DNA of 64,000 nucleotides from Syncephalis fuscata S228 (taxonomy: Eukaryota > Fungi > Zoopagomycota). The position numbers and the translations under genes were made by a program. The notes below the pieces were generated by a model, which was given only the letters and a program-made list of their open reading frames with translations, had not been told where the DNA came from and searched no databases. Position 1 is the first letter of the stretch; each line of letters opens with the position of its first letter. Shown piece after piece: positions 1 through 64,000 of the stretch. The stretch is from assembly GCA_025786725.1 (NCBI GenBank), contig JAHLTZ010000008.1, positions 124,001 through 188,000 of the forward strand, in the 5' to 3' direction.

Positions 1-1250
1 TCGGCACCATACACGCATAGGTAAACCGTCTGGATCGGCCATAAACATACTGGAGTCGCCAATGCTACAACAAAACAAATGGCCGCGATATAAAATACCA
101 AGACAAAGTGTACTGCCATTTTCTGCGCATACATCTGGATCTAAATCAGCGACAGCTTCATTTAATCGCTGATGTAAATCGCCTAGCGCAGTTGTTACGC
201 GACGTGCCACATCTTCATCGCCATTTTCAGTGATGCTAATGGCTTCTGATTCTAAAATCGACTGAACAACATCTGGCAACACTTGGTCAAGCAAGTCTAC
301 AAAATGACGTCCATATGATACATAGCCTGGCCTAACTAGACGTTTACTATGAATAAATGCATATTAGTAATGCTATATGTTCCGCCAACCTATTATACTT
401 ACTCAATAACTTCACCATGTCCATCAGCCACATAGAAACAACGAGCCCATCGACCGCCGACTTGTAGATCAAATGTGCTTGCATTATCTTCGTTCATAGT
501 AATGCCGTTAGGATAAACGTGCTTTTGACCCGCCAACGACTCATAATGCAATTCAAGCGGACCTTCTTCAAATTGACGTAGACTTTCATCTGAATCTGAT
601 TCATCGTCAATATTTACGGTAATACCCGTTGTTGCCATATCATCGTCGTCATCATCGTCCATTTCTGCATCGGCAAATACTGCATCATCGCGTTCACTTA
701 AACCGCTTACAGTATCGTCGTCATATGCACGCGATGACATTGTTTCTGTGCCATACAATGAAGCAGGCGGTGTAGCAGTACCTCGCGATGAAGTAGAGCT
801 ACGCAGGCCCAATCGGTCGCGCATAACGCTGCCAAAGCTAGCCCGCTTCAAACTATTATTAGATATCTTTCGGCCTGGCGAGGGACTGCTTTTACGAGCT
901 AACAATAGGCTGCCCAAGTTAAACCGGTTGGCAGATGCACCATTATTGGATACTGGATTGATACGCGGACTTGGTGGCGGACTTCCATTGACCGAAGAGG
1001 CAGCAGAGGACATAGTCACTGGCGTGGCTGGTGATTGCCGTGTTGCTGCGCGTGAATTTGAACGAGAATTGCTCGTTGCGGTGGCATTGCCGGTATAGGA
1101 ACGCTCTTCACTGCGTAACCGACTCGTACTACGATGTCGTTTACCATGACCGTCGACTGGTGAAGATCTACCGTTACGAGGTAAATCTAACGAACGACTA
1201 GGTAATTCCACACGAATTCGTTGTCGTGATCTCAAATCTGGTGAAGCCAT
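1..1250 (-). CDS. PP2C-like protein phosphatase, 5' part; runs off the window start
   Basis: Ser/Arg-rich disordered N-terminus followed by CFYVADGHG (PP2C motif 2, DGHG). Intron at about 333-402; coding continues to the window edge. Confidence 0.65.
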
Positions 1251-1964
1251 ATTCTATTATTTATAGTGCTATTGTAGCTATAACAGGCTGAGTTAGTAAA
1301 GAAAACGGAATATTACAAACAAAATTAAGTATTCGGAGTGTCAAAATGACCAACAAGCCATCCAACTCAGTGTATGCAAGAACGTGCAGCACCGTAGATT
1401 GGCTGTCGCATTAAACATTCAGAAACCAACTCAGCTACTTACCAGTGACAATATTGAAACAAACAGTCAATACCGATGGTAAATACGACTCGTGCGTGTA
1501 TTTTTAAATAAAGCTATATTGCCTGTCTACGTATTGCAATAGTGTTGAAATACTTTGATCTTTGTGCGCCAACAAGCATTCACTATAGAAGAATAGATCG
1601 CATACATAGACCGGTTAGTCAATAGTTTGGCAGTATGCATATATGCGTGCAGGAGAATGCGCGTGTAGACAAATATGCACCAACACATGCCTACACGCAT
1701 TGATAGTTGTGCTTTACAATAGTGCTACTTACATAGAGTAGAAATACCAAAGTCGTTGAAAAGGCAGTATGCACGTAATAGTGTTGTTGTTGTTTTAACA
1801 AAAAGCAAAGAACTAGGAAAGCGTCCTCAAGGCAGACCAGCGCGTATGAAGAAAGGAAAACTCGCAGAATATAGTGCTAAAAAGAAAGGAAATGGCAGTG
1901 GTATAATCGCTGTAGCAATAATACTAGACAGTGCAATATAGCAATAGCAATGCTAGTAGCAATG

Positions 1965-2023
1965 ATAGTAGTAGTAGAGTAGTAGTAGTAGTAAGTAGTA
2001 AGTAGTAAGTAGTAAGTAGTAGT
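1965..2023. repeat. (AGT)n and (GTAAGTA)4 microsatellite
   Basis: Tandem repeats read directly from the sequence. Confidence 0.9.
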
Positions 2024-4043
2024 GGCAGTAATATTGATAGTATTGATAATAGCAGTGATAATAGCAGCAATGAAAGCAAAGAAAGAATCACTGTTTTGTC
2101 AATCTAACAACAAAGACAGCGCACGTAAATGAGAGAGTAGAAAAGAAGAAGAACCAATGGGCGTCAAGTACAAGTCGACAAGTGCAGCTGGTTAAAAAGC
2201 AAGCGGTTTGGTGAATAGAAAATGCGCAAGGACGACACGTGTGTGCATAGAACGAGACGACACCAACAATATCGAGACTATCGTTCGTTTTGTTTTTAAA
2301 ATGGTAAATAATCTGTGGCCGGTTAAAGGCGAGCGCTATGATATCAATGTGTGGATGAGGAAGGGCGAAAAGAGAATGGAAAGTGAGGGACAGAGTGAGT
2401 AAGAGTAATGGGCCACCCTAAATAGAGACACGGTTAAAACAGCCACAGGCCAACAAGTTATGGCACAATAATTTGGGCCAAGGAGCAGCGAGACAGGTTG
2501 GTCAGGTTTGTTGCTTGATACTAAGCAGTGAATGAGAACAAGATCAAGCAGGGAGAGGAGGTGGAGAAGCAGGTCGTTATAGAGTGTGGCTTAAACGACC
2601 ATGAACAAGTATTGTAGAAACAAGCATGCGAAACATTGAAGACGCGTGGCTCTCCTTGAAAATAAATAGACTACTACCAATAGTACAAATACACAAAGTA
2701 CCACCACCAGTATGACTAATGACTATGATTATAGTTACAATGACAATAATAGACACTACTAATACACTTTTATAGTCGTATTATAATTGATAAATAATGA
2801 TTCATATTTATATTCATATTTATTATAACGAATGATAATACTATATAATAGCTATTGCTATTAATAATAATATACATTAATATGGACTTTAGTAGACCAC
2901 ATGGATCATGATATTAGTACAACACTTTAACGACCTAATTGAGCAGTAGCTGTATGGGTGCGTGTCAAGGCCATCATAAAGGTCAGTTACGTTGAACTCA
3001 CGTTGTAGATAGAATCATTCTTTACTAAACTTTTCTTTATTCATAGTGTAACATAGACCAATAATAGATTGTGTACTATTATTTGTTTACGCACTGTCCA
3101 GTAACAAGCGGATAAACAAAATGTAGTTAAATAGATAGACAGATAAATGAATAGATAGATAGAAAAGCAAGCAGGTAAGCGAACAAGTAAACGACCTTTG
3201 CAGCCATGGAAAACTAAAACGAGAGTAGCATGGCGAAACATATCCGTAAATACATGCCCACATGCTGCAGTTTTATTCATCCGTTTCTATTCGTCACCGA
3301 TATGGCTAGAGAGTGCAAGGAAGGAGAATGGCGTATGTGTATATAGTCATTGTTAGTACGAAGAAGATAATAATAAAAAAAGAAACAAGACAAAAATAGA
3401 TATTATATGAACAAAGACCTAATGAATCAAAATTATTATTATTGTTTAAATACCATCAAGTTAGATTAAAGATTGTTCTATTTGATTCAATACAACACAA
3501 TAATGGTATTATTATAATGATATTGTTGCTATAAATACATCTAGTGGTACAACAAAGAGGTTGTGATTGCAAAGGCTTGCCATAAACATAGAACATAGTA
3601 CTTGGTATTATAGATGCATTGGACCGTTTCTAGGCTTTCCATCTCTAGAAAGTAACTGGATAACTGGTTGGCCAAACGTACGAACTTAATTATGCCTTAT
3701 TTTGCTCCTCTTCTCCAACCTGTTACTGTTGCTCATCATCCTATTCTTGCCCCTAGACGGCACGTGCATTTGCCAAGTGTGACCTATCAATAACGATGTC
3801 CAGTATGCAGCCAGCCTATTAAGGCAATCTTCACGTGGCGGCAGCATGTAAGCGCATTGTGCCATAATGCGGAGAAGTAGTCAATAGTTAGCTATGGCAA
3901 TAGATCGTTAATTTCACTAAATAAAATAATACTAATCAATATGAGTGTGGGGTAAAAGAATAAATACTATAGATAATGATGAAATAAAACAATATTTTTA
4001 CTTTATTACTATTGTTTGATATTAGTATTATAATGGCTATCCT

Positions 4044-7000
4044 TTAAACTTTACGCTTTTTCTTGCCTTTAGTGCCATGTTGCTGGGATCGTTTCTTTAA
4101 TGATTCGGCCTCTTTAAGAACGGTGTTAACGACAGATCCGGGCACAACAGTCTTTTTTGACTTGGCCTTGGCTGATGGACGCTGACCACGCTTGCACCAC
4201 GGCCTGAATCGACAACCGCTTTTGCTTGTGCCCATGTGTCATCGTCCTCACTATCGTTTATTTTGACCTCGATGGTAGTAGTCGTCGTTGTTGTCACGGT
4301 TTCACGATCTTTAATCTCGTAAGCCGATAAATCCATAGCATCAAGCATTGCACGTTGCTTTTCCTTAATAGCGGCTACTTGTTCACGTCCTTCGGCCGAC
4401 AATTCATCGTCAAGTGATGTTTCAAGTGGCTGCCATGCGGCATCATCGGTTGGTGACCGTGTTACGGCGACCGTTGTAGTGATGCCGCTTTTCTTTGTAG
4501 GGCCTGTTCCACTACTGGGTAATTCAGCCTCAACGGCACTTGATAGAATCGTATTAAAGTACGCGGAGCATTTGCGCAACACCTTTACAAACATGGCAAG
4601 TATTTGCGATACAGGCAAGTGCAATTCTTGTTCTAGATCATCAACCGATTTCTTTTGCAGGCCAATGGCTAATAAAATAGCGCTTTGTACGCCTGAAAGA
4701 TGTACATGGACGGCATCCATACGACGTTCGAAATACCATTCTGCCAAACGTGGTACCATATCAAGTACAACGTGGTAATCCAGCTGCTGGTTGGCGTATG
4801 ATTCAAGTCGTTTTAAATCGTAAGGCGATAAATCACGATCAAGATCAATGCGTTTTAAACCAGCATTACGTAGCTTGCCATCGTCGGTCTTGCTACCCGC
4901 ATCGGCAGCTTCCATAATACTTAGAGCGAGTGAGGCGTGGAAATTACGGAACTGGTAAGCCAATAGCGATAGTAATCGACGTCGGAAATCGGTACTGAAT
5001 TCAGGAAGCCAATTGGTCGAGCACTGTGTGGGCAAATCGGCAGCATGCAAATCACGTAACATTACACAGGTATGTTCACCAGTCAATTCATTTGATGTCT
5101 GGCGTAAATAGACAGGCGCGTAGCCAGATCGTTTCCAGAAACGATGTAGATTTGCCGTCAATCCGTAGGAAACACCAAGCCAGTGCAGACGATGTCCTCG
5201 GATTTGCGATAGCTTCAATAATAGTGGTGGCATACGAGCTGGATCACGAATGCGTACTTGATCCGTTTGTAGATTGGACAGACTCCAGCTCTTGCTTGAC
5301 ACACGCTGTACACCATGTTCCGGATCAATAAGTGCTGATGCATCTAATTCGGACAAATCTTGGCATTTGCCCTCATAGAACTGGCCCAACAGTGCGAGTG
5401 CACGTGCACCATAGCCCATCTTCACATAGTCGGATGAGTAGCAATACGAACAACACGTGCACCGGATAAGCTGGCAAAGTCATCGTCTTGGAACTGCTGC
5501 GCCATAAGCCATGGGATTAAATCACCATTGGCACGTTGGCCACGACGTAGACCGTGCATAACTGATTGGCGTGATATTTGGCCTTCAAGACATATCTGAA
5601 TAACACAAAGTGGATCGGGCAAGCCACGAGACTCTGATGCTGGCGGTAATAGTACGTAAAGCTCGTGAGCCGGTGCATCCGACATTAGTTGAAGATCGTT
5701 TGGTGAGTTCTTATAGTGACTGGCTACGTAAAGTGCCATCATCTTCTGTAAAAATGCTTCAGATACTGGATGATAGGAGAAGAGTGTATCGCGGTGTACT
5801 CGGTATAATTCGCATTCGTCGGGATGTGGACAGCCTTGTAGCGTTTTACCGGCCACGCTTGCATCAAGACATAGCAGTTGATTGAGCCAGGTCTCAACAA
5901 CATCGCCTGGTGCATATCGAATTGGTTCATCAAGTGTAATTTCTCTAATGTACGTCCACCAGCCGTGACACCGCTCGCTGCAGCATCTTTACGTGCTTTA
6001 CCGTCACGGCCTACGACATTACCATCGGGTGTGACGTGTGACGAGTCATCGCGGCCAATAAATCCACGGCTTTGCTCACGTAGCTGCTGAATCAGCTTAA
6101 GTGAAAGTGATCGGCCAGTGCCTTCGTAGCCATTAATGGTCGATGCCATAAATACAAGGAATGGACCAAGTAGCTTGCGTACAAGAGGCAATGGAATAGC
6201 CGCCGCTTCGTCAATTACCAATAGTTCAGCCTGGCTTAATGTATGTGCATCTTGCGGTTGAATGTACTAAACAGATGTCAGAAAAACATATGTTTAATTG
6301 ACTATCTTATTTACCTGGATTGTTTGCCGGTGATCGCGAAAGATATTAACGCGGACAATAGCTTTGTTAAAGTCAGGATTTGTACTTTGTACAATGTCGT
6401 AGTCTAAATGTTCCTCGTAGCCTAGCGCGTCAAATCCTTTGAATATAAATTCAAATAAAGTTTTTAAATTTTCCGGACTTGGCGAAGTAACGAAAATGTT
6501 GGAGTAGCCGTAGGCAACTGCGGCTGCCATAGCAATACCCAGTGCCGCTGACTTGCCTCGTCCACGAGAGGCGGTCAATGTAACAGTGCTACGCAATGTT
6601 TTCTCTGAAATAGCCTCAACAAATGTAAGAATGGCGCGTGCCTAATAATAAACCGTCAGTTGACTTATTGATTTCATTTAATAATATATAATTAATATTA
6701 CCTGATCGAGTGTACGTGCTGTATTAACAAGCGATCCAACTGGCTGCGTATCTGCCAACGATTCTTTAAGTTCTTTGAGCTCTTTAACACGCTCTGGCAC
6801 ATGATTCTATAAAATATTAATTATGTTGTTATTAATAAATACAAATGCCACTTACTGAATCTGGGGCAACCAATGGCTTTATACTACGGCCCATTGAAAT
6901 TGGCAACACGTTCAGTTCATCATCAAGCACAAGACAGTTTTCACATGAGCCCAAAGAAAGAATAAATCGTTCGTTGAATCGAGCTGTAACATCATCGTGT

Positions 7001-7758
7001 GCTTCTGTACGATAACGGGAATGGACATCCTATAATAAAATCAATAAACATTGTTAATATTTGTAATTTTATTACTATATAAATGTTATTAATTTACCAT
7101 CGTCATTGTATATAATTTTCGAAGTGATGTCATTGTTCGTAGTAACAACACCACCATGCCGCCACCTTCGACCGTTTCAATGGTACGAGCCAATAGATTG
7201 GGTGTAAGTGCTTCAAAATCCTAATGAATACATAACAATTAATTATATCGCTGAAGAATTCTTTTAGTAATGTACCTGTAAAACACACATGCCAAATGTT
7301 TGACCCAATACTTTATGCGTTTCTTTATAATAAGTATAGCGAATATTCGTCATGCTAATAAATAGTTCAAATGGATCCTCTTCATTCACTTCGCGAATGC
7401 CTCGTTTAATATCCTTCTTAATCTTGGCCTCTCGCTTCTTTCGATGGCTATAGCGTGTTAAAACAGCTTGTTAGTTGAGTATTAGCAAGTTCATTGCTAC
7501 ACACCTTGTAAAGCCTAGATCTTTTTTATAGCACCATAGCACAGAGGGACGCGCGGCCACTTGAGTTTGTGATAGTAGCCAGTGAAGATTGACGACCTAA
7601 AAGACAAAAATAAATCAGTAAGACGCTGCTTGTCAAATGCCTTCTACTTACCTGGTCACGACCACGATCGCCTACCAACACAAAGAAAGAACGATGCTTT
7701 TGCTGGACACCATTCTTTACGAGGTATGAATCCGCGAATCGATGGCTTTGCGTACCAT
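4044..7758 (-). CDS. NAT10: RNA cytidine acetyltransferase NAT10/Kre33 (multi-exon, apparent indel errors)
   Basis: N-terminus MVRKAIDSRIH, Walker A TASRGRGKSAALG, Walker B VIDEAAAIP, STINGYEGTGR, HYKNSPNDLQLMSDAPAH, VRIATHP..MGYG, and a basic C-terminal tail. Confidence 0.96.
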
Positions 7759-8211
7759 AGTGAACTGTATTAAAGAAAATCTAGTACAAACAGCGCGATA
7801 AAAGAAACAGTGCTGAATAATAAATGGTAAAAAAAATAAAAATAAATCAAAATTGATTAAAATTAAAAAGTATATTTATCTAATTTTCCTATTTTTTTAA
7901 ATTCCTCATGAAAACCATGGGATACATCCCTTTTTGTTAGTGTTAGCATGTGGTAGTTATAATAAACCCATTTTGGTCACAAACTGCCTTAATAGTGCTA
8001 ATTAGCAGGCAAATAATAATCACATCTCTTTAGCCATTAATCACTATCAATCTGCATTTAATAACCAAGTGCTTACGCCAGTATTTAAGTCGCGCTTTTC
8101 GCTAACTGTTTGCCAATATTCAGTAGCTTTTTTCTTGTTATTTTGTTTTAGTTTAACGCTCACACTTTTAACGTCCATACCTCCAACATCCATTCTAACC
8201 TTAAGCTTATT

Positions 8212-8794
8212 ATGCATTTCAGTCTATTACCCACAATCATTATTCTCGGTCGTCTATTTGCAACAATTATTATTAATGTTAACTCAGTAGCTTCGTTGCC
8301 GACACAGAGCGGTCGAAGGGAAGTTTCGACAAGCTGCGAAAGGCTGCCATCATAAATGGCTCATCCCCCTTGGCATCAAACCCAGCAATTGATGATCTAA
8401 AACGTATCATGCCATCCGACAAATATTTCAAAAAAGACGGATTTTACGTATATCCTGAAGAGTGGTTTGGCTACAGTAATAAATGGGCTATTGCCCATGG
8501 ATACTACGCTGCTTCGGCTAGTGTTTATGGCCAACCTGGCTATGCCGAAGAAGTTGCTGTCTATATTACCTGTACGAATAGTCTGAAACTATACAATCTA
8601 CTGGCAACAGGTCGTAAGGTGTGCAAAATTACTGCTTTGTTTGTATTGTTTACTAACTGTTGACATTTTAGCTTATGCAGATGCACTGGCAAAAATACCC
8701 CATTGAGATACCAGGCACTGGTAGACATGGAATTGCAACACTTCAATCGTTTCAGCCTGAACCTCAATATGCGTGTAATGTTTTTCTATATTAA
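8212..8794 (+). CDS. Small secreted 2-Cys protein, paralogue A, copy 1
   Basis: Signal-peptide-like MHFSLLPTIIILGRLFATIIINVNSVAS. Intron 8619-8671. Exon 2 LMQMHWQKYPIEIPGTGRHGIATLQSFQPEPQYACNVFLY*. A 1-bp G deletion near 8320 relative to copy 2. Confidence 0.75.
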
Positions 8795-10027
8795 AACATG
8801 ATAATGAGTAATATTAATAAAAGTTTTATGATAATAACACTTTAAGCTTATTTTATCTATAATTTATCAGCCATAACCTGTGGCAAACACTGAACCAGCA
8901 ATGATTCAATATTCATCACAGACTAATATGGCAAATTAAAATCTAGCATTAATACCAAATATTAATTTTATGGTTTGCTCTGCGGTAGCTTGCATTACAT
9001 CTTCAACAATTTTTGGTGTGTGCATCTGCAATAAATAGCAAGTTAAATTGAGTTAAAATGTGTTATATTCAAATTAAATACTGCAAGATTTCTATGACAT
9101 TTAACAACTAAATGTTCCATGACATTGATAGTGGCAAAAATTGGCAAGTTGTTACACCATATGTTGGTTTATGATCGATATAATGTAAAATATAGACACT
9201 ACACTGCTCATGAAAATCACAACATATGGCGAAAGTATTTCATTTTATGATAACAAAAACAGCAAGCACAGTGTAAGAAGAAAAGTACTTGTTGCGTTCT
9301 AACCTACAGTCAAGTATTCAATACATGTAGAAAAATACAACATATCTAAGAAATGAAAATGTAAATAAATTCAGTGGTAAAATAATGTATTGCAATGATA
9401 ATTAAATTTAAAACTACTAACTTAATTGTCAGCAGATGTAATGCATCATTTATGAAGCTGTACTGTTTTATAAATACTGGTAATCACCACGATCGATACA
9501 TTGTAACAAGGGGGTCGTAACTACTTCGCTTGTTACATATTGCAATATGACTATTCAGTTCATTATAGTTGAATCATGATAATTAATGGCCAATAGGAAA
9601 CAAAATTAGTATCAAAGCATTGTCAACCAACATATTGTGTTTTAACCGCTAGATAAGTACAAGTAAATATCAGAAATTAGCATTATAAGATAACGCTAAG
9701 ATAAGGTGCTGCTTGGCTAGCTGAGTTACAATTTGTTAAATAAAGCTGTAAAAATATAAATATTAGTGTGATTGTTTTTATAAACATTATGCCAATCGGC
9801 ATTATTGTAATACAAGTATGTAATAGAATTTCCTTGTTGCCATAAAAAGTAGATTGATACACGTGAAACAGCTAAAGAAAAATTATATCGTTCTGCTTAT
9901 GGATCGGAGTTTTATAATCTTGATGCCTTTGAATTGCTTTTTAAAATAAATAGATAGATTTTTCGGACTATTTTAGTTTTCAATATTAACCATCCATTAC
10001 ACTAGTAGATTTTACAAACAAACAGAC

Positions 10028-10652
10028 ATGCATTTTACTAGAACAGCTTTTGTATCAGCTTGCTATGGACTGGCAATCTACGCCAGCCTTATAGCTACTA
10101 GTTTGGCTTCTCCAGCTTCTCCACTTGAGAAATATATAATGAAAAAACAATTAGCCGAAAAACAATTAGCCGAAACACAATTCGCACCAATAGACAGCCC
10201 AGAATCATCGACAACCAAAGTATCACTTTTCGATGCCATCAGTGCAGCTTTACCACTTGGATTTAAGTTCTATTGGGGCAAGTACAAACTGAGCTTCCCA
10301 AAAGAATGGAAAAAAGACGCTAGTGGTGGCTGGGCATACACTTATGCAGTACTATCCTCCAAAGGTTCAAGGTTATATTACACCGGACAGAAAAGCGCCT
10401 ATGTGATTTGCACCGATAACACTGAGCTATTTTCAGACTTTAGCAAACAGCTTAATGTAAGTAAGCGCTGTGTAAATAGTATTATGTGCTGACTTTTACT
10501 AGGATGCATCAGAAAAGAAAGCATTGCGGACGTTGACTATTCCAGGATTAGCCGGTTTCATAACAGAGCAGCAGCCTTCCTTTAAGCCGACTAAACAAAT
10601 CAGCTGTTTGCCGGTGTATTATCAACATGCTTTGTCTAAGAATAAGCTGTAA
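10028..10652 (+). CDS. Small secreted 2-Cys protein, paralogue B, copy 1
   Basis: Signal peptide MHFTRTAFVSACYGLAIYASLIATSLA. Intron 10457-10502 (GTAAGT..CTGAC..TAG). Exon 2 DASEKKALRTLTIPGLAGFITEQQPSFKPTKQISCLPVYYQHALSKNKL*. Confidence 0.82.
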
Positions 10653-10900
10653 CGCCGACAGGTTAATGGCAGCATACACATGCTTTGTTTCACTATTGTC
10701 TTTGCCATAATAGTGTGTCGCTTGAAATAGAAATATACATGCAAAGCTGTAACTCTGATTCATGTACATTTTTGGCTACTCCAAAAGAGATACTTTGAAG
10801 CAACGTTACACGATCACAATAAATTTCTTATTTAAATCAAGCCAAATTTGCATTAGATACCAATAAAAAACTCAGTAGACGATTCCTATCTACAACTAAA

Positions 10901-11632
10901 ATGCGCTATACATTTACGACTCTTGCTATTGTCAGTTACCTCGTTGCTTTTTCTAACGACGGATTATTGTCACCTGTCAGTGCTGAGCCAATTCCCGAAA
11001 GCAGAAGAAACCAATTAACTACGGCACAAGTATAGGCTAATACTTTAAAATTCCTACAATCTAAAAATGAGCATCCTATTGAGCCGGAAAAGTTTTTGAG
11101 CGCAATAGAAAGTGCTATACCATATAAGTTGCTTTATGAAGGCCAAGGATTTAAGTTGAAATTCACCACGCCTTGGACAATTAATCAATCAAAAACTTTG
11201 TGCGAGCATCTGCTTATTACAAAAACGCAAGTTCATCGCTGTTTCGTGTAGAAAAGAAAATAGAAGTTTATGTTCAATGTCCTAGGCTTTTCCAGGATTA
11301 TCAGGTAATAGTAAATAAACTAAAGGTAAGACGGTAGTTTTGATCGTTATAGTCTGATTAAACTGACTGTATTTTTGCAGAAACTAAAGGAACCAGAAGA
11401 TCCAAAGAAATTGAAAAATCCAAGGCAAAAAATAGCTCCACTAAAAATCCCAGGTACAGATGAAATTATGGTAGATAAATTGGCGACTTTTATGCCTATT
11501 AAGCAAGCTACTTGTATGGTGTTCACATTTAAAAAACCAAATTCTCCAGAAAGCAATTTGCCATCAAACACTGATCCATCCTCAAGTGATAAGAGTAAAA
11601 GCAAAAAACTCTGGCCATTGAAAAGACTATAG
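10901..11632 (+). pseudogene. Small secreted 2-Cys protein, paralogue C, copy 1 (in-frame TAG at 11033)
   Basis: Signal peptide MRYTFTTLAIVSYLVAFSNDGLLSPVSA. Intron 11326-11380. Exon 2 contains LKIPGTDEIMVDKLATFMPIKQATCMVF. TAG here where copy 2 has CAG. Confidence 0.65.
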
Positions 11633-11912
11633 TCTCTTAAAACTAACAATTTTTTAGAAATAAACAAATATATTTAAATGCATCATACAGTTGCTGTAAT
11701 TACCATTACCATATTCGGTAATTATAATTTATTTATATTAACATTATAATTCATCGTGCTTAAAGTCATTTGTATTACCATTTACTAAACAATTATAACC
11801 ACAACATATATATTAATTAATTTATTAATTTTGTATTAGTCCTTACAAGAAAGCCAGCAACTTATTGCAATAATAATTCGATTAAAGCATGTGTTTTTTG
11901 CTAGAAAAGTGT

Positions 11913-14105
11913 TTATAACACACTAAAAGTTTGGACAATCTCCTTCATTGCCCCACCATTCCAATTTAACTTCCTTGTACTGAAGGCAAAGAAGATAATG
12001 AAACCAGCAAGCGCAATACCAGAATCCATACCAGCTGATAGAATATAGTTGAATCGGCTCCACCAGGCGTTACGGTAGCGATAGACGACAAACTGAAAAA
12101 CGAAGGCTAAAAGGAACCAGCTGGTGTACATACCAGGTTGAGCAGGTGGCATGGCGGCAGTACTGCCGATGAACACCGGGATGTGAATGTATTTAAACCA
12201 TGAGTTGGGGTACCGACGGGACAGAAGCCAGAATGGCACTGGAAGCAAAAAGCCAATAAGGAAGCACCAGTTAAGAGCAGAGTAAAAGCCAGATGAACCA
12301 AGCATACGATTTGGACCGATGGCCCCCAAATTACCGAGTAGAGTAAATGCACGGCATTAGAGCAGTTCCAGACTGGCTCATCTGGCTGACAGATATTAGG
12401 AATTAGATTAAACATGAGATAAGCAGTGCTAAGATTGACAAGACCGGCGATGATTGTGCCGACACTTTGGGCAATAAACATGTGGCGTGGCGGAATCTTC
12501 ATGTAATGGCCGAGCTTCAAATCACCAAGGAAATAATACCTTGGTTCATGGCAATGTGACCGTATGCCTTGAAGGTAACATTGGCAATGGCACGACCAGG
12601 TAAAATAAAACCGATAACCATTCCCATAATAATGTTAAGACTAAGTGTTTGATTGTGACGGCTGTAATGATACCAGCAGGAATGATAAAAATGGCGGCGA
12701 GGGCAACAGCAAGAATGACACCCCACCATGGCAGATCGATACCAAATACTTCGCACACGACAATGGCTAATACAATATTGGCAACAAACATAAGGCCATA
12801 CCACCAGTCTGGCACTTCGTCGTAGCGGTCCATCAACTTGGCGTGAATATCGTCACTTTCGGAACGAGAGTTATTGAAATGGGCCATGATTTCCTTGCCA
12901 TGATACAGAATTGTGTGAGAGATAACGGCGGCTAGACTAGCAAAACCAAAACCATTTCTTACGGCAAACATAAGGGACATTTGTGGTGGACCGACCTCAG
13001 CATATTTTGCTTCGTCAAGCTGCAAGTTTTTGTCCACAAGCGAGGTGATTGGATAATCTTCAAAGTTAGAAGTAAACAGAGCGGAACTGAAAACGGGCAT
13101 GCTTTGAGCGTTCCAAACATTGTTGAAAAGTCCATAGGGAATGAGAACCCAGGTGACTATAACGAAGCCAGCAAATATGTTGGCAGCAACCCAGAATGGT
13201 ACAGCCAATGGAGACAAAAGGAAAGATGAAATGTAGTTCCAGTCAAATGATATCGCGAGTAGACCAAGACCACGAGTGCCCGAACCAAGCTGGTTGGCCA
13301 GTTTGTTATGTGGAGCAAAGTAGCACAAAAGGGAGATTGTGCTAAGGAGGTGGCCAAGTAACCGGGAAGAAAATAGTATAGAAAACTGCCCAAAGCAGCA
13401 AACCCGAAGAAACGAAGACGCGTCATTTGGCCAGGCGCAATGTCGTCAACATCGTGCAAAGTACGGAAAAGTGTGACGTTAACAAGCTGAGCAGGCCAGA
13501 TCATAGCACTTGGACGAATGAGGAAACGACGGCCATACCAGCCAAACCGTAACCGAGACATTGTGTTGTGACGACAAGCAAGAACGATGGGAAGAAGCCA
13601 AGATCTTGTTCATAGTAGATGCGCTTAATCGTGACGATATCAACGCATAGGCAGTAGCGGCAGCGGCATTGGCACATCCAGTAATCAATACGTGCTCCTT
13701 AACGTTGAAGGGGCCCGGATTAAGGTTGAATGAAAAGCGCCTGACCAACAATGCGATTGGCAAAGTGCGAGCCATAAAGACGCCGAGTGGATAAGAGAGC
13801 AGCTGAGCCACCAGGACCGACACCGTAAGTGGAGTTTCACGGAACCAGAAGAACTGGTTGATGAACGACAATACGACGGTGAAAAAATACCTAGGACCCA
13901 AAAGCGAACGTCATACTAGGTAAAGTTGGGTCATCTTTGTTACTGACAGTGGCCCGAACAATATCGAATGGTGAGTCTTTTTCCTCGAGGTCATTTGATG
14001 ACACAGTAGAGCTTTTCTCTAAATCGTCCTGCTGAACTTTTCTGCCGGATGCAACTCACGCATCACCGACACGCGGTTATACTCATTACTATTGAGCGGG
14101 CTCAT
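11913..14105 (-). CDS. OPT-family oligopeptide transporter, copy 1 (intronless, indel-broken)
   Basis: [26 protein letters not shown] and [11 protein letters not shown] signature motifs, with many transmembrane segments. Confidence 0.93.
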
Positions 14106-16038
14106 GTTGTCATAAAATAATAAGTAAAATGTTACTCAGCTAAAAAAAATTGAATTGAAAGGTCTTAAAATATGCTGTGGCTAATTAAAAAGCAGCTGCG
14201 GACTGGCTCATAAATACCATAAATAAGGTAGCAGTCAATAGATTCAATCGTAGCTGATTGTTTTAAGTGAAGCTTTTTGATAAAGCGCAAAAATAACGAG
14301 CAAAAGCAATAATATCCGTGTCGATAATTGATAATCAAATTCGTTAAAATAAAACGTAAATGCACAGCGTCGCTATGGTATCGTCAGTGACGGGAAACTG
14401 TGCGGCAGATAGATGTATAGAAGAAAGAAGGCAAATGAGATAGATGCTAAATTTGTGAATAGTTGCGACGAGACAAGCAAAATAGCGGATTTTTATAGTG
14501 TTCTTGTAGTTGGCGTAAAGGCAAAACAACTGGTTAACAATTGCCAATACGCTGCTTCACAAAGTTACTCACCTGCCCATACTATAGACATAACATTAAG
14601 TCAGCCACAGTGAACAACAGGTGACGAGTGAAACGCCGATTAGACAACATGAGAACACTTGTGGATAGTGAAATGTTGACGAAAGTTGGAGCAATGTTTG
14701 TGTAGTGTATGTTGGTTTTAGCTAAATGCCTAACACCGCTAAACTGGTCGTTAGTGCAGCGTTCAATGGTGTGACCGCGGCGTTTTTTTCGCCATCAATA
14801 AATAATATTACATCAATCTACTTTGCTGTATAACAAAAAATATGACGCAAATAGTCTTTAGAATCAAGCATTACGCGTGCTAATAATAAATTTTGAGTAA
14901 CATGTAACTGTGTGTCGTGTAAGCAGAATATTTCATTAATTGCAACAACAAAGCTTATCCCTCATTCTGGGTAATATAAATGAATAAAACTATTGTGTGC
15001 CATTTGTTTGGCACAAACAGAGGCCATATCGCCAATGAGCAACTTCGTTTGCAAAGATCATGTGAACAATATGTGGAGTCGCCCAATTGTGCACAGGTGT
15101 ACCTATCCTTGTTCAGCTTTTAGCGCTATTTTGAGGCCTTGTAACCGCTAATGTCCATATTAGGCTGCTTTACCAATAGCTATCAATAATACACAAATGG
15201 AATTCATCAAATTATTGGCTATTGTTTTACTACCTGATATGCCATTACTCCTATAACCGTTTTCAAACATTACTTTTATCCCACGGCGTTTGATATTTAC
15301 GCCAGCAATAGTTGTTTCTAGTTGAGGCCAAACTCGAAGTTTCACATCCACAAATAGCTGTATATACGGGTTCGCTAAACAGTAATGCATATTTAGCCTA
15401 AATTAGTAGTAGCACTATTTATTGATCAACAAACAAGGCATTTCTACACGTCAGGTCTTTACACTCAAGGTGTGCAGGTTAAAAATACCTTCATGCTTAG
15501 TAAAAAAATATTGATCTGTCTATAGCTATTAGATGCTGCCAAGTTTTGATAAACGATCAGATAGAGCGCAAAATTATAAATAAAAATCAGCATGCTGCGT
15601 TTTAATTATGGTAGATAGAGGAGGTGTTACTAGCCCAGTAGTTAAGGCAGCGTCTCCCAAGCTGAAGGCTTTGGGTTCTTTAGTTTGAATCAATCCTTAA
15701 GTGGAAATCCCCCAGTTTTTCTAGTTAAACAAGCTCAATTAAATTAAATAAGTGGGTCTAGAAACAAGACCTTGGCCAGAATAGCTGAAAAGAAACAATT
15801 GTAATTAACTTCAAGAGAATAGTGCTGTTTAGCACCATTTAAAAGAAATGACCTCCGCGTAAAGTTTATATGGACCGGATTTTGTGCAAAAACGTGGCTA
15901 TCCACCCATTAGTTTGGAGAAGTCCAAAATAGTGGAAAGCAGCACAAATTCTTTAATTATGCACAGCAGGACTCATAAGTTTTCTAAAATAAAATAAAAA
16001 TAAAGAGAAATTAAAAAATACGCCGTTATTAAATTTTA

Positions 16039-16626
16039 GGGGATTTTGAAAATACATTGTTTTAAATTTCATTATAATAAGGTCCTCTTTTCAAATTTTA
16101 TTTATTGAAATATATTGTTTTAAAAATCTACCAAATGTCTACCAAGCTATTTTAAAATGCCGTATTTAACAATATTGAAATACTGAAGCCTCTGTTGACA
16201 AGTTTAATTTGTTAGCAATTGAAATTTTAAGAGGAAAAAAGTGATTCAACAAGATTACAGCTCATTTGTCTTCATGAAGACCGTTCCAGCAACAAATATT
16301 GGTTTATTTCGGCTGCTAGAAAGCAGAAAACCAGCCTATTAAAGACTGCTAATGCAATCTTGAACGTTTTGACGACTATCCATACAATTCTGGTAATAAT
16401 AATATTATATTTATTACTAAATATATGCAAATAATGTTGCTACACTTTCAAATGTAAAATCAACATATATACAAGTAAAAACATCAAGATAAGCGCATGT
16501 TAATTATTAATATACACCAACAATTGCAATGATCAACAGATGCTATTGTTTGTTATTAGTATTAAATGACTTTGACTTATAGCAATAGTTTAAATCAACA
16601 GATTTATAACAAAAGTTGTAATTGAT
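16039..16626 (+). mobile_element. Left arm (TIR plus decayed 5' part) of a Mutator-like TIR element
   Basis: The ~83-bp end (16039-16121) is an inverted match to 33498-33570. The whole arm has an inverted copy at 42505-43094. Confidence 0.6.
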
Positions 16627-17160
16627 TGTTACGCTTCTTGTTTTAAAAATTGCAACTTGATGACCAAGCAACACATTATCCTGTCGCTATCCTATAACAT
16701 TAATTTCTGATGCTTATTAACGCTTACTTAACGCTCAGAATAAATGTGTTGTTTGGTTGTATTGCTTTTATAATAAGATTATTCCTTATTGGTCGTTAAT
16801 TACCACAGTTTAACTATAATAAACTGAATAACTTGTATGACACTAAGTAGAAATAATATTGGACTAGAAACTTATTATCCTTTATTATATTGAACAAAGC
16901 TATCATTATATAGTAAACACAACTAATAATAGAACTTGAATGCCTTGTGGTATTTCATCATTAGTGCAGCATATTAGTTCAGGTGGCTGCTCATATGCTC
17001 ACAACTAACAAGTAGCTACTCGTCATATTGTCGTAATAGACATTTGTTACTAGTAATCAGTACTAATATTTGATAGTTATATTATTTTTGTGATCAATCA
17101 CACGATATATCACTTAGTCACACTTTTACAAGACCTGTCCGGAATATCAGAACAGTAATA
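16627..17160 (+). mobile_element. Solo LTR, copy 1
   Basis: TGTTAC...GTAATA ends (family consensus TGTTAC/GTAACA). Homologous to three other copies. Flanks TGAT/GTAT. Confidence 0.7.
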
Positions 17161-17454
17161 GTATGTTACAACCTTATTCTTTCTTTTTATGTACATACTT
17201 TAAACCATGTTATGCAAAAAAAAAATTAGTTGCATTCGATCATTATTTACTCAAATAAATTATTACAAATATAAATGTATATTTTGATTGAATTAAAACG
17301 CAATTATTAAATTACAAACAATATTAAATAAATTATTTTATATGATATTATTATTTAAATAATGTTTATTTACAAAATTTTGTTAATACAGTTAATTTGA
17401 CTGTTAAATAACATATAAGTTTAGTTCATTAGCTTTATAGTTGTTATTAAAGTT

Positions 17455-17920
17455 ACTTACCAAAATACGGACAAATTCATTGTAGCTAACACGGTCCGCA
17501 TCGTCTCGTGTCGTGATTTTTGGCTGTCATTGCGTCAACATGTTGCTTTATATCATTTTGCTGACAATCTCCAACTGCAGTGTGTAATGCCGATTTAAGC
17601 TGATCTGTCATCAAACATTCTTTTATCCATATCATAAGCTTTGAAATTACGCCAAGTTTAATACGCTGATCACCGATTAATTGCAAGATTTGCTTTTTAT
17701 GCTTAACAAATTCTAGCATCTTGACTTGGCCATCCTTGTTGCAATCCAGATTAGCAAATAGTTTACTGAGAGTCTCGTCTGACACTGGTGAACCAGAAGC
17801 AATAAGAGCCTTTTTTAGCTCGGCTTCTGTAATAGCACGATCTCCATCGGTATCATAGCTTGAAAATGGGTCGACAAAATTCAATGAGGCTTGGTTAACT
17901 TGCTTGTAATCGAGTACCAT
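17455..17920 (-). CDS. Calmodulin-like EF-hand protein
   Basis: EF loops DTDGDRAITEAE and DCNKDGQVKMLE. Frameshifted third and fourth loops (YDMDK.., ..GTVSYNEFVRIL). The 3' end is approximate. Confidence 0.75.
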
Positions 17921-19432
17921 TTTGAATATAGCAATAAATAAAGGCAATAGATGAGAGCTGAATATTGGTACTATAACGAATGTTAATAAAAACGACTATT
18001 TAAACTATAAAAAACCACGTCATCATAGCAATTCACTAAACAGTCATATTCTGTACAATAGTTCACGTCTACGCGCAACATCATCATATTCTACTAGCTA
18101 CAATATTAACTTTGTCATTTTCACTATTCATTAAGTTTGCGTCATTGGTTTGAATACAATAAAAACGTCATTTTATTTCATGTTGGCTTGTAATACAATA
18201 ACAACGCCATTCTATCTGATGTTTGATCTATAGCATTGCTATTGCTACTAATTAGCAAGTTAATTATAGTTTATTATTTAGTGTGCACATATTCTTGATT
18301 CACTTGTATCATTAATGTTGTATATTGGTAATAATATATATATATATCATTTTATTCATTATTAAATCTTAGCTTTATTAATTGTACATCTGTCGCTGTA
18401 TATAGCGCGCTTGTAATTATTGTGTTACCATTGCTTAAATTACAAGATCCAACGAGTTCAGTTTAAGCTTGTTGTACTTAAATTAAGCTTTTCTCGTCAG
18501 GGTCTTTTGCCTGACTCTCCATTTTAATTGCCGACAGAATTATAAATACTTAATGCTGCCGGCCAAACATTAAATAAACAACTTTTTCTACTTCCAATTA
18601 CTTTTAGCTTATTTTCAGGTTTACACAGTTAAAACTTTTGTTTAAATTACGGAATAAAGCTATTTATTGGTAACAAAAGTTGTTAAGCGATTAAATTAAT
18701 AATTTATATTGATTTAAACAATTAGCAATTGACTAGACTACCTTTATTGCTCGCTCTCTCTTCTATTTAGGTTGCTTAGCAAAGCTTACAAAATTATAAA
18801 ACTAATTTGTAACAATAGTTATGTTTCTAATTTGATTAAAGCTATTTTTAAATTTTAATGATTTATATTTGGTTAAAAGAAAATACACGACAATTATGAA
18901 ATAAGTGTTACAAAATATGTAAGCAATTGTTTTTTATTATACCGAAATATCATATTGTATAGCTACAGTAATAATGGATACTTGTATATTATAAATTACC
19001 AATGAATTTATTATTTGCTACCAATTATATATATTTTATTTATTTATTTACTTTCTTGTTTATTTAAAGTTATATTTATTATTTATTATGCTAGACCACA
19101 TTAGTGATTTCAATCAATAATTTTAGTATTCATTAATACTATATTTGTAATTTATAGATCTTCGACATATAGCCGAAGTTTTTACAATATATATTAATAT
19201 TACTACTATTTTTTATTTATTAAATATACGTAAATATGATTACAGCTTTGGACATCAAATAATAACTACTCATATCCATATTTATATTAGTATATCAATA
19301 GCGATAGTCACTTATTTAACCAAATAACCATTTAGTAATAAAAATATCTAATTATTTATAATTATATTATAACAATACGTTTATTTATATCGTACGAAAA
19401 AAATGACTATTTACAAGCGAATTATCGAATGG

Positions 19433-19852
19433 TTATAAATCAACTACTGATAAAAGGTCAGCATCGGATAAAAAAATACTTTTTGCCTCTTTAGCTTCCT
19501 TGTTACGACGATCTTTCGCCTCAAGCTTATCGAGTATCTGTGATGGGTCTTGTCGTTGATGACTGTGATTCTTGGCAGAAGGCACGAACTTTCTAACGCT
19601 TGTTGGCATTTGTTGTTCACTCGATAAATCATTGTGACGTCCCATAGTTTTGGATAGCTGATTTGTATCCTGCATAGCTATGCCAAGTTCTTCGTTAGAC
19701 GAACCTAGTGAAGCTTCAGCTATAGCGGCCTCGGCATGCCCATCCGACGAGCTTGAGCCCGAGTTCAAAAACGACTGCCGCAAAGACGATACCGGATGAG
19801 GGTATTTCTTCTGCGAAGCCATCAGCTGCTGAATAAACAACGGGCCGTCCAT
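19433..19852 (-). CDS. Hypothetical low-complexity protein (~139 aa)
   Basis: GC-richer ORF island starting at ATG 19852, with no recognisable domain. Confidence 0.5.
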   Translation of the reverse strand: MDGPLFIQQLMASQKKYPHPVSSLRQSFLNSGSSSSDGHAEAAIAEASLGSSNEELGIAMQDTNQLSKTMGRHNDLSSEQQMPTSVRKFVPSAKNHSHQRQDPSQILDKLEAKDRRNKEAKEAKSIFLSDADLLSVVDL

Positions 19853-20026
19853 TTCGACAATGAATAAAATAGAGTTCTTGGTAGCAACAGAACAATAGAG
19901 TATAAGAGTAATGGTTGCCAACAAACTGATAATGTAGAATGTACAAATATTTCAGAAAATGATACTAAATAGTGGGAGATTCAACACCGATACACCTTGG
20001 GAACCAAATTTATTAAGACATTTGTT

Positions 20027-21804
20027 TTACTTTAATATTTGCAGCCCATTAGACACAGAACATAGCCATGTGTACAGACTATTGCCCTCGTTTTTACCAT
20101 CCGACGTCGACAAAATAATGCCATTTTCACATCCAATGGCAAGAGACGAACTGGGCGTGGAAGTGTTGGTAGGTGAGACTTGCCATGTAAGTGACTTAGT
20201 ATTAATCTCCATTGGTGTATCTAGTGTATTTGATTAATTAACAACAAATAAACATACTTTTAGTTACCATTATCTAGTGCTGAATAACTATTATCATACA
20301 TAAAAAACTATTAATTACTAATTAGTATTATGACCGATTATTATTGCCATCAAGATTAGCATATATTTATTTTCATACCTGTATATGTTCTCCTGGGATA
20401 AGATCGCCCAGTGTATCTATGGCTACCTGGCCTCGTGATGGATCACCACTGATAACTCTGCCTAGTAAGCGAGCTTCCTATATATCATTGTTATATTTAA
20501 TCCTGCTATTAATATGCCATCAGTAAATAGTAGTAATACCTTTGGCGAATACGGTGCTGTCTTATCGCATTTAAGATCTTTGTTATAAACGCCAATATAG
20601 TATTCTGTAGTCTCAGATTTTAATTTTTGAGATGTATCCATTGAGCGATAGTGTGTTAATAGTGTAGATATAGCTGCCTTGTCATCTAAATCTACAATTA
20701 CATTACCGCGACATCTAGTTATTATGCATTCGTATTGATTAGTCAGTAGCAATATATGGAATATAGCATATTGACTTGCCTTGTGATAGTCATAGGATTG
20801 CCAAGAGGCTGAAGTCCAGGGAATGAGCGTGTCACTGGTACGCTATCTTCTGACGAATTATACGTAATGGCGGCACCCACAATACCACTCTCTGTTACTT
20901 GTTCATTATAGAATAGCGTATGAGATAGACCAGTAACAAACGGTGTTAATGCAGCTACGCCGCCCATCTAAAACAACAACAGCATAAATAAAATGGTTGC
21001 AGTTTTAATAGATAGCTACCATGACAGCTTGAGGAAAGCGATGGTTGACAGCCTCAAAAAATGCATATGGTTCCGTGTCAGTGGCCAATATAAACGCGGT
21101 AGGATTCTAACGATTTATAAGCAGTGATTGTAATTAGTAGCTGTTAACCTACCGACATGGCTGTGTTTAGTTCGCTAGGTAAACAGTCGCTTATAGGTGC
21201 TCGCGTAATAGACCGGAAATCGGACGTTGACCAGTTCGATTCGTCAGTTCTAGTGTTACGATCGCCACTACCTTGTTCTGAGCTCATACGCAAGTGCGCA
21301 GGCCAACGACCTACAGGATTGGAGCGACGCCGTGGCAGTCTGCCTACAGGTATATGGAAGGGTACTACCTGCGTTGTGTTTGTATCAAATGCTAGTTCTA
21401 TAATAGCCACACCAGGTTTTGTGGTGTGGCCATTAATCGCGTCAACAACGCAGCCAAGTTGCACGGTATTAGTTGCTTTTGACGTTTCATTCAGACTATC
21501 CGTGCATAACTGCGGCAGAGTAAGAAGCTCAGTTTCCGAGTAATGTTTGTTTGCATAAATTAGCCGGAGTATACGGTGCTGTTTATCGTCATTACTGGTG
21601 CTCGTCTTTTGTCGTAAACTAATGGCACACTTATTCACGGCAGCTTGTATGTTTTCTTCATGACTATAGGCAGCATTTACGGCCGTCCACAGAAAAGCTT
21701 AGACTGAGCTTTCTTATTTTGTCGCAGCGTTAGACCATAGCAATATCTACCTGAATGCTGGTATAATATGGATATTGACGTGTCGCACGGTGGGATAGAA
21801 GCAT
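20027..21804 (-). CDS. FIST-domain protein (multi-exon)
   Basis: LGCVVDAI, MGGVAALTPFVTG..TLF, LQPLGNPMTITRCRGNVIVDLD and ISGDPSRGQVAIDT resemble fungal FIST N/C proteins. The start is approximate. Confidence 0.65.
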
Positions 21805-22063
21805 AGTGGAACAGTAATAACAGCAAAAATAAATGTGCAAATATCAATCGATTAATTAATTAATGGGAGCTACTATCTAAAAAGTTTTATCTCTAAACAG
21901 TGTTTGTAAATCGGCCCACATAAAAATATGATAAAGATCCGTTGAATAAGCGAAAGCAACATTAACATACTTTGAAAGATAAAGCAATGATGCTTTAGTT
22001 TAAATAAATAAATAATTTATTATCAACCATTAAATCTACGCCATTAGGTGAAAACAACTTTAA

Positions 22064-23716
22064 CTAGACGGCACTATAATCCGTGATTGCTATGAAATTG
22101 CTACGCGTACTGAAATACATGCTGGCCATCATCAAATAGGCCGATTCGTGTTGATCTCCCATAAAGCCGTAAATATAGCGCACATCTTGCTTCTTATTCA
22201 TATCGATAAGTACTGACTCGGAAATTCCATCAACATGAACCTCTCGAAATACGTACAAATTACCAATGATATGCTCGTATGCAATGGCAAATGGCCAATA
22301 GAATGTTTCGGTATAATCATGTCCATCTTTTTCATAAACCAATACACGATCAAATAAATAGCCAGTAAATCCTTCTTGCAGCAAAGCGATAGTGGCATGG
22401 CTTTCTGGAATGCGCATCGAGCCTTGTGCAGCGCAGCTTTTACCAGCAGATGCCACGCTGTGGACTACCTGCATATCGGCAATTTCATTGTGGCCCATTT
22501 CAAGTACCACTCGTGATGCATCTAAGGCGCAGGCACGAAATGGTATTGATTGTGGTCGTTGACTAAGGTAAAGCCATCCAAGACGTAGTTGTTTAACGGG
22601 CTTGGTGGCTGAAAATCTATATAAAGCCCATGTAATACGATGGCTATCATTAGCCTCTAATCGCGCCGTATATACGACTGCCGAGCCTTTTTCAACTTTA
22701 TAGAAGCACAAAGCATGCCAATGGCCGTCAATACTGCCAGGACAAATGGTGCCGCGTTCATGTCACCATTGATATATTTGTTTTAATGCCACTTCCTAAA
22801 AAGGTATTTTTAGATTGATGTAATCTACACTGTAGCATTACCTACCTTTATAATTCATCATACTAAATTGATCTAATCTAAATGATACTAGATCTTTATT
22901 CAAATGCTCAGACACTATTGCCCACCTTCCACTAACCAGTTCCAACTGAGCATCTATAGGAATGGTACACGTATGCAGTACTTGGTGATGGTGACGATCA
23001 CGTATTTCCAAAATACCATTTTCGGTCCTAGTTTCTGGCGTGCCTATTATGGCCGTGTAGCAATCTGACATTAACGGGTACTCATCCTTGCCACAACAAT
23101 GGCTAGGATTGAGCCTCCATGGTATAGCTTTCTTAGCTTCATAAGCTGAGACTGTGTCGTTGTTTATGCTCGAATTATCAATACTGGAGCTTGTAAGACT
23201 TTCAAGGCTGTAAATCGTTTCGATAGAATCGTTTGTCTCTTTGGAACATCCTTTCAATACAACACCAGTGGCTGCCACAGCACCGTTATTAAACTGCTTG
23301 CCATTCAGATCGATATTGACCTCAACATCTGTTGTGTTGGAGCGGCACAGCCGCCAATTGTGCTCAATGCATACGTGTCGCCGATAGACGTCATACCAGT
23401 CGAGGCTTTTTAAAGAAGTGGGCACATTATCTGGCATATCAGTACTATTGCGATAGTTACGAGCGCACCAATAGACAAACTCCCACTCTTTGGCATGATA
23501 AGCACCAAACATAAAATGATGTTTGTATATCTCTTTCCATAATAGCGTGTTGTTTCTAATTCTATTTCTTAATGAGCGACAGCAAACGCTTAAACGTAGC
23601 AATACTGATATTGGCAAATAGATAAACATACGATGCAAGTCGCTGGCTGGAAGTGTCCTTAGTAGCGTTATTAGTTTACAAGGTCGAGTCGATTGGACGT
23701 GCTTAATGGAAATCAT
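22064..23716 (-). CDS. F-box protein with divergent beta-rich C-terminus
   Basis: LRTLPASDLHRMFIYLPISVLLRLSVCCRSLR..LWKEIY (F-box), followed by DWYDVYRRHVCIEHNW. Confidence 0.75.
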
Positions 23717-23927
23717 TTTGGAAAAAAGACATGCCGCACAGATAAGCGGTTGCTGCCAATTATATTTATATTAGCAGCCTTGCCTTTTCTGTACAATGCT
23801 GTGCCATGACTGTTAATCAACAAACAACTGGTTTATTGGTAAAATCACAGCAACAAAATGACTTGCGCATTAATAAACACTTCAACATTTGTATGTTCAT
23901 TTAAGCCGATTAATGTTCTACAAATAC

Positions 23928-24934
23928 TTAACATAATAATAAAAGCGTTTTATTTATATTAAATAATGTGTGACGACTAATTATCATCGTCATGTGGGAA
24001 GGCTGATGGAGGCAAAAATGTATAACAAAGACCAAAAATAAACGCCACCAGTCCAATGCAACTACAAGCAGAGGTGTAATAAACCAGTTTTTTCTTTCGC
24101 CGTAGTGATTTGGCCACAACATTGTTGATGGTGTTTTGGTCAGATGATTTGGTTGGTATTGCCGGTCTTCAGCTCGGCCCCTTTGGCAGAAAAGACAGCA
24201 ACAGCTGACGATGAATAGTATGGCACCAGCAATAATCGCTGGTAATCCAATAATTAAATGAGCTAGAAAAAACGAATTCATATCACCTGAGGAACAGGCG
24301 AATTGATTGTTGTGTGAACTTGATATAATACACTCCGCATGGCACTAGCATTGCAGCTTTAATTGATTGTGCATGAATTGATTTAGTCTATTTACCTGAC
24401 TACTTGTTAAACATAGACTATAGGCATCTTTAATAGGCTTGCAAACGCCATTTAGTCCACAGAATCCACTTTTACAATTACCATAGGTATGCCAGCCTTC
24501 ATCTTGAACAATTGAAGTTAGATTGGCCTGGTATTGTTGGCGTAGTTCAAGCGTTTTCGGTACAGGACAGCGTTTACACTTGTGGCCTGTACCGACTTGC
24601 GGAATGTTTATAGATACAATTTGCAACTGGGAAATAGTACATCCAGCTGTGTTATTTGGTTTACAAAAAAAGCCATCTTCTTGGACAAAGCACTTTTGGC
24701 CTGAAGGACAAAATCTCCCGTAGTTGAACAGGCTGACACCGATGCATTCATAATTCCTATCGCTACTGCTTGATTTAATGCTAAATAAGATGATATAGCT
24801 GAACACAATTACTGCATATATAGCAAGCAATAGCCTAAGTAATAGAGAATAAAACTAAACCAATGGATACGTAAAAACAAACTTGGGTCACAATGCCGAA
24901 TAGAGCAGGCTTTAAATGTTTGCCAAGGTGTCAT
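23928..24934 (-). CDS. Cys-rich membrane protein (approximate ends)
   Basis: N-terminal hydrophobic segment, Cys-rich ectodomain (CPSGQKCF, GNCKSGFCGLNGVC), intron at about 24344-24394, and two C-terminal TM segments. Confidence 0.55.
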
Positions 24935-25192
24935 ACCTGATCTACGCTGTAAGTATGCCGTTTAGATCACCACTTCAGCTTTTATCATGTAAATCGGAGG
25001 TGAAATCATTTTATTGAGTAATAATCGATACACGCATATGGGTTGAGTTGGGTTTTGACATGCAGCCATCCTAAACATTGTGTTACAAAAAGGCCTTTAG
25101 ATAATCTATTTTGGATGTCACTGGACAACTTGTGAACGTGAGCTTTGATGTGAATAAAATAGTAACAAATTAGCAAATAGCTAGTTTATTTA

Positions 25193-26593
25193 TTAGCTCG
25201 TTGCCATTAAATTGATATTCGACAATTCCTGTTGAACATAATCGCCTGTAAGAATCTCGGGATACTTTTCGTCATCCTTGTTATTTAACAACGGATGCAA
25301 TAGGTTGTCGGAAGCGATATGAAGGAAAAAGGTCGAAGAAATGCGCCATAGCGGCCTGTCTGGCCGGCTTGTCTTTGATCGTTCAATTGCCTAATCAATT
25401 CGTAATAAGTATGTATTGCTTATCAAGTATAAAAATAGATCACCTGTACAGTTGCATCGGTAATGACAACTTCATGATAGCCGGCCTGAACGACGCCTCC
25501 TGTCAGCCATTCAAGTTCCTTGCCTGCTTGTACGAGTAGACAGCCATCGGGTACACGAACTGCAAGTTTCTTTGCACCATTTCGTGGCCAAATGTACAGC
25601 CCGGGGAAGCGAGATTTGCCATGAATGGTCAATAGATTAAAGTCATAATGGAATCCTATTATAAATTGTTAGCTACTATTACTACTATTGCTTCTATAGT
25701 CATATTCAAGCCTTACCAGCCAAAATAGTATCGGGCTTATTGTATTGTTGCAAGTCAGATGCTGTTGGGGCGAGTAAATGTGGCCCTCCTTTTGTTAGCT
25801 TTGTAAGCGCATCAGCCGGCAAATCAAAGCCAACAGCGGTCATTTCCGCAATTGTCAGCACAGCTGCATGCATATGGTTGCCCCAGTTGTTCATCGTACT
25901 TTCCCATTGCGGAAAGCCTAGTTAAAAACAATGCACAATAATTACAAATTAGTACATAATCAAAACTATAAATACTGAAACTATTACCTTCAGGAATAAC
26001 AGGTGGTGCATTCAGCTGTGGAAACTTTGAGCTGTTAGGCTGCTCGCCAATGCGCCAGAAGAATCGCCACTTAGGATCGGGACCAGTAGAAATTAATGGC
26101 CGGCTTTCCTCTGGCATCTAATTTATTTAAATAAATTAAATACAGTAACAAAGTATTCGTTTATATTTATTTAGCTTACCTTATTGATAACATCTTGGCA
26201 ATGTGGATCATTCCACACTTGGGCGCTTCACGTAGCGACGGTGTAGCGCCGATTTGATAGCTGAGTTCTGCACGAACATCCTTCATCTTTTGTTCCTCTG
26301 GTTGAGCAAAGTAGTCCTCAACCATATCGAGAAACCGTTCGTTATCTTGCTGCGTCACTCTTGGATCCGCACCAATAAAGCGCCATAGTCGCGCAGTGCT
26401 TCAGCAGCCTAAACAATAGTAATAGAAGTATATATATATTGATATGACATTTATATATGTTATACATTATCGATGTTTGCCCTTCTATTTATCTTTCTTT
26501 AGTAAAGCTTACCTTGCGGCACTCTGCACTGGCTGCAGCGCTGGTTTTATCGCTGAAATAAACGTTAAGATCAATAATAGGCAAGTCTTCCAT
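25193..26593 (-). CDS. 2-oxoglutarate/Fe(II)-dependent dioxygenase (IPNS/clavaminate-synthase-like fold)
   Basis: MEDLPIIDL start, GFHYDFNLLTIHGKSRFPGL (HxD), GYHEV and RPLWRISSTFF, with several introns. Confidence 0.85.
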
Positions 26594-26761
26594 GACTATA
26601 GACAACAATTGAATGTGGTGTAGAAATGAACAGTTTGAAAAAAGACTGACGTGGGCCAGCAATACCATTTTCAATATCCGCTTACTGACCAACTCAGGCC
26701 TTACATGCCCAAATAGATTACAACACAGCTGAATATAAATAGAATGAATCAGTAGCTAAAA

Positions 26762-28897
26762 TATTATTCAGATATGTTATTTGTTTTTGGGTTTTATTTA
26801 TACTAAAATAAAAGATATTAACCTGTATTCATATTCATTATACATAGTCTCTTGTTAATAACATTAATAAATCTTACATTCATAATACAACATACATATT
26901 ATGTACATGCCTATTCTATTGCCGTATCATGCCATTTAGTTATTGATTTTTGTAATTACAATTAGTATACGTTTTGTTTCTTACTTTAAGTAATAATGGT
27001 AATATAGTAGATTATATTGCATCAGGTGTTGTAATGGTCATTGGCTGATCACTATTATATTTTATAGCACTCTGATTGCAATACAAGATAAAATAATCGT
27101 AAATCTTGTTTAATAAATAGTAATACGTATTATGTTGATAGCAATTAAAATGACAAATCTGCTATTTTATAGCCTTCGCTATCTACTAACAGTAGCACGT
27201 TTTTTGTGTTAGCTGTACCACTTAGCAATAAAGAATAATTAATCAGATGGTTAAATCTTGAGATAGCATCTGGAGATTTAAATGGTTTTTCGTAAAATAC
27301 TTTAAATCTATGATATCCAAGTTCTAGTACGGCTTAAATGAACAAATATATTGCTGTAAATGTGCTGTTGTTTTTGGATTCACGAATAGCAAAATTTTCA
27401 ATATATAATAAAAAATCGCTATACATACTCATACTTGGAGTGGAATGAAGATTAAGGGTAGACATAGCGTTTCTACATCGGCATGTGCTAGTATATTAGC
27501 AGTTAACTGTAAATTGTCTTCAATAAAACTCAATTATCATCTAGTTTTCTAACAAGAATTACGGATTTGCCAGATTTCTTAAAGCAAATTTCACCTTGCA
27601 TTAAGCAGCGCGGACCATGTCCTAGATAGCAATTCAAAACCATATATGTTCCATTTGAATGTAGTAGTGGTATCTGAGCGATGAAATAATCTACTAGATA
27701 TAATTACTATTTCATCCGTAACTTTCAATAAAAACATTTCCCCTTGATGACTTGCAATAGTATCCATGCATTTTTGATTATAAGCAAGATCAAAAATGTG
27801 TGTTTTTTCTAATATATAATAGTTAGTTGCTTTTAGCTGTTAACTCAAAATGACTAATCATCATCCAGTGACCACGAATGTATGCATTATTGATTAACAG
27901 AAGAACTGACGCGGTCGCACAATTGAGCCTAGATGCACTGGCCAGATAGAAATAATGCACGACTGTTTGCAAATAATGCTTATGCTATTTGCTTGCTCAT
28001 TAACAGCCACTATGAATCTATCTGAAATCTATAGTTGACATCATTGCGAAATAGTCAACACAAATGCCAATATTACATAGTAAACATTTTTCCTATTGGC
28101 AGGTATTGCTCAGCAATAAAGCATTTCCGCATGCCATCATGATGATAAGCAATCCGTTGCAATGCAATAGAACGACTGCTGTTTGGTTCTTTCTCCATTG
28201 AGCTTCTAACTAAATAGAATATGCCTTTAAGCCAATTGACATCAGTAGCAATCGATAGCAAAATGCATGAAACCATTCGGTATTCTGCTCATTCAGCTAA
28301 GTATCGCTGATTACTGTTTTGATAGGTGATGCAAACAACTTCAATGTACTACTGCCTTCACATACCAGGACAGTCATGTATCTTGTTGCCATCAGCGATA
28401 TTATAATAATGCTATATCAGTGATGCAAGCAAGTGTCTTGTTAACTAACGCAATACCGCAGCCATTTACAGCACCATGAAAACAGAACAAGTGAGCTGCG
28501 TCGGCAAATGCGGCAACACGCACAGTAACAAGCATAGTAATATGATCCACCATGATGAGTAAATAAGACAAGAAAAGGGGCAATAGCTGGACTGTCAAGA
28601 ACCATTACTGTCAACAATACTTTGCTAAAAGACAGGCGATCATAGCGCGCATTTATAATAAACATAAGCTAGACGTGTATTTTGAGCATATGTATATGCC
28701 ACACAACCTTCAAAAATCATTAAACTGTTTGGAATGACAATCTACCTACAATACAGTCGTCATAATCATACCATCTATTCTATTTATTATGATGTGTTAT
28801 TTTGAATATAAAATTATATAGATTAGTATATTGTCTATTGATTATACATTATTGGTAAAAGCTACTTGTTTATTATTAATTTTATTTATTATAGATA
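26762..28897 (-). pseudogene. 2.1-kb duplicated block with a degenerate F-box gene (inverted copy at 43303-45442)
   Basis: Near-identical reverse complement. Across frames it reads VRVAAFAD..LVLFSWCCKWLRYCVS and EWFHAFCYR.IATDVNWLKG, like the F-box gene at 23716. Confidence 0.65.
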
Positions 28898-29747
28898 CTT
28901 TATTAAATTATATTTTGAGTTGATGATCAAATAACTAACTTTAATAATATCCGCGCAATTGAACTAGAAATTCGTTTATTAAACTGAAAATTGGGTGGTG
29001 AGTAGCATTGGTCATCAATATGCATTATCATAGATTTAATATTTAGTATGCATGTATTTTCTAAGCATTTAAACCATTTCCATTGTATACTAATACTATT
29101 ATATATTATTTTATACTATACCGAATATATTTTTTTATTTCAGTCATTTAAACTATATGCTCTATAGACCTAACACTGCAATCCATACATTTTGCATGGT
29201 ACATTCATTCTACTGTATATCATTATATCACCTAACAACACTTTATCAATAAAAGCTGCTTAATTATTATCAACTGTATTATATATTTCAATCTCTCTCG
29301 CTTATTATGCTCATACAATCATATACAATATAGTTTGTTCACTTGATATGCATAGTCATTTTACAAGTATCCCACGATGGTTCCACACGACATCGATCAC
29401 GCATACAAATAGGTGTGTGTGTGTGCTGTCTTGTGTGTATGTGTTGAAGGTCTCAAGGTTGGTTTGGTTGAGCCGTCTATATTTTCTTTCTTTCTTCAAC
29501 AACTTTTTAAATCGTCGATTAGCCAGCCACTGCACTTGAATCACAAAGTGTACGCCTTATTGGAGTAGTTGTAGAAGTCGGCTCGTTTGAATTCAAACAC
29601 CAAGAATACTGTTTCTAGATTATTTGTTTGCTACTAGTGTCGTTTTATACATAAATCGCCGGATTATTCCAGTGCAGCTACCGCGTCTAGTCCTATAGCG
29701 TTGAATCCCGCCCATGTACCCAGTGCATTTCTCTTGTTTGTCCCCCG

Positions 29748-32652
29748 ATGACACTGAATACACAGCGAAAAGTAATAGATCTACAGCAATCGATGCTTTC
29801 GTCAACCATTAACTCGATTTCTTCTACTTCCGACAACACTGTTCAATCTGTTTATACCAACTGCTGTGCACACAACTCAGACTGCTCATCGATGCATTCT
29901 ACTGCATCCGCGCTTTATTATTTATCATCAAATACAAAAAAATCAACTTCAGTGCAACAGCAACAACAGCTTATTCACTATCTATTGCTATGGAGCTTTG
30001 TCTTGGGATCCAAATGTCTGGCCAGTCAGCCATGGAACTCGCCTCTTATCGCCACAATATGCTGCCACATGGATTGGGCGCTATTCTGTCTACTATCGGT
30101 ATCGATCATAATACGAACGCTTAAGATATCAAGTCGTTTATTTGTCACTGCCGTACTATTTCATTTTTTGCTTGATGTAATATTATGGTCGATGCTTCAC
30201 TCCAATTTCTCGTCTACTACTACTACGTACAACAGCAATAATAATGCCAGTTCTAGTTTTAACCTATCAGAAACAATCGATCGAAAGAGCAGATGGCGTT
30301 ACAATATGGCTAACGGTGTTATTTACCTTTATTTTTTACTATGGCTACATCGACCATTGATCAACATTATACTGGGTAGAGATTACCACACTGGCCATGG
30401 CCGGTCCGGTAAACTTAATAGATGGTGGTTTACAAGTCTAAGTGGTCTATTGGTAATTACGATACATCATTGGATAAGCCAGTATTACTATGTTCCATCA
30501 AGACTTGTAGTTACTGGCTTTTATTCTATGTTAAATACTGCACTTATTGAAAATCTGGAGCAATTGTTATCTGTCCATGTTATTGGGCATGGCGTATATT
30601 TATTGCTATCAAAGAATATGGATATTTTTATTTATCTACGACATCAACAGTTGATACGTAGAGAAGACAAGAAAGCAAAAAATGGCCTTCATATTGCCTC
30701 TATGTTTTCAGTATCTGATAGGGATACTCGCCGATCAGCTCATGAAGATTTGAAAGCAGTATCGAGTTCGGAATCTTTCTGTATATTAATAAGAAAAGAA
30801 ACTAACCATAATAACAAATACAATCAACGCCATCCATTACCACTATTAAAAAAACAAATTAACAGCAATTCTTTACTGTCATTTAATGAGGAACAACCAT
30901 GGGCGATACCAGCCTATTCAACATCTAGTCATAGTCGTGACGACAAAGGACATGATAGTCAGAGTTTACCTTCCATAGCAGCAGCAGGAAGTATAAATCG
31001 ACAGCAGCAACAACAGCTTGTTGGCCATGCTTATACATCGTCTAATGCACGTTTACCAACCTCGCCACTTTTACCGCATCATCCAATGTATGCTCGAGTT
31101 GAAGTATTGGACAGTTTTGATTTATGTGTCGTTGGATTATCTGCATACACGGCTACATTTACTTGGCTATTTCCATCGTCGATGATTAGTGCGTTGGATG
31201 CTAAGCCATGGCAACAAGAAAACGCGCCAATGAAATAGATCAACAGCAGCAAATAGATGTATCGCTCGATAATAAAAACGAGCTTATTAACTCGGCCAAT
31301 CGAACTATGATCATTACAGCACGCGATTTAACCATACGCGTTGACGATGTAGTATGGACGGAGACAGATCTAGATCCTGGATGTCATGCGCTGACGGTTT
31401 ATGGGCTAAGACCCATAACGGAGTATCGAGTGACTATGTCGTTGGCCGGCTACCGTAGTGCACCCATACGAATCTGTACAGATCCCGATCTCAAGGTAAG
31501 ATATAAAATAATATTAATAGTATGGTGTAAAGATAATAATACTCAATGATCATCTAGTAGTTAAGCCATTAGAGGAGGAAATGGCCAGACTGGACAGTAA
31601 ACCGCTACATTCTAATGGTACAAGTTTACCAAGTAATAGCGCAAAGGAAATGCCTAAAAACACTGCCGAGACAGTGCCTCAAGAATCAAGTTCTGTAGTA
31701 GCAGCAGATAAAGATAGTACATTACATCAATCTTTATTACCGACTACGGACAAGGAGATGGAAAAGAAACCACAAGAGGAAGAAAGTAATGAAGTATTAG
31801 ATAATTCACTTGAAACACTAGCCACCACGTTAAAACAGCAATTGGAGCATGTCAATAAAGAGAAGCAACAGCTACAGACACGACAGCGCAAGCTGAAACG
31901 CGATTTGCAAAAGGCCGAAAATCAGTCACGAGGAGAGATAGAAGCGCTAAAACGAGCGATTGCACGTTCTGAAAGTCAAGATGCTAAAAACCGACAGCGT
32001 GTGCAATTTCTACAAGATCTGGTGAAGCGAACGTTAGGCTGTATGGATGAATTAGACGAGCAAGTGGCCCAAGCACATGCCAATCATGCCCAAGTCAGCG
32101 CAGAAGCCACCGAACTAGAGGTAGCTCTACTACGAGTACGAGAGGAGTGTCGAGAAGCAGAACAGCGTCATCAACGCCAAACGGCAATGCTTCAGCGCCA
32201 GAATCGTGAACAACAGACACGTTTAAGTGGAATAGAGTCTACTCGCGATGAAGCACTGGCCAAGATAGCTCGATTGCGCGAGCAGCAACTTCCAATGCAT
32301 ACTAGAGACTTGGCGGATTTAAAGACGCGATTAAACGAATCACAATTCGTGTGGAGGAATTACGCCAGCAACATGAAGTGCGCAGTCGACAAATGCTGCA
32401 CGCGATAAAGAAGAGGGTGCTGGTATAGCTCAAATTAAGCGGGATATTTCGATAGCACAAGAGCGTAACCAATCCTTACTGCAGCTTACACAAGAAGAGG
32501 CGTCATTTAGTGATCGACTTCGTTGTGAATTATTTAATCTGCACGCTCCAGCGGACTCAACCATGGACAATACTAACCGTCAATCTTATCATAATTTAGA
32601 CAGTAGTAATGAAGGCGAGCGTGATAGCAATGTAGATGCAAATGCACGATAA
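29748..32652 (+). CDS. Multi-pass membrane protein with FN3-like segment and coiled coil
   Basis: N-terminal TM segments, LTVYGLRPITEYRVTM (FN3-like), intron from about 31496 and a long heptad-rich C-terminus. Confidence 0.65.
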
Positions 32653-32761
32653 TTATAAATATCAATATATAACAAAATTATATTATGTGCAGTTATTTAC
32701 TCTAATGAACAATATGTCTATAATATACTGATCTTTATTCGTTTTTATAATATTATTCTAT

Positions 32762-33326
32762 TGTTACGCTTCTTGTTTTAAAAATCGCAACTTGGATGAC
32801 CAAGCAACACATTATCCTGTCGCTATCCTATAACGTTAATTTCTAATGCTTATTAACGCTTACCTTAACGCTCAGAATACAATGTGTTGTTTGGTTGTAT
32901 TGCTTTTATAATAAGATTATTCCTTATTGTCGTTGATTACCACAGTTTAACTATAATAAACTGAATAACTTGTATGACACTAAGTAAAATAATATTGGAC
33001 TAGAAACTTGATTATTCTTTATTGATATTGAATAAAGCTATCATTATATAGTAAACACAACTAATAATAGAACTTGAATGCCTTGTGGTATTTCATCATC
33101 AGCGCAGCATATTAGTTTAGGGGCTGCTCATATGTTCACAACTAACAAGTAGCTACTCGTCATATTGTCGTAATAGACATTTGTTACTAGTGATCGGTAC
33201 TAATATCCGATAGGTATATTATTCTTGCAATCAATCACATGCGACTTTAACTGGTGATCCAATCACACGATATATCACTTAGTCACACTTTTACAAGACC
33301 CTGTCCGGAATATCAGAACAGTGATA
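32762..33326 (+). mobile_element. Solo LTR, copy 2
   Basis: TGTTAC...GTGATA ends. Direct repeat of 16627-17160. Flanks CTAT/ATAT. Confidence 0.7.
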
Positions 33327-33626
33327 ATATAAATTTTGATAATAAGCTAAAATGAATTAAATTATAAAATTAATCTTTATTGAAAAACAAATACAAACTA
33401 CTAATGAAACAGCTATCAAGAAAAGAAAACGTGTTATTAAAGAATGTTTAATTTGTAGTAAACGCCATTACAAGAAAACGAAGTGTGGGGTAAATAAAAA
33501 ACAATATATTTAATAAATAAAATTTGAAAAGAGGGATTTAGTATAATGAAATTTAAAAACGGTGTATTTATTTTATAAAAAACAGGAAAATAAATAAATT
33601 TAAAAGTGTATTTTCCAAATTTTTCC
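33327..33626 (+). mobile_element. Right arm of the Mutator-like element (zinc-knuckle remnant plus TIR)
   Basis: 33361-33513 translates to ..KKRKRVIKECLICSKRHYKKTKCGVNKKQYI*, with the stop inside the inverted repeat. Confidence 0.6.
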
Positions 33627-33883
33627 TATAATAAAGCCATTTTGGTCACAAACTGCCTTAATAAGTGCTAACTTAGCAGGCAAATAATAATCACATCTCT
33701 TTAGCCATTAATCATCTATCAATCTGCATTTAATAACCAAGTGCTTACGCCAGTATTTAAGTCGCGCTTTTCGCTAACTGTTTGCCAATATTCAGTAGCT
33801 TTTTTCTTGTTATTTTGTTTTAGTTTAACGCTCACACTTTTAACGTCCATACCTCCAACATCCATTCTAACCTTAAGCTTATT

Positions 33884-34468
33884 ATGCATTTCAGTCTATT
33901 ACCCACAATCATTATTCTCGGTCGTCTATTTGCAACAATTATTATTAATGTTAACTCAGTAGCTTCGTTGCCGACACAGAGCGGTCGAAGGGGAAGTTTC
34001 GACAAGCTGCGAAAGGCTGCCATCATAAATGGCTCATCCCCCTTGGCATCAAACCCAGCAATTGATGATCTAAAACGTATCATGCCATCCGACAAATATT
34101 TCAAAAAAGACGGATTTTACGTATATCCTGAAGAGTGGTTTGGCTACAGTAATAAATGGGCTATTGCCCATGGATACTACGCTGCTTCGGCTAGTGTTTA
34201 TGGCCAACCTGGCTATGCCGAAGAAGTTGCTGTCTATATTACCTGTACGAATAGTCTGAAACTATACAATCTACTGGCAACAGGTCGTAAGGTGTGCAAA
34301 ATTACTGCTTTGTTTGTATTTGTTTACTAACTGTTGACATTTTAGCTTATGCAGATGCACTGGCAAAAATACCCCATTGAGATACCAGGCACTGGTAGAC
34401 ATGGAATTGCAACACTTCAATCGTTTCAGCCTGAACCTCAATATGCGTGTAATGTTTTTCTATATTAA
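33884..34468 (+). CDS. Small secreted 2-Cys protein, paralogue A, copy 2
   Basis: Intact exon-1 frame from the ATG, with the same intron and exon 2 as copy 1. Confidence 0.8.
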
Positions 34469-35703
34469 AACATGATAATGAGTAATATTAATAAAAGTTT
34501 TATGATAATAACACTTTAAGCTTATCTTTATCTATAATTTATCAGCCATAACCTGTGGCAAACACTGAACCAGCAATGATTCAATATTCATCACAGACTA
34601 ATATGGCAAATTAAAATCTAGCATTAATACCAAATATTAATTTTATGGTTTGCTCTGCGGTAGCTTGCATTACATCTTCAACAATTTTTGGTGTGTGCAT
34701 CTGCAATAAATAGCAAGTTAAATTGAGTTAAAATGTGTTATATTCAAATTAAATACTGCAAGATTTCTATGACATTTAACAACTAAATGTTCCATGACAT
34801 TGATAGTGGCAAAAATTGGCAAGTTGTTACACCATATGTTGGTTTATGATCGATATAATGTAAAATATAGACACTACACTGCTCATGAAAATCATAACAT
34901 ATGGCGAAAGTATTTCATTTTATGATAACAAAAACAGCAAGCACAGTGTAAGAAGAAAAGTACTCGTTGTGTTCTAACCTACAGTCAAGTATTCAATACA
35001 TGTAGAAAAATACAACATATATAAGAATGAAAATGTAAATAAATTCAGTGGCAAAATAATGTATTGCAATGATAATTAAATTTAAAACTACTAACTTAAT
35101 TGTCAGCAGATGTAATGCATCATTTATGAAGCTGTACTGTTTTATAAATACTGGTAATCACCACGATCGATATATTGTAACAAGGGGGTCGTAACTACTC
35201 CGCTTGTTACATATTGCAATATGAACTATTCAGTTCATTATAGTTGAATCATGATAATTAATGGCCAATAGGAAACAAAATTAGTATCAAAGCATTGTCA
35301 ACCAACATATTGTGTTTTAACCGCTAGATAAGTACAAGTAAATATCAGAAATTAGCATTATAAGATAACGCTAAGATAAGGTGCTGCTTGGCTAGCTGAG
35401 TTACAATTTGTTAAATAAAGCTGTAAAAATATAAATATTAGTGTGATTGTTTTGTAAAACATTATGCCAATCGGCATTATTGTAATACAGGTATGTAATA
35501 GAATTTCCTTGTTGCCATAAAAAGTAGATTGATACACGTGAAACAGCTAAAGAAAAATTATATCGTTCTGCTTATGATATCGGAGTTTTATAATCTTGAT
35601 GCCTTTGAATTGCTTTTTAAAATAAATAGATAGATTTTTCGGACTATTTTAGTTTTCAATATTAACCATCCATTACACTAGTAGATTTTACAAACAAACA
35701 GAC

Positions 35704-36328
35704 ATGCATTTTACTAGAACAGCTTTTGTATCAGCTTGCTATGTACTGGCAATCTACGCCAGCCTTATAGCTACTAGTTTGGCTTCTCCAGCTTCTCCAC
35801 TTGAGAAATATATAATGAAAAAACAATTAGCCGAAAAACAATTAGCCGAAACACAATTCGCACCAATAGACAGCCCAGAATCATCGACAACCAAAGTATC
35901 ACTTTTCGATGCCATCAGTGCAGCTTTACCACTTGGATTTAAGTTCTATTGGGACAAGTACAAACTGAGCTTTCCAAAAGAATGGAAAAAAGACGCTAGT
36001 GGTGGCTGGGCATACACCTATGCAGTACTATCCTCCAAAGGTTCAAGGTTATATTACACCAGACAGAAAAGCGCCTATGTGATCTGCACCGATAACACTG
36101 AGCTATTTTCAGACTTTAGCAAACAGCTCAATGTAAGTAAGCGCTGTGTAAATAGTATTATGTGCTGACTTTTACTAGGATGCATCAGAAAAGAAAGCAT
36201 TGCGGACGTTGACTATTCCAGGATTAGCCGGTTTCATAACAGAGCAGCAGCCTTCCTTTAAGCCGACTAAACAAATCAGCTGTTTGCCGGTGTATTATCA
36301 ACATGCTTTGTCTAAGAATAAGCTGTAA
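35704..36328 (+). CDS. Small secreted 2-Cys protein, paralogue B, copy 2
   Basis: As copy 1, with G14V, G84D and G120R substitutions visible in the ORF track. Confidence 0.82.
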
Positions 36329-36576
36329 CGCCGACAGGTTAATGGCAGCATACACATGCTTTGTTTCACTATTATCTTTGCCATAATAGTGTGTCGCTTG
36401 AAATAGAAATATACATGCAAAGCTGTAACTCTGATTCATGTACATTTTTGGCTACTCCAAAAGAGATACTTTGAAGCAACGTTACACGATCACAATAAAT
36501 TTCTTATTTAAATCAAGCCAAATTTGCATTAGATACCAATAAAAAACTCAGTAGACGATTCCTATCCACAACTGAA

Positions 36577-37307
36577 ATGCGCTATACATTTACGATTCTT
36601 GCTATTGTCAGTTGCCTCGTTGCTTTTTCTAACGACGGATTATTGTCACCTGTCAGTGTGAGCCAATTCCCGAAAGCAGAAGAAACCAATTAACTACGGC
36701 AAATTACAGGCTAATACTTTAAAATTCCTACAATCTAAAAATGAGCATCCTATTGAGCCGGAAAAGTTTTTGAGCGCAATAGAAAGTGCTATACCATATA
36801 AGCTGCTTTATGAAGGCCAAGGATTTAAGTTGAAATTCACCACGCCTTGGACAATTAATCAATCAAAAAACTTTGTGCGAGCATCTGCTTATTACAAAAA
36901 CGCAAGTCCATCGCTGTTTCGTGTAGAAAAGAAAATAGAAGTTTATGTTCAATGTCCTAGGCTTTTCCAGGATTATCAGGTAATAGTAAATAAACTAAAG
37001 GTAAGACGGTAGTTTTGATCGTTATAGTCTGATTAAACTGACTGTATTTTTGCAGAAACTAAAGGAACCAGAAGATCCAAAGAAATTGAAAAATCCAAGG
37101 CAAAAAATAGCTCCACTAAAAATCCCAGGTACAGATGAAATTATGGTAGATAAATTGGCAACTTTTATGCCTATTAAGCAAGCCACTTGTATGGTGTTCA
37201 CATTTAAAAAATCAAATTCTCCAGAAAGCAATTTGCCATCAAACACTGATCCATCCTCAAGTGATAAGAGTAAAAGCAAAAAACTCTGGCCATTGAAAAG
37301 ACTATAG
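36577..37307 (+). CDS. Small secreted 2-Cys protein, paralogue C, copy 2
   Basis: Same structure as copy 1 with no nonsense codon. Two 1-bp deletions in exon 1 are probably consensus errors. Confidence 0.7.
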
Positions 37308-37590
37308 TCCTCTTAAAACTAACAATTTTTTAGAAATAAACAAATATATTTAAATGCATTATACAGCTGCTGTAATTACCATTACCATATTCGGTAATTA
37401 TAATTTATTTATATTAACATTATAATTCATCGTGCTTAAAGTCATTTGTATTACCATTTACTAAACAATTATAACCACAACATATATATTAATTAATTTA
37501 TTAATTTTGTATTAGTCCTTACAAGAAAGCCAGCAACTTATTGCAATAATAATTCGATTAAAGCATAATTGTTTTTTGCTAAAAAAGCGT

Positions 37591-39776
37591 TTATAACACA
37601 CTAGAAGTTTGGACAATCTCCTTCATTGCCCCACCATTCCAATTTAACTTCCTTGTACTGGAAGGCAAAGAAGATAATAAAACCAGCGAGCACAATACCA
37701 GAATCATACCAGCCGATAGAACATAGTTGAATCGACTCCACCAGACGTTACGGTAGCGATAGACGACAAACTGGAAGACGAAGGCTAAAAGGAACCAGCT
37801 GGTGTACATACCAGGTTGAGCAAGTGGCATGATGGCAGTACCGCTGGTGAACACCGGGATGTGAATGTATTTGAACCATGAGTTGGGGTAGCGACGGGAC
37901 AGAAGCCAGAATGGCACTGGAAGCAAAAAGCCAATAAGGAAGCACCAGTTAAGAGCAGAGTAAAAGCCAGATGAACCAAGCATACGATTTGGCCGATGGT
38001 GCCCCAAATGACCGAGCAAGAGTATATGATACGGGCATTAGAACAGTTCCAGACTGGCTCATCTGGCTGACAATATTAGGAATTAGATGGAACATGAGAT
38101 AAGCAGTGCCAAGATTGACAAGACCGGCGATGATTGTGCCGACACTTTGAGCAATGAACATGTGGCGTGGCGGAATCTTCATGTAATGGCCGAGCTTCAA
38201 ATTGCTAAGAAATGCAATACCTTGGTACATGGCAATGTGGCCGTATGCCTTGAAGGTAACATTGGCAATGGCACGACCAGGTAGAATAAAACCGATAATC
38301 AGCTCCGTAATAATGTCAATACCAGGTGTTTGATTGGTGACGGCTGTAATAATACCAGCAGGAATGATGAAAATGGCGGCGAGGGCAACAGCAAGAATGA
38401 CACCCCACCATGGCAGATCGATACCAAATACTTCGCACACGACAATGGCTAATACAATATTGGCAACAAACATAAGGCCATACCACCAGTCTGGCACTTC
38501 GTCGTAGCGGTCCATCAACTTGGCGTGAATATCGTCACTTTCGGAACGAGAGTCGCGGAAACGGCCATGATTTCCTTGCCATGATACAGAATTGTGTGTG
38601 AAATAACGGCGGCTAGACTAGCAAAACCAACACCATATGCTACAACAAACAAAAGGACATTTGTGGTGGCCGACCTCGGCTATTTTGCTTCGTCAAGCTG
38701 CAAGTTTTTGTCACAAGCGAGTGATTGGATAATCTTCAATGTAGAAGTAAACAGAGCGGAACTGAAAACGGGCATGCTTTGAGCGTTCCAAACATTGTTG
38801 AAAAATCCATAGGAAATTAAACCAGGTGAATAAATGAAGCCAGCAAATATGTTGGCAGCAACCCAGAATGGTACAGCCAATGGAGACAAAAGAAAGATGA
38901 AATGTAGTTCCAGTCAAATGATATCGCGAGTAGACCAAGACCACGAGTGCCCGAACCAAGCTGGTTGGCCAGTTTGTTATGTGGAGCAAAGTAGCACAAA
39001 AGGGAGATTGTGCTAAGGGAGGTGGCCAAGTAACCGGGAAGAAAATAGTATAGAAAACTACCCAAAGCAGCAAACCCGAAGAAACGAAGACGCGTCATTT
39101 GGCCAGGCCAACGTCATCGACATCGTGCAAGTACGGAAAAGTGTGACGTTAACAAGCTGGCAGGCCAGATCATAGCACTTGGACGAATGAGGAAACGACG
39201 GGCCATACCAGCCAAACCGTAACCGAGACATTGTGTTGTGACGACAAGCAAGAACGATGGAAGAAGCCAAGATCTTGTCCATAGTAGATGCGCTTAATCG
39301 TGACGATATCAACCGCATAGCGTAGCGGCAGCGGCATTGGCACATCCAGTAATCAATACGTGCTCCTTAACGTTGAAGGGGCCCGGATTAAGGTTGAATG
39401 AGAAGCAACCTAACCAACAATGCGATTGGGCAAAGTGCGAGCCATAAAGACACCGAGTGGATAAGAGAGCAGCTGAGCCACCAGGACCGACGCCGTAAGT
39501 GGAGTTTCACGGAACCAGAAGAACTGGTTAATGAACGACAATACGACGGTAAAAAAATACCTAGGACCCAAAAGCGGAACGTCATACTAGGCAAAGTCGG
39601 GTCATCTTTGTTACTGACAGTGGCCCGAACAATATCGAATGGTGAGTCTTTTTCCTCGAGGTCATTTGATGACACAGTAGAGCTTTTCTCCAAATCGTCC
39701 TGCTGAAACTTTTCTGCCGGATGCAACTCACGCATCACCGACACGCGGTTATACTCGTTACTATTGAGCGGCTCAT
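37591..39776 (-). CDS. OPT-family oligopeptide transporter, copy 2
   Basis: Same OPT motifs as copy 1, plus [15 protein letters not shown] and [11 protein letters not shown]. Confidence 0.93.
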
Positions 39777-41661
39777 GTTGTCATAAAATAATAGAGTAAA
39801 ATGTTACTCAGCTAAAAAAAATTGAATTGAAAGGTCTTAAAATATGTTGGCTATTAAAAAGCAGCTGCGGACTGGCTCATAAATACCATAAATAAGGTAG
39901 CAGTCAATAGATTCAATCGTAGCTGATTGTTTAAGTGAAGCTTTTTGATAAAGCGCAAAAATAACGAGCAAAAGCAATAATATCGTGTCATAATTGATAA
40001 CAAATTCGTTAAAATAAAACGTAAGTGCACAGCGTCGCTATTGGTATCGTCAGTGACGGGAAAACTGTGCGGCAGATAGATGTATAGAAGAAAGAAGGCA
40101 AATGAGATAGATGCTAATTTGTGAATAGTTGCGACGAGACAAGCAAAATAGCGGGTTTTATAGTGTTCTTGTAGTTGGCGTAAAGGAACAGCTAGTTAAC
40201 AATTGCCAATACGCTGCTTCACAAAGTTACTCACCTGCCCATACTATAGACATAACATTAAGTCAGCCACAGTAACAAAGGTGACGAGTGAAACGCTGAT
40301 TAGACAACATGAGAACACTTGTGGATAGTGAAATGTTGACGAAAGTTGAGCAATGTTGTGTAGTGTATGTTGGTTTTAGCTAAATGCCTAACACCGCTAA
40401 ACTGGTCGTTAGTGCAGCGTTCAATGGTGTGACCGCGGCGTTTTTTTCGCCATCAATAAATAATATTACATCAATCTACTTTGCTGTATAACAAAAAATA
40501 TGACGCAAATAGTCTTTAGAATCAACATTACGCGTGCTAATAATAAATTTTGAGTAACATGTAACTGTGTGTCGTGTAAGCAGAATATTTCATTAATTGC
40601 AACAACAAAGCTTATCCCTCATTCTGGGTAATATAAATGAATAAAACTATTTGTGCCATTTGTTTGGCACAAACAGAGGCCATATCGCCAATGAGCAACT
40701 TCGTTTGCAAGAGATCATGTGAACAATATGTGGGGTCGCCCAATTGTGCACAGGTGTACCTATCCTTGTTCAGCTTTTAGCGCTATTTTGAGGCCTTGTA
40801 ACCGCTAATGTCCATATTAGGCTGCTTTACCAATAGCTATCAATAATACACAAATGGAATTCATCAAATTATTGGCTATTGTTTTACTACCTGATATGCC
40901 ATTACTCCTATAACCGTTTTCAAACATTATTTTTATCCCACGGCGTTTGATATTTACGCCAGCAATAGTTGTTTCTAGTTGAGGCCAAACTCGAAGCTTC
41001 ACATCTACAAATAGCTGTATATAACGGGTTCGCTAAACAGTAATGCATATTTAGCCTAAATTAGTAGTAGCACTATTTATTGATCAACAAACAAGGCATT
41101 TCTACACGTCAGGTCTTTACACTCAAGGTGTGCAGGTTAAAAATACCTTCATGCTTAGTAAAAAAATATTGATCTGTCTATAGCTATTAGATGCTGCCAA
41201 GTTTTGATAAACGATCAGATAGAGCGCAAAATTATAAATAAAAATCAACATGCTGCGTTTTAATTATGGTAGATAGAGGAGGTGTTACTAGCCCAGTAGT
41301 TAAGGCAGCGTCTCCCAAGCTGAAGGCTTTGGGTTCTTTAGTTTGAATCAATCCTTAAGTGGAAATCCCCAGTTTTTCTAGTTAAACAAGCTCAATTAAA
41401 TTAAATAAGTGGGTCTAGAAACAAGACCTTGGCCAGAATAGCTGAAAAGAAACAATTGGAATTAACTTCAAAAGAATAGTGCTGTGTAGCATCATTTAAA
41501 AGAAAATGACCTCCGCGTAAAGTTTATATGGACCGGATTTTGTGCAAAAACGTGGCTGTCCACCCATTAGTTTAGAGAAGTCCAAAATAGTAGGAAACAG
41601 CACAAATTCTTTATTATGCACAGCAGGACTCATAAGTTTTCTAAAATAAAATAAAAATAAA

Positions 41662-43094
41662 GAGAAATTAGTATAATGAAATTTAAATAGGGATTTTAAA
41701 ATAATTTAATAACGGCGTATTTTTCCTAATTTCTCTTTCAAATTTTATTTATTAAATATATTGTTTTTTATTTACCCCACACTTCGTTTTCTTGTAATGG
41801 CGTTTACTACAAATTAAACATTCTTTAATAACACGTTTTCTTTTCTTGATAGCTGTTTCATTAGTAGTTTGTATTTGTTTTTCAATAAAGATTAATTTTA
41901 TAATTTAATTCATTTTAGCTTATTATCAAAATTTATATTATCACTGTTCTGATATTCCGGACAGGGTCTTGTAAAAGTGTGACTAAGTGATATATCGTGT
42001 GATTGGATCACCAGTTAAAGTCGCATTGATTGATTGCAAGAATAATATACCTATCGATATTAGTACCGATCACTAGTAACAAATGTCTATTACGACAATA
42101 TGACGAGTAGCTACTTGTTAGTTGTGAACATATGAGCAGTCCCCTAAACTAATATGCTGCGCTGATGATGAAATACCACAAGGCATTCAAGTTCTATTAT
42201 TAGTTGTGTTTACTATATAATGATAGCTTTATTCAATATCAATAAAGAAATAATCAAGTTTCTAGTCCAATATTATTTTACTTAGTGTCATACAAGTTAT
42301 TCAGTTTATTATAGTTAAACTGTGGTAATTAACGACCAATAAGGAATAATCTTATTATAAAAGCAATACAACCAAACAACACATTGTATTCTGAGCGTTA
42401 AGGTAGGCGTTAATAAGCATCAGAAATTAATGTTATAGGATAGCGACAGGATAATGTGTTGCTTGGTCATCCAAGTTGCGATTTTTAAAACAAGAAGCGT
42501 AACAATACAATTACAACTTTTGTTATAAATCTGTTGATTTAAACTACTGCTATAAGTCAAAGTCATTTAATACTAATAACAAACAATAGCATCTGTTGAT
42601 CATTGCAATTGTTAGTGTATATTAACTAATTACACATGCGCTTATCTTGATGTTTTTACTTGTATATATGTTGATTTTACATTTGAAAGTGTAGCAACAT
42701 TATTTGCAGTATATTTAGTAATAAATATAATATTATTATTACCAGAATTGTATGGATAGTCGTCAAAACGTTCAAGATTGCATTGGGCAGTCTTTAATAG
42801 GCTGGTTTTCTGCTTTCTAGCAGCCGAAATAAACCAATATTTGTTGCTGAAACGGTCTTCATGAAGACAAATGAGCTGTAATCTTGTTGAATCACTATTT
42901 TTCCTCTTAAAATTTCAATTGCTAACAAGTTAAACTTGTCAGCAGAGGCTTCAGTATTTCAATATTGTTAAATATGGCATTTTAAAATAGCTTGGTAGAC
43001 ATTTGGTAGATTTTTTAAAACAATATATTTCAATAAATAAATTTGAAAAGAGGATTTATTATAATGAAATTAAAAAACTGTATTTTCAAATTCC
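41662..43094 (-). mobile_element. Compact decayed Mutator-like TIR element containing a solo LTR
   Basis: Both arms are joined through one LTR, with inverted termini containing ctc(t)tttcaaattttatttatt(g)aaatatattgtttt and a CCHC remnant. No TSD found. Confidence 0.6.
41939..42504 (-). mobile_element. Solo LTR, copy 3
   Basis: Reverse complement of copies 1 and 2. Flanks in element orientation GTAT/ATAT. Confidence 0.7.
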
Positions 43095-43302
43095 TTTAAA
43101 TTATTAATGTTTAATTGTGTCATAAATCTTGGACAATATAATGACTACCAATTAAATTTAAATGATGCTGTATCCAAATACCAAAACATACAATACAATA
43201 TTAAATTGCAATGTGATGATTATTAAAAAACATATTGTTTTATATATACTAACTGAACGCCAATGGCCAAATTACAGCGTGAATGGTAGTGAAACAAGTC
43301 GA

Positions 43303-45442
43303 TATCTATAATAAATACAACTAATAATAAACAAGTAGCTTTTATCAATAATGTATAATCAATAGACAATATACTAATCTATATAATTTTATATTCAAAA
43401 TAACACATCATAATAAATAGAATAGATGGTATGATTATGACGACTGTATTGTAGGTAGATTGTCATTCCAAACAGTTTAATGATTTTTGAAGGTTGTGTG
43501 GCATATACATATGCTCAAAATACACGTCTAGCTTATGTTTATTATAAATGCGCGCTATGATCGCCTGTCTTTTAGCAAATTATTGTTGACAGTAATGGTT
43601 CTTGACAGTCCAGCTATTGCCCTTTTCTTGTCTTATTTACTCATCATGGTGGATCATATTACTATGCTTGTTACTGTGCGTGTTGCCGCATTTGCCGACG
43701 CAGCTCACTTGTTCTGTTTTCATGGTGCTGTAAATGGCTGCGGTATTGCGTTAGTTAACAAGACACTTGCTTGCATCACTGATATAGCATTATTATAATA
43801 TCGCTGATGGCAACAAGATACATGACTGTCCTGGTATGTGAAGGCAGTAGTACATTGAAGTTGTTTGCATCACCTATCAAAACAGTAATCAGCGATACTT
43901 AGCTGAATGAGCAGAATACCGAATGGTTTCATGCATTTTGCTATCGATTGCTACTGATGTCAATTGGCTTAAAGGCATATTCTATTTAGTTAGAAGCTCA
44001 ATGGAGAAAGAACCAAACAGCAGTCGTTCTATTGCATTGCAACGGATTGCTTATCATCATGATGGCATGCGGAAATGCTTTATTGCTGAGCAATACCTGC
44101 CAATAGGAAAAATGTTTACTATGTAATATTGGCATTTGTGTTGACTATTTCGCAATGATGTCAACTATAGATTTCAGATAGATTCATAGTGGCTGTTAAT
44201 GAGCAAGCAAATAGCATAAGCATTATTTGCAAACAGTCGTGCATTATTTCTATCTGGCCAGTGCATCTAGGCTCAATTGTGCGACCGCGTCAGTTCTTCT
44301 GTTAATGCAATAATGCATACATTCGTGGTCACTGGATGATGATTAGTCATTTTGAGTTAACAGCTAAAAGCAACTAACTATTATATATTAGAAAAAACAC
44401 ACATTTTTGATCTTGCTTATAATCAAAAATGCATGGATACTATTGCAAGTCATCAAGGGGAAATGTTTTTATTGAAAGTTACGGATGAAATAGTAATTAT
44501 ATCTAGTAGATTATTTCATCGCTCAGATACCACTACTACATTCAAATGGAACATATATGGTTTTGAATTGCTATCTAGGACATGGTCCGCGCTGCTTAAT
44601 GCAAGGTGAAATTTGCTTTAAGAAATCTGGTAAATCCGTAATTCTTGTTAGAAAACTAGATGATAATTGAGTTTTATTGAAGACAATTTGCAGTTAACTG
44701 CTAATATGCTAGCACACACCGATATAGAAACACTATGTCTACCCTTAATCGTCATTCCACTCCAAGTATGAGTATGTATAGCGATTTTTTTATTATATAT
44801 TGAAAATTTTGCTATTCGTGAATCCAAAAACAACAGCACATTTACAGCAATATATTTAGTTCATTTAAGTCGTACTAAAACTTGGATAGGATAGATTCAA
44901 AGTATTTGTACGAAAAACCATTTAAATCTCCAGATGCTATCTCAAGATTTAACCATCTGATTAATTATTTTTTATTGCTAAGTGGTACAGCTAACACAAA
45001 AAACGTGCTACTGTTAGTAGATAGCGAAGGCTATAAAATAGCAGATTTGTCATTTTAATTGCTATCAACATAATACGTATTACTATTTATTAAACAAGAT
45101 TTACGATTATTTTATCTTGTATTGCAATCAGAGTGCTATAAAATATAATAGTGATCAGCCAATGACCATTACAACACCTGATGCAATATAATCTACTATA
45201 TTACCATTATTACTTAAAGTAAGAAACAAAACGTATACTAATTGTAATTACAAAAATCAATAACTAAATGGCATGATACGGCAATAGAATAGGTATGTAC
45301 ATAATATGTATGTTGTATTATGAATGTAAGATTTATTAATGTTATTAACAAGAGACTATGTATAATGAATATGAATACAGGTTAATATCTTTTATTTTAG
45401 TATAAATAAAACCCAAAAACAAAATAACATATCTGAATAATA
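43303..45442 (+). pseudogene. Inverted duplicate of the F-box pseudogene block at 26762-28897
   Basis: Near-identical short ORFs on the opposite strand (43535-43798 and 43923-44126). Confidence 0.7.
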
Positions 45443-46043
45443 GCTAATAGTTTACATTATTTATTTATTATAAGCCAATTATAATTCCAATAGTTTACCA
45501 AAATTATTTATATTAAATAATGCATAAAAGTCAAAGTTTTAACAAATAAAACTAGAACATTAGTAAACATGGCAGTTGATGAATCAAACGAGTAAGGTGC
45601 ATGTTACATTCAAATACCAAACTTGCAACATGATATGTAATTGTAGTGTGATGATTGCAAAAAACACGCTATACTCTTACGTACAAATACAATTGCAATG
45701 AATATCCTACAGAGTTCAAACGTGAAACAGGCATTTGTCTTTTTTACCTTAAAACTAGCTATAACTCTTTTTGAAGATTAAAACCTCTACATCGTTTTTT
45801 TTAGAAATTGCATGTGTATTTCTTACAAAAAAATACATGATTAATATATATATGGAAATCCTACACGTGTATTTAAAATGGACGGCTCACTAAATTTATG
45901 TTGTATGCCTATAAAGGAAAACAATGAAAAAACAACTGTAAATTAATCGATAAGGCGGTGTTTAGAATTTGGTATATATACAATCGTCTCAATTGACTAT
46001 TTTGATATCTTCTTATTCATCAATTCCTTGTTTGCTAACAACT

Positions 46044-46717
46044 ATGTATCAGCGCTACACTATATCAATCGTCATTGCTAGCTGTCTAATGCTACTATTA
46101 TGCAGCTTCAACTCCATGCAAAGTAACGCCACGCCAACACCTGGATTGGTACAAAGTCGATTAACCAACCTGTATGAGATGATTGCCACATTTCCTGGAT
46201 CATCTCTACCTAGCGCCAAAACGTCACATAAATTGTATGGATATACAACAATAGCAGGTCTGGCTCAAATCATCATGCCTGCTGATTCTCCATACGATTG
46301 GGACTTTTATAGATTGCGATACACTGGTACATGGAAAAATACGTGGAAAAGACATGGGCAATCAATCATGCTATGGTATCAATAGAGCTTGATAAAGATT
46401 TTTATACTGAAGCAGAAGAGCCGGTTTGGGTTATATGTACAACCTCAATGGGCGTATTTAAAATTTTATGAACGATATCAAAGTAAGTGGCATGCCAATC
46501 AATGATGATTAATAGCTAAACTATTCTATGTTTAGAGCGGCATGTTTGAGGCAAAGAAAGAAAGAAAAGATCAATACTAAACTCTATCACAATACCAGGA
46601 ACCGCAGCACAAATTAAAGATAAGGGATTTTACTTTATGCCTAACGATCAGCTTGCATGCTTAGTGTACACATACATCAACTCTTCTAATAGAAAAAGAA
46701 AAAGATTATCTTTCTAA
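46044..46717 (+). CDS. Small secreted 2-Cys protein, paralogue D
   Basis: Signal peptide MYQRYTISIVIASCLMLLLCSFNSMQSNA, EEPVWVICTTS, intron 46483-46535, and exon 2 ..ITIPGTAAQIKDKGFYFMPNDQLACLVYTYINSSNRKRKRLSF*. Contains indels. Confidence 0.75.
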
Positions 46718-47387
46718 ACAGCAATGCAAAAATTATTGAATTTCCAAAAGATTTATAATTAATTACACGAATAATTAGGCGCTATTTTTGAATTTAGTGA
46801 ATTTTCATTGTTATTACTTTAATAAAGCAGTTACTCATTTACTAAGTAAAAATGAATTCATGAGTGATTTATTATATAAGCTTTAAATAGCTATACAGCA
46901 GCCTCTATTTAATATACAGTCAAACTCTAGCTTTATACACGTTTGACATATATAATGACAATAATTAGTCGATAGAAATAGATTTGTTAGATATATATTT
47001 ATTTTATTATATATGTAGAATCTATTTATTTATCCACATATTTAAACTACCGGAATATATTACATTTAGTGTATTTTAGGATTGTTTTATTACTGTATTC
47101 GCGATATATTTTAAAATAATGATTTTAATGATAACTAACTTTGTTATTGCTATTACTATACTTGGTAGCTATTTATTATTTGGTTTTCTCCCCATTAAAG
47201 TCATAAATGCGCATTTTTTAATCATAATCCAGACGCTTATTTTTACTTAGATGAAACAATTATATAACTGATTACTTTTTATAATAATAAATAGCGACAA
47301 AAAGACCTCTTTATAGTATATTCATAATTAATAAACTTTATTAGTAAATTGCTATTCTTCATTTCATTAATTAAATATAAGGATTCA

Positions 47388-49431
47388 TCATGCCTTCAAT
47401 GCTGCCTCTTGTTGGTCGGTCATATTAGGATCTGTGTGACCCAATTCCTCGAGTGTACGGCCAGCCGTCTCAGGCACATACCGCCAGACGAACCACCATG
47501 CCAAAACGCCTAACGAGGCATACAACCAGAAGGCTCCGGCAGCCGTAATAGCATGAGCTAATGAAAGAAAACTGACAGAAACAATTAGATTTCCTAGCCA
47601 ATTGACGCTTGTTGCCACACCACCGGCACGTCCACGTAGCGCCAATGGAAATAGTTCCGACTGGATTAGCCATGGAACATTGCCAAGTCCCAATGCATAG
47701 GAAGCAACGTAGAATATTAAAGCAGCCAGAGCAAACCACGACCAACCAGCCGTGCCTGAGCATTCTAAAGATCCAATCGGCAGCGATCGTGTGTTTGCAT
47801 CACTAGTAAGGTCAGGCATAAATACGTCATCACGTGAGAAGCAGCGATCCAACTGAGAAACATAGGCACATCGATTGTCGGCCACACATGAGCCGCAATG
47901 ATTGTAGGCATCACAGCTGGATTGATACGGACGAAGGCCCAACAGGAAAGCAAATGCCATTCCAAGCAATACAAGGGCAAACGCCATTGCTATAACCGTA
48001 TAAAGTAGAATGCGTCGTCGACCAATTCGATCAACGTATCGAATGGCTACCAGGGTCATAAGCATATTAGTAGCAGCAACAAGTATAGAAAATGTGACTG
48101 CGCTTTGCTTATCGCGAAAGCCGCTCATTTTCAATATACTTGCCGAGTAATACATAACGGTATTAAAGCCACTTAGTTGTTGGAATGCCTGTAGGCCACA
48201 TGCCACCAATAAAGAGAGACGGTTTTGTGGCCGAAGTAAATCGGCGTATGTTGCACCGGCTGTTATTGTGGCCGCATGCTCCATGGCCATTATTTCATCT
48301 TCGACTTGTCGGCTAATACGATCTTTTAGTTTCGTATCACTGACATCGGACGAAGCTGAGTTTGAAAGCTGCGGAGCACGACGGCGGCAGCCTTGTGGCA
48401 GAGATACAGGAGTGGAAGCATAGACGCGTGTTAACATACGACGTGCAGCAGCCGTGTTATCGGCACGAGATCCACGCTTGCGTCTTAATAAATAACGTGG
48501 GCTTTCGGGTAGAAATGGCATTCCTATAAACTATTTTGTTAATAAACATTTAAGTAATAATTACTGTCTTACCGATAAGTTGAATAATAGGTGGAATACC
48601 CGCAATACCAAACATAATACGCCATCCATTAGACGTATTGCCTAGACCGGCACTTACGCAATAAGCAACTAATTGCCCACCCGTAATCATTAATACGTTC
48701 ATGGTGACCAATTGGCCGCGGTATTGTCTAGATAGAACAATTAGTGAATTTGATGTAATATGTCAGCAGGTATTACCGAGGAGAAACTTCACTAATGTAA
48801 GTTGGCACCACCATACTAGCTAAACCAACACCAATGCCCACAATAAACCGGCCCGCTAATAAAGCCGATAGCCAGGGGCAAACGCCATCATTAATGCACC
48901 CAATAAGAAAATAACGGACGAGAAGAACGTAACAGGTCGTCTGCCGAGTCGGTCACTAAGAAAGCCGGCCGAGAATCCACCAAAAATGGCACCTAGTGTT
49001 GTAGCTACACTGGACAATTAGCTATCGAGTTCCACCAAACATATTATGCACCTACCGCCAACAATAAACTCCACTTGTAGTGTATCAAGCTGGAACTCCT
49101 CCTCTACAAACAGCATGGCGCCAGAAATAACGCCAGTGTCGTAGCCAAAAAGAAAGCCGCCAATGGCCGACAACGTGGAAATAAACAAAACATACCACGA
49201 GACGGGAAGTTCGTCGTCCTCGTCAATTTCTTCAATTTCCTTTTCGTTGGGCGATATATCTGCCAGTGGCTCGACGTCCTCGTCATGGCTATTGTTATCG
49301 TCCTCGTCAAGTACACTGTGTGTGGCAGGGATATCAGCAGCAGCCATTTCAGCAGGCTCACGACTGTGCCGCAAAACAGTCGTACTTAAAACGGCCGTTG
49401 ACTGAGCCTCATTCGTTATATTTTCAAGCAT
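47388..49431 (-). CDS. MFS sugar porter, myo-inositol transporter (ITR/HMIT-like)
   Basis: [40 protein letters not shown] and [10 protein letters not shown], plus a Cys-rich loop ([11 protein letters not shown]) like HMIT. Confidence 0.92.
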
Positions 49432-50016
49432 TTGTTTGTTAGTTAGCAAAGTTTGTCCTAGCTATTAAATTAATATGAAAATACTAAAAAAACGAATAAA
49501 TAAAAGCGGTGAGAACTTGCAGCTGAAACAAAAACGGTAAAATTGCTAATTAAATCTGGTATACAAGTCTAATAAAAGTTGCCATAAAATGTCAAATAAA
49601 GCTGTCGCCTAAGCAGAAAAGGGGACTACACCACAACCATTTTACTTGTAGTTATACACGTGAGTGCTTGTCTGTTTACAGACTGAAACACATGTGATTA
49701 ATTGTAAGAATGGCTTGTAGTTATGCTGCTGTAATCGCTATGTATTTAGTGGAGCTTTAATTATTTTATTGGTATTATAATATGATATACTACGCAATTT
49801 AACGGAGTTTTAGTTGGTTTAAAATGAGCGATTAGCTAGTACATGTACGAGTATTATTGAATTTATTATCGTGTACATTTGTTAAAATATGCTATCGATA
49901 CATTAAATTAATAAGCAAATTGTTTGAATTTGCGAACTTAAAGATACTAGATTTTACAATCTATTTATTATTGCTTTTTCTATATTTTATAAACATAGAT
50001 ATTGACTTTGCATAGT

Positions 50017-50849
50017 TTATAGGTTGCTCGGTGTAGATTTGGCAGCCGCTTTCTTACCAACTAGCCATGGAATATGTCCAAATCGTTTGGCTATCGAGGG
50101 AACAATCATAACTGTTAAGGCAACACGTAGTGGCATTACTATCTTGTGAATACCATAAGCAACCAACAATAAAGTGCCAATGCTAGCCGAGGAGGCCCCC
50201 TCTGCATCTTGTGAATTCTTTTGCAAAGCACGTTCGCGCGCTGCCTCATCCTGTACACGGTCTTCATCATCCAGAATTTCTGGTGCTAAAACATAGTCAT
50301 CGCCTTTCTTTTTAGTGGGAAACAAGCTATATTTTCCCAGATTTTTGCGTAACCAGTGCTCCATCGTGGCGATTTTTTCCTCGCCAGCAGCGCGTACTAC
50401 TAGGAAGCAGCAGGCATAATCAATAGCTGACACACCCAAATACGCAATAATACCGATTCTACCATAAACAGTAAAAAGGTGTTTAAGTCCTCCTTTCTTG
50501 GGCGGTGGTGGGGCGTTATTTCCATTCGATCCAGGCGCGGAAGCTGTGGATAACGACGCCGTAGGCTGACGTTCTGCCACAGTCCAGGTAAGGCGTGAAG
50601 TAGCACGCGATATCAACATTGACATTGTTGGCGTCTTTGCTCGTTTATTTGTCGTGGTATGCTGCCATTTGCGCTCTATACCAAACAACTGTCTGCGGGT
50701 ATAGACTGGTACTTTAGAGAATGGATTATACATGTTGGCGGAGTATGATGTGGGATGTGGCAAATAAACGAGAGTGTCGACGACGAAGTCAGCGGGAAAG
50801 AGCGCTGTCCTGCGCCACGTACTATTCCACCAAGTAATCTGTGATTCAT
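50017..50849 (-). CDS. FAM210/DUF1279-family mitochondrial membrane protein
   Basis: LKHLFTVYGRIGIIAYLGVSAID and LLVAYGIHKIVMPLRVALT. A presequence-like start MNHRLLGGIVRG lies in the adjacent frame. Confidence 0.8.
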
Positions 50850-51664
50850 AACAATAAAAGGTATAGATTTGCAACAGTTGGAAAATAAACAAACAAGCAA
50901 CTTAGCAAGACAGTTTCGGCGAAAATGCAACGATTGAGTCATCCATTGGTCGGATTAAATGCTAGAATTTAAAATTAGGAGCTATTGTATTTTGACATTC
51001 ACATTTTTACTTATTTTATCTCATATTCTTAATATTTTTAAATACAATTAAACACTTATTCACCACTACTCCATGTATAATATTGCATCCAACATTAATT
51101 AATTCATGTGTAATTATCAATACAATAATGTGATTAATTATTTTTATTATTGCTTTAATATATATACATTGTCATTTATTTAGTTAGATTGGCTATAGGA
51201 AAGTGGCTGTTTAATAAAGACTTTATACTAATTATATAAATATTGATCTTACATCACAAATATGCCCAAAATGCAATAGAAAATTGAAAATAGAAGATCA
51301 TTCAGATGCAATAATCACACTGTACATAGATACAATAACAACAAATGCGGAATAGCATGGAATCACAATCATATGGCTTCTATTAATATTTGATCAATCT
51401 TTTACACATGATTAACAACAATAATAATCAACTTCAAATGTTTTAATGAAATCAAATAGTGGGTTATATTATTTATTTAAATCAATTTGTTAACAGCATT
51501 TTAATAGAAAGTAATATAACTATGTTACGTACAACAACGACATAACCTCAGTTGAAACAAACTTTGCTTTGGAGACTCAAAATGTAAAAGTCCATCATTT
51601 AAACTAATACTAATGTTGTCAGTATCAATTTAATCACTACTTTTATTAAATTAAATCTACATTA

Positions 51665-53424
51665 TTACATCATAAATGTAATGTTCATATCCATTGGATG
51701 GCCGGTTGAAAGCTGAGGTATTTGCGTAAATTGGCCCTTCATTTTTCGACGAAGATTCTTTAATAGCTCAGTATAAGTTTGTTCGTTATTTTCCGATAAT
51801 GTAGCAATCAACGCTGTGGAAAGTGCCCCTGTTGCCTGTTCCAACTCGTGAAAATCGGCGGCCGTCTATCAGTAATGTTACTTAATTTGCTTAATATAAA
51901 AATAAATATTAGCTAGTTACCTGGTCATCACGACATCCACTAAACATGATTACATCGGCCAACGATGTTTTAGTTTGCTCAGTTTTTCGCTGTGCATCCA
52001 TATTGTCTCCCTTTTTCCGTAATAGTTTTAATCCTTCCATAAGCTGGCCTACCGCATACACAGCATTTCCTAATTATAGTATTGTCATAATCATTGATGC
52101 TGCTAATGGTTGCGCTATAGTAGCTTACGTTGCTTTAAACCACGTGCCATTTCCACAAATGCTTTGGCTGCATCTTTTCGGTAAGATTGCGTGCATAGCT
52201 GTATTTCGCCATCGCATTGATAAACATATGGCAAATCCAATGCTGTTCCGCTGTGACAACAATCAAAAACTGCCGTTAACCGCACGCCTGGTTGCAGTGG
52301 ACGAACAAGAATATCGTGCAGCATCTAAATACAAGCATGAGTCTGTTTATTATTACAACGTATTCAATCACTTACATCATCAACAATGACGCCACTCTCC
52401 CGATAATCCATCGGACAAATTGCTTCATCAAATCCATCAGCCTCATCACCATCTTTAAACTTTTGTTAGATCATAACCTATCTATTTAGAAATAAAACCA
52501 TTACAATTACCTTCATCTACAACGGACACGCCATGACCGGAAAAGTGGAAAAATAGCGAGTCGCCAGGCACGGCATCATGGACTAGCCAATGCATTGCTC
52601 CGATAATACATTCAGCTGTTGGCAAATAGTCAGGATCGTCCTGATCATCTGTCAGCATTAGCATATTCTCTTCTTGAAATCCAAATCTCGATAGAATAAA
52701 CGCCGCCATGTTGTGACAGTCATTAATGCAGCCTATAGCAAAATGATAATGAGCCAAGCATAGTGCCATGCATGCAACGCTGTTCTTACCTTTTAATTCA
52801 TTATTCTGTCCAGTATAGTTGCAGCCAATAAACAAGGCCTTACGACGCCCTCTACCATTTGTCATCTGTTAAATGTAATTATGTGCGTTGAATCAGCACC
52901 TACTGGCAATCGGAAAGTAAGAATTCGTCCTCTGATCCGGGCACCTGAATTCGTCGTGTACCACCAAATCTGTTTCTTTTTGGATAACGATCTTGTTTCC
53001 AGCTTGTAGGCGGTACTATATCTGCTGGATTACCTTGATATACCTCATCTGTAATGCCATCTATAGTGTCATCGCCAGCTGGTTGTTGTACATTTGGTAC
53101 TATTATGATATCTTCATCAAGTGTTGCCAAATCAATTGTGGGCTCGGTAGGAACACTGGCTATTGCTTCTAAATCTTCAGTTTCATTTTTTGTCTCTTTT
53201 GGCTGGCTGGCTTCTTGATGGGATACATTGCCACTTGCCAATATACTATCTTCACCAACTATACCAGCACCCGTTTGTTCCAGCTCAATTTCTCGGCTTG
53301 TTTTGGTTTGCAGCCCCAAACGACACATAAGGCCCTCCAAGTGACTGGACGAACCCTTGGACGGTGCATTTCTACGGTGTAACTTCAGCGGCTTGCCAGA
53401 CTTTTCAAGTGTTCCAGTCGACAT
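51665..53424 (-). CDS. Metacaspase (type I), paralogue 1
   Basis: [34 protein letters not shown] and [12 protein letters not shown]. Confidence 0.95.
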
Positions 53425-54108
53425 GAGCAATGCTGCTACAGTTACAGGTATATAACTTGAAATAAAACACAATGACTATAGCGTTCTCTTGAGTAATGAG
53501 GCTGGGTAATATTTGTACAGCACTAAGGTGCAGTGCTAGTTAAATAGATAATACTAGGATAAGACTATAAAACTGAAAGAAAAATAACTTGAGAATAAGA
53601 GGTGTTATTGCAAGTGCATGTGCTGCTTAATAAAAGCGTGCTTTTAGTAATCCACATGTAAAGACGACATTCGTAATTGAAAATCACTGTGACCATCACA
53701 GCGTTGGCTTGTGATCCAAGGCGATAGTCATAGTAATAGTGCCTATATTTATTCATGAATAGTTTGATACATTTAAATTACTTTGTTTTAATTGCAACTA
53801 CATACTGCAGATAAATTTTTAATATTTTATATAGTTGTTTGGTTTATCATACTCTACTGGCCATAAAACTAAGCAGTATAAACTACTTTGATAGTTGCTA
53901 AAATATATTTGTATAGATCTAAGAAACAAATAACTAAAGCTTGTTTAATCTTTTTAAACTGCGTAAATCTAATAGATAAATAACTATATTAATCAGTGCT
54001 AAAGGTTCAATTAAGATGAAATGACAATAAATGTTTTATTTCAATAGCTCAACAAGCGCGTATTATAATGCTATGAATTATATTATGCTGATGACAATTA
54101 TATTATCA

Positions 54109-55680
54109 TTATTTCTTTGACTTTAGAATGTTACTAGTAGAGATCCAGGATGCTTCTCCTTCATTACGGGCTGGAGTGATATTAAGCAAGCGGGCAATCA
54201 AGTTATAAAGTTGAACGTTGGGAAATCCTGCCACTTTAACTCCTTTACTGGCGTTAATTTCTGGTCCACGGGCCAAGAATGAGGCACGCATTTCTACTTC
54301 GGCGTTATTGTAGCCGTGTGTGCCTTTGCCAATATCGGTGTTGGTACCGGTGACAAATACCCAGCCCTAAGAGGTTGCTATTAGTATTTACCATCTTTTT
54401 AAATTATTATGATATTACAACTTACAGATTTTGGAATGCAAACAATGGATCCAATACGAACTTATTGGAGAAATGGTATTCTTTTGGCACATTATTGCGG
54501 AGGTAGACATTAAATTCCATTTTCTTACTAGCCTCGAGTAGTGTTTGATAAAGAGGAATGATATCGCTATCAGAGTGAGGCGTCAATAGAGCCAATGGAT
54601 AACCGTGATTGCCCGAAATCTTATTCATATCGATGATTTTGTCGAGGCTAATAGCCCGCTTCTCGCTTACTTCGGTCATGCCATGGTCGCTGACTACTAC
54701 AACGTTGACAATGTCCAAAGATTTCTCTTTTAATCCAGCAAATAATCTGTCCATCATAGCATCAACTTCTGCTAATGCGACATTAACCTATGATAATGAT
54801 AACGATGTTAATTAAGCGTCATTTTCTAGTTTCGTCATCTTACCTCTTTTGAATTTGGGCCATAATTATGGCCTTGTGTATCAACATTTGCTACATAAGT
54901 ATTAATTAATTGAGGTCGTTTGTCTTTAGGCATATCTAGCCATTCTAAGATTCGGTCGGCTTTTTGCGGTAGAGTTACTTTGCTATCGAACAAATCAAGA
55001 TAGGTTGGACGACCACCGGCAATAACTGACGAAGATCCAGGCCACATGTGTACGGCCGAGCGCAGTCCTTGTTTAACAGCAGTCACCCAGATCTATTGTA
55101 ATCGTTTGTCAGTAAGTATACGGTTTGTTACTACTCTAGTTGCTACTTACTGGCTCGCCACCCCACCACTTGCTGTCTTGGCTATGCTTTGGGTCTTTAT
55201 AATTGAATGTTTCTTTGGTTACTGGGTCGTAGAATGTGTTGCTGACAATGCCGTGGGATTGTGGGTAGAGGCCTGTCACCAGTGTATAGTGATTGGCAAA
55301 CGTGGTTGACTAGCAGAAAATAGCATTACCAAAAATGTAAGTATAATGCCTGTCACTAAATTGCTTCTTTAACTTACCGGGAACGATGGTGTCATGTACT
55401 CTGCACGTACGCCGTCTTTAGCCATCGACGCTAGTATCGGAGTAAGAGAACGATCCAAGTAATCTGCTCGCATTCCATCGATCGAGATCATAATAACCGT
55501 CTGGGAAAACGAGTCGGTGCCATTACTTCGGGTGTATTGAGGCCCTGACACACCAAGTCTTTGAGAGGTGGGCGGCGAAGCATCACGAATGTTAGCCAAG
55601 GAAGGTGCGGAAAGATTAGCGATAAATCCCACGACAAATAATAGTCCGGAAATGCTATAATGGTTGTATTGTTGCTTCAT
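54109..55680 (-). CDS. Secreted nucleotide pyrophosphatase/phosphodiesterase (NPP/ENPP)
   Basis: Signal peptide, [41 protein letters not shown] and GTHGYNN. Confidence 0.93.
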
Positions 55681-56144
55681 TTTTATCTATAGCAATTGAT
55701 TAGTAGACCATAATAGTGATTGATATTTTACACATACTGCGTTATATAATTTGGATGAATCAAATAAAAAAATGTAATTGTGGCGCAGCCAAGTAAAAGT
55801 TAAAGTGATAAAACGTTAATCAAAATCACACAAACTAATGTTGATTTTATAGGGCTAGAGATGCTAATGAGAGCGCTTGAAGACAAACGAGATACTGATA
55901 GAAATTCTATTGTGCATCAAACCGGGCCTATTTTATAGTTACAGGCGACCCGGTATCTGAGGTCATTTACTACAATTTATAACATTGTTTCATGCTATAC
56001 TTGTTCAGTAATCAAATATATACATTCGTATAAATAAAAAGTACACTATACTTTTCATCAAAATAGATAGCAGTAACTGATGTGCTTTAATGTACATTAG
56101 CAAAAAAATAAATATAATTATTACTATATAATGTTTTAATTGTT

Positions 56145-56215
56145 AATGTCTAATAGTCTAATTGTTTAATAGTCTAGTTGTCTAATTGTTTAGTTGTTTA
56201 ATTGTTTAACTGTTT
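56145..56215. repeat. Degenerate 8-bp tandem repeat (ttgtYtaR)
   Basis: About eight imperfect units read directly. Confidence 0.75.
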
Positions 56216-57201
56216 TTTAAATGAGCTTTAGATGAGTTTGAAACTACAGGACGCACTTACCAAAACGTGTCAACGCGCAGGTACTTCATTAAGCAATGTA
56301 TTTTTGCCTTGTAAAATCAAATTACACGAAACTTAAAGATTAGGCTGAGTTGTTTGTATTAGTAATAATTATCATGTTTTATGTTGGATGGCTGGCATGT
56401 ACAAATGCGAAATGCAGGAAAGTATATTTTATTTTATACACATTTAACGATGCTTTAATCGTTTACAGCAATAGCATTTGAAATAAAAATCGGTTATGGA
56501 TAAATCCAAATGCTAAATATTAATTACGTTTACACGTGTTACTCCGTGTTTTACCAACATCGGGCTGCCATTATCGTCACATTTCTCACGCTGTTTCAAC
56601 GCAAGTTTATTCTAGGCACCGATAGATGCACCGTAATGGTTAGTCGCCTCTACTGTTTGTACTAGTGCTTATTTCAATTTCACGTGTAACATCCAAGAAC
56701 CAAATACTTGCCTATTGGTAGAGAAATAGAATATCACCCTGAACTATTTAGCACGAGCAATCAGTACGATGCAATAATACGCAGCCTTCCAATTGAATAT
56801 TGGTTTTTTATCGATGTTGCGTTACTTCAATGCGCGCTAGATCAAACACAATATAAGAAGAACATTAACGACCAAACCAGCCATTTGTCTACTACAGCAG
56901 TACTTGATGTTTCAAGTACCAGACTTGATCTATTTTCTACACTTGACTATACCAAGCATAACGTAAATCTATAAAACATCATTGTCATTGATTTCTGTTA
57001 CAAGGTTTTATTAATTTTTTCGATATTATAATTTATAATGAAACTTCAATTAACAGTGTTTTGAAAACATTAAACATGATTAGTAAATGTTTGTCACTTT
57101 TATCTACACAGCTAATAAATATTTCACAAAAACTGTGTAAGATACCGTACAGCTATTTAAAAAACCGAAATTGCTTTATTCATGTTATTAACCAAAACCG
57201 G

Positions 57202-59311
57202 TTACATGATAAATTCTGTTTCCATGTCCATTGGACGACCTGTGGACATTTGCGGTATTTGAGTATATTTTCCTTTAAGCTCGTTACGCAGCTTGTACAA
57301 CAGATCGGTGTAGTTAATACGTGGGTTTTCTTTCAGCACTTTAATAAGGGCGTGAGACATAGCACCGGTCGCCTTGCTATCAATGGTAGCATCGGCCGAG
57401 GTCTGGTCATCACGGCAACCAGAGAACTGAATAACATCAGCATCACTACGGCGCATCTGCTCCGTACGCTTCTGAGCTTCAGCATCATCACCTGGCTTCT
57501 TGAACAAGCGAAAACCTTCCTTCAACTGAGAAATAGTACTACCCACATCACCTAGATCAATCAAAAAATACGATGATTATTAAATAGTATTAAATATATC
57601 ATTATTGTTATTGTTACCTTGTCTGAGACTCATACCGGCGTGTAGAATAGCCATGGCCACTTCTTTATGATGGTTATCTGTAATAACTTCAATTTCACCA
57701 TCACATTTGTAGGTGAAAGGCAGATCAAGAATGGTACCACTATGACAACAATCAAAAACGGATGTCAATCTTACACCTGGTTTCAAAGGCTTGACAAGTA
57801 TTTCATGAAGTTCCTACAAAAATCACTATTAGTAAATGAACACACTTGTAATAACAAATCATCTTACATCATCGACAATCATACCGCCTTTTCATAATCA
57901 AGTGGCACTAGAGTTTCATCTTGGCCGTCCTTTTCGTCTCCATCTAGAATTACGGCAATTATAATTAAATAATGATGATTAGTACGGGTCGGCACTTGTC
58001 ATTTCAATGATTATTCTTCGCCCCAGCATTACATAGCATATTGACAATCATACGCGCGCGCAATCCATACTAGCTTGGTGGTCAGTAGATAGACCGTAGT
58101 CTTTAAATAGTAACTTACTTCCACGCATGGTTAATTTCATACCTAGATCTTCCGTCGTGGCACCGTGTCCTAATAAATCAATTATCCATAACAGTTATTG
58201 TCTATTTCTTATCTCATCAATAGCTATTTAGTCCTATTACCAGAATAATGCAAAAATAGTGAATCGCCAGGTTGAGCATCCCGAACAAGCCAATGCATTG
58301 CATTAGTAATATTGCTGCGAGTAGGCAGATACTTGGCATCTTCTTGATCATCTGTTAACTGAACACAGTGGTCGGATTTGAGTCCATAGTTTTCTTGTAA
58401 GAATTGACGGATATTATGTACATCATTGATACAGCCTATTATTGATACATTAGTATGGATATTGATACATTACCTCTATATCCGTTATTGTTATTATGAT
58501 TGTTGTCTTACCATTTAATGCTGCATTAGTACCGGTATAATTAATACCGATAAACAAAGCCTTTTTATTACCGCTATTATGAATAGCGTCGTTAATGCCA
58601 TTGATATTGTTAATATTAGCAATATTAAGCTATTTACCGGCAATCTGAGCTATAAAGCTTATTGTTGGATCCAGGAATATTCTGAACAATAGTGCTACCG
58701 CTATTCATCTTAGGTGGTTCTGCGTATTGACTACTATTTTTGCCTGATGAAGCAGAAGTGGAAACGTGTGGTGCATTCGAAAAGTTTGGATGGTCATGAC
58801 CATGATGATCTACCGTATGATCTTGTTCTTGGTCGTCATCGCGGCGATGGCGTCCGTCATTACGTCTATCATCGCGGCGGTCATCATCTCGACGATAATT
58901 GCCGTGGCGGTCATCATCATTACGCCTATCGTCACGTCGATTGTCGTGAGAAGTTGAATGAGACGATGAAGAGTAGCTGGTAGTCGTTGTTGTTTGCTGT
59001 CCGTGTCCACCAGAGGAACTTGAATAGTGCTCTTGGCGCTCTTGGCGTTCATATCGACCTTGATCATCTTGTCGTTCATAGCGCTCTGTACGTCCATGAT
59101 TGCCACGGCCATCATCATATCGCTCCTCTTCATACCGACGTCCTGAATCTTCTTCTCGACGATAGCTGCTACTGCCACCGCCATTGTTATTGTTGTTGTT
59201 GCTGTTATTGCTGTTATTGTTATTGTCGCCACCGGACATGGCAGACTGCAGCTGCTCTTTAATGGCAATAGTTGCCTTTTCCTTAAATTGGTCGGCCAAT
59301 CCCTTAAACAT
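57202..59311 (-). CDS. Metacaspase (type I), paralogue 2
   Basis: [45 protein letters not shown] and QIPQMSTGRPMD, with a low-complexity N-terminus. Confidence 0.95.
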
Positions 59312-59737
59312 TGTGGCAATACAAGTGTAAAACAATAACAACAGCTGTAATAAACAAGTGGCTGGCCAGTAGTTACAGGAAGAACAGCTTGATGGTGTGT
59401 GAGTAGAATTGAACAAAACGGAATTTGAATAACCTGCTGAGAAAAAGTATTGTATACCAGCACACTCTGTACCATCGCAATCCTTCGGTTATAAATACGT
59501 CATCTCAGTAAAATGGATGCCGTGTTCTCCGATGAATTGGGGTGCACTGTGTCCTCCTCCTTTTCCCTGCTCACTTCAATCTTGTCATCATCTATAAACG
59601 GTGAAGGTGGTTACGCAGTAGCATCCTTGGATCCTCGTAAATCCATTAATGCATCGATGCAGCAATATACAAATAGAAGTGTATAACTATATTTATTCAT
59701 AGGTAGAATAAAATTGGAATTGTCATTGAGCCGATGG

Positions 59738-61824
59738 CTATTGCTTGATAAGCGATTGGCCGGTCATTGCCTCGGGAATAGGTAGACCCATAACTTGAAG
59801 AATAGTAGGCGCGACATCGCACAAGGCACCATTACAATTGGGTACAAATTCATGTTGCTTTGATGTCATAACAAATGGCACTAGTAAACATAATAAATTG
59901 CTTATTAGTATTAGTTATCTATTCATATTGGTGGTATTCTTGATCTTACCTGGTGAAGTAGTGTGTGCCGTATGTGGCTGTCCATTATCGCCGATCATCT
60001 TTTCGGCATTGCCATGATCAGCCGTAACAAAGAGCGTGTAGCCGTGTTTTTGACACGCTTCAAAAATAACACCGATGGCCGCATCTAATACGTATGCCAA
60101 GCAGTAAGTACAACAAACGTGCTATCGTTTATTACCGGTTTCTTACCAGTTGCTTCGACGCCCAAGATAGCCTTGTCGTACTGACCGGTATGTCCGACCA
60201 TATCGGGAGGAGCAAAGTTGCACATAACAAATGGATATTTGCCACTAGCTACAGTCTCGGCAACCTACAAGCCGTTAATAGTATAGTTAGTAACAATCAA
60301 TCTATCATTGGCCGAATCTACCTTATCACCGACTTCCTTGGCACTCATCTCTGGTTTAAGGTCGTAGGTAGCCACTTTGGGCGAGGCAATAAGTCCGCGT
60401 TCTTCACCGTCAAACTGCGCTTCCGTTCCTCCGTTAAAGAAGAAGGTAACATGGGCGTATTTCTCCGTTTCTACAATTGGTTGGTTATTTATAGATTAAT
60501 ATAGAGTCAAAATAGCTGCAATACTATTTAATTACCTGCAATATGGCATTGTGGTACTTTTCCTTTGAAAGCCACTCGGCCAATACATTATCCATCGTTT
60601 GGGGTGGGAATGCAACGTGGAATGGATAGTCTGCCTTATATTGCGTAAATGTCGTAATATCCAGATCTTTTGGTATAGTCGTTTCAAATGGCGTTGGTGG
60701 TACGCCAAATGCTTGGGTAATTTGACGCATACGATCAGCACGGAAATCAAAGAAGAATAGCGTATCGCCATCTAGACACATTATACGTAAATAACTTTGT
60801 TGTACTCTATAGGCAACCTACCTTGAACAAGACCAGATTCATCGACAATAATGGGCTTTAAGAATTCATCAGTTTCATTTTGAGCATAACGAGCTTCAAT
60901 TGTCTATAATGATAATAAGCATTAGCTATTAATAAACCTATGCTACTTAAATAAATACCGACCGCAATAGGATCAGTCGTTTTCTCTCCTTTGCCATTGA
61001 TAATGCCTTCAGTAGCTAGTTGAATGCGCTCCCAACGACGGTCACGGTCCATGGCGTAGTAGCGACCAGTAATGGTGGCCAATTTACCGTACTGGATACT
61101 ATGCATATGTTCTTGCAATTCCTTCAAATAGGTAACTAAGAATCGATGGCACTATGTATTAGCATGTATAGCTACTATGGTCGGTAAAAGAGTAGAGCTT
61201 ACTTGCAGAGCGTGGTGCAGTATCACGGCCATCGCCAAAAAAGTGAACATAGACCTGTGGGACACAAGCAGTCTTTGCGCATCGAGTAGTCCAAGTAGAT
61301 GTTTAATATGACTATGAACACCACCATCGGAGACCTGTTCCATGGTTAGCACTGGCTATTCATCTACTATGCACACAGTGCTAACTTACTAGGCCGAGGA
61401 AGTGCAAACGGCCATTGCCAGACTTTGCCCGTTCAAATGAACGATTGATATTTTTGAGCTGGCCAAACTCGTTATTTCTCAATGCTAGATCGATACGGAC
61501 AATATCCTGTAGAAAGAGAAAGGAACATGTGCGTATACACACTTGAGTAGACATATACTGGTCTAGATCACATACCACCTACCTGGTAAACGACACGACC
61601 TGCTCCAATGTTGAGATGACCAACCTCCGAATTGCCCATAAGGCCGTCGGAAGACCAACGGCTAAACCGTGAGCGTCTAGCTTTGTAAAGGGCCAGCTAC
61701 GCTCAAAGCCATCCATGACAGGTGTGTTGGCATTCCGAATTGCGTCGCCTGTCGGATCTGGATTGGCTGAGATGCCCCAACCGTCGATAGCGACAAGACA
61801 TACAGGCTGTTTAACACTGGCCAT
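59738..61824 (-). CDS. gpmI: 2,3-bisphosphoglycerate-independent phosphoglycerate mutase
   Basis: [49 protein letters not shown] and TADHGNAE. Confidence 0.96.
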
Positions 61825-63091
61825 TACTGCTTAAAAGACAAATGAAGCGCGTTAGATCGAATACTACGGTAAAAGTAGAAAACTAAAAGTACGTGTGGAT
61901 AGGCAACGAACACAGCAATCAATTAATTAGTAAGTAATTAATTAATTAGAACTGATAGTTCGTTATCGATCAATGATAACGACTATAACAATTATAGTGA
62001 TGACGTATCACATCATCATCATCCATAACTATTTGGCTGTTTTAATACATTCACTATTTACTAACAACACGTTCTATGATGATGAGTATTTTGGTGCCAA
62101 ATAACTTTTATTCTTTTAATTAATCTTTTATTATATTCGCTATTATACTGAATATATGTTCTATGATAATGAGTAGTTTTAGTATTAAATGATGTTGTTG
62201 TTTTAATTTAAATACAATCTACGTCATCATTCTTTCCCTTTCTCTTTCTTCACGCTTAATAGTATATATTCATAGCATATACTTGTACACACCATATATG
62301 CTACATAGATAGGGTAAGTAGTTAGCTGACTACTATTCAAGTACAAACACCTTTTACACTACGTCCTTGCATTGCTTTTTTGTAATCTTAAATTTTTATA
62401 AATAATATTATACTAATGAACAATGTTAATCTGCATTATTGTCGCAGCTATATAGCATTTAAAACGTTGTATTTTAATGACTAATGTCACTCACTGCCTA
62501 GTTCATGTTTAATGAAACAAATTTTTAGTTTAATACAATAAGTATTACTAAACTTAGTCATTTGATCTCTCTCCCCCTCAAGTTATGCTATAGTAATAAT
62601 AAATTGCTCATAAAAACAGTTTAAATTAATAATGTTAAAATGAATAATTTAGGTGTAATTGTATTGAATATAACTGTTTGCAATAAATCTGTAAATGTGC
62701 ATGTATAATACCATTGTTGTGTTATAGATTGCAATGCCATATTTTGTTTGTCATTGATATAAGATGGCACGCAGAATGTAATAAATGTAGAAAAAACAAC
62801 CTGACATTTCAAATTGCAAGAATATTGGGATACAGAGATAAATATGTATAGTTTAAAGATAGAACAATACTTTTAAAAAGAAGTTATAAGAACAGACGGT
62901 TATGGTGTCAAATTTTTGTGCGAAAAACAAAGCGACAACATTTGATTAAACTAGCACCATTACAAAGAAGAATTCAAGACATACATAGTCGAGTAAAAAG
63001 GTATCAATGGGATTTATAAAATAATGCCTACTGGTATGTAAAATATGCTTTTAATGAGTCTACCAATAAACAGTAATGCTTGTAAACATAT

Positions 63092-63389
63092 TGTTATTAT
63101 TCTAATATTCTAGACAGGGTCTTGTAAAATATGGCCTAAAACATATTGTGCAATTAAGCAACATATTAAAATTAGATATGAAAGATCGTAACAATAACAC
63201 ATGTATATATATTAGATATTAGCACTAATTACTAGTAACAAACGATTATCACGAAGACACAATGACTAATTATTTGTTGTTTGTAAATATATTATTAATA
63301 AATATCAGAACTTAACACTACAGGAAAAATTCAAAATAATATATTGCTTGGTCATTTAAGTTGTAATTTCTTTAATTAGAAACGTAGCG
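63092..63389 (-). mobile_element. Older, internally deleted solo LTR of the same family
   Basis: Shares gacagggtcttgtaaaa and ttgcttggtcat..aagttg with the other copies. Flanked by a perfect ATAT/ATAT duplication. Confidence 0.65.
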
Positions 63390-64000
63390 ATATACATTTT
63401 TATATAGGAGTTTCAAAACATAACGGAGGAATTTATCATTGTGCGATTTAAATTTAAAACCGTTTATTTTTAAAAAAAGTAAATCGTGTTTCAAGCAATT
63501 TGCTTTGCCTTGAAACGCCGTTTGCTTCAGTTTACTGTAAAGAAGGTGAAATTGTTATAAACTAATATTCGCTATGGCCTACATGTAAAGTAGATCTCAA
63601 CGGTGCTAATTGAGCTGTCTATTCCTTATTAACATAGATAAAAGCGTCTGTCTATCTATTCTATTGGATACAGCAATAGCGAAAAAGTCGAGCCCCTTTG
63701 CACATCATACATAAGATTTTAAAAATAGCTTTTAATTAATAGGAGCATTAGAATGCCGAAAAATAGCCAGGCAATCTACGGAAGTGGATAAAGTTGCGCA
63801 CAGACAGGCTACAAGGTAATATTGTAGACTATTGGTTAAATACCAGTAAACATTGACATTTGCAGCCAAGCACACTACACGATCCTGCTGAGAATTGGAC
63901 TTGAGTTACTGCATTCCACTTTGCTTGTGTAACATCATTTTGCGTCGGCGCAGAACATGCCCCCATTAAATGTACTGAGCGGATTGGCTTGCATGCCTAT

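Follow-up and report, generated by a model that had tools for sequence, protein, structure and literature searches.

Gene models in the window

The window, a stretch of 64,000 nucleotides from Syncephalis fuscata S228, contains seven loci of a family of small, putatively secreted proteins with two cysteines. All seven had been predicted from the DNA sequence, and all were found in place and on the forward strand:

A, 8212 to 8794, forward strand: exon 1 8212-8618, intron 8619-8671 (53 nt, with a TACTAAC branch site), exon 2 8672-8794; frame break in exon 1 near 8317-8322
B, 10028 to 10652, forward strand: intact; exon 1 10028-10456, intron 10457-10502 (46 nt, GTAAGT...TAG), exon 2 10503-10652
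C, 10901 to 11632, forward strand: broken; exon 1 10901-11325, intron 11326-11380, exon 2 11381-11632; in-frame TAG at 11033-11035 and frame break near 11190, both in exon 1
A', 33884 to 34468, forward strand: intact; exon 1 33884-34291 (136 codons), intron 34292-34345, exon 2 34346-34468
B', 35704 to 36328, forward strand: intact; exon 1 35704-36132, intron 36133-36178, exon 2 36179-36328
C', 36577 to 37307, forward strand: broken; exon 1 36577-37000, intron 37001-37055, exon 2 37056-37307; two frame breaks in exon 1 near 36658 and 36701, the other frame being open from 36662
D, 46044 to 46717, forward strand: broken as assembled; exon 1 46044-46482, intron about 46483-46550, exon 2 46551-46717; two frame changes, near 46320-46345 and 46440-46482

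Four of these loci (A, C, C' and D) are not intact as assembled. The product of B has 192 amino acids and matches public records of the same length belonging to the same 90% cluster; with the cluster representative, KAI9597032.1, it is 98% identical and has an identical splice junction. The closest relative of D is KAI8056167.1 of S. plumigaleata. Loci A', C' and D were searched exon by exon, while full-length searches and structure predictions were made with public protein records.

Extra introns in place of the frame breaks of A and D were considered and rejected: the candidates, 22-59 nt long, lacked a CTRAY branch site or would have removed the conserved W-A block, and only one intron is present in the orthologues. 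The same idea was considered doubtful for a further gene type, E. The public gene models span the frame breaks by using unlikely introns.

The original count of four paralogues at seven loci covers real genes but only a part of the family. Two further cassettes with A, B and C lie upstream of the window copies and type E lies on another contig, which brings the S. fuscata family to 14 loci and five types (A-E).

Family layout and conserved intron

The layout proposed for types A to D was present in all seven loci: a signal peptide, a variable linker, a W...W-A...V-Y-V-x-C-T block, one intron and I-P-G...F...C. Also the individual blocks of the proposal were recovered, including P..(F/Y)..W, the first cysteine within YITCT, YVICT, YVQCP or WVICT, and the exon 2 motif in the form IPG-x11-F-x-P-x-x-Q-x-x-C. 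The relatedness of the paralogues exceeds chance, as exon-wise local alignments compared with 500 shuffles gave z values of 5-16 for most exon 1 pairs and 4-14 for all exon 2 pairs.

Nine gene types were compared in the whole family. The precursors have approximately 175-215 amino acids and consist of an N-terminal segment resembling a signal peptide, a variable linker of 30-50 amino acids and an alpha/beta domain of approximately 120 amino acids. The N-terminal segment was recognised in all nine types by hydropathy and a heuristic for small-residue cleavage sites, in the case of P0009 (S. plumigaleata) when translation was started from an upstream ATG. Hydropathy indicated no later membrane segment in any of the nine. 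The two cysteines on which the family was originally defined are invariant in all nine types. The mature part includes only these two in eight types, with more present only in the S. pseudoplumigaleata protein, and eight of the nine lie below the four or more cysteines by which a protein is usually called cysteine-rich. The protein ends 5-40 residues beyond the second cysteine.

The invariant or nearly invariant residues are W, W-A, V-Y-V-x-C-T, an aromatic residue in the next helix, [ILVM]-P, F and C, and the columns conserved in at least 75% of the sequences comprise W, W, A, V, Y, C, T, P, F, C and Y together with hydrophobic groups. All conserved positions are hydrophobic, aromatic, proline or one of the two cysteines, and none of them is charged or polar. 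Judged from the alignment, the conserved columns are structural only.

The intron is in phase 0, as had been predicted for A to C. Its distance from the first cysteine, given earlier as about 14-15 codons, is exactly 15 codons in eight of the nine types, among them A, B, C and E of S. fuscata and P0009, P0011 and P0008 of S. plumigaleata, but only 13 in the ninth, P0012 of S. pseudoplumigaleata. The intron donor of C had been placed at the GT at 11305 and had to be corrected to the GTAAGA at 11326, 21 nt downstream, which brings also this type to exactly 15 codons, the same as in A, B and E.

Known-domain searches and predicted fold

The earlier statement that the proteins contain no known domain held for the sequences, which have no Pfam or PDB match, but the predicted fold resembles the N-lobe of protein kinases. 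The Pfam scan found no families in the exon pieces and only sub-threshold noise in the full-length proteins (E 0.04-0.27), and Pkinase (PF00069) did not match the exon pieces or six full-length proteins at E ≤ 10. The profile search of PDB sequences returned no kinase at E ≤ 10, only cyclin-like noise at E > 2. The language-model feature search of the ESM Atlas gave no usable match for B or for the domain of P0011.

The AlphaFold model of P0011 (pLDDT 76.5) places one cysteine on the strand preceding the helix and the other on the last strand: Cys123 ends the strand 117-124 and Cys174 lies in the strand 173-179. In a structural search of 48,161 chains with this model, the top 48 of the 50 matches listed were N-lobes of kinase folds, with those of CMGC kinases leading. 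The best was CLK2 with Z 9.7 (96 residues, 2.8 Å), only moderately above the stated background of the tool, in which a best Z of 7-8 is common for unrelated models; PRPF4B, CLK3, DYRK1A and Sky1p followed with Z 8.9-9.0, and ROP5B of Toxoplasma had Z 6.7. The matches cover residues 56-181 of the model and stop where the protein does. Foldseek against the PDB gave, among the matches listed, only kinase-fold chains (E 0.014-0.1, probability up to 0.99), one of them the kinase-containing lanthipeptide synthetase CuvL, and the shape search of the ESM Atlas gave Pkinase clusters with TM 0.42-0.46 by query. Also the poorer model of B (pLDDT 59.7) had CLK2, PRPF4B, HIPK3 and Sky1p on top, with Z 4.3-4.6, the two models having been built on mostly common alignment rows.

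These matches raise the possibility of a stand-alone, secreted domain that would descend from, or mimic, the N-lobe of a eukaryotic protein kinase, would have lost nucleotide binding and would occupy the docking partners of N-lobes. The predicted topology of strands, a helix and two strands is like that of the N-lobes of CMGC kinases (CLK, DYRK, SRPK and PRP4), about 90-96 residues superpose, and the protein stops at the same point as the N-lobe. The motif C-[LM]-V-[FY] of the C-terminal strand is similar to the strand that precedes the hinge in CMGC kinases. However, neither the Pfam and PDB profile searches nor the language-model features gave any signal for a kinase, and unlike the kinases the family has no HMM match, has two invariant cysteines and a signal peptide, and shows no conservation of the Gly-rich loop, the strand 3 lysine or the helix C glutamate among the columns conserved at 75% or more. 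The C-lobe with its HRD and DFG motifs is absent, the structural matches stopping where the N-lobe ends. The abundance of kinases in the PDB is, furthermore, such that they would fill the list of matches to any sheet-plus-helix of this kind, and the agreement of the P0011 and B models is weakened by their common alignment rows. We think kinship or mimicry of this kind rather unlikely.

The more specific version, an N-lobe-only offshoot of a CMGC-type kinase in which the nucleotide-binding residues would have been lost and a disulfide from the strand before helix C to the strand before the hinge would replace the support of the C-lobe, and which would act as a decoy for N-lobe-docking factors of the host, is an unlikely one in our judgement. 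Toxoplasma ROP5 and ROP18, the rhoptry kinases and pseudokinases, are similar in being kinase-type folds of a parasite, secreted there and predicted here, but they are full two-lobed domains recognisable from the sequence, while the Syncephalis proteins would be N-lobes only and are not recognisable in this way. A literature search found neither a description of the family nor a secreted protein consisting of an N-lobe only.

A pattern search for CMGC kinases in S. fuscata gave 38 sites, of which the one examined was judged from its sequence to be a chance match, antisense to an acyl-CoA oxidase-like ORF. No kinase motif was found in the DNA examined.

Distribution in Syncephalis

A profile search of 1.84 billion protein representatives found true relatives only in Syncephalis and no credible outsider. 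Profile hits were also obtained within the S. fuscata genome itself. Independent Syncephalis proteins matched the family profile at E 8e-9 to 1.5e-4, the relatives being present in S. fuscata, S. plumigaleata and S. pseudoplumigaleata, and also the word-indexed protein searches with exon 1 of B and with the family alignment returned family members only. As far as these sequence searches reach, the family is restricted to the genus.

One further protein, P0010 (2497 amino acids, E 1.4e-6 in the exhaustive profile search), was rejected as a relative. It is a 50-residue-repeat protein; its ten repeats score 2-8 bits each, the matched stretch crosses the intron junction of the family, and it has no Pfam match.

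Type E, P0008 of S. plumigaleata and P0012 of S. pseudoplumigaleata occupy collinear loci in the three species, which shows these to be genes of the Syncephalis genomes and not transposon cargo. The locus of E is single-copy and syntenic amid housekeeping genes in all three, and the A and D types of S. plumigaleata likewise lie amid housekeeping genes. The rapid evolution proposed for the family is borne out by E and P0008, which are 39% identical as against about 55-96% for most of the flanking genes.

Such stable positions, together with conserved residues that are purely structural, are what would be expected of a secreted or cell-wall protein serving the biology of the parasite itself, such as the spore or merosporangium wall, adhesion or development, and not directed at the host. 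On the other side stand the rapid turnover of the sequences relative to their neighbours, the lineage-specific amplification and decay of the cassette (below) and the confinement of the family to Syncephalis, a genus of obligate mycoparasites living on other moulds. These three features fit host-facing proteins better, even if none of them is decisive, and we regard a role in the parasite's own biology as improbable.

Cassette amplification and decay

The pairing of A with A', B with B' and C with C' is due to a duplication of 8.2 kb, the segments 7958-16121 and 33627-41767 being 97% identical. The duplicated unit is a cassette with four copies on the contig of the window (C350), two of them upstream of the window copies:

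Cassette copy 3, 7958 to 16121: A, B and C with an OPT transporter gene
Cassette copy 4, 33627 to 41767: lies between two inverted copies of a dispersed repeat, at 32755-33532 and 41732-42511

The repeat flanking the cassette has at least 40 copies in the genome, in agreement with the repeat-rearranged setting originally suggested, and the locus illustrates repeat-mediated amplification of a cassette followed by its decay.

As assembled, nine of the 14 S. fuscata loci are broken. Type A is intact in two of the four cassette copies (A' and one upstream copy) and type B in three, with intact splice sites, while type C is broken in all four by three independent lesions. Exon 2 is open in every copy. 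Broken copies in such numbers look like birth-and-death turnover and not like a fully active arsenal, which suggests birth-and-death evolution of the family in S. fuscata. The ratios of pN to pS between the cassette copies are based on 3-10 substitutions, too few to interpret.

Between cassette copies 3 and 4 there are 75 indel events and 172 substitutions. So high a proportion of indels is abnormal and suggests that the consensus of this repeated region contains errors, so that some of the breaks may be assembly errors and not real. That most copies in the window are dead relics, the apparent family having no present function in S. fuscata, is very improbable in spite of the lesions in all copies of C, in two copies of A and one of B, the two frame changes of D and the unlikely introns by which the public models bridge the breaks, as three copies of B and two of A are fully open, no copy has a broken exon 2 and the excess of indels suggests errors in the consensus.

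Proposed function

We consider the family to be, probably, a Syncephalis-only group of secreted two-cysteine proteins that are non-enzymatic, disulfide-stapled binding proteins and candidate effectors of mycoparasitism. The precursor would enter the secretory pathway, and a dibasic site directly behind the signal peptide of A and C may allow the removal of a short pro-piece. According to the predicted model, one disulfide would staple the domain by joining the strand before the main helix to the C-terminal strand. Once secreted, the candidate effector would bind its partners, with no enzymatic activity of its own, either extracellularly or where the haustorium meets the host mould. The nine broken loci argue against strong current selection on most of the S. 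fuscata copies. The N-lobe reading is compatible with this effector reading, to which it adds a specific claim on origin and mechanism.

The family resembles the lineage-specific families of small secreted proteins described as candidate effectors in parasitic fungi in its signal peptide and small size, in having no domain recognisable from the sequence, in its restriction to one genus and rapid divergence, and in changes of copy number within repeat-flanked DNA. It differs from them in having only two cysteines, allowing one possible disulfide, instead of being cysteine-rich, in that the host is another fungus, and in the stable synteny of one type in three species.

To our knowledge, almost nothing is known of the means by which Syncephalis and other zoopagalean mycoparasites manipulate the moulds on which they live. 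If the resemblance to the N-lobe is real, a parasite would here have converted one half of a housekeeping enzyme fold to a secreted protein, which would be a new route to such proteins and a new way to make an effector from a fold of this kind. For experiments, the present analysis provides a defined, genus-restricted family with clear gene models, a conserved intron, positional orthologues in three species and a testable pair of invariant cysteines.

Gene models and family membership

The seven loci of the original prediction all lie in the window, on the + strand. The models of A' and B' (second copies of types A and B), B, C and D, obtained by reading all three frames, are as follows.

Gene models from three-frame reading (window positions)
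33884-34291 (exon 1), 34292-34345 (intron), 34346-34468 (exon 2); + strand; A'
10028-10456 (exon 1), 10457-10502 (intron), 10503-10652 (exon 2); + strand; B
35704-36132 (exon 1), 36133-36178 (intron), 36179-36328 (exon 2); + strand; B'
10901-11325 (exon 1), 11326-11380 (intron), 11381-11632 (exon 2); + strand; C
46044-46482 (exon 1), about 46483-46550 (intron), 46551-46717 (exon 2); + strand; D

The introns have normal fungal-type signals, with GTAAGT, GTGTGC or GTAAGA donors, terminal AG and CTRAY branch sites (e.g. TACTAAC, TGCTGAC). The B model (143 + 49 = 192 aa) equals the public S. fuscata 192-aa proteins (KAI9597032.1 and its cluster mates) in length and splice junction, and its splice thus agrees with the public annotation; identity to the cluster representative KAI9597032.1 is 98%. 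In types A, B and E the phase-0 intron lies exactly 15 codons past the first Cys, and likewise in C given the GTAAGA donor at 11326, which is shared with the public model. The S. plumigaleata relatives P0009, P0011 and P0008 also have a phase-0 intron exactly 15 codons beyond this Cys, and the S. pseudoplumigaleata relative P0012 has its intron 13 codons beyond it. The stretch measures 44 nt in D versus 45 in the others, this being one of the frame breaks of D.

The paralogues align significantly: exon-wise local alignments exceeded 500 shuffles in all but one comparison, exon 1 of the pair C-D, which stayed at background. Exon 1 translations gave z values of 16.5 (B-E), 7.5 (B-D), 7.0 (D-E), 5.2 (A-B) and 5.0 (B-C), and for exon 2 all six pairs reached 4.2-13.6. 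In the multiple alignment every type has the same blocks in the same order. Searches with A', C' and D were made exon by exon, and for full-length searches and structure models the sequences came exclusively from public protein records.

A profile of S. fuscata sequences alone, searched against a set of 1.84 billion representative proteins, picked up four proteins from which it had not been built, three of S. plumigaleata and one of S. pseudoplumigaleata (E 8e-9 to 1.5e-4). The only match outside Syncephalis, the repeat protein P0010, was rejected because its score sums ten partial matches of 2-8 bits. P0010 (2497 aa, on a 16.6 kb contig) has no Pfam match; it contains at least ten repeats, each some 50 residues long (Y-W-x-C-x-x-C-x-K-L-F-S-D-E…I-P-A), which weakly mimic the Cys-helix-IPG stretch of the family. 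In the S. fuscata genome the profile picked out 14 loci, four for each of A, B and C and one each for D and E, the last of these on contig C317. Contig C334 also has a fragmentary, decayed relic (locus L046, C334:11666-14746, minus strand, about 1590-1280). It holds the fragment V-Y-I-I-C-T-D-Y-I-E-L-Y and, about 200 nt further downstream, a piece like the N-terminus of C (…AEPIP…), with an HMM E-value of 3e-4 in a small database.

Synteny and evolutionary rate

The E locus is collinear on both sides with the loci of P0008 and P0012, common neighbours including RMI1, PALP/CBS and HSF. The E-type genes of the three species are therefore positional orthologues and not transposon cargo. P0009, a D-like gene, adjoins a block of iPGM, metacaspase and phosphodiesterase genes that in the window stands 5-16 kb away from D, the D-like gene being on the opposite side in S. 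plumigaleata. Window 47388-61828 contains an MFS sugar transporter, a FAM210-like gene, a metacaspase, a phosphodiesterase, a metacaspase and iPGM, collinear with S. plumigaleata. The A-type orthologue P0011 (28-32% identity) is single-copy and surrounded by housekeeping genes. Identity within the E orthologue pair is 39%, compared with 55-96% for most flanking genes, which bears out the earlier description of the family as fast-evolving.

Secretion signals and conserved residues

By heuristic prediction, all nine types found across the three species start with a hydrophobic stretch, with small-residue cleavage sites after it around residues 20-29, and none has a later membrane-like segment. 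P0009, which seems to depart from this, gains a good signal peptide when its start is moved to an upstream in-frame ATG. In the public S. plumigaleata model KAI8056167.1 the start is an internal Met, and beginning at an in-frame ATG 51 nt upstream (L052:9950-10001, JAIXMF010000003.1) gives it a clear signal peptide. An Arg-Arg pair shortly past the predicted cleavage site, found in A and C but not in all types, may mark a Kex2-type pro-piece.

Arg-Arg pairs read from the sequence (window positions)
8311-8316 and 33983-33989; A
10995-11000; C

The columns conserved in at least 75% of the nine types are two Trp, an Ala, V-Y-[ILVM]-x-C-T, an aromatic residue six positions on, [ILVM]-P, a Phe, the second Cys and a Tyr. 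None across the nine types is a charged or polar residue of catalytic type, which favours a structural scaffold of variable surface over an enzyme.

Predicted fold

The AlphaFold2 model of B, from a 9-row alignment, was poor (pLDDT 59.7), but that of P0011, from 14 rows, was usable (pLDDT 76.5, pTM 0.58). The latter opens with a short helix, after which come four strands, one long helix and a C-terminal pair of strands, with Cys123 ending the strand that precedes the helix and Cys174 in the last strand. In an exhaustive comparison with 48,161 PDB representatives, kinase-fold N-lobes were the first 48 among the 50 matches listed. CMGC kinases led, with CLK2 at Z 9.7 (96 residues, 2.8 A) followed by PRPF4B, CLK3, DYRK1A and Sky1p, all near Z 9; the calibration of the tool places common background at Z 7-8. 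The kinase matches span residues 56-181 and stop at the C-terminus of the protein. Foldseek against PDB gave only kinase-fold chains among the matches listed (E 0.014-0.1), the ESM Atlas shape search pointed to Pkinase clusters (TM 0.42-0.46 by query), and the same kinases led for the poor B model (Z 4.3-4.6).

No sequence signal for a kinase was found in Pfam, PDB sequences or language-model features, and no kinase motif is conserved across the nine types. As the best Z value is also only moderately above background, a kinase N-lobe-like fold is a prediction with moderate support, and a kinase origin a possible lead. The earlier statement that no known domain is recognisable holds for the Pfam and PDB sequence searches, but the predicted fold resembles the kinase N-lobe. 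The C-terminal C-[LM]-V-[FY] strand may resemble the pre-hinge strand of CMGC kinases.

Cassettes and state of the copies

Self-comparison revealed two copies of an 8.2 kb unit, window 7958-16121 and 33627-41767, with 97% identity, and this duplication explains the pairs A/A', B/B' and C/C'. Contig JAHLTZ010000008.1 carries four such cassettes (95.4-97% pairwise identity), copies 1 and 2 at contig positions 70328-78508 and 79865-87550 and copies 3 and 4 in the window, each also with an OPT oligopeptide transporter gene. They are bounded by a dispersed repeat of about 570-780 bp, probably the LTR or solo LTR of an LTR-type element. This repeat occurs in at least 40 copies spread over many contigs (85-94% identity), and the description of the region as TE-rearranged is supported.

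Repeat and indel features (window positions)
32755-33532 and 41732-42511 (inverted), 16028-17100; dispersed repeat bracketing the cassettes, about 570-780 bp
12000-15000 versus 37700-40700; indel-rich stretch of copy 3 versus copy 4, mostly 1-nt events, OPT part

As assembled, two copies of A (2 and 4) are open and the other two (1 and 3) each have a frame break; B is open in copies 1, 3 and 4, and in copy 2 it breaks at codon 3. All four copies of C are broken by three independent lesions: a common stop immediately before the first Cys in copies 1 and 2, a TAG and a frame break in copy 3, and two frame breaks in copy 4. D has two frame changes, and in E the signal-peptide part is out of frame with the remainder. 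Exon 2 is open in all cassette copies of A, B and C, and in D and E. The breaks are described as they stand in the assembly; changes between cassette copies were too few for pN/pS to be used.

Public S. fuscata models (KAI9597031.1, KAI9597033.1/KAI9597037.1, KAI9598046.1) place extra short introns across the breaks or stop in A (copy 1), C (copies 1 and 2) and E. These introns delete conserved blocks or have no branch sites, so the models containing them are probably artefacts; the 47 nt intron spanning the frame change of E has no branch-site consensus, and neither orthologue contains it.

Between copies 3 and 4 there are 75 indel events versus 172 substitutions, the indels concentrated in the OPT transporter part. 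This reflects either fast decay of the OPT copies or poor assembly consensus in a repeated region. The ratio, far above that of ordinary divergence, suggests consensus errors, and some frame breaks may thus be artefacts, which is less likely for stop codons made by substitution.

Interpretation

The family is best read as a secreted, non-enzymatic binding domain, held by a single disulfide, at the parasite-host interface, with lineage-specific amplification and loss in S. fuscata. The analysis shows that the loci form one family with a common gene structure, a restriction to Syncephalis, synteny, a shared conservation pattern and a repeat context, while secretion, the disulfide and the host-directed role are inferred. 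A rival reading is a self-directed wall or developmental protein. A kinase-N-lobe decoy would be a narrower form of the effector reading. That the window copies are mostly dead relics would fit the lesions in C and D, and has against it the open copies of A and B and the open second exons.

On the host-directed reading, the protein would be exported, its two cysteines would pair to hold the domain, and it would bind without catalysis where parasite and host meet.

Follow-up and report, generated by a model that had tools for sequence, protein, structure and literature searches.

In the 64,000-nucleotide stretch of Syncephalis fuscata S228 analysed here (the window), a short, defective transposon of the Mutator type, with a solo long terminal repeat (LTR) inside it, now lies as two halves 15.6 kb apart. 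The gene cluster is prone to rearrangement, and the split most likely arose there when LTR copies recombined. This is an ordinary kind of transposable-element-driven rearrangement with an unusual result. A preliminary description of the window had instead read the two halves and the DNA between them as a giant composite element of 17.6 kb, in which recombination at the nested LTR either loaded a multi-gene cargo, for example from a circle, or deleted it to leave a compact form. Recombination at the nested solo LTR remains the best explanation of the split; a mobile composite element is not supported.

Self-comparison of the window matched positions 16028-17100 to the reverse complement of 42027-43108 (95.4% identity) and 32755-33532 to the reverse complement of 41732-42511 (98.6%) and revealed a direct repeat, 16625-17102 versus 32760-33239 (94.6%). 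The matches are long and of high identity, far above what chance would give. Since overlapping parts of one compact unit are matched on the left and on the right, the halves bracket 17165-32754, with a copy of an ~570-bp repeat at the inner end of each half and 15.6 kb of single-copy DNA between (Table 1). The compact unit and its recurrence as separated halves, described earlier, are therefore real, with some bounds corrected: the compact unit starts at 41662 as given but ends at 43108 rather than 43094, and the left half starts at 16028 rather than 16039, while the end of the right half at 33626 stands. The cores of the terminal inverted repeats (TIRs) of the split element are 89% identical over 73 bp (16050-16121 versus 33498-33569), giving it the long TIRs of the Mutator superfamily. 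The outer ~50 bp of the TIRs hold more copies of a AAAATACAC-type motif, which is common to the termini of the copies on C90 and C351 discussed below.

Table 1. Features of the split element, its compact copy, and the surrounding DNA (window coordinates)
Feature	Position	Strand	Remarks
Block A1, first window copy of the 8-kb host block	7958-16027	+	97% to 33627-41661
Left half of split element	16028-17164	+	Left TIR, armL, and LTR copy L1
Left TIR core	16050-16121		Within left half
armL, putative decayed N-terminal transposase exon	about 16225-16489		Broken peptide matches at C350:140225-140489
LTR copy L1	16627-17160		Within left half
Segment X	17165-26761		Single-copy gene-bearing DNA
EF-hand ORF in X	17486-17947	-	PF13499, 6e-13
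~400-bp dispersed repeat in X	18423-18833
FIST-like match in X	20776-20967	-	Weak, sub-threshold
F-box-like ORF in X	22838-23716	-	Just below Pfam cut-off
Segment B, F-box family gene or pseudogene	26762-28897	+	One inverted near-identical copy, B'
Segment Y	28898-32754	+	Single-copy; ORFs 29748-31238 and 31581-32408
Right half of split element	32755-33626	+	LTR copy L2, armR, and right TIR
LTR copy L2	32762-33326		Within right half
armR peptide	33361-33510		Within right half; C-terminal basic patch and Cys/His motif
Right TIR core	33498-33569		Within right half
Block A2, second window copy of host block	33627-41661	+	Self-comparison
Compact element, TIR-armL-LTR-armR-TIR	41662-43108	-	Self-comparison
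armR peptide of compact element	41755-41904
LTR of compact element	41939-42504
armL peptide of compact element	42645-42914
Spacer g between compact element and B'	43109-43302
B', inverted duplicate of B	43303-45442	-	98.8%

The two arms are Mutator-like, as the preliminary description had proposed. The armL peptide has 116 relatives in the genome and the armR peptide 96, paired 1.1 to 1.7 kb apart, and the Mutator-like element (MULE) family numbers over 100 copies. In a full copy on C90 (L057), ORFs match PF10551 (MULE; 1e-19), PF00872 (4e-11), and the SWIM domain PF04434 (2e-5); its N-terminal ORF is ~65% identical to the armL peptide, and an armR-like C-terminal exon lies ~1.5 kb downstream. 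Judged by these relatives and domains, the arms are relics of a MULE transposase, and the element is a non-autonomous MULE of 1.45 kb with an internal deletion. The copies on C90 and C351 are 99.3% identical and apparently active, and the family as a whole is probably large and active in this genome. The arms also occur directly joined: in an LTR-free paralogue on C112, armL-TTAT-armR is contiguous at the exact LTR position. Target-site duplications in the Mutator superfamily measure 9 to 11 bp; these are unreadable at the three local element copies, all of which abut duplicated blocks or rearranged ends. Paired LTR/arm copies on C235 were rejected as relatives of this arrangement; they have a different inverted-repeat structure and are unrelated to block A.

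The repeat shared by the two halves has the TG..CA termini of an LTR (TGTTAC...GTAACA across copies). At least 40 copies were scored among 386 candidates, and flanks and a tree were obtained from the 26 copies examined. A 4-bp target duplication is perfect in 12 of the 26 and matches at three of four positions in 3 more, and no internal region adjoins the LTR in any of them. The genome has 77 reverse transcriptase (RT) matches, none of which adjoins a listed LTR (at least 40 of the 386 candidates scored) and none of which lies anywhere on the split element's contig. Termini and target duplications together uphold the earlier identification of the repeat as a genuine solo LTR. Matching target duplications are absent from 11 of the 26 solo LTRs, which suggests that LTR-LTR exchange is frequent in this genome. 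Members of this LTR family land repeatedly in MULE relics.

At the split element, both cargo junctions fall exactly at LTR edges. The outer flanks are GTAT on the armL side and ATAT on the armR side, and the inner flanks, GTAT at L1 and CTAT at L2, fit the target motif of the family and match each other at three of four positions. As now paired, the flanks agree fully at L1 (GTAT/GTAT, 4/4) and at three of four positions at L2 (CTAT/ATAT), against 3/4 and 3/4 in the pairing reconstructed below. L1 and L2 differ by ~5% plus a 28-bp indel. In the LTR tree, the four local LTRs form one clade relative to the 26 other copies in both LTR halves. Within this clade, L1 pairs with the upstream compact copy and the inverted compact copy with L2; none of the four contains a stretch that looks like a foreign LTR in either half. 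The LTR of the upstream compact copy is L1-like until 8 bp from its 3' end and then runs into armR, whereas the LTR of the inverted compact copy resembles L1 in one base at a 5' site and L2 in its 3' half. A diverged LTR at the cargo ends was considered and rejected: where X begins and where Y ends, similarity to the LTR is no more than chance.

The element lies in a twice-duplicated block-element-block array, next to two inverted features, the compact copy and a 2.1-kb F-box duplicate. The split halves sit within an 8.2-kb direct duplication (7958-16121 and 33627-41767; 97% in the self-comparison). Block A1 contains an OPT transporter (PF03169, 5e-58) with its neighbours and ends at the left terminus of the element; block A2 lies between inverted repeats of ~770 bp, formed by the right half and the compact copy, and the A2-side terminus of the compact element carries a flipped 53-bp segment. 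The third element copy, also compact, lies ~61 kb upstream on the same contig, between two more copies of block A. A1 groups with A2 over 130 informative sites, and stretches of block A reach 100% identity between A0a and A0b and 99.8% between A1 and A2, a pattern that evidently reflects concerted evolution among the block copies. RIP-like mutation in a divergent stretch of A0b was not supported, the excess being mostly misalignment past a truncation point.

The cargo is tied to the DNA beside the compact copy by segment B, which recurs inverted at 43303-45442 and has ~25 further paralogues genome-wide at ~70 to 73%. The B|Y junction matches DNA downstream of paralogues on C79, C146, and L051, and the first ~240 bp of Y are homologous to DNA downstream of other F-box paralogues; the B'|Z junction matches DNA upstream of L045 and L047. 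No match to the X|B junction was found among the F-box paralogues. The g|B' junction is mixed: one paralogue match runs 24 nt into g, ~60 nt of g resemble a motif upstream of F-box paralogues, and a ~60-nt motif is common to g and Z. On these short matches, of 70 to 77% identity, one junction of each B copy appears typical of the family and the other novel, as would be left by an inversion that duplicated its breakpoint sequence.

Genome searches showed the cargo to be single-copy, with no donor copy elsewhere and no second copy of the 17.6-kb unit. It holds several ORFs, on both strands, and no PBS, PPT, or RT was found in it. Among the genes previously ascribed to it, the EF-hand gene was recovered, the F-box-like and FIST matches fell below threshold, the former just so, and 2OG-dioxygenase (only PF13640 tried) and FN3 domains were not recovered. 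No Pfam family was found for the two ORFs of Y. An exact-protein look-up of two cargo ORFs gave no match, and a homologue search returned one 43% relative, on a 3-kb contig.

The best-fitting history, to which we give slightly less than an even chance, is a splitting of the MULE by LTR recombination through two inversions, with later LTR gene conversion. An LTR retrotransposon inserted into the MULE and was reduced to a solo LTR, and the cargo would have been neighbouring host DNA with a solo LTR of its own, in the order A1 - compact element - A2 - inverted compact element - g - X' - solo LTR (inverted) - Y' - B' - Z. Homologous recombination between the element LTR and the inverted host-DNA LTR ~19 kb away would have produced the first inversion, leaving oppositely oriented halves. 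The second inversion would have duplicated the F-box gene B at its breakpoint and turned the right half back, so that the halves now look collinear around X-B-Y. Gene conversion with paralogous copies may later have homogenised the LTRs. Inferred here are the sequence in which these events took place, the solo LTR once present in host DNA, and the gene conversions.

Two inversions are formally sufficient, as a symbolic replay of them reproduces the present order and orientations exactly; a single inversion between existing repeats, worked through by hand, never rejoins the halves, so the minimum is two. The inner flanks, GTAT and CTAT, are 3/4 alike, as expected of the target duplication of one former solo LTR. 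Support for this history also comes from the single-copy cargo without a donor, from the contig without an RT match, from the apparent junction pattern of the two B copies, and from the suggested frequency of LTR-LTR exchange and the evident concerted evolution in this genome. Neither a circle nor a donor locus is necessary under it, and the circle integration suggested earlier is thus dispensable: two inversions yield the arrangement and account for the inverted copy of the F-box segment as well. Against it, the target flanks agree a little better as paired today than as reconstructed, and since no foreign LTR appears in the tree, either two gene conversions to the ends of homology or a very close partner LTR must be assumed. 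No ORF spanning the predicted ancestral junctions was found.

Loading of the cargo from a circle is unlikely in our judgement. A circle with X-B-Y and one LTR, arising either through excision between two recombining LTRs or around a solo LTR, would have recombined homologously into the solo LTR of the compact element and added 15.6 kb. Junctions exactly at LTR edges, target-like inner flanks, and the missing donor copy (compatible with cut-and-paste via a circle) agree with this route. So does a second sister-LTR pair (98.3%), on C257, which brackets a host ornithine decarboxylase gene with inner flanks ACAT/ACAT, as expected of a circle that had been opened within the solo LTR it carried; for yeast GAP1, circles bounded by LTRs have been discussed together with their reintegration (PMC6298651). 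However, a separate event would be required for the inverted B/B' duplicate, the one native-like and one novel junction of each B copy would be left unexplained, and the foreign LTR segment is as invisible as under the two inversions; neither a circle nor a scar locus is identifiable.

An assembly artefact, in which cargo from elsewhere between two LTRs was threaded into the element LTR or the repeat array was mis-joined, seems quite improbable. There are four 8-kb repeats and three copies of the element in the region, and 13 single-base deletions are private to the 1.1 kb of the left half, which points to weak consensus, but such deletions are equally dense in parts of A2. Two small public read runs of 2017, from one sample, gave contigs on repeats (armL, LTR, and the 400-bp repeat) and zero depth over the unique cargo at 17204-18373, and so did not confirm the joins. 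An artefact would nevertheless require two complementary false joins within an 820-kb contig, the divergence of L1 and L2 is too great for collapse in the assembly graph, and no contig ends with a matching LTR.

It is extremely doubtful that the LTR-cargo-LTR arrangement is ancestral, as a giant LTR-bounded insertion or two LTRs at the cargo edges, with the compact copies as solo-LTR deletion products. The four LTRs are monophyletic, as would be the two LTRs of one insertion and their derivatives, and the LTR of the inverted compact copy resembles an L1 x L2 crossover product; the upstream copy, L1-like almost to the 3' end and then joined to armR, is something crossover cannot give. The lack of PBS, PPT, and RT in the cargo and its multiple ORFs on both strands also speak against this arrangement, as do inner flanks resembling integration sites, which are unexpected of a retroelement interior. 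The compact form is primary and the split derived, because the C112 paralogue runs armL straight into armR at the LTR site; this empty site and the LTR haplotype of the upstream copy led us to reject a compact form derived by cargo deletion, which the preliminary description had allowed.

That nested-LTR recombination placed about eight intact host genes between functional MULE termini, making a 17.6-kb macrotransposon movable by an apparently active transposase, is very unlikely, although, if it were so, homology would offer DNA transposons a route to whole-gene cargo. That the unit is or was itself mobile, in the manner of a Pack-MULE, is barely credible: both TIRs are correctly oriented and share the subterminal motif of the apparently active copies, but the unit is single-copy, has neither a second site nor a readable target duplication at its ends, and is flanked by the same duplicated blocks as the upstream compact copy, which therefore is related to it by segmental duplication, not transposition. 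Nothing indicates that it ever moved, and these observations do not support the giant composite element or its cargo-loading route.

The two-inversion history would make the locus a clean example of nested repeats (MULE TIRs, solo LTRs, and paralogous genes) that drive successive duplications and inversions within a gene cluster. Rearrangement of this sort can look like a transposon with cargo, and collinear halves alone are insufficient for annotating composite elements. The MULE family, the LTR family, and LTR-LTR exchange are relevant to the diversification of secreted-protein, transporter, and F-box gene clusters in this genome.

Among known systems, the element resembles non-autonomous MULEs with nested solo LTRs in its long TIRs with repeated subterminal motifs, in arms that keep the N-terminal DNA-binding exon and C-terminal Cys/His tail of the transposase, and in the 4-bp target duplication around the nested LTR; it differs in that 15.6 kb separates the halves of one copy, each half having an LTR copy at its inner edge. 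Pack-MULEs of plants also hold host DNA between MULE TIRs, but they carry short gene fragments, are multi-copy, and have 9- to 11-bp target duplications, whereas here whole multi-gene segments are present in a single copy, no target duplication is readable, and the junctions lie at LTR edges and not inside the MULE. Inversions in which staggered breaks duplicate the breakpoint sequence are described from Drosophila. Here, too, the inverted segment lies between inverted duplicates, B and B', with one native-like junction each, although these calls rest on weak paralogue homology, and recombination between pre-existing inverted copies would look the same. Alternative transposition of Ac/Ds yields tandem direct duplications with the element between them (PMC3744419, PMC4270019); the repeated host block A, with the element at the junction and the second copy starting at its terminal base, recalls the bz1-m4-D6856 type of array, a likeness that bears on the A-element-A array only and not on the split. 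Ectopic recombination between LTR/Ty copies gives rise to inversions and deletions, and to circles such as that of yeast GAP1 (PMC6298651). There, as here, the exact sites of breakage are dispersed LTR copies, and hybrid junction LTRs are expected; that signature is not visible here, and one partner LTR lies inside a DNA transposon, so that LTR exchange splits the transposon.

Self-comparison of the window resolved a compact element (TIR-armL-LTR-armR-TIR) and a split counterpart, whose halves flank a 15.6-kb segment (the cargo; see table). The left 1.1 kb and right 0.8 kb of the compact unit recur as these halves and overlap in a ~570-bp segment, which is present on either side of the cargo as copies L1 and L2; the terminal inverted repeats (TIRs) of the split element have 89% identity over 73 bp. 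The parts named in the preliminary description were recovered almost to the base. An 8.2-kb direct duplication of a host block (A1, A2) surrounds the halves, and a 2.1-kb inverted duplicate (B, B′) ties the cargo to DNA beside the compact copy. Upstream contig sequence contained a second array, ~61 kb away, consisting of block copy A0a, a compact plus-strand element (E0), and block copy A0b; block-element-block is present twice on the contig, once with the 15.6-kb segment and once without. At its terminus facing A2, the compact copy has a 53-bp segment that is flipped relative to its ~63-bp counterpart in the left half and is bordered by short inverted repeats (GAGAAATTA / TAATTTCTC-like). The flipped segment retains a motif that elsewhere belongs only to the outer left TIR, so this copy may be the product of an in situ inversion by way of its TIRs.

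Positions of the split and compact elements, their surroundings, and related loci
Feature	Position	Remark
45-bp stretch before A1	7913-7957	common only to the two first block copies (other on L031-L032)
A1	7958-16027	direct duplicate of A2
OPT transporter part	11944-14400	equivalents in three other block copies
Left half	16028-17164	95.4% to compact unit
Flanking-segment copies	16625-17102; 32760-33239	94.6%
Cargo	17165-32754	
Segment X	17165-26761	
Dispersed repeat	18423-18833	~400 bp
Segment B	26762-28897	98.8% to B′
Segment Y	28898-32754	
Right half	32755-33532, extending to about 33626	98.6% to compact unit
A2	33627-41661	
Compact unit	41662-43108	minus strand
Spacer g	43109-43302	
B′	43303-45442	inverted
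Flipped terminus comparison	41662-41770 vs 16019-16125	
L1/cargo vs armL/LTR junction	17153-17169 vs 16609-16632	
LTR start, right	32751-32760	
Full MULE copies	L057 (C90:21262-24522); L058 (C351:14404-17664)	different loci
LTRs in or near MULEs	L007 (C112:52434-56174); L005/L042 (C235); L014 (C350:792388-795951); L017/L019 (C146, C347)	
Sister LTRs, C257	L039 3260-3834 and 8634-9208 (G000:C257:11260-17208)	
Inverted repeat, C235	L041+L042 (C235:209251-224503)	

Both arms are remnants of a transposase of the Mutator-like type. In the 29-Mb genome, the armL reading frame (90 aa) has 116 relatives and the armR frame (50 aa, with a basic patch and Cys/His motif) has 96, mostly paired on one strand 1.1 to 1.7 kb apart. 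Two near-identical full copies on contigs C90 and C351 (99.3% over 2.1 kb) carry a PF10551 MULE domain (1e-19), a Transposase_mut match, and a SWIM finger between armL- and armR-type exons, and a AAAATACAC-type subterminal motif is common to their termini and the element in the window. The earlier Mutator-like assignment was therefore right, and the element is an internally deleted, nonautonomous member of a large MULE family. The transposase frames of the full copies are open in three pieces, and the family has probably been active recently. Inspection of ends for a 9-bp target duplication found every local copy abutting duplicated or rearranged DNA.

As first proposed, the 570-bp repeat common to the compact and split elements is a solo LTR. 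It starts with TGTTAC and ends with GTAACA, and at least 40 scored copies among 386 candidates in a genome search have 86 to 94% identity. Perfect 4-bp target duplications flank 12 of 26 independent copies, with a 3/4 match at 3 more, and are biased in type (ACAT, ATAT, CTAT, and ATGT among them). No gag-pol region adjoined the LTR at the 26 copies examined, nor were there reverse-transcriptase matches on the window's contig. Flanking bases match at two or fewer of four positions at 11 of 26 solo LTRs (L005-L030); mismatched flanks are usually read as recombination between different LTR insertions. At several independent positions, LTRs of this family also occur within or next to relics of the same MULE subfamily, in either orientation, which suggests an insertion preference for such relics.

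Sequence comparison with a diverged relative on C112 indicates that the primary state is the compact form, from which the split form derives. This relative has its own LTR ~100 bp further left; where the window element has GTAT-LTR-ATAT, its armL end runs through a single TTAT into the armR start without interruption. Before one ordinary LTR integration, armL was thus joined directly to armR. In E0, the LTR stays L1-type up to the last 8 bp at its 3′ end, yet armR follows it. Together these rule out the alternative in the preliminary description that deletion of the cargo left the compact form.

The cargo junctions lie exactly at LTR edges, implicating LTR homology, and the split most likely arose by LTR-mediated ectopic recombination, in agreement with the earlier proposal on this point. 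A single inversion between existing repeats never rejoins the halves. In a symbolic replay, two inversions rejoin them and yield exactly the present order and orientations. The starting order would have been U - A1 - element(+) - A2 - element(-) - g - X′ - solo LTR(-) - Y′ - B′ - Z, where U precedes A1 and Z lies beyond B′. Recombination of the element LTR with the inverted solo LTR ~19 kb downstream would give two oppositely oriented halves, and inversion of the g′-to-Y′ stretch, with B duplicated at the breakpoint, would give today's order. B belongs to an F-box family (about 25 paralogues at 70 to 73%). The start of Y, just right of B, resembles DNA downstream of paralogues on C79, C146, and L051, and the start of Z resembles DNA upstream of paralogues L045 and L047; the X side of B had no match among F-box paralogues. 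The signal in g is mixed, with one paralogue's match entering it by 24 nt and a ~60-nt motif common to g and Z. On this reading, each B copy would have one native-like and one novel junction, the signature of inversion with breakpoint duplication.

The cargo would then be the array's former right-hand neighborhood, which would account for its lack of a donor copy. It is single-copy in the genome search except for B and a 400-bp dispersed repeat, which has at least 25 copies (80 to 91% identity) and looks like a MITE or SINE. Its inner flanks, GTAT after L1 and CTAT before L2, fit the LTR target motif, so the LTRs beside X and Y look integrase-placed rather than products of random breakage; no retroelement features were found in cargo DNA adjoining them. 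Among the cargo genes first listed, the EF-hand call is solid, the F-box-like one near threshold, and the FIST-like one weak, while 2OG and FN3 domains were not recovered from cargo ORFs.

Single-crossover models predict hybrid LTRs with a foreign part, in conflict with the LTR tree, in which 26 other family copies fall outside a single clade of the four local LTRs. In the 5′ half these four are nearly identical; in the 3′ half L1 groups with E0 and L2 with the inverted compact copy (~15 substitutions and a 28-bp indel between groups). If gene conversion is assumed to run to the ends of homology, it could reconcile the two: the upstream array would have been the donor for L1, as 4 of 5 discriminating armL sites also suggest, and the inverted partner on the other side of A2 (armR identical, LTR 98.4%) the donor for L2. 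Gene conversion is clearly active in the block arrays, where A0a and A0b have 100% identity over 2 kb and copies group by locus at 130 of 147 informative sites. The identical stretch sits just before the OPT transporter part, which has 90 to 95% identity between copies, compared with 97 to 100% in flanking noncoding parts; read from these identities, the pattern is one of patchy conversion and divergence. Comparison of the 4-bp flanks slightly favors the present LTR pairing, with matches of 4/4 and 3/4, over the reconstructed pairing, with 3/4 at both LTRs; this is a weak preference given the biased LTR target sites. The L1 end and first nine cargo bases (GTAT, then GTTAC) agree with the armL/LTR junction in 15 of 17 positions; C112 has a comparable LTR-TSD-TGTTAC arrangement. 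This junction and the right LTR start form a 9- to 10-bp direct repeat around the cargo; possible explanations are microhomology, a short templated insertion, and a second-LTR remnant.

Excision and integration of a circle, the loading route first envisaged, accounts for the same junctions and is supported by analogy (PMC6298651) and by a second case on C257, where an ornithine decarboxylase gene lies between sister LTRs (98.3%) with identical inner flanks. The circle route does not explain the B/B′ pattern, and we regard it as unlikely. The C257 LTRs belong to the window's LTR family, are 4.8 kb apart, and have inner flanks ACAT/ACAT and outer flanks ATGT/GTGT; the ORF is intron-free (PF02784, 8e-81), making this a second LTR-host gene-LTR case, without any MULE. 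An assembly artefact, which would require two complementary false joins, is less probable still. On the side of an artefact, public sequencing runs are very small and confined to repeats, and 13 private 1-bp deletions fall in the left half. A mobile macrotransposon is scarcely credible: the unit has a single copy, with flanks common to the compact paralogue, and the giant composite element and cargo-loading route of the preliminary description are not supported.

The split is best grouped with LTR-mediated ectopic recombination, as one more case of an event type already known, and is not a Pack-MULE. A 3.4-kb inverted repeat on C235 (89.5%) holds LTR copies and ~80-bp tandem-repeat arrays and encloses 8.4 kb without relation to block A. 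The host block starts at the base directly following the element's right terminus, and the two first block copies are preceded by a 45-bp stretch found at no other copy, an arrangement reminiscent of transposon-mediated tandem duplication. Tandem duplications produced by Ac/Ds alternative transposition (PMC3744419, PMC4270019) resemble the block-element-block arrays, where the element's last base marks the start of the second block.
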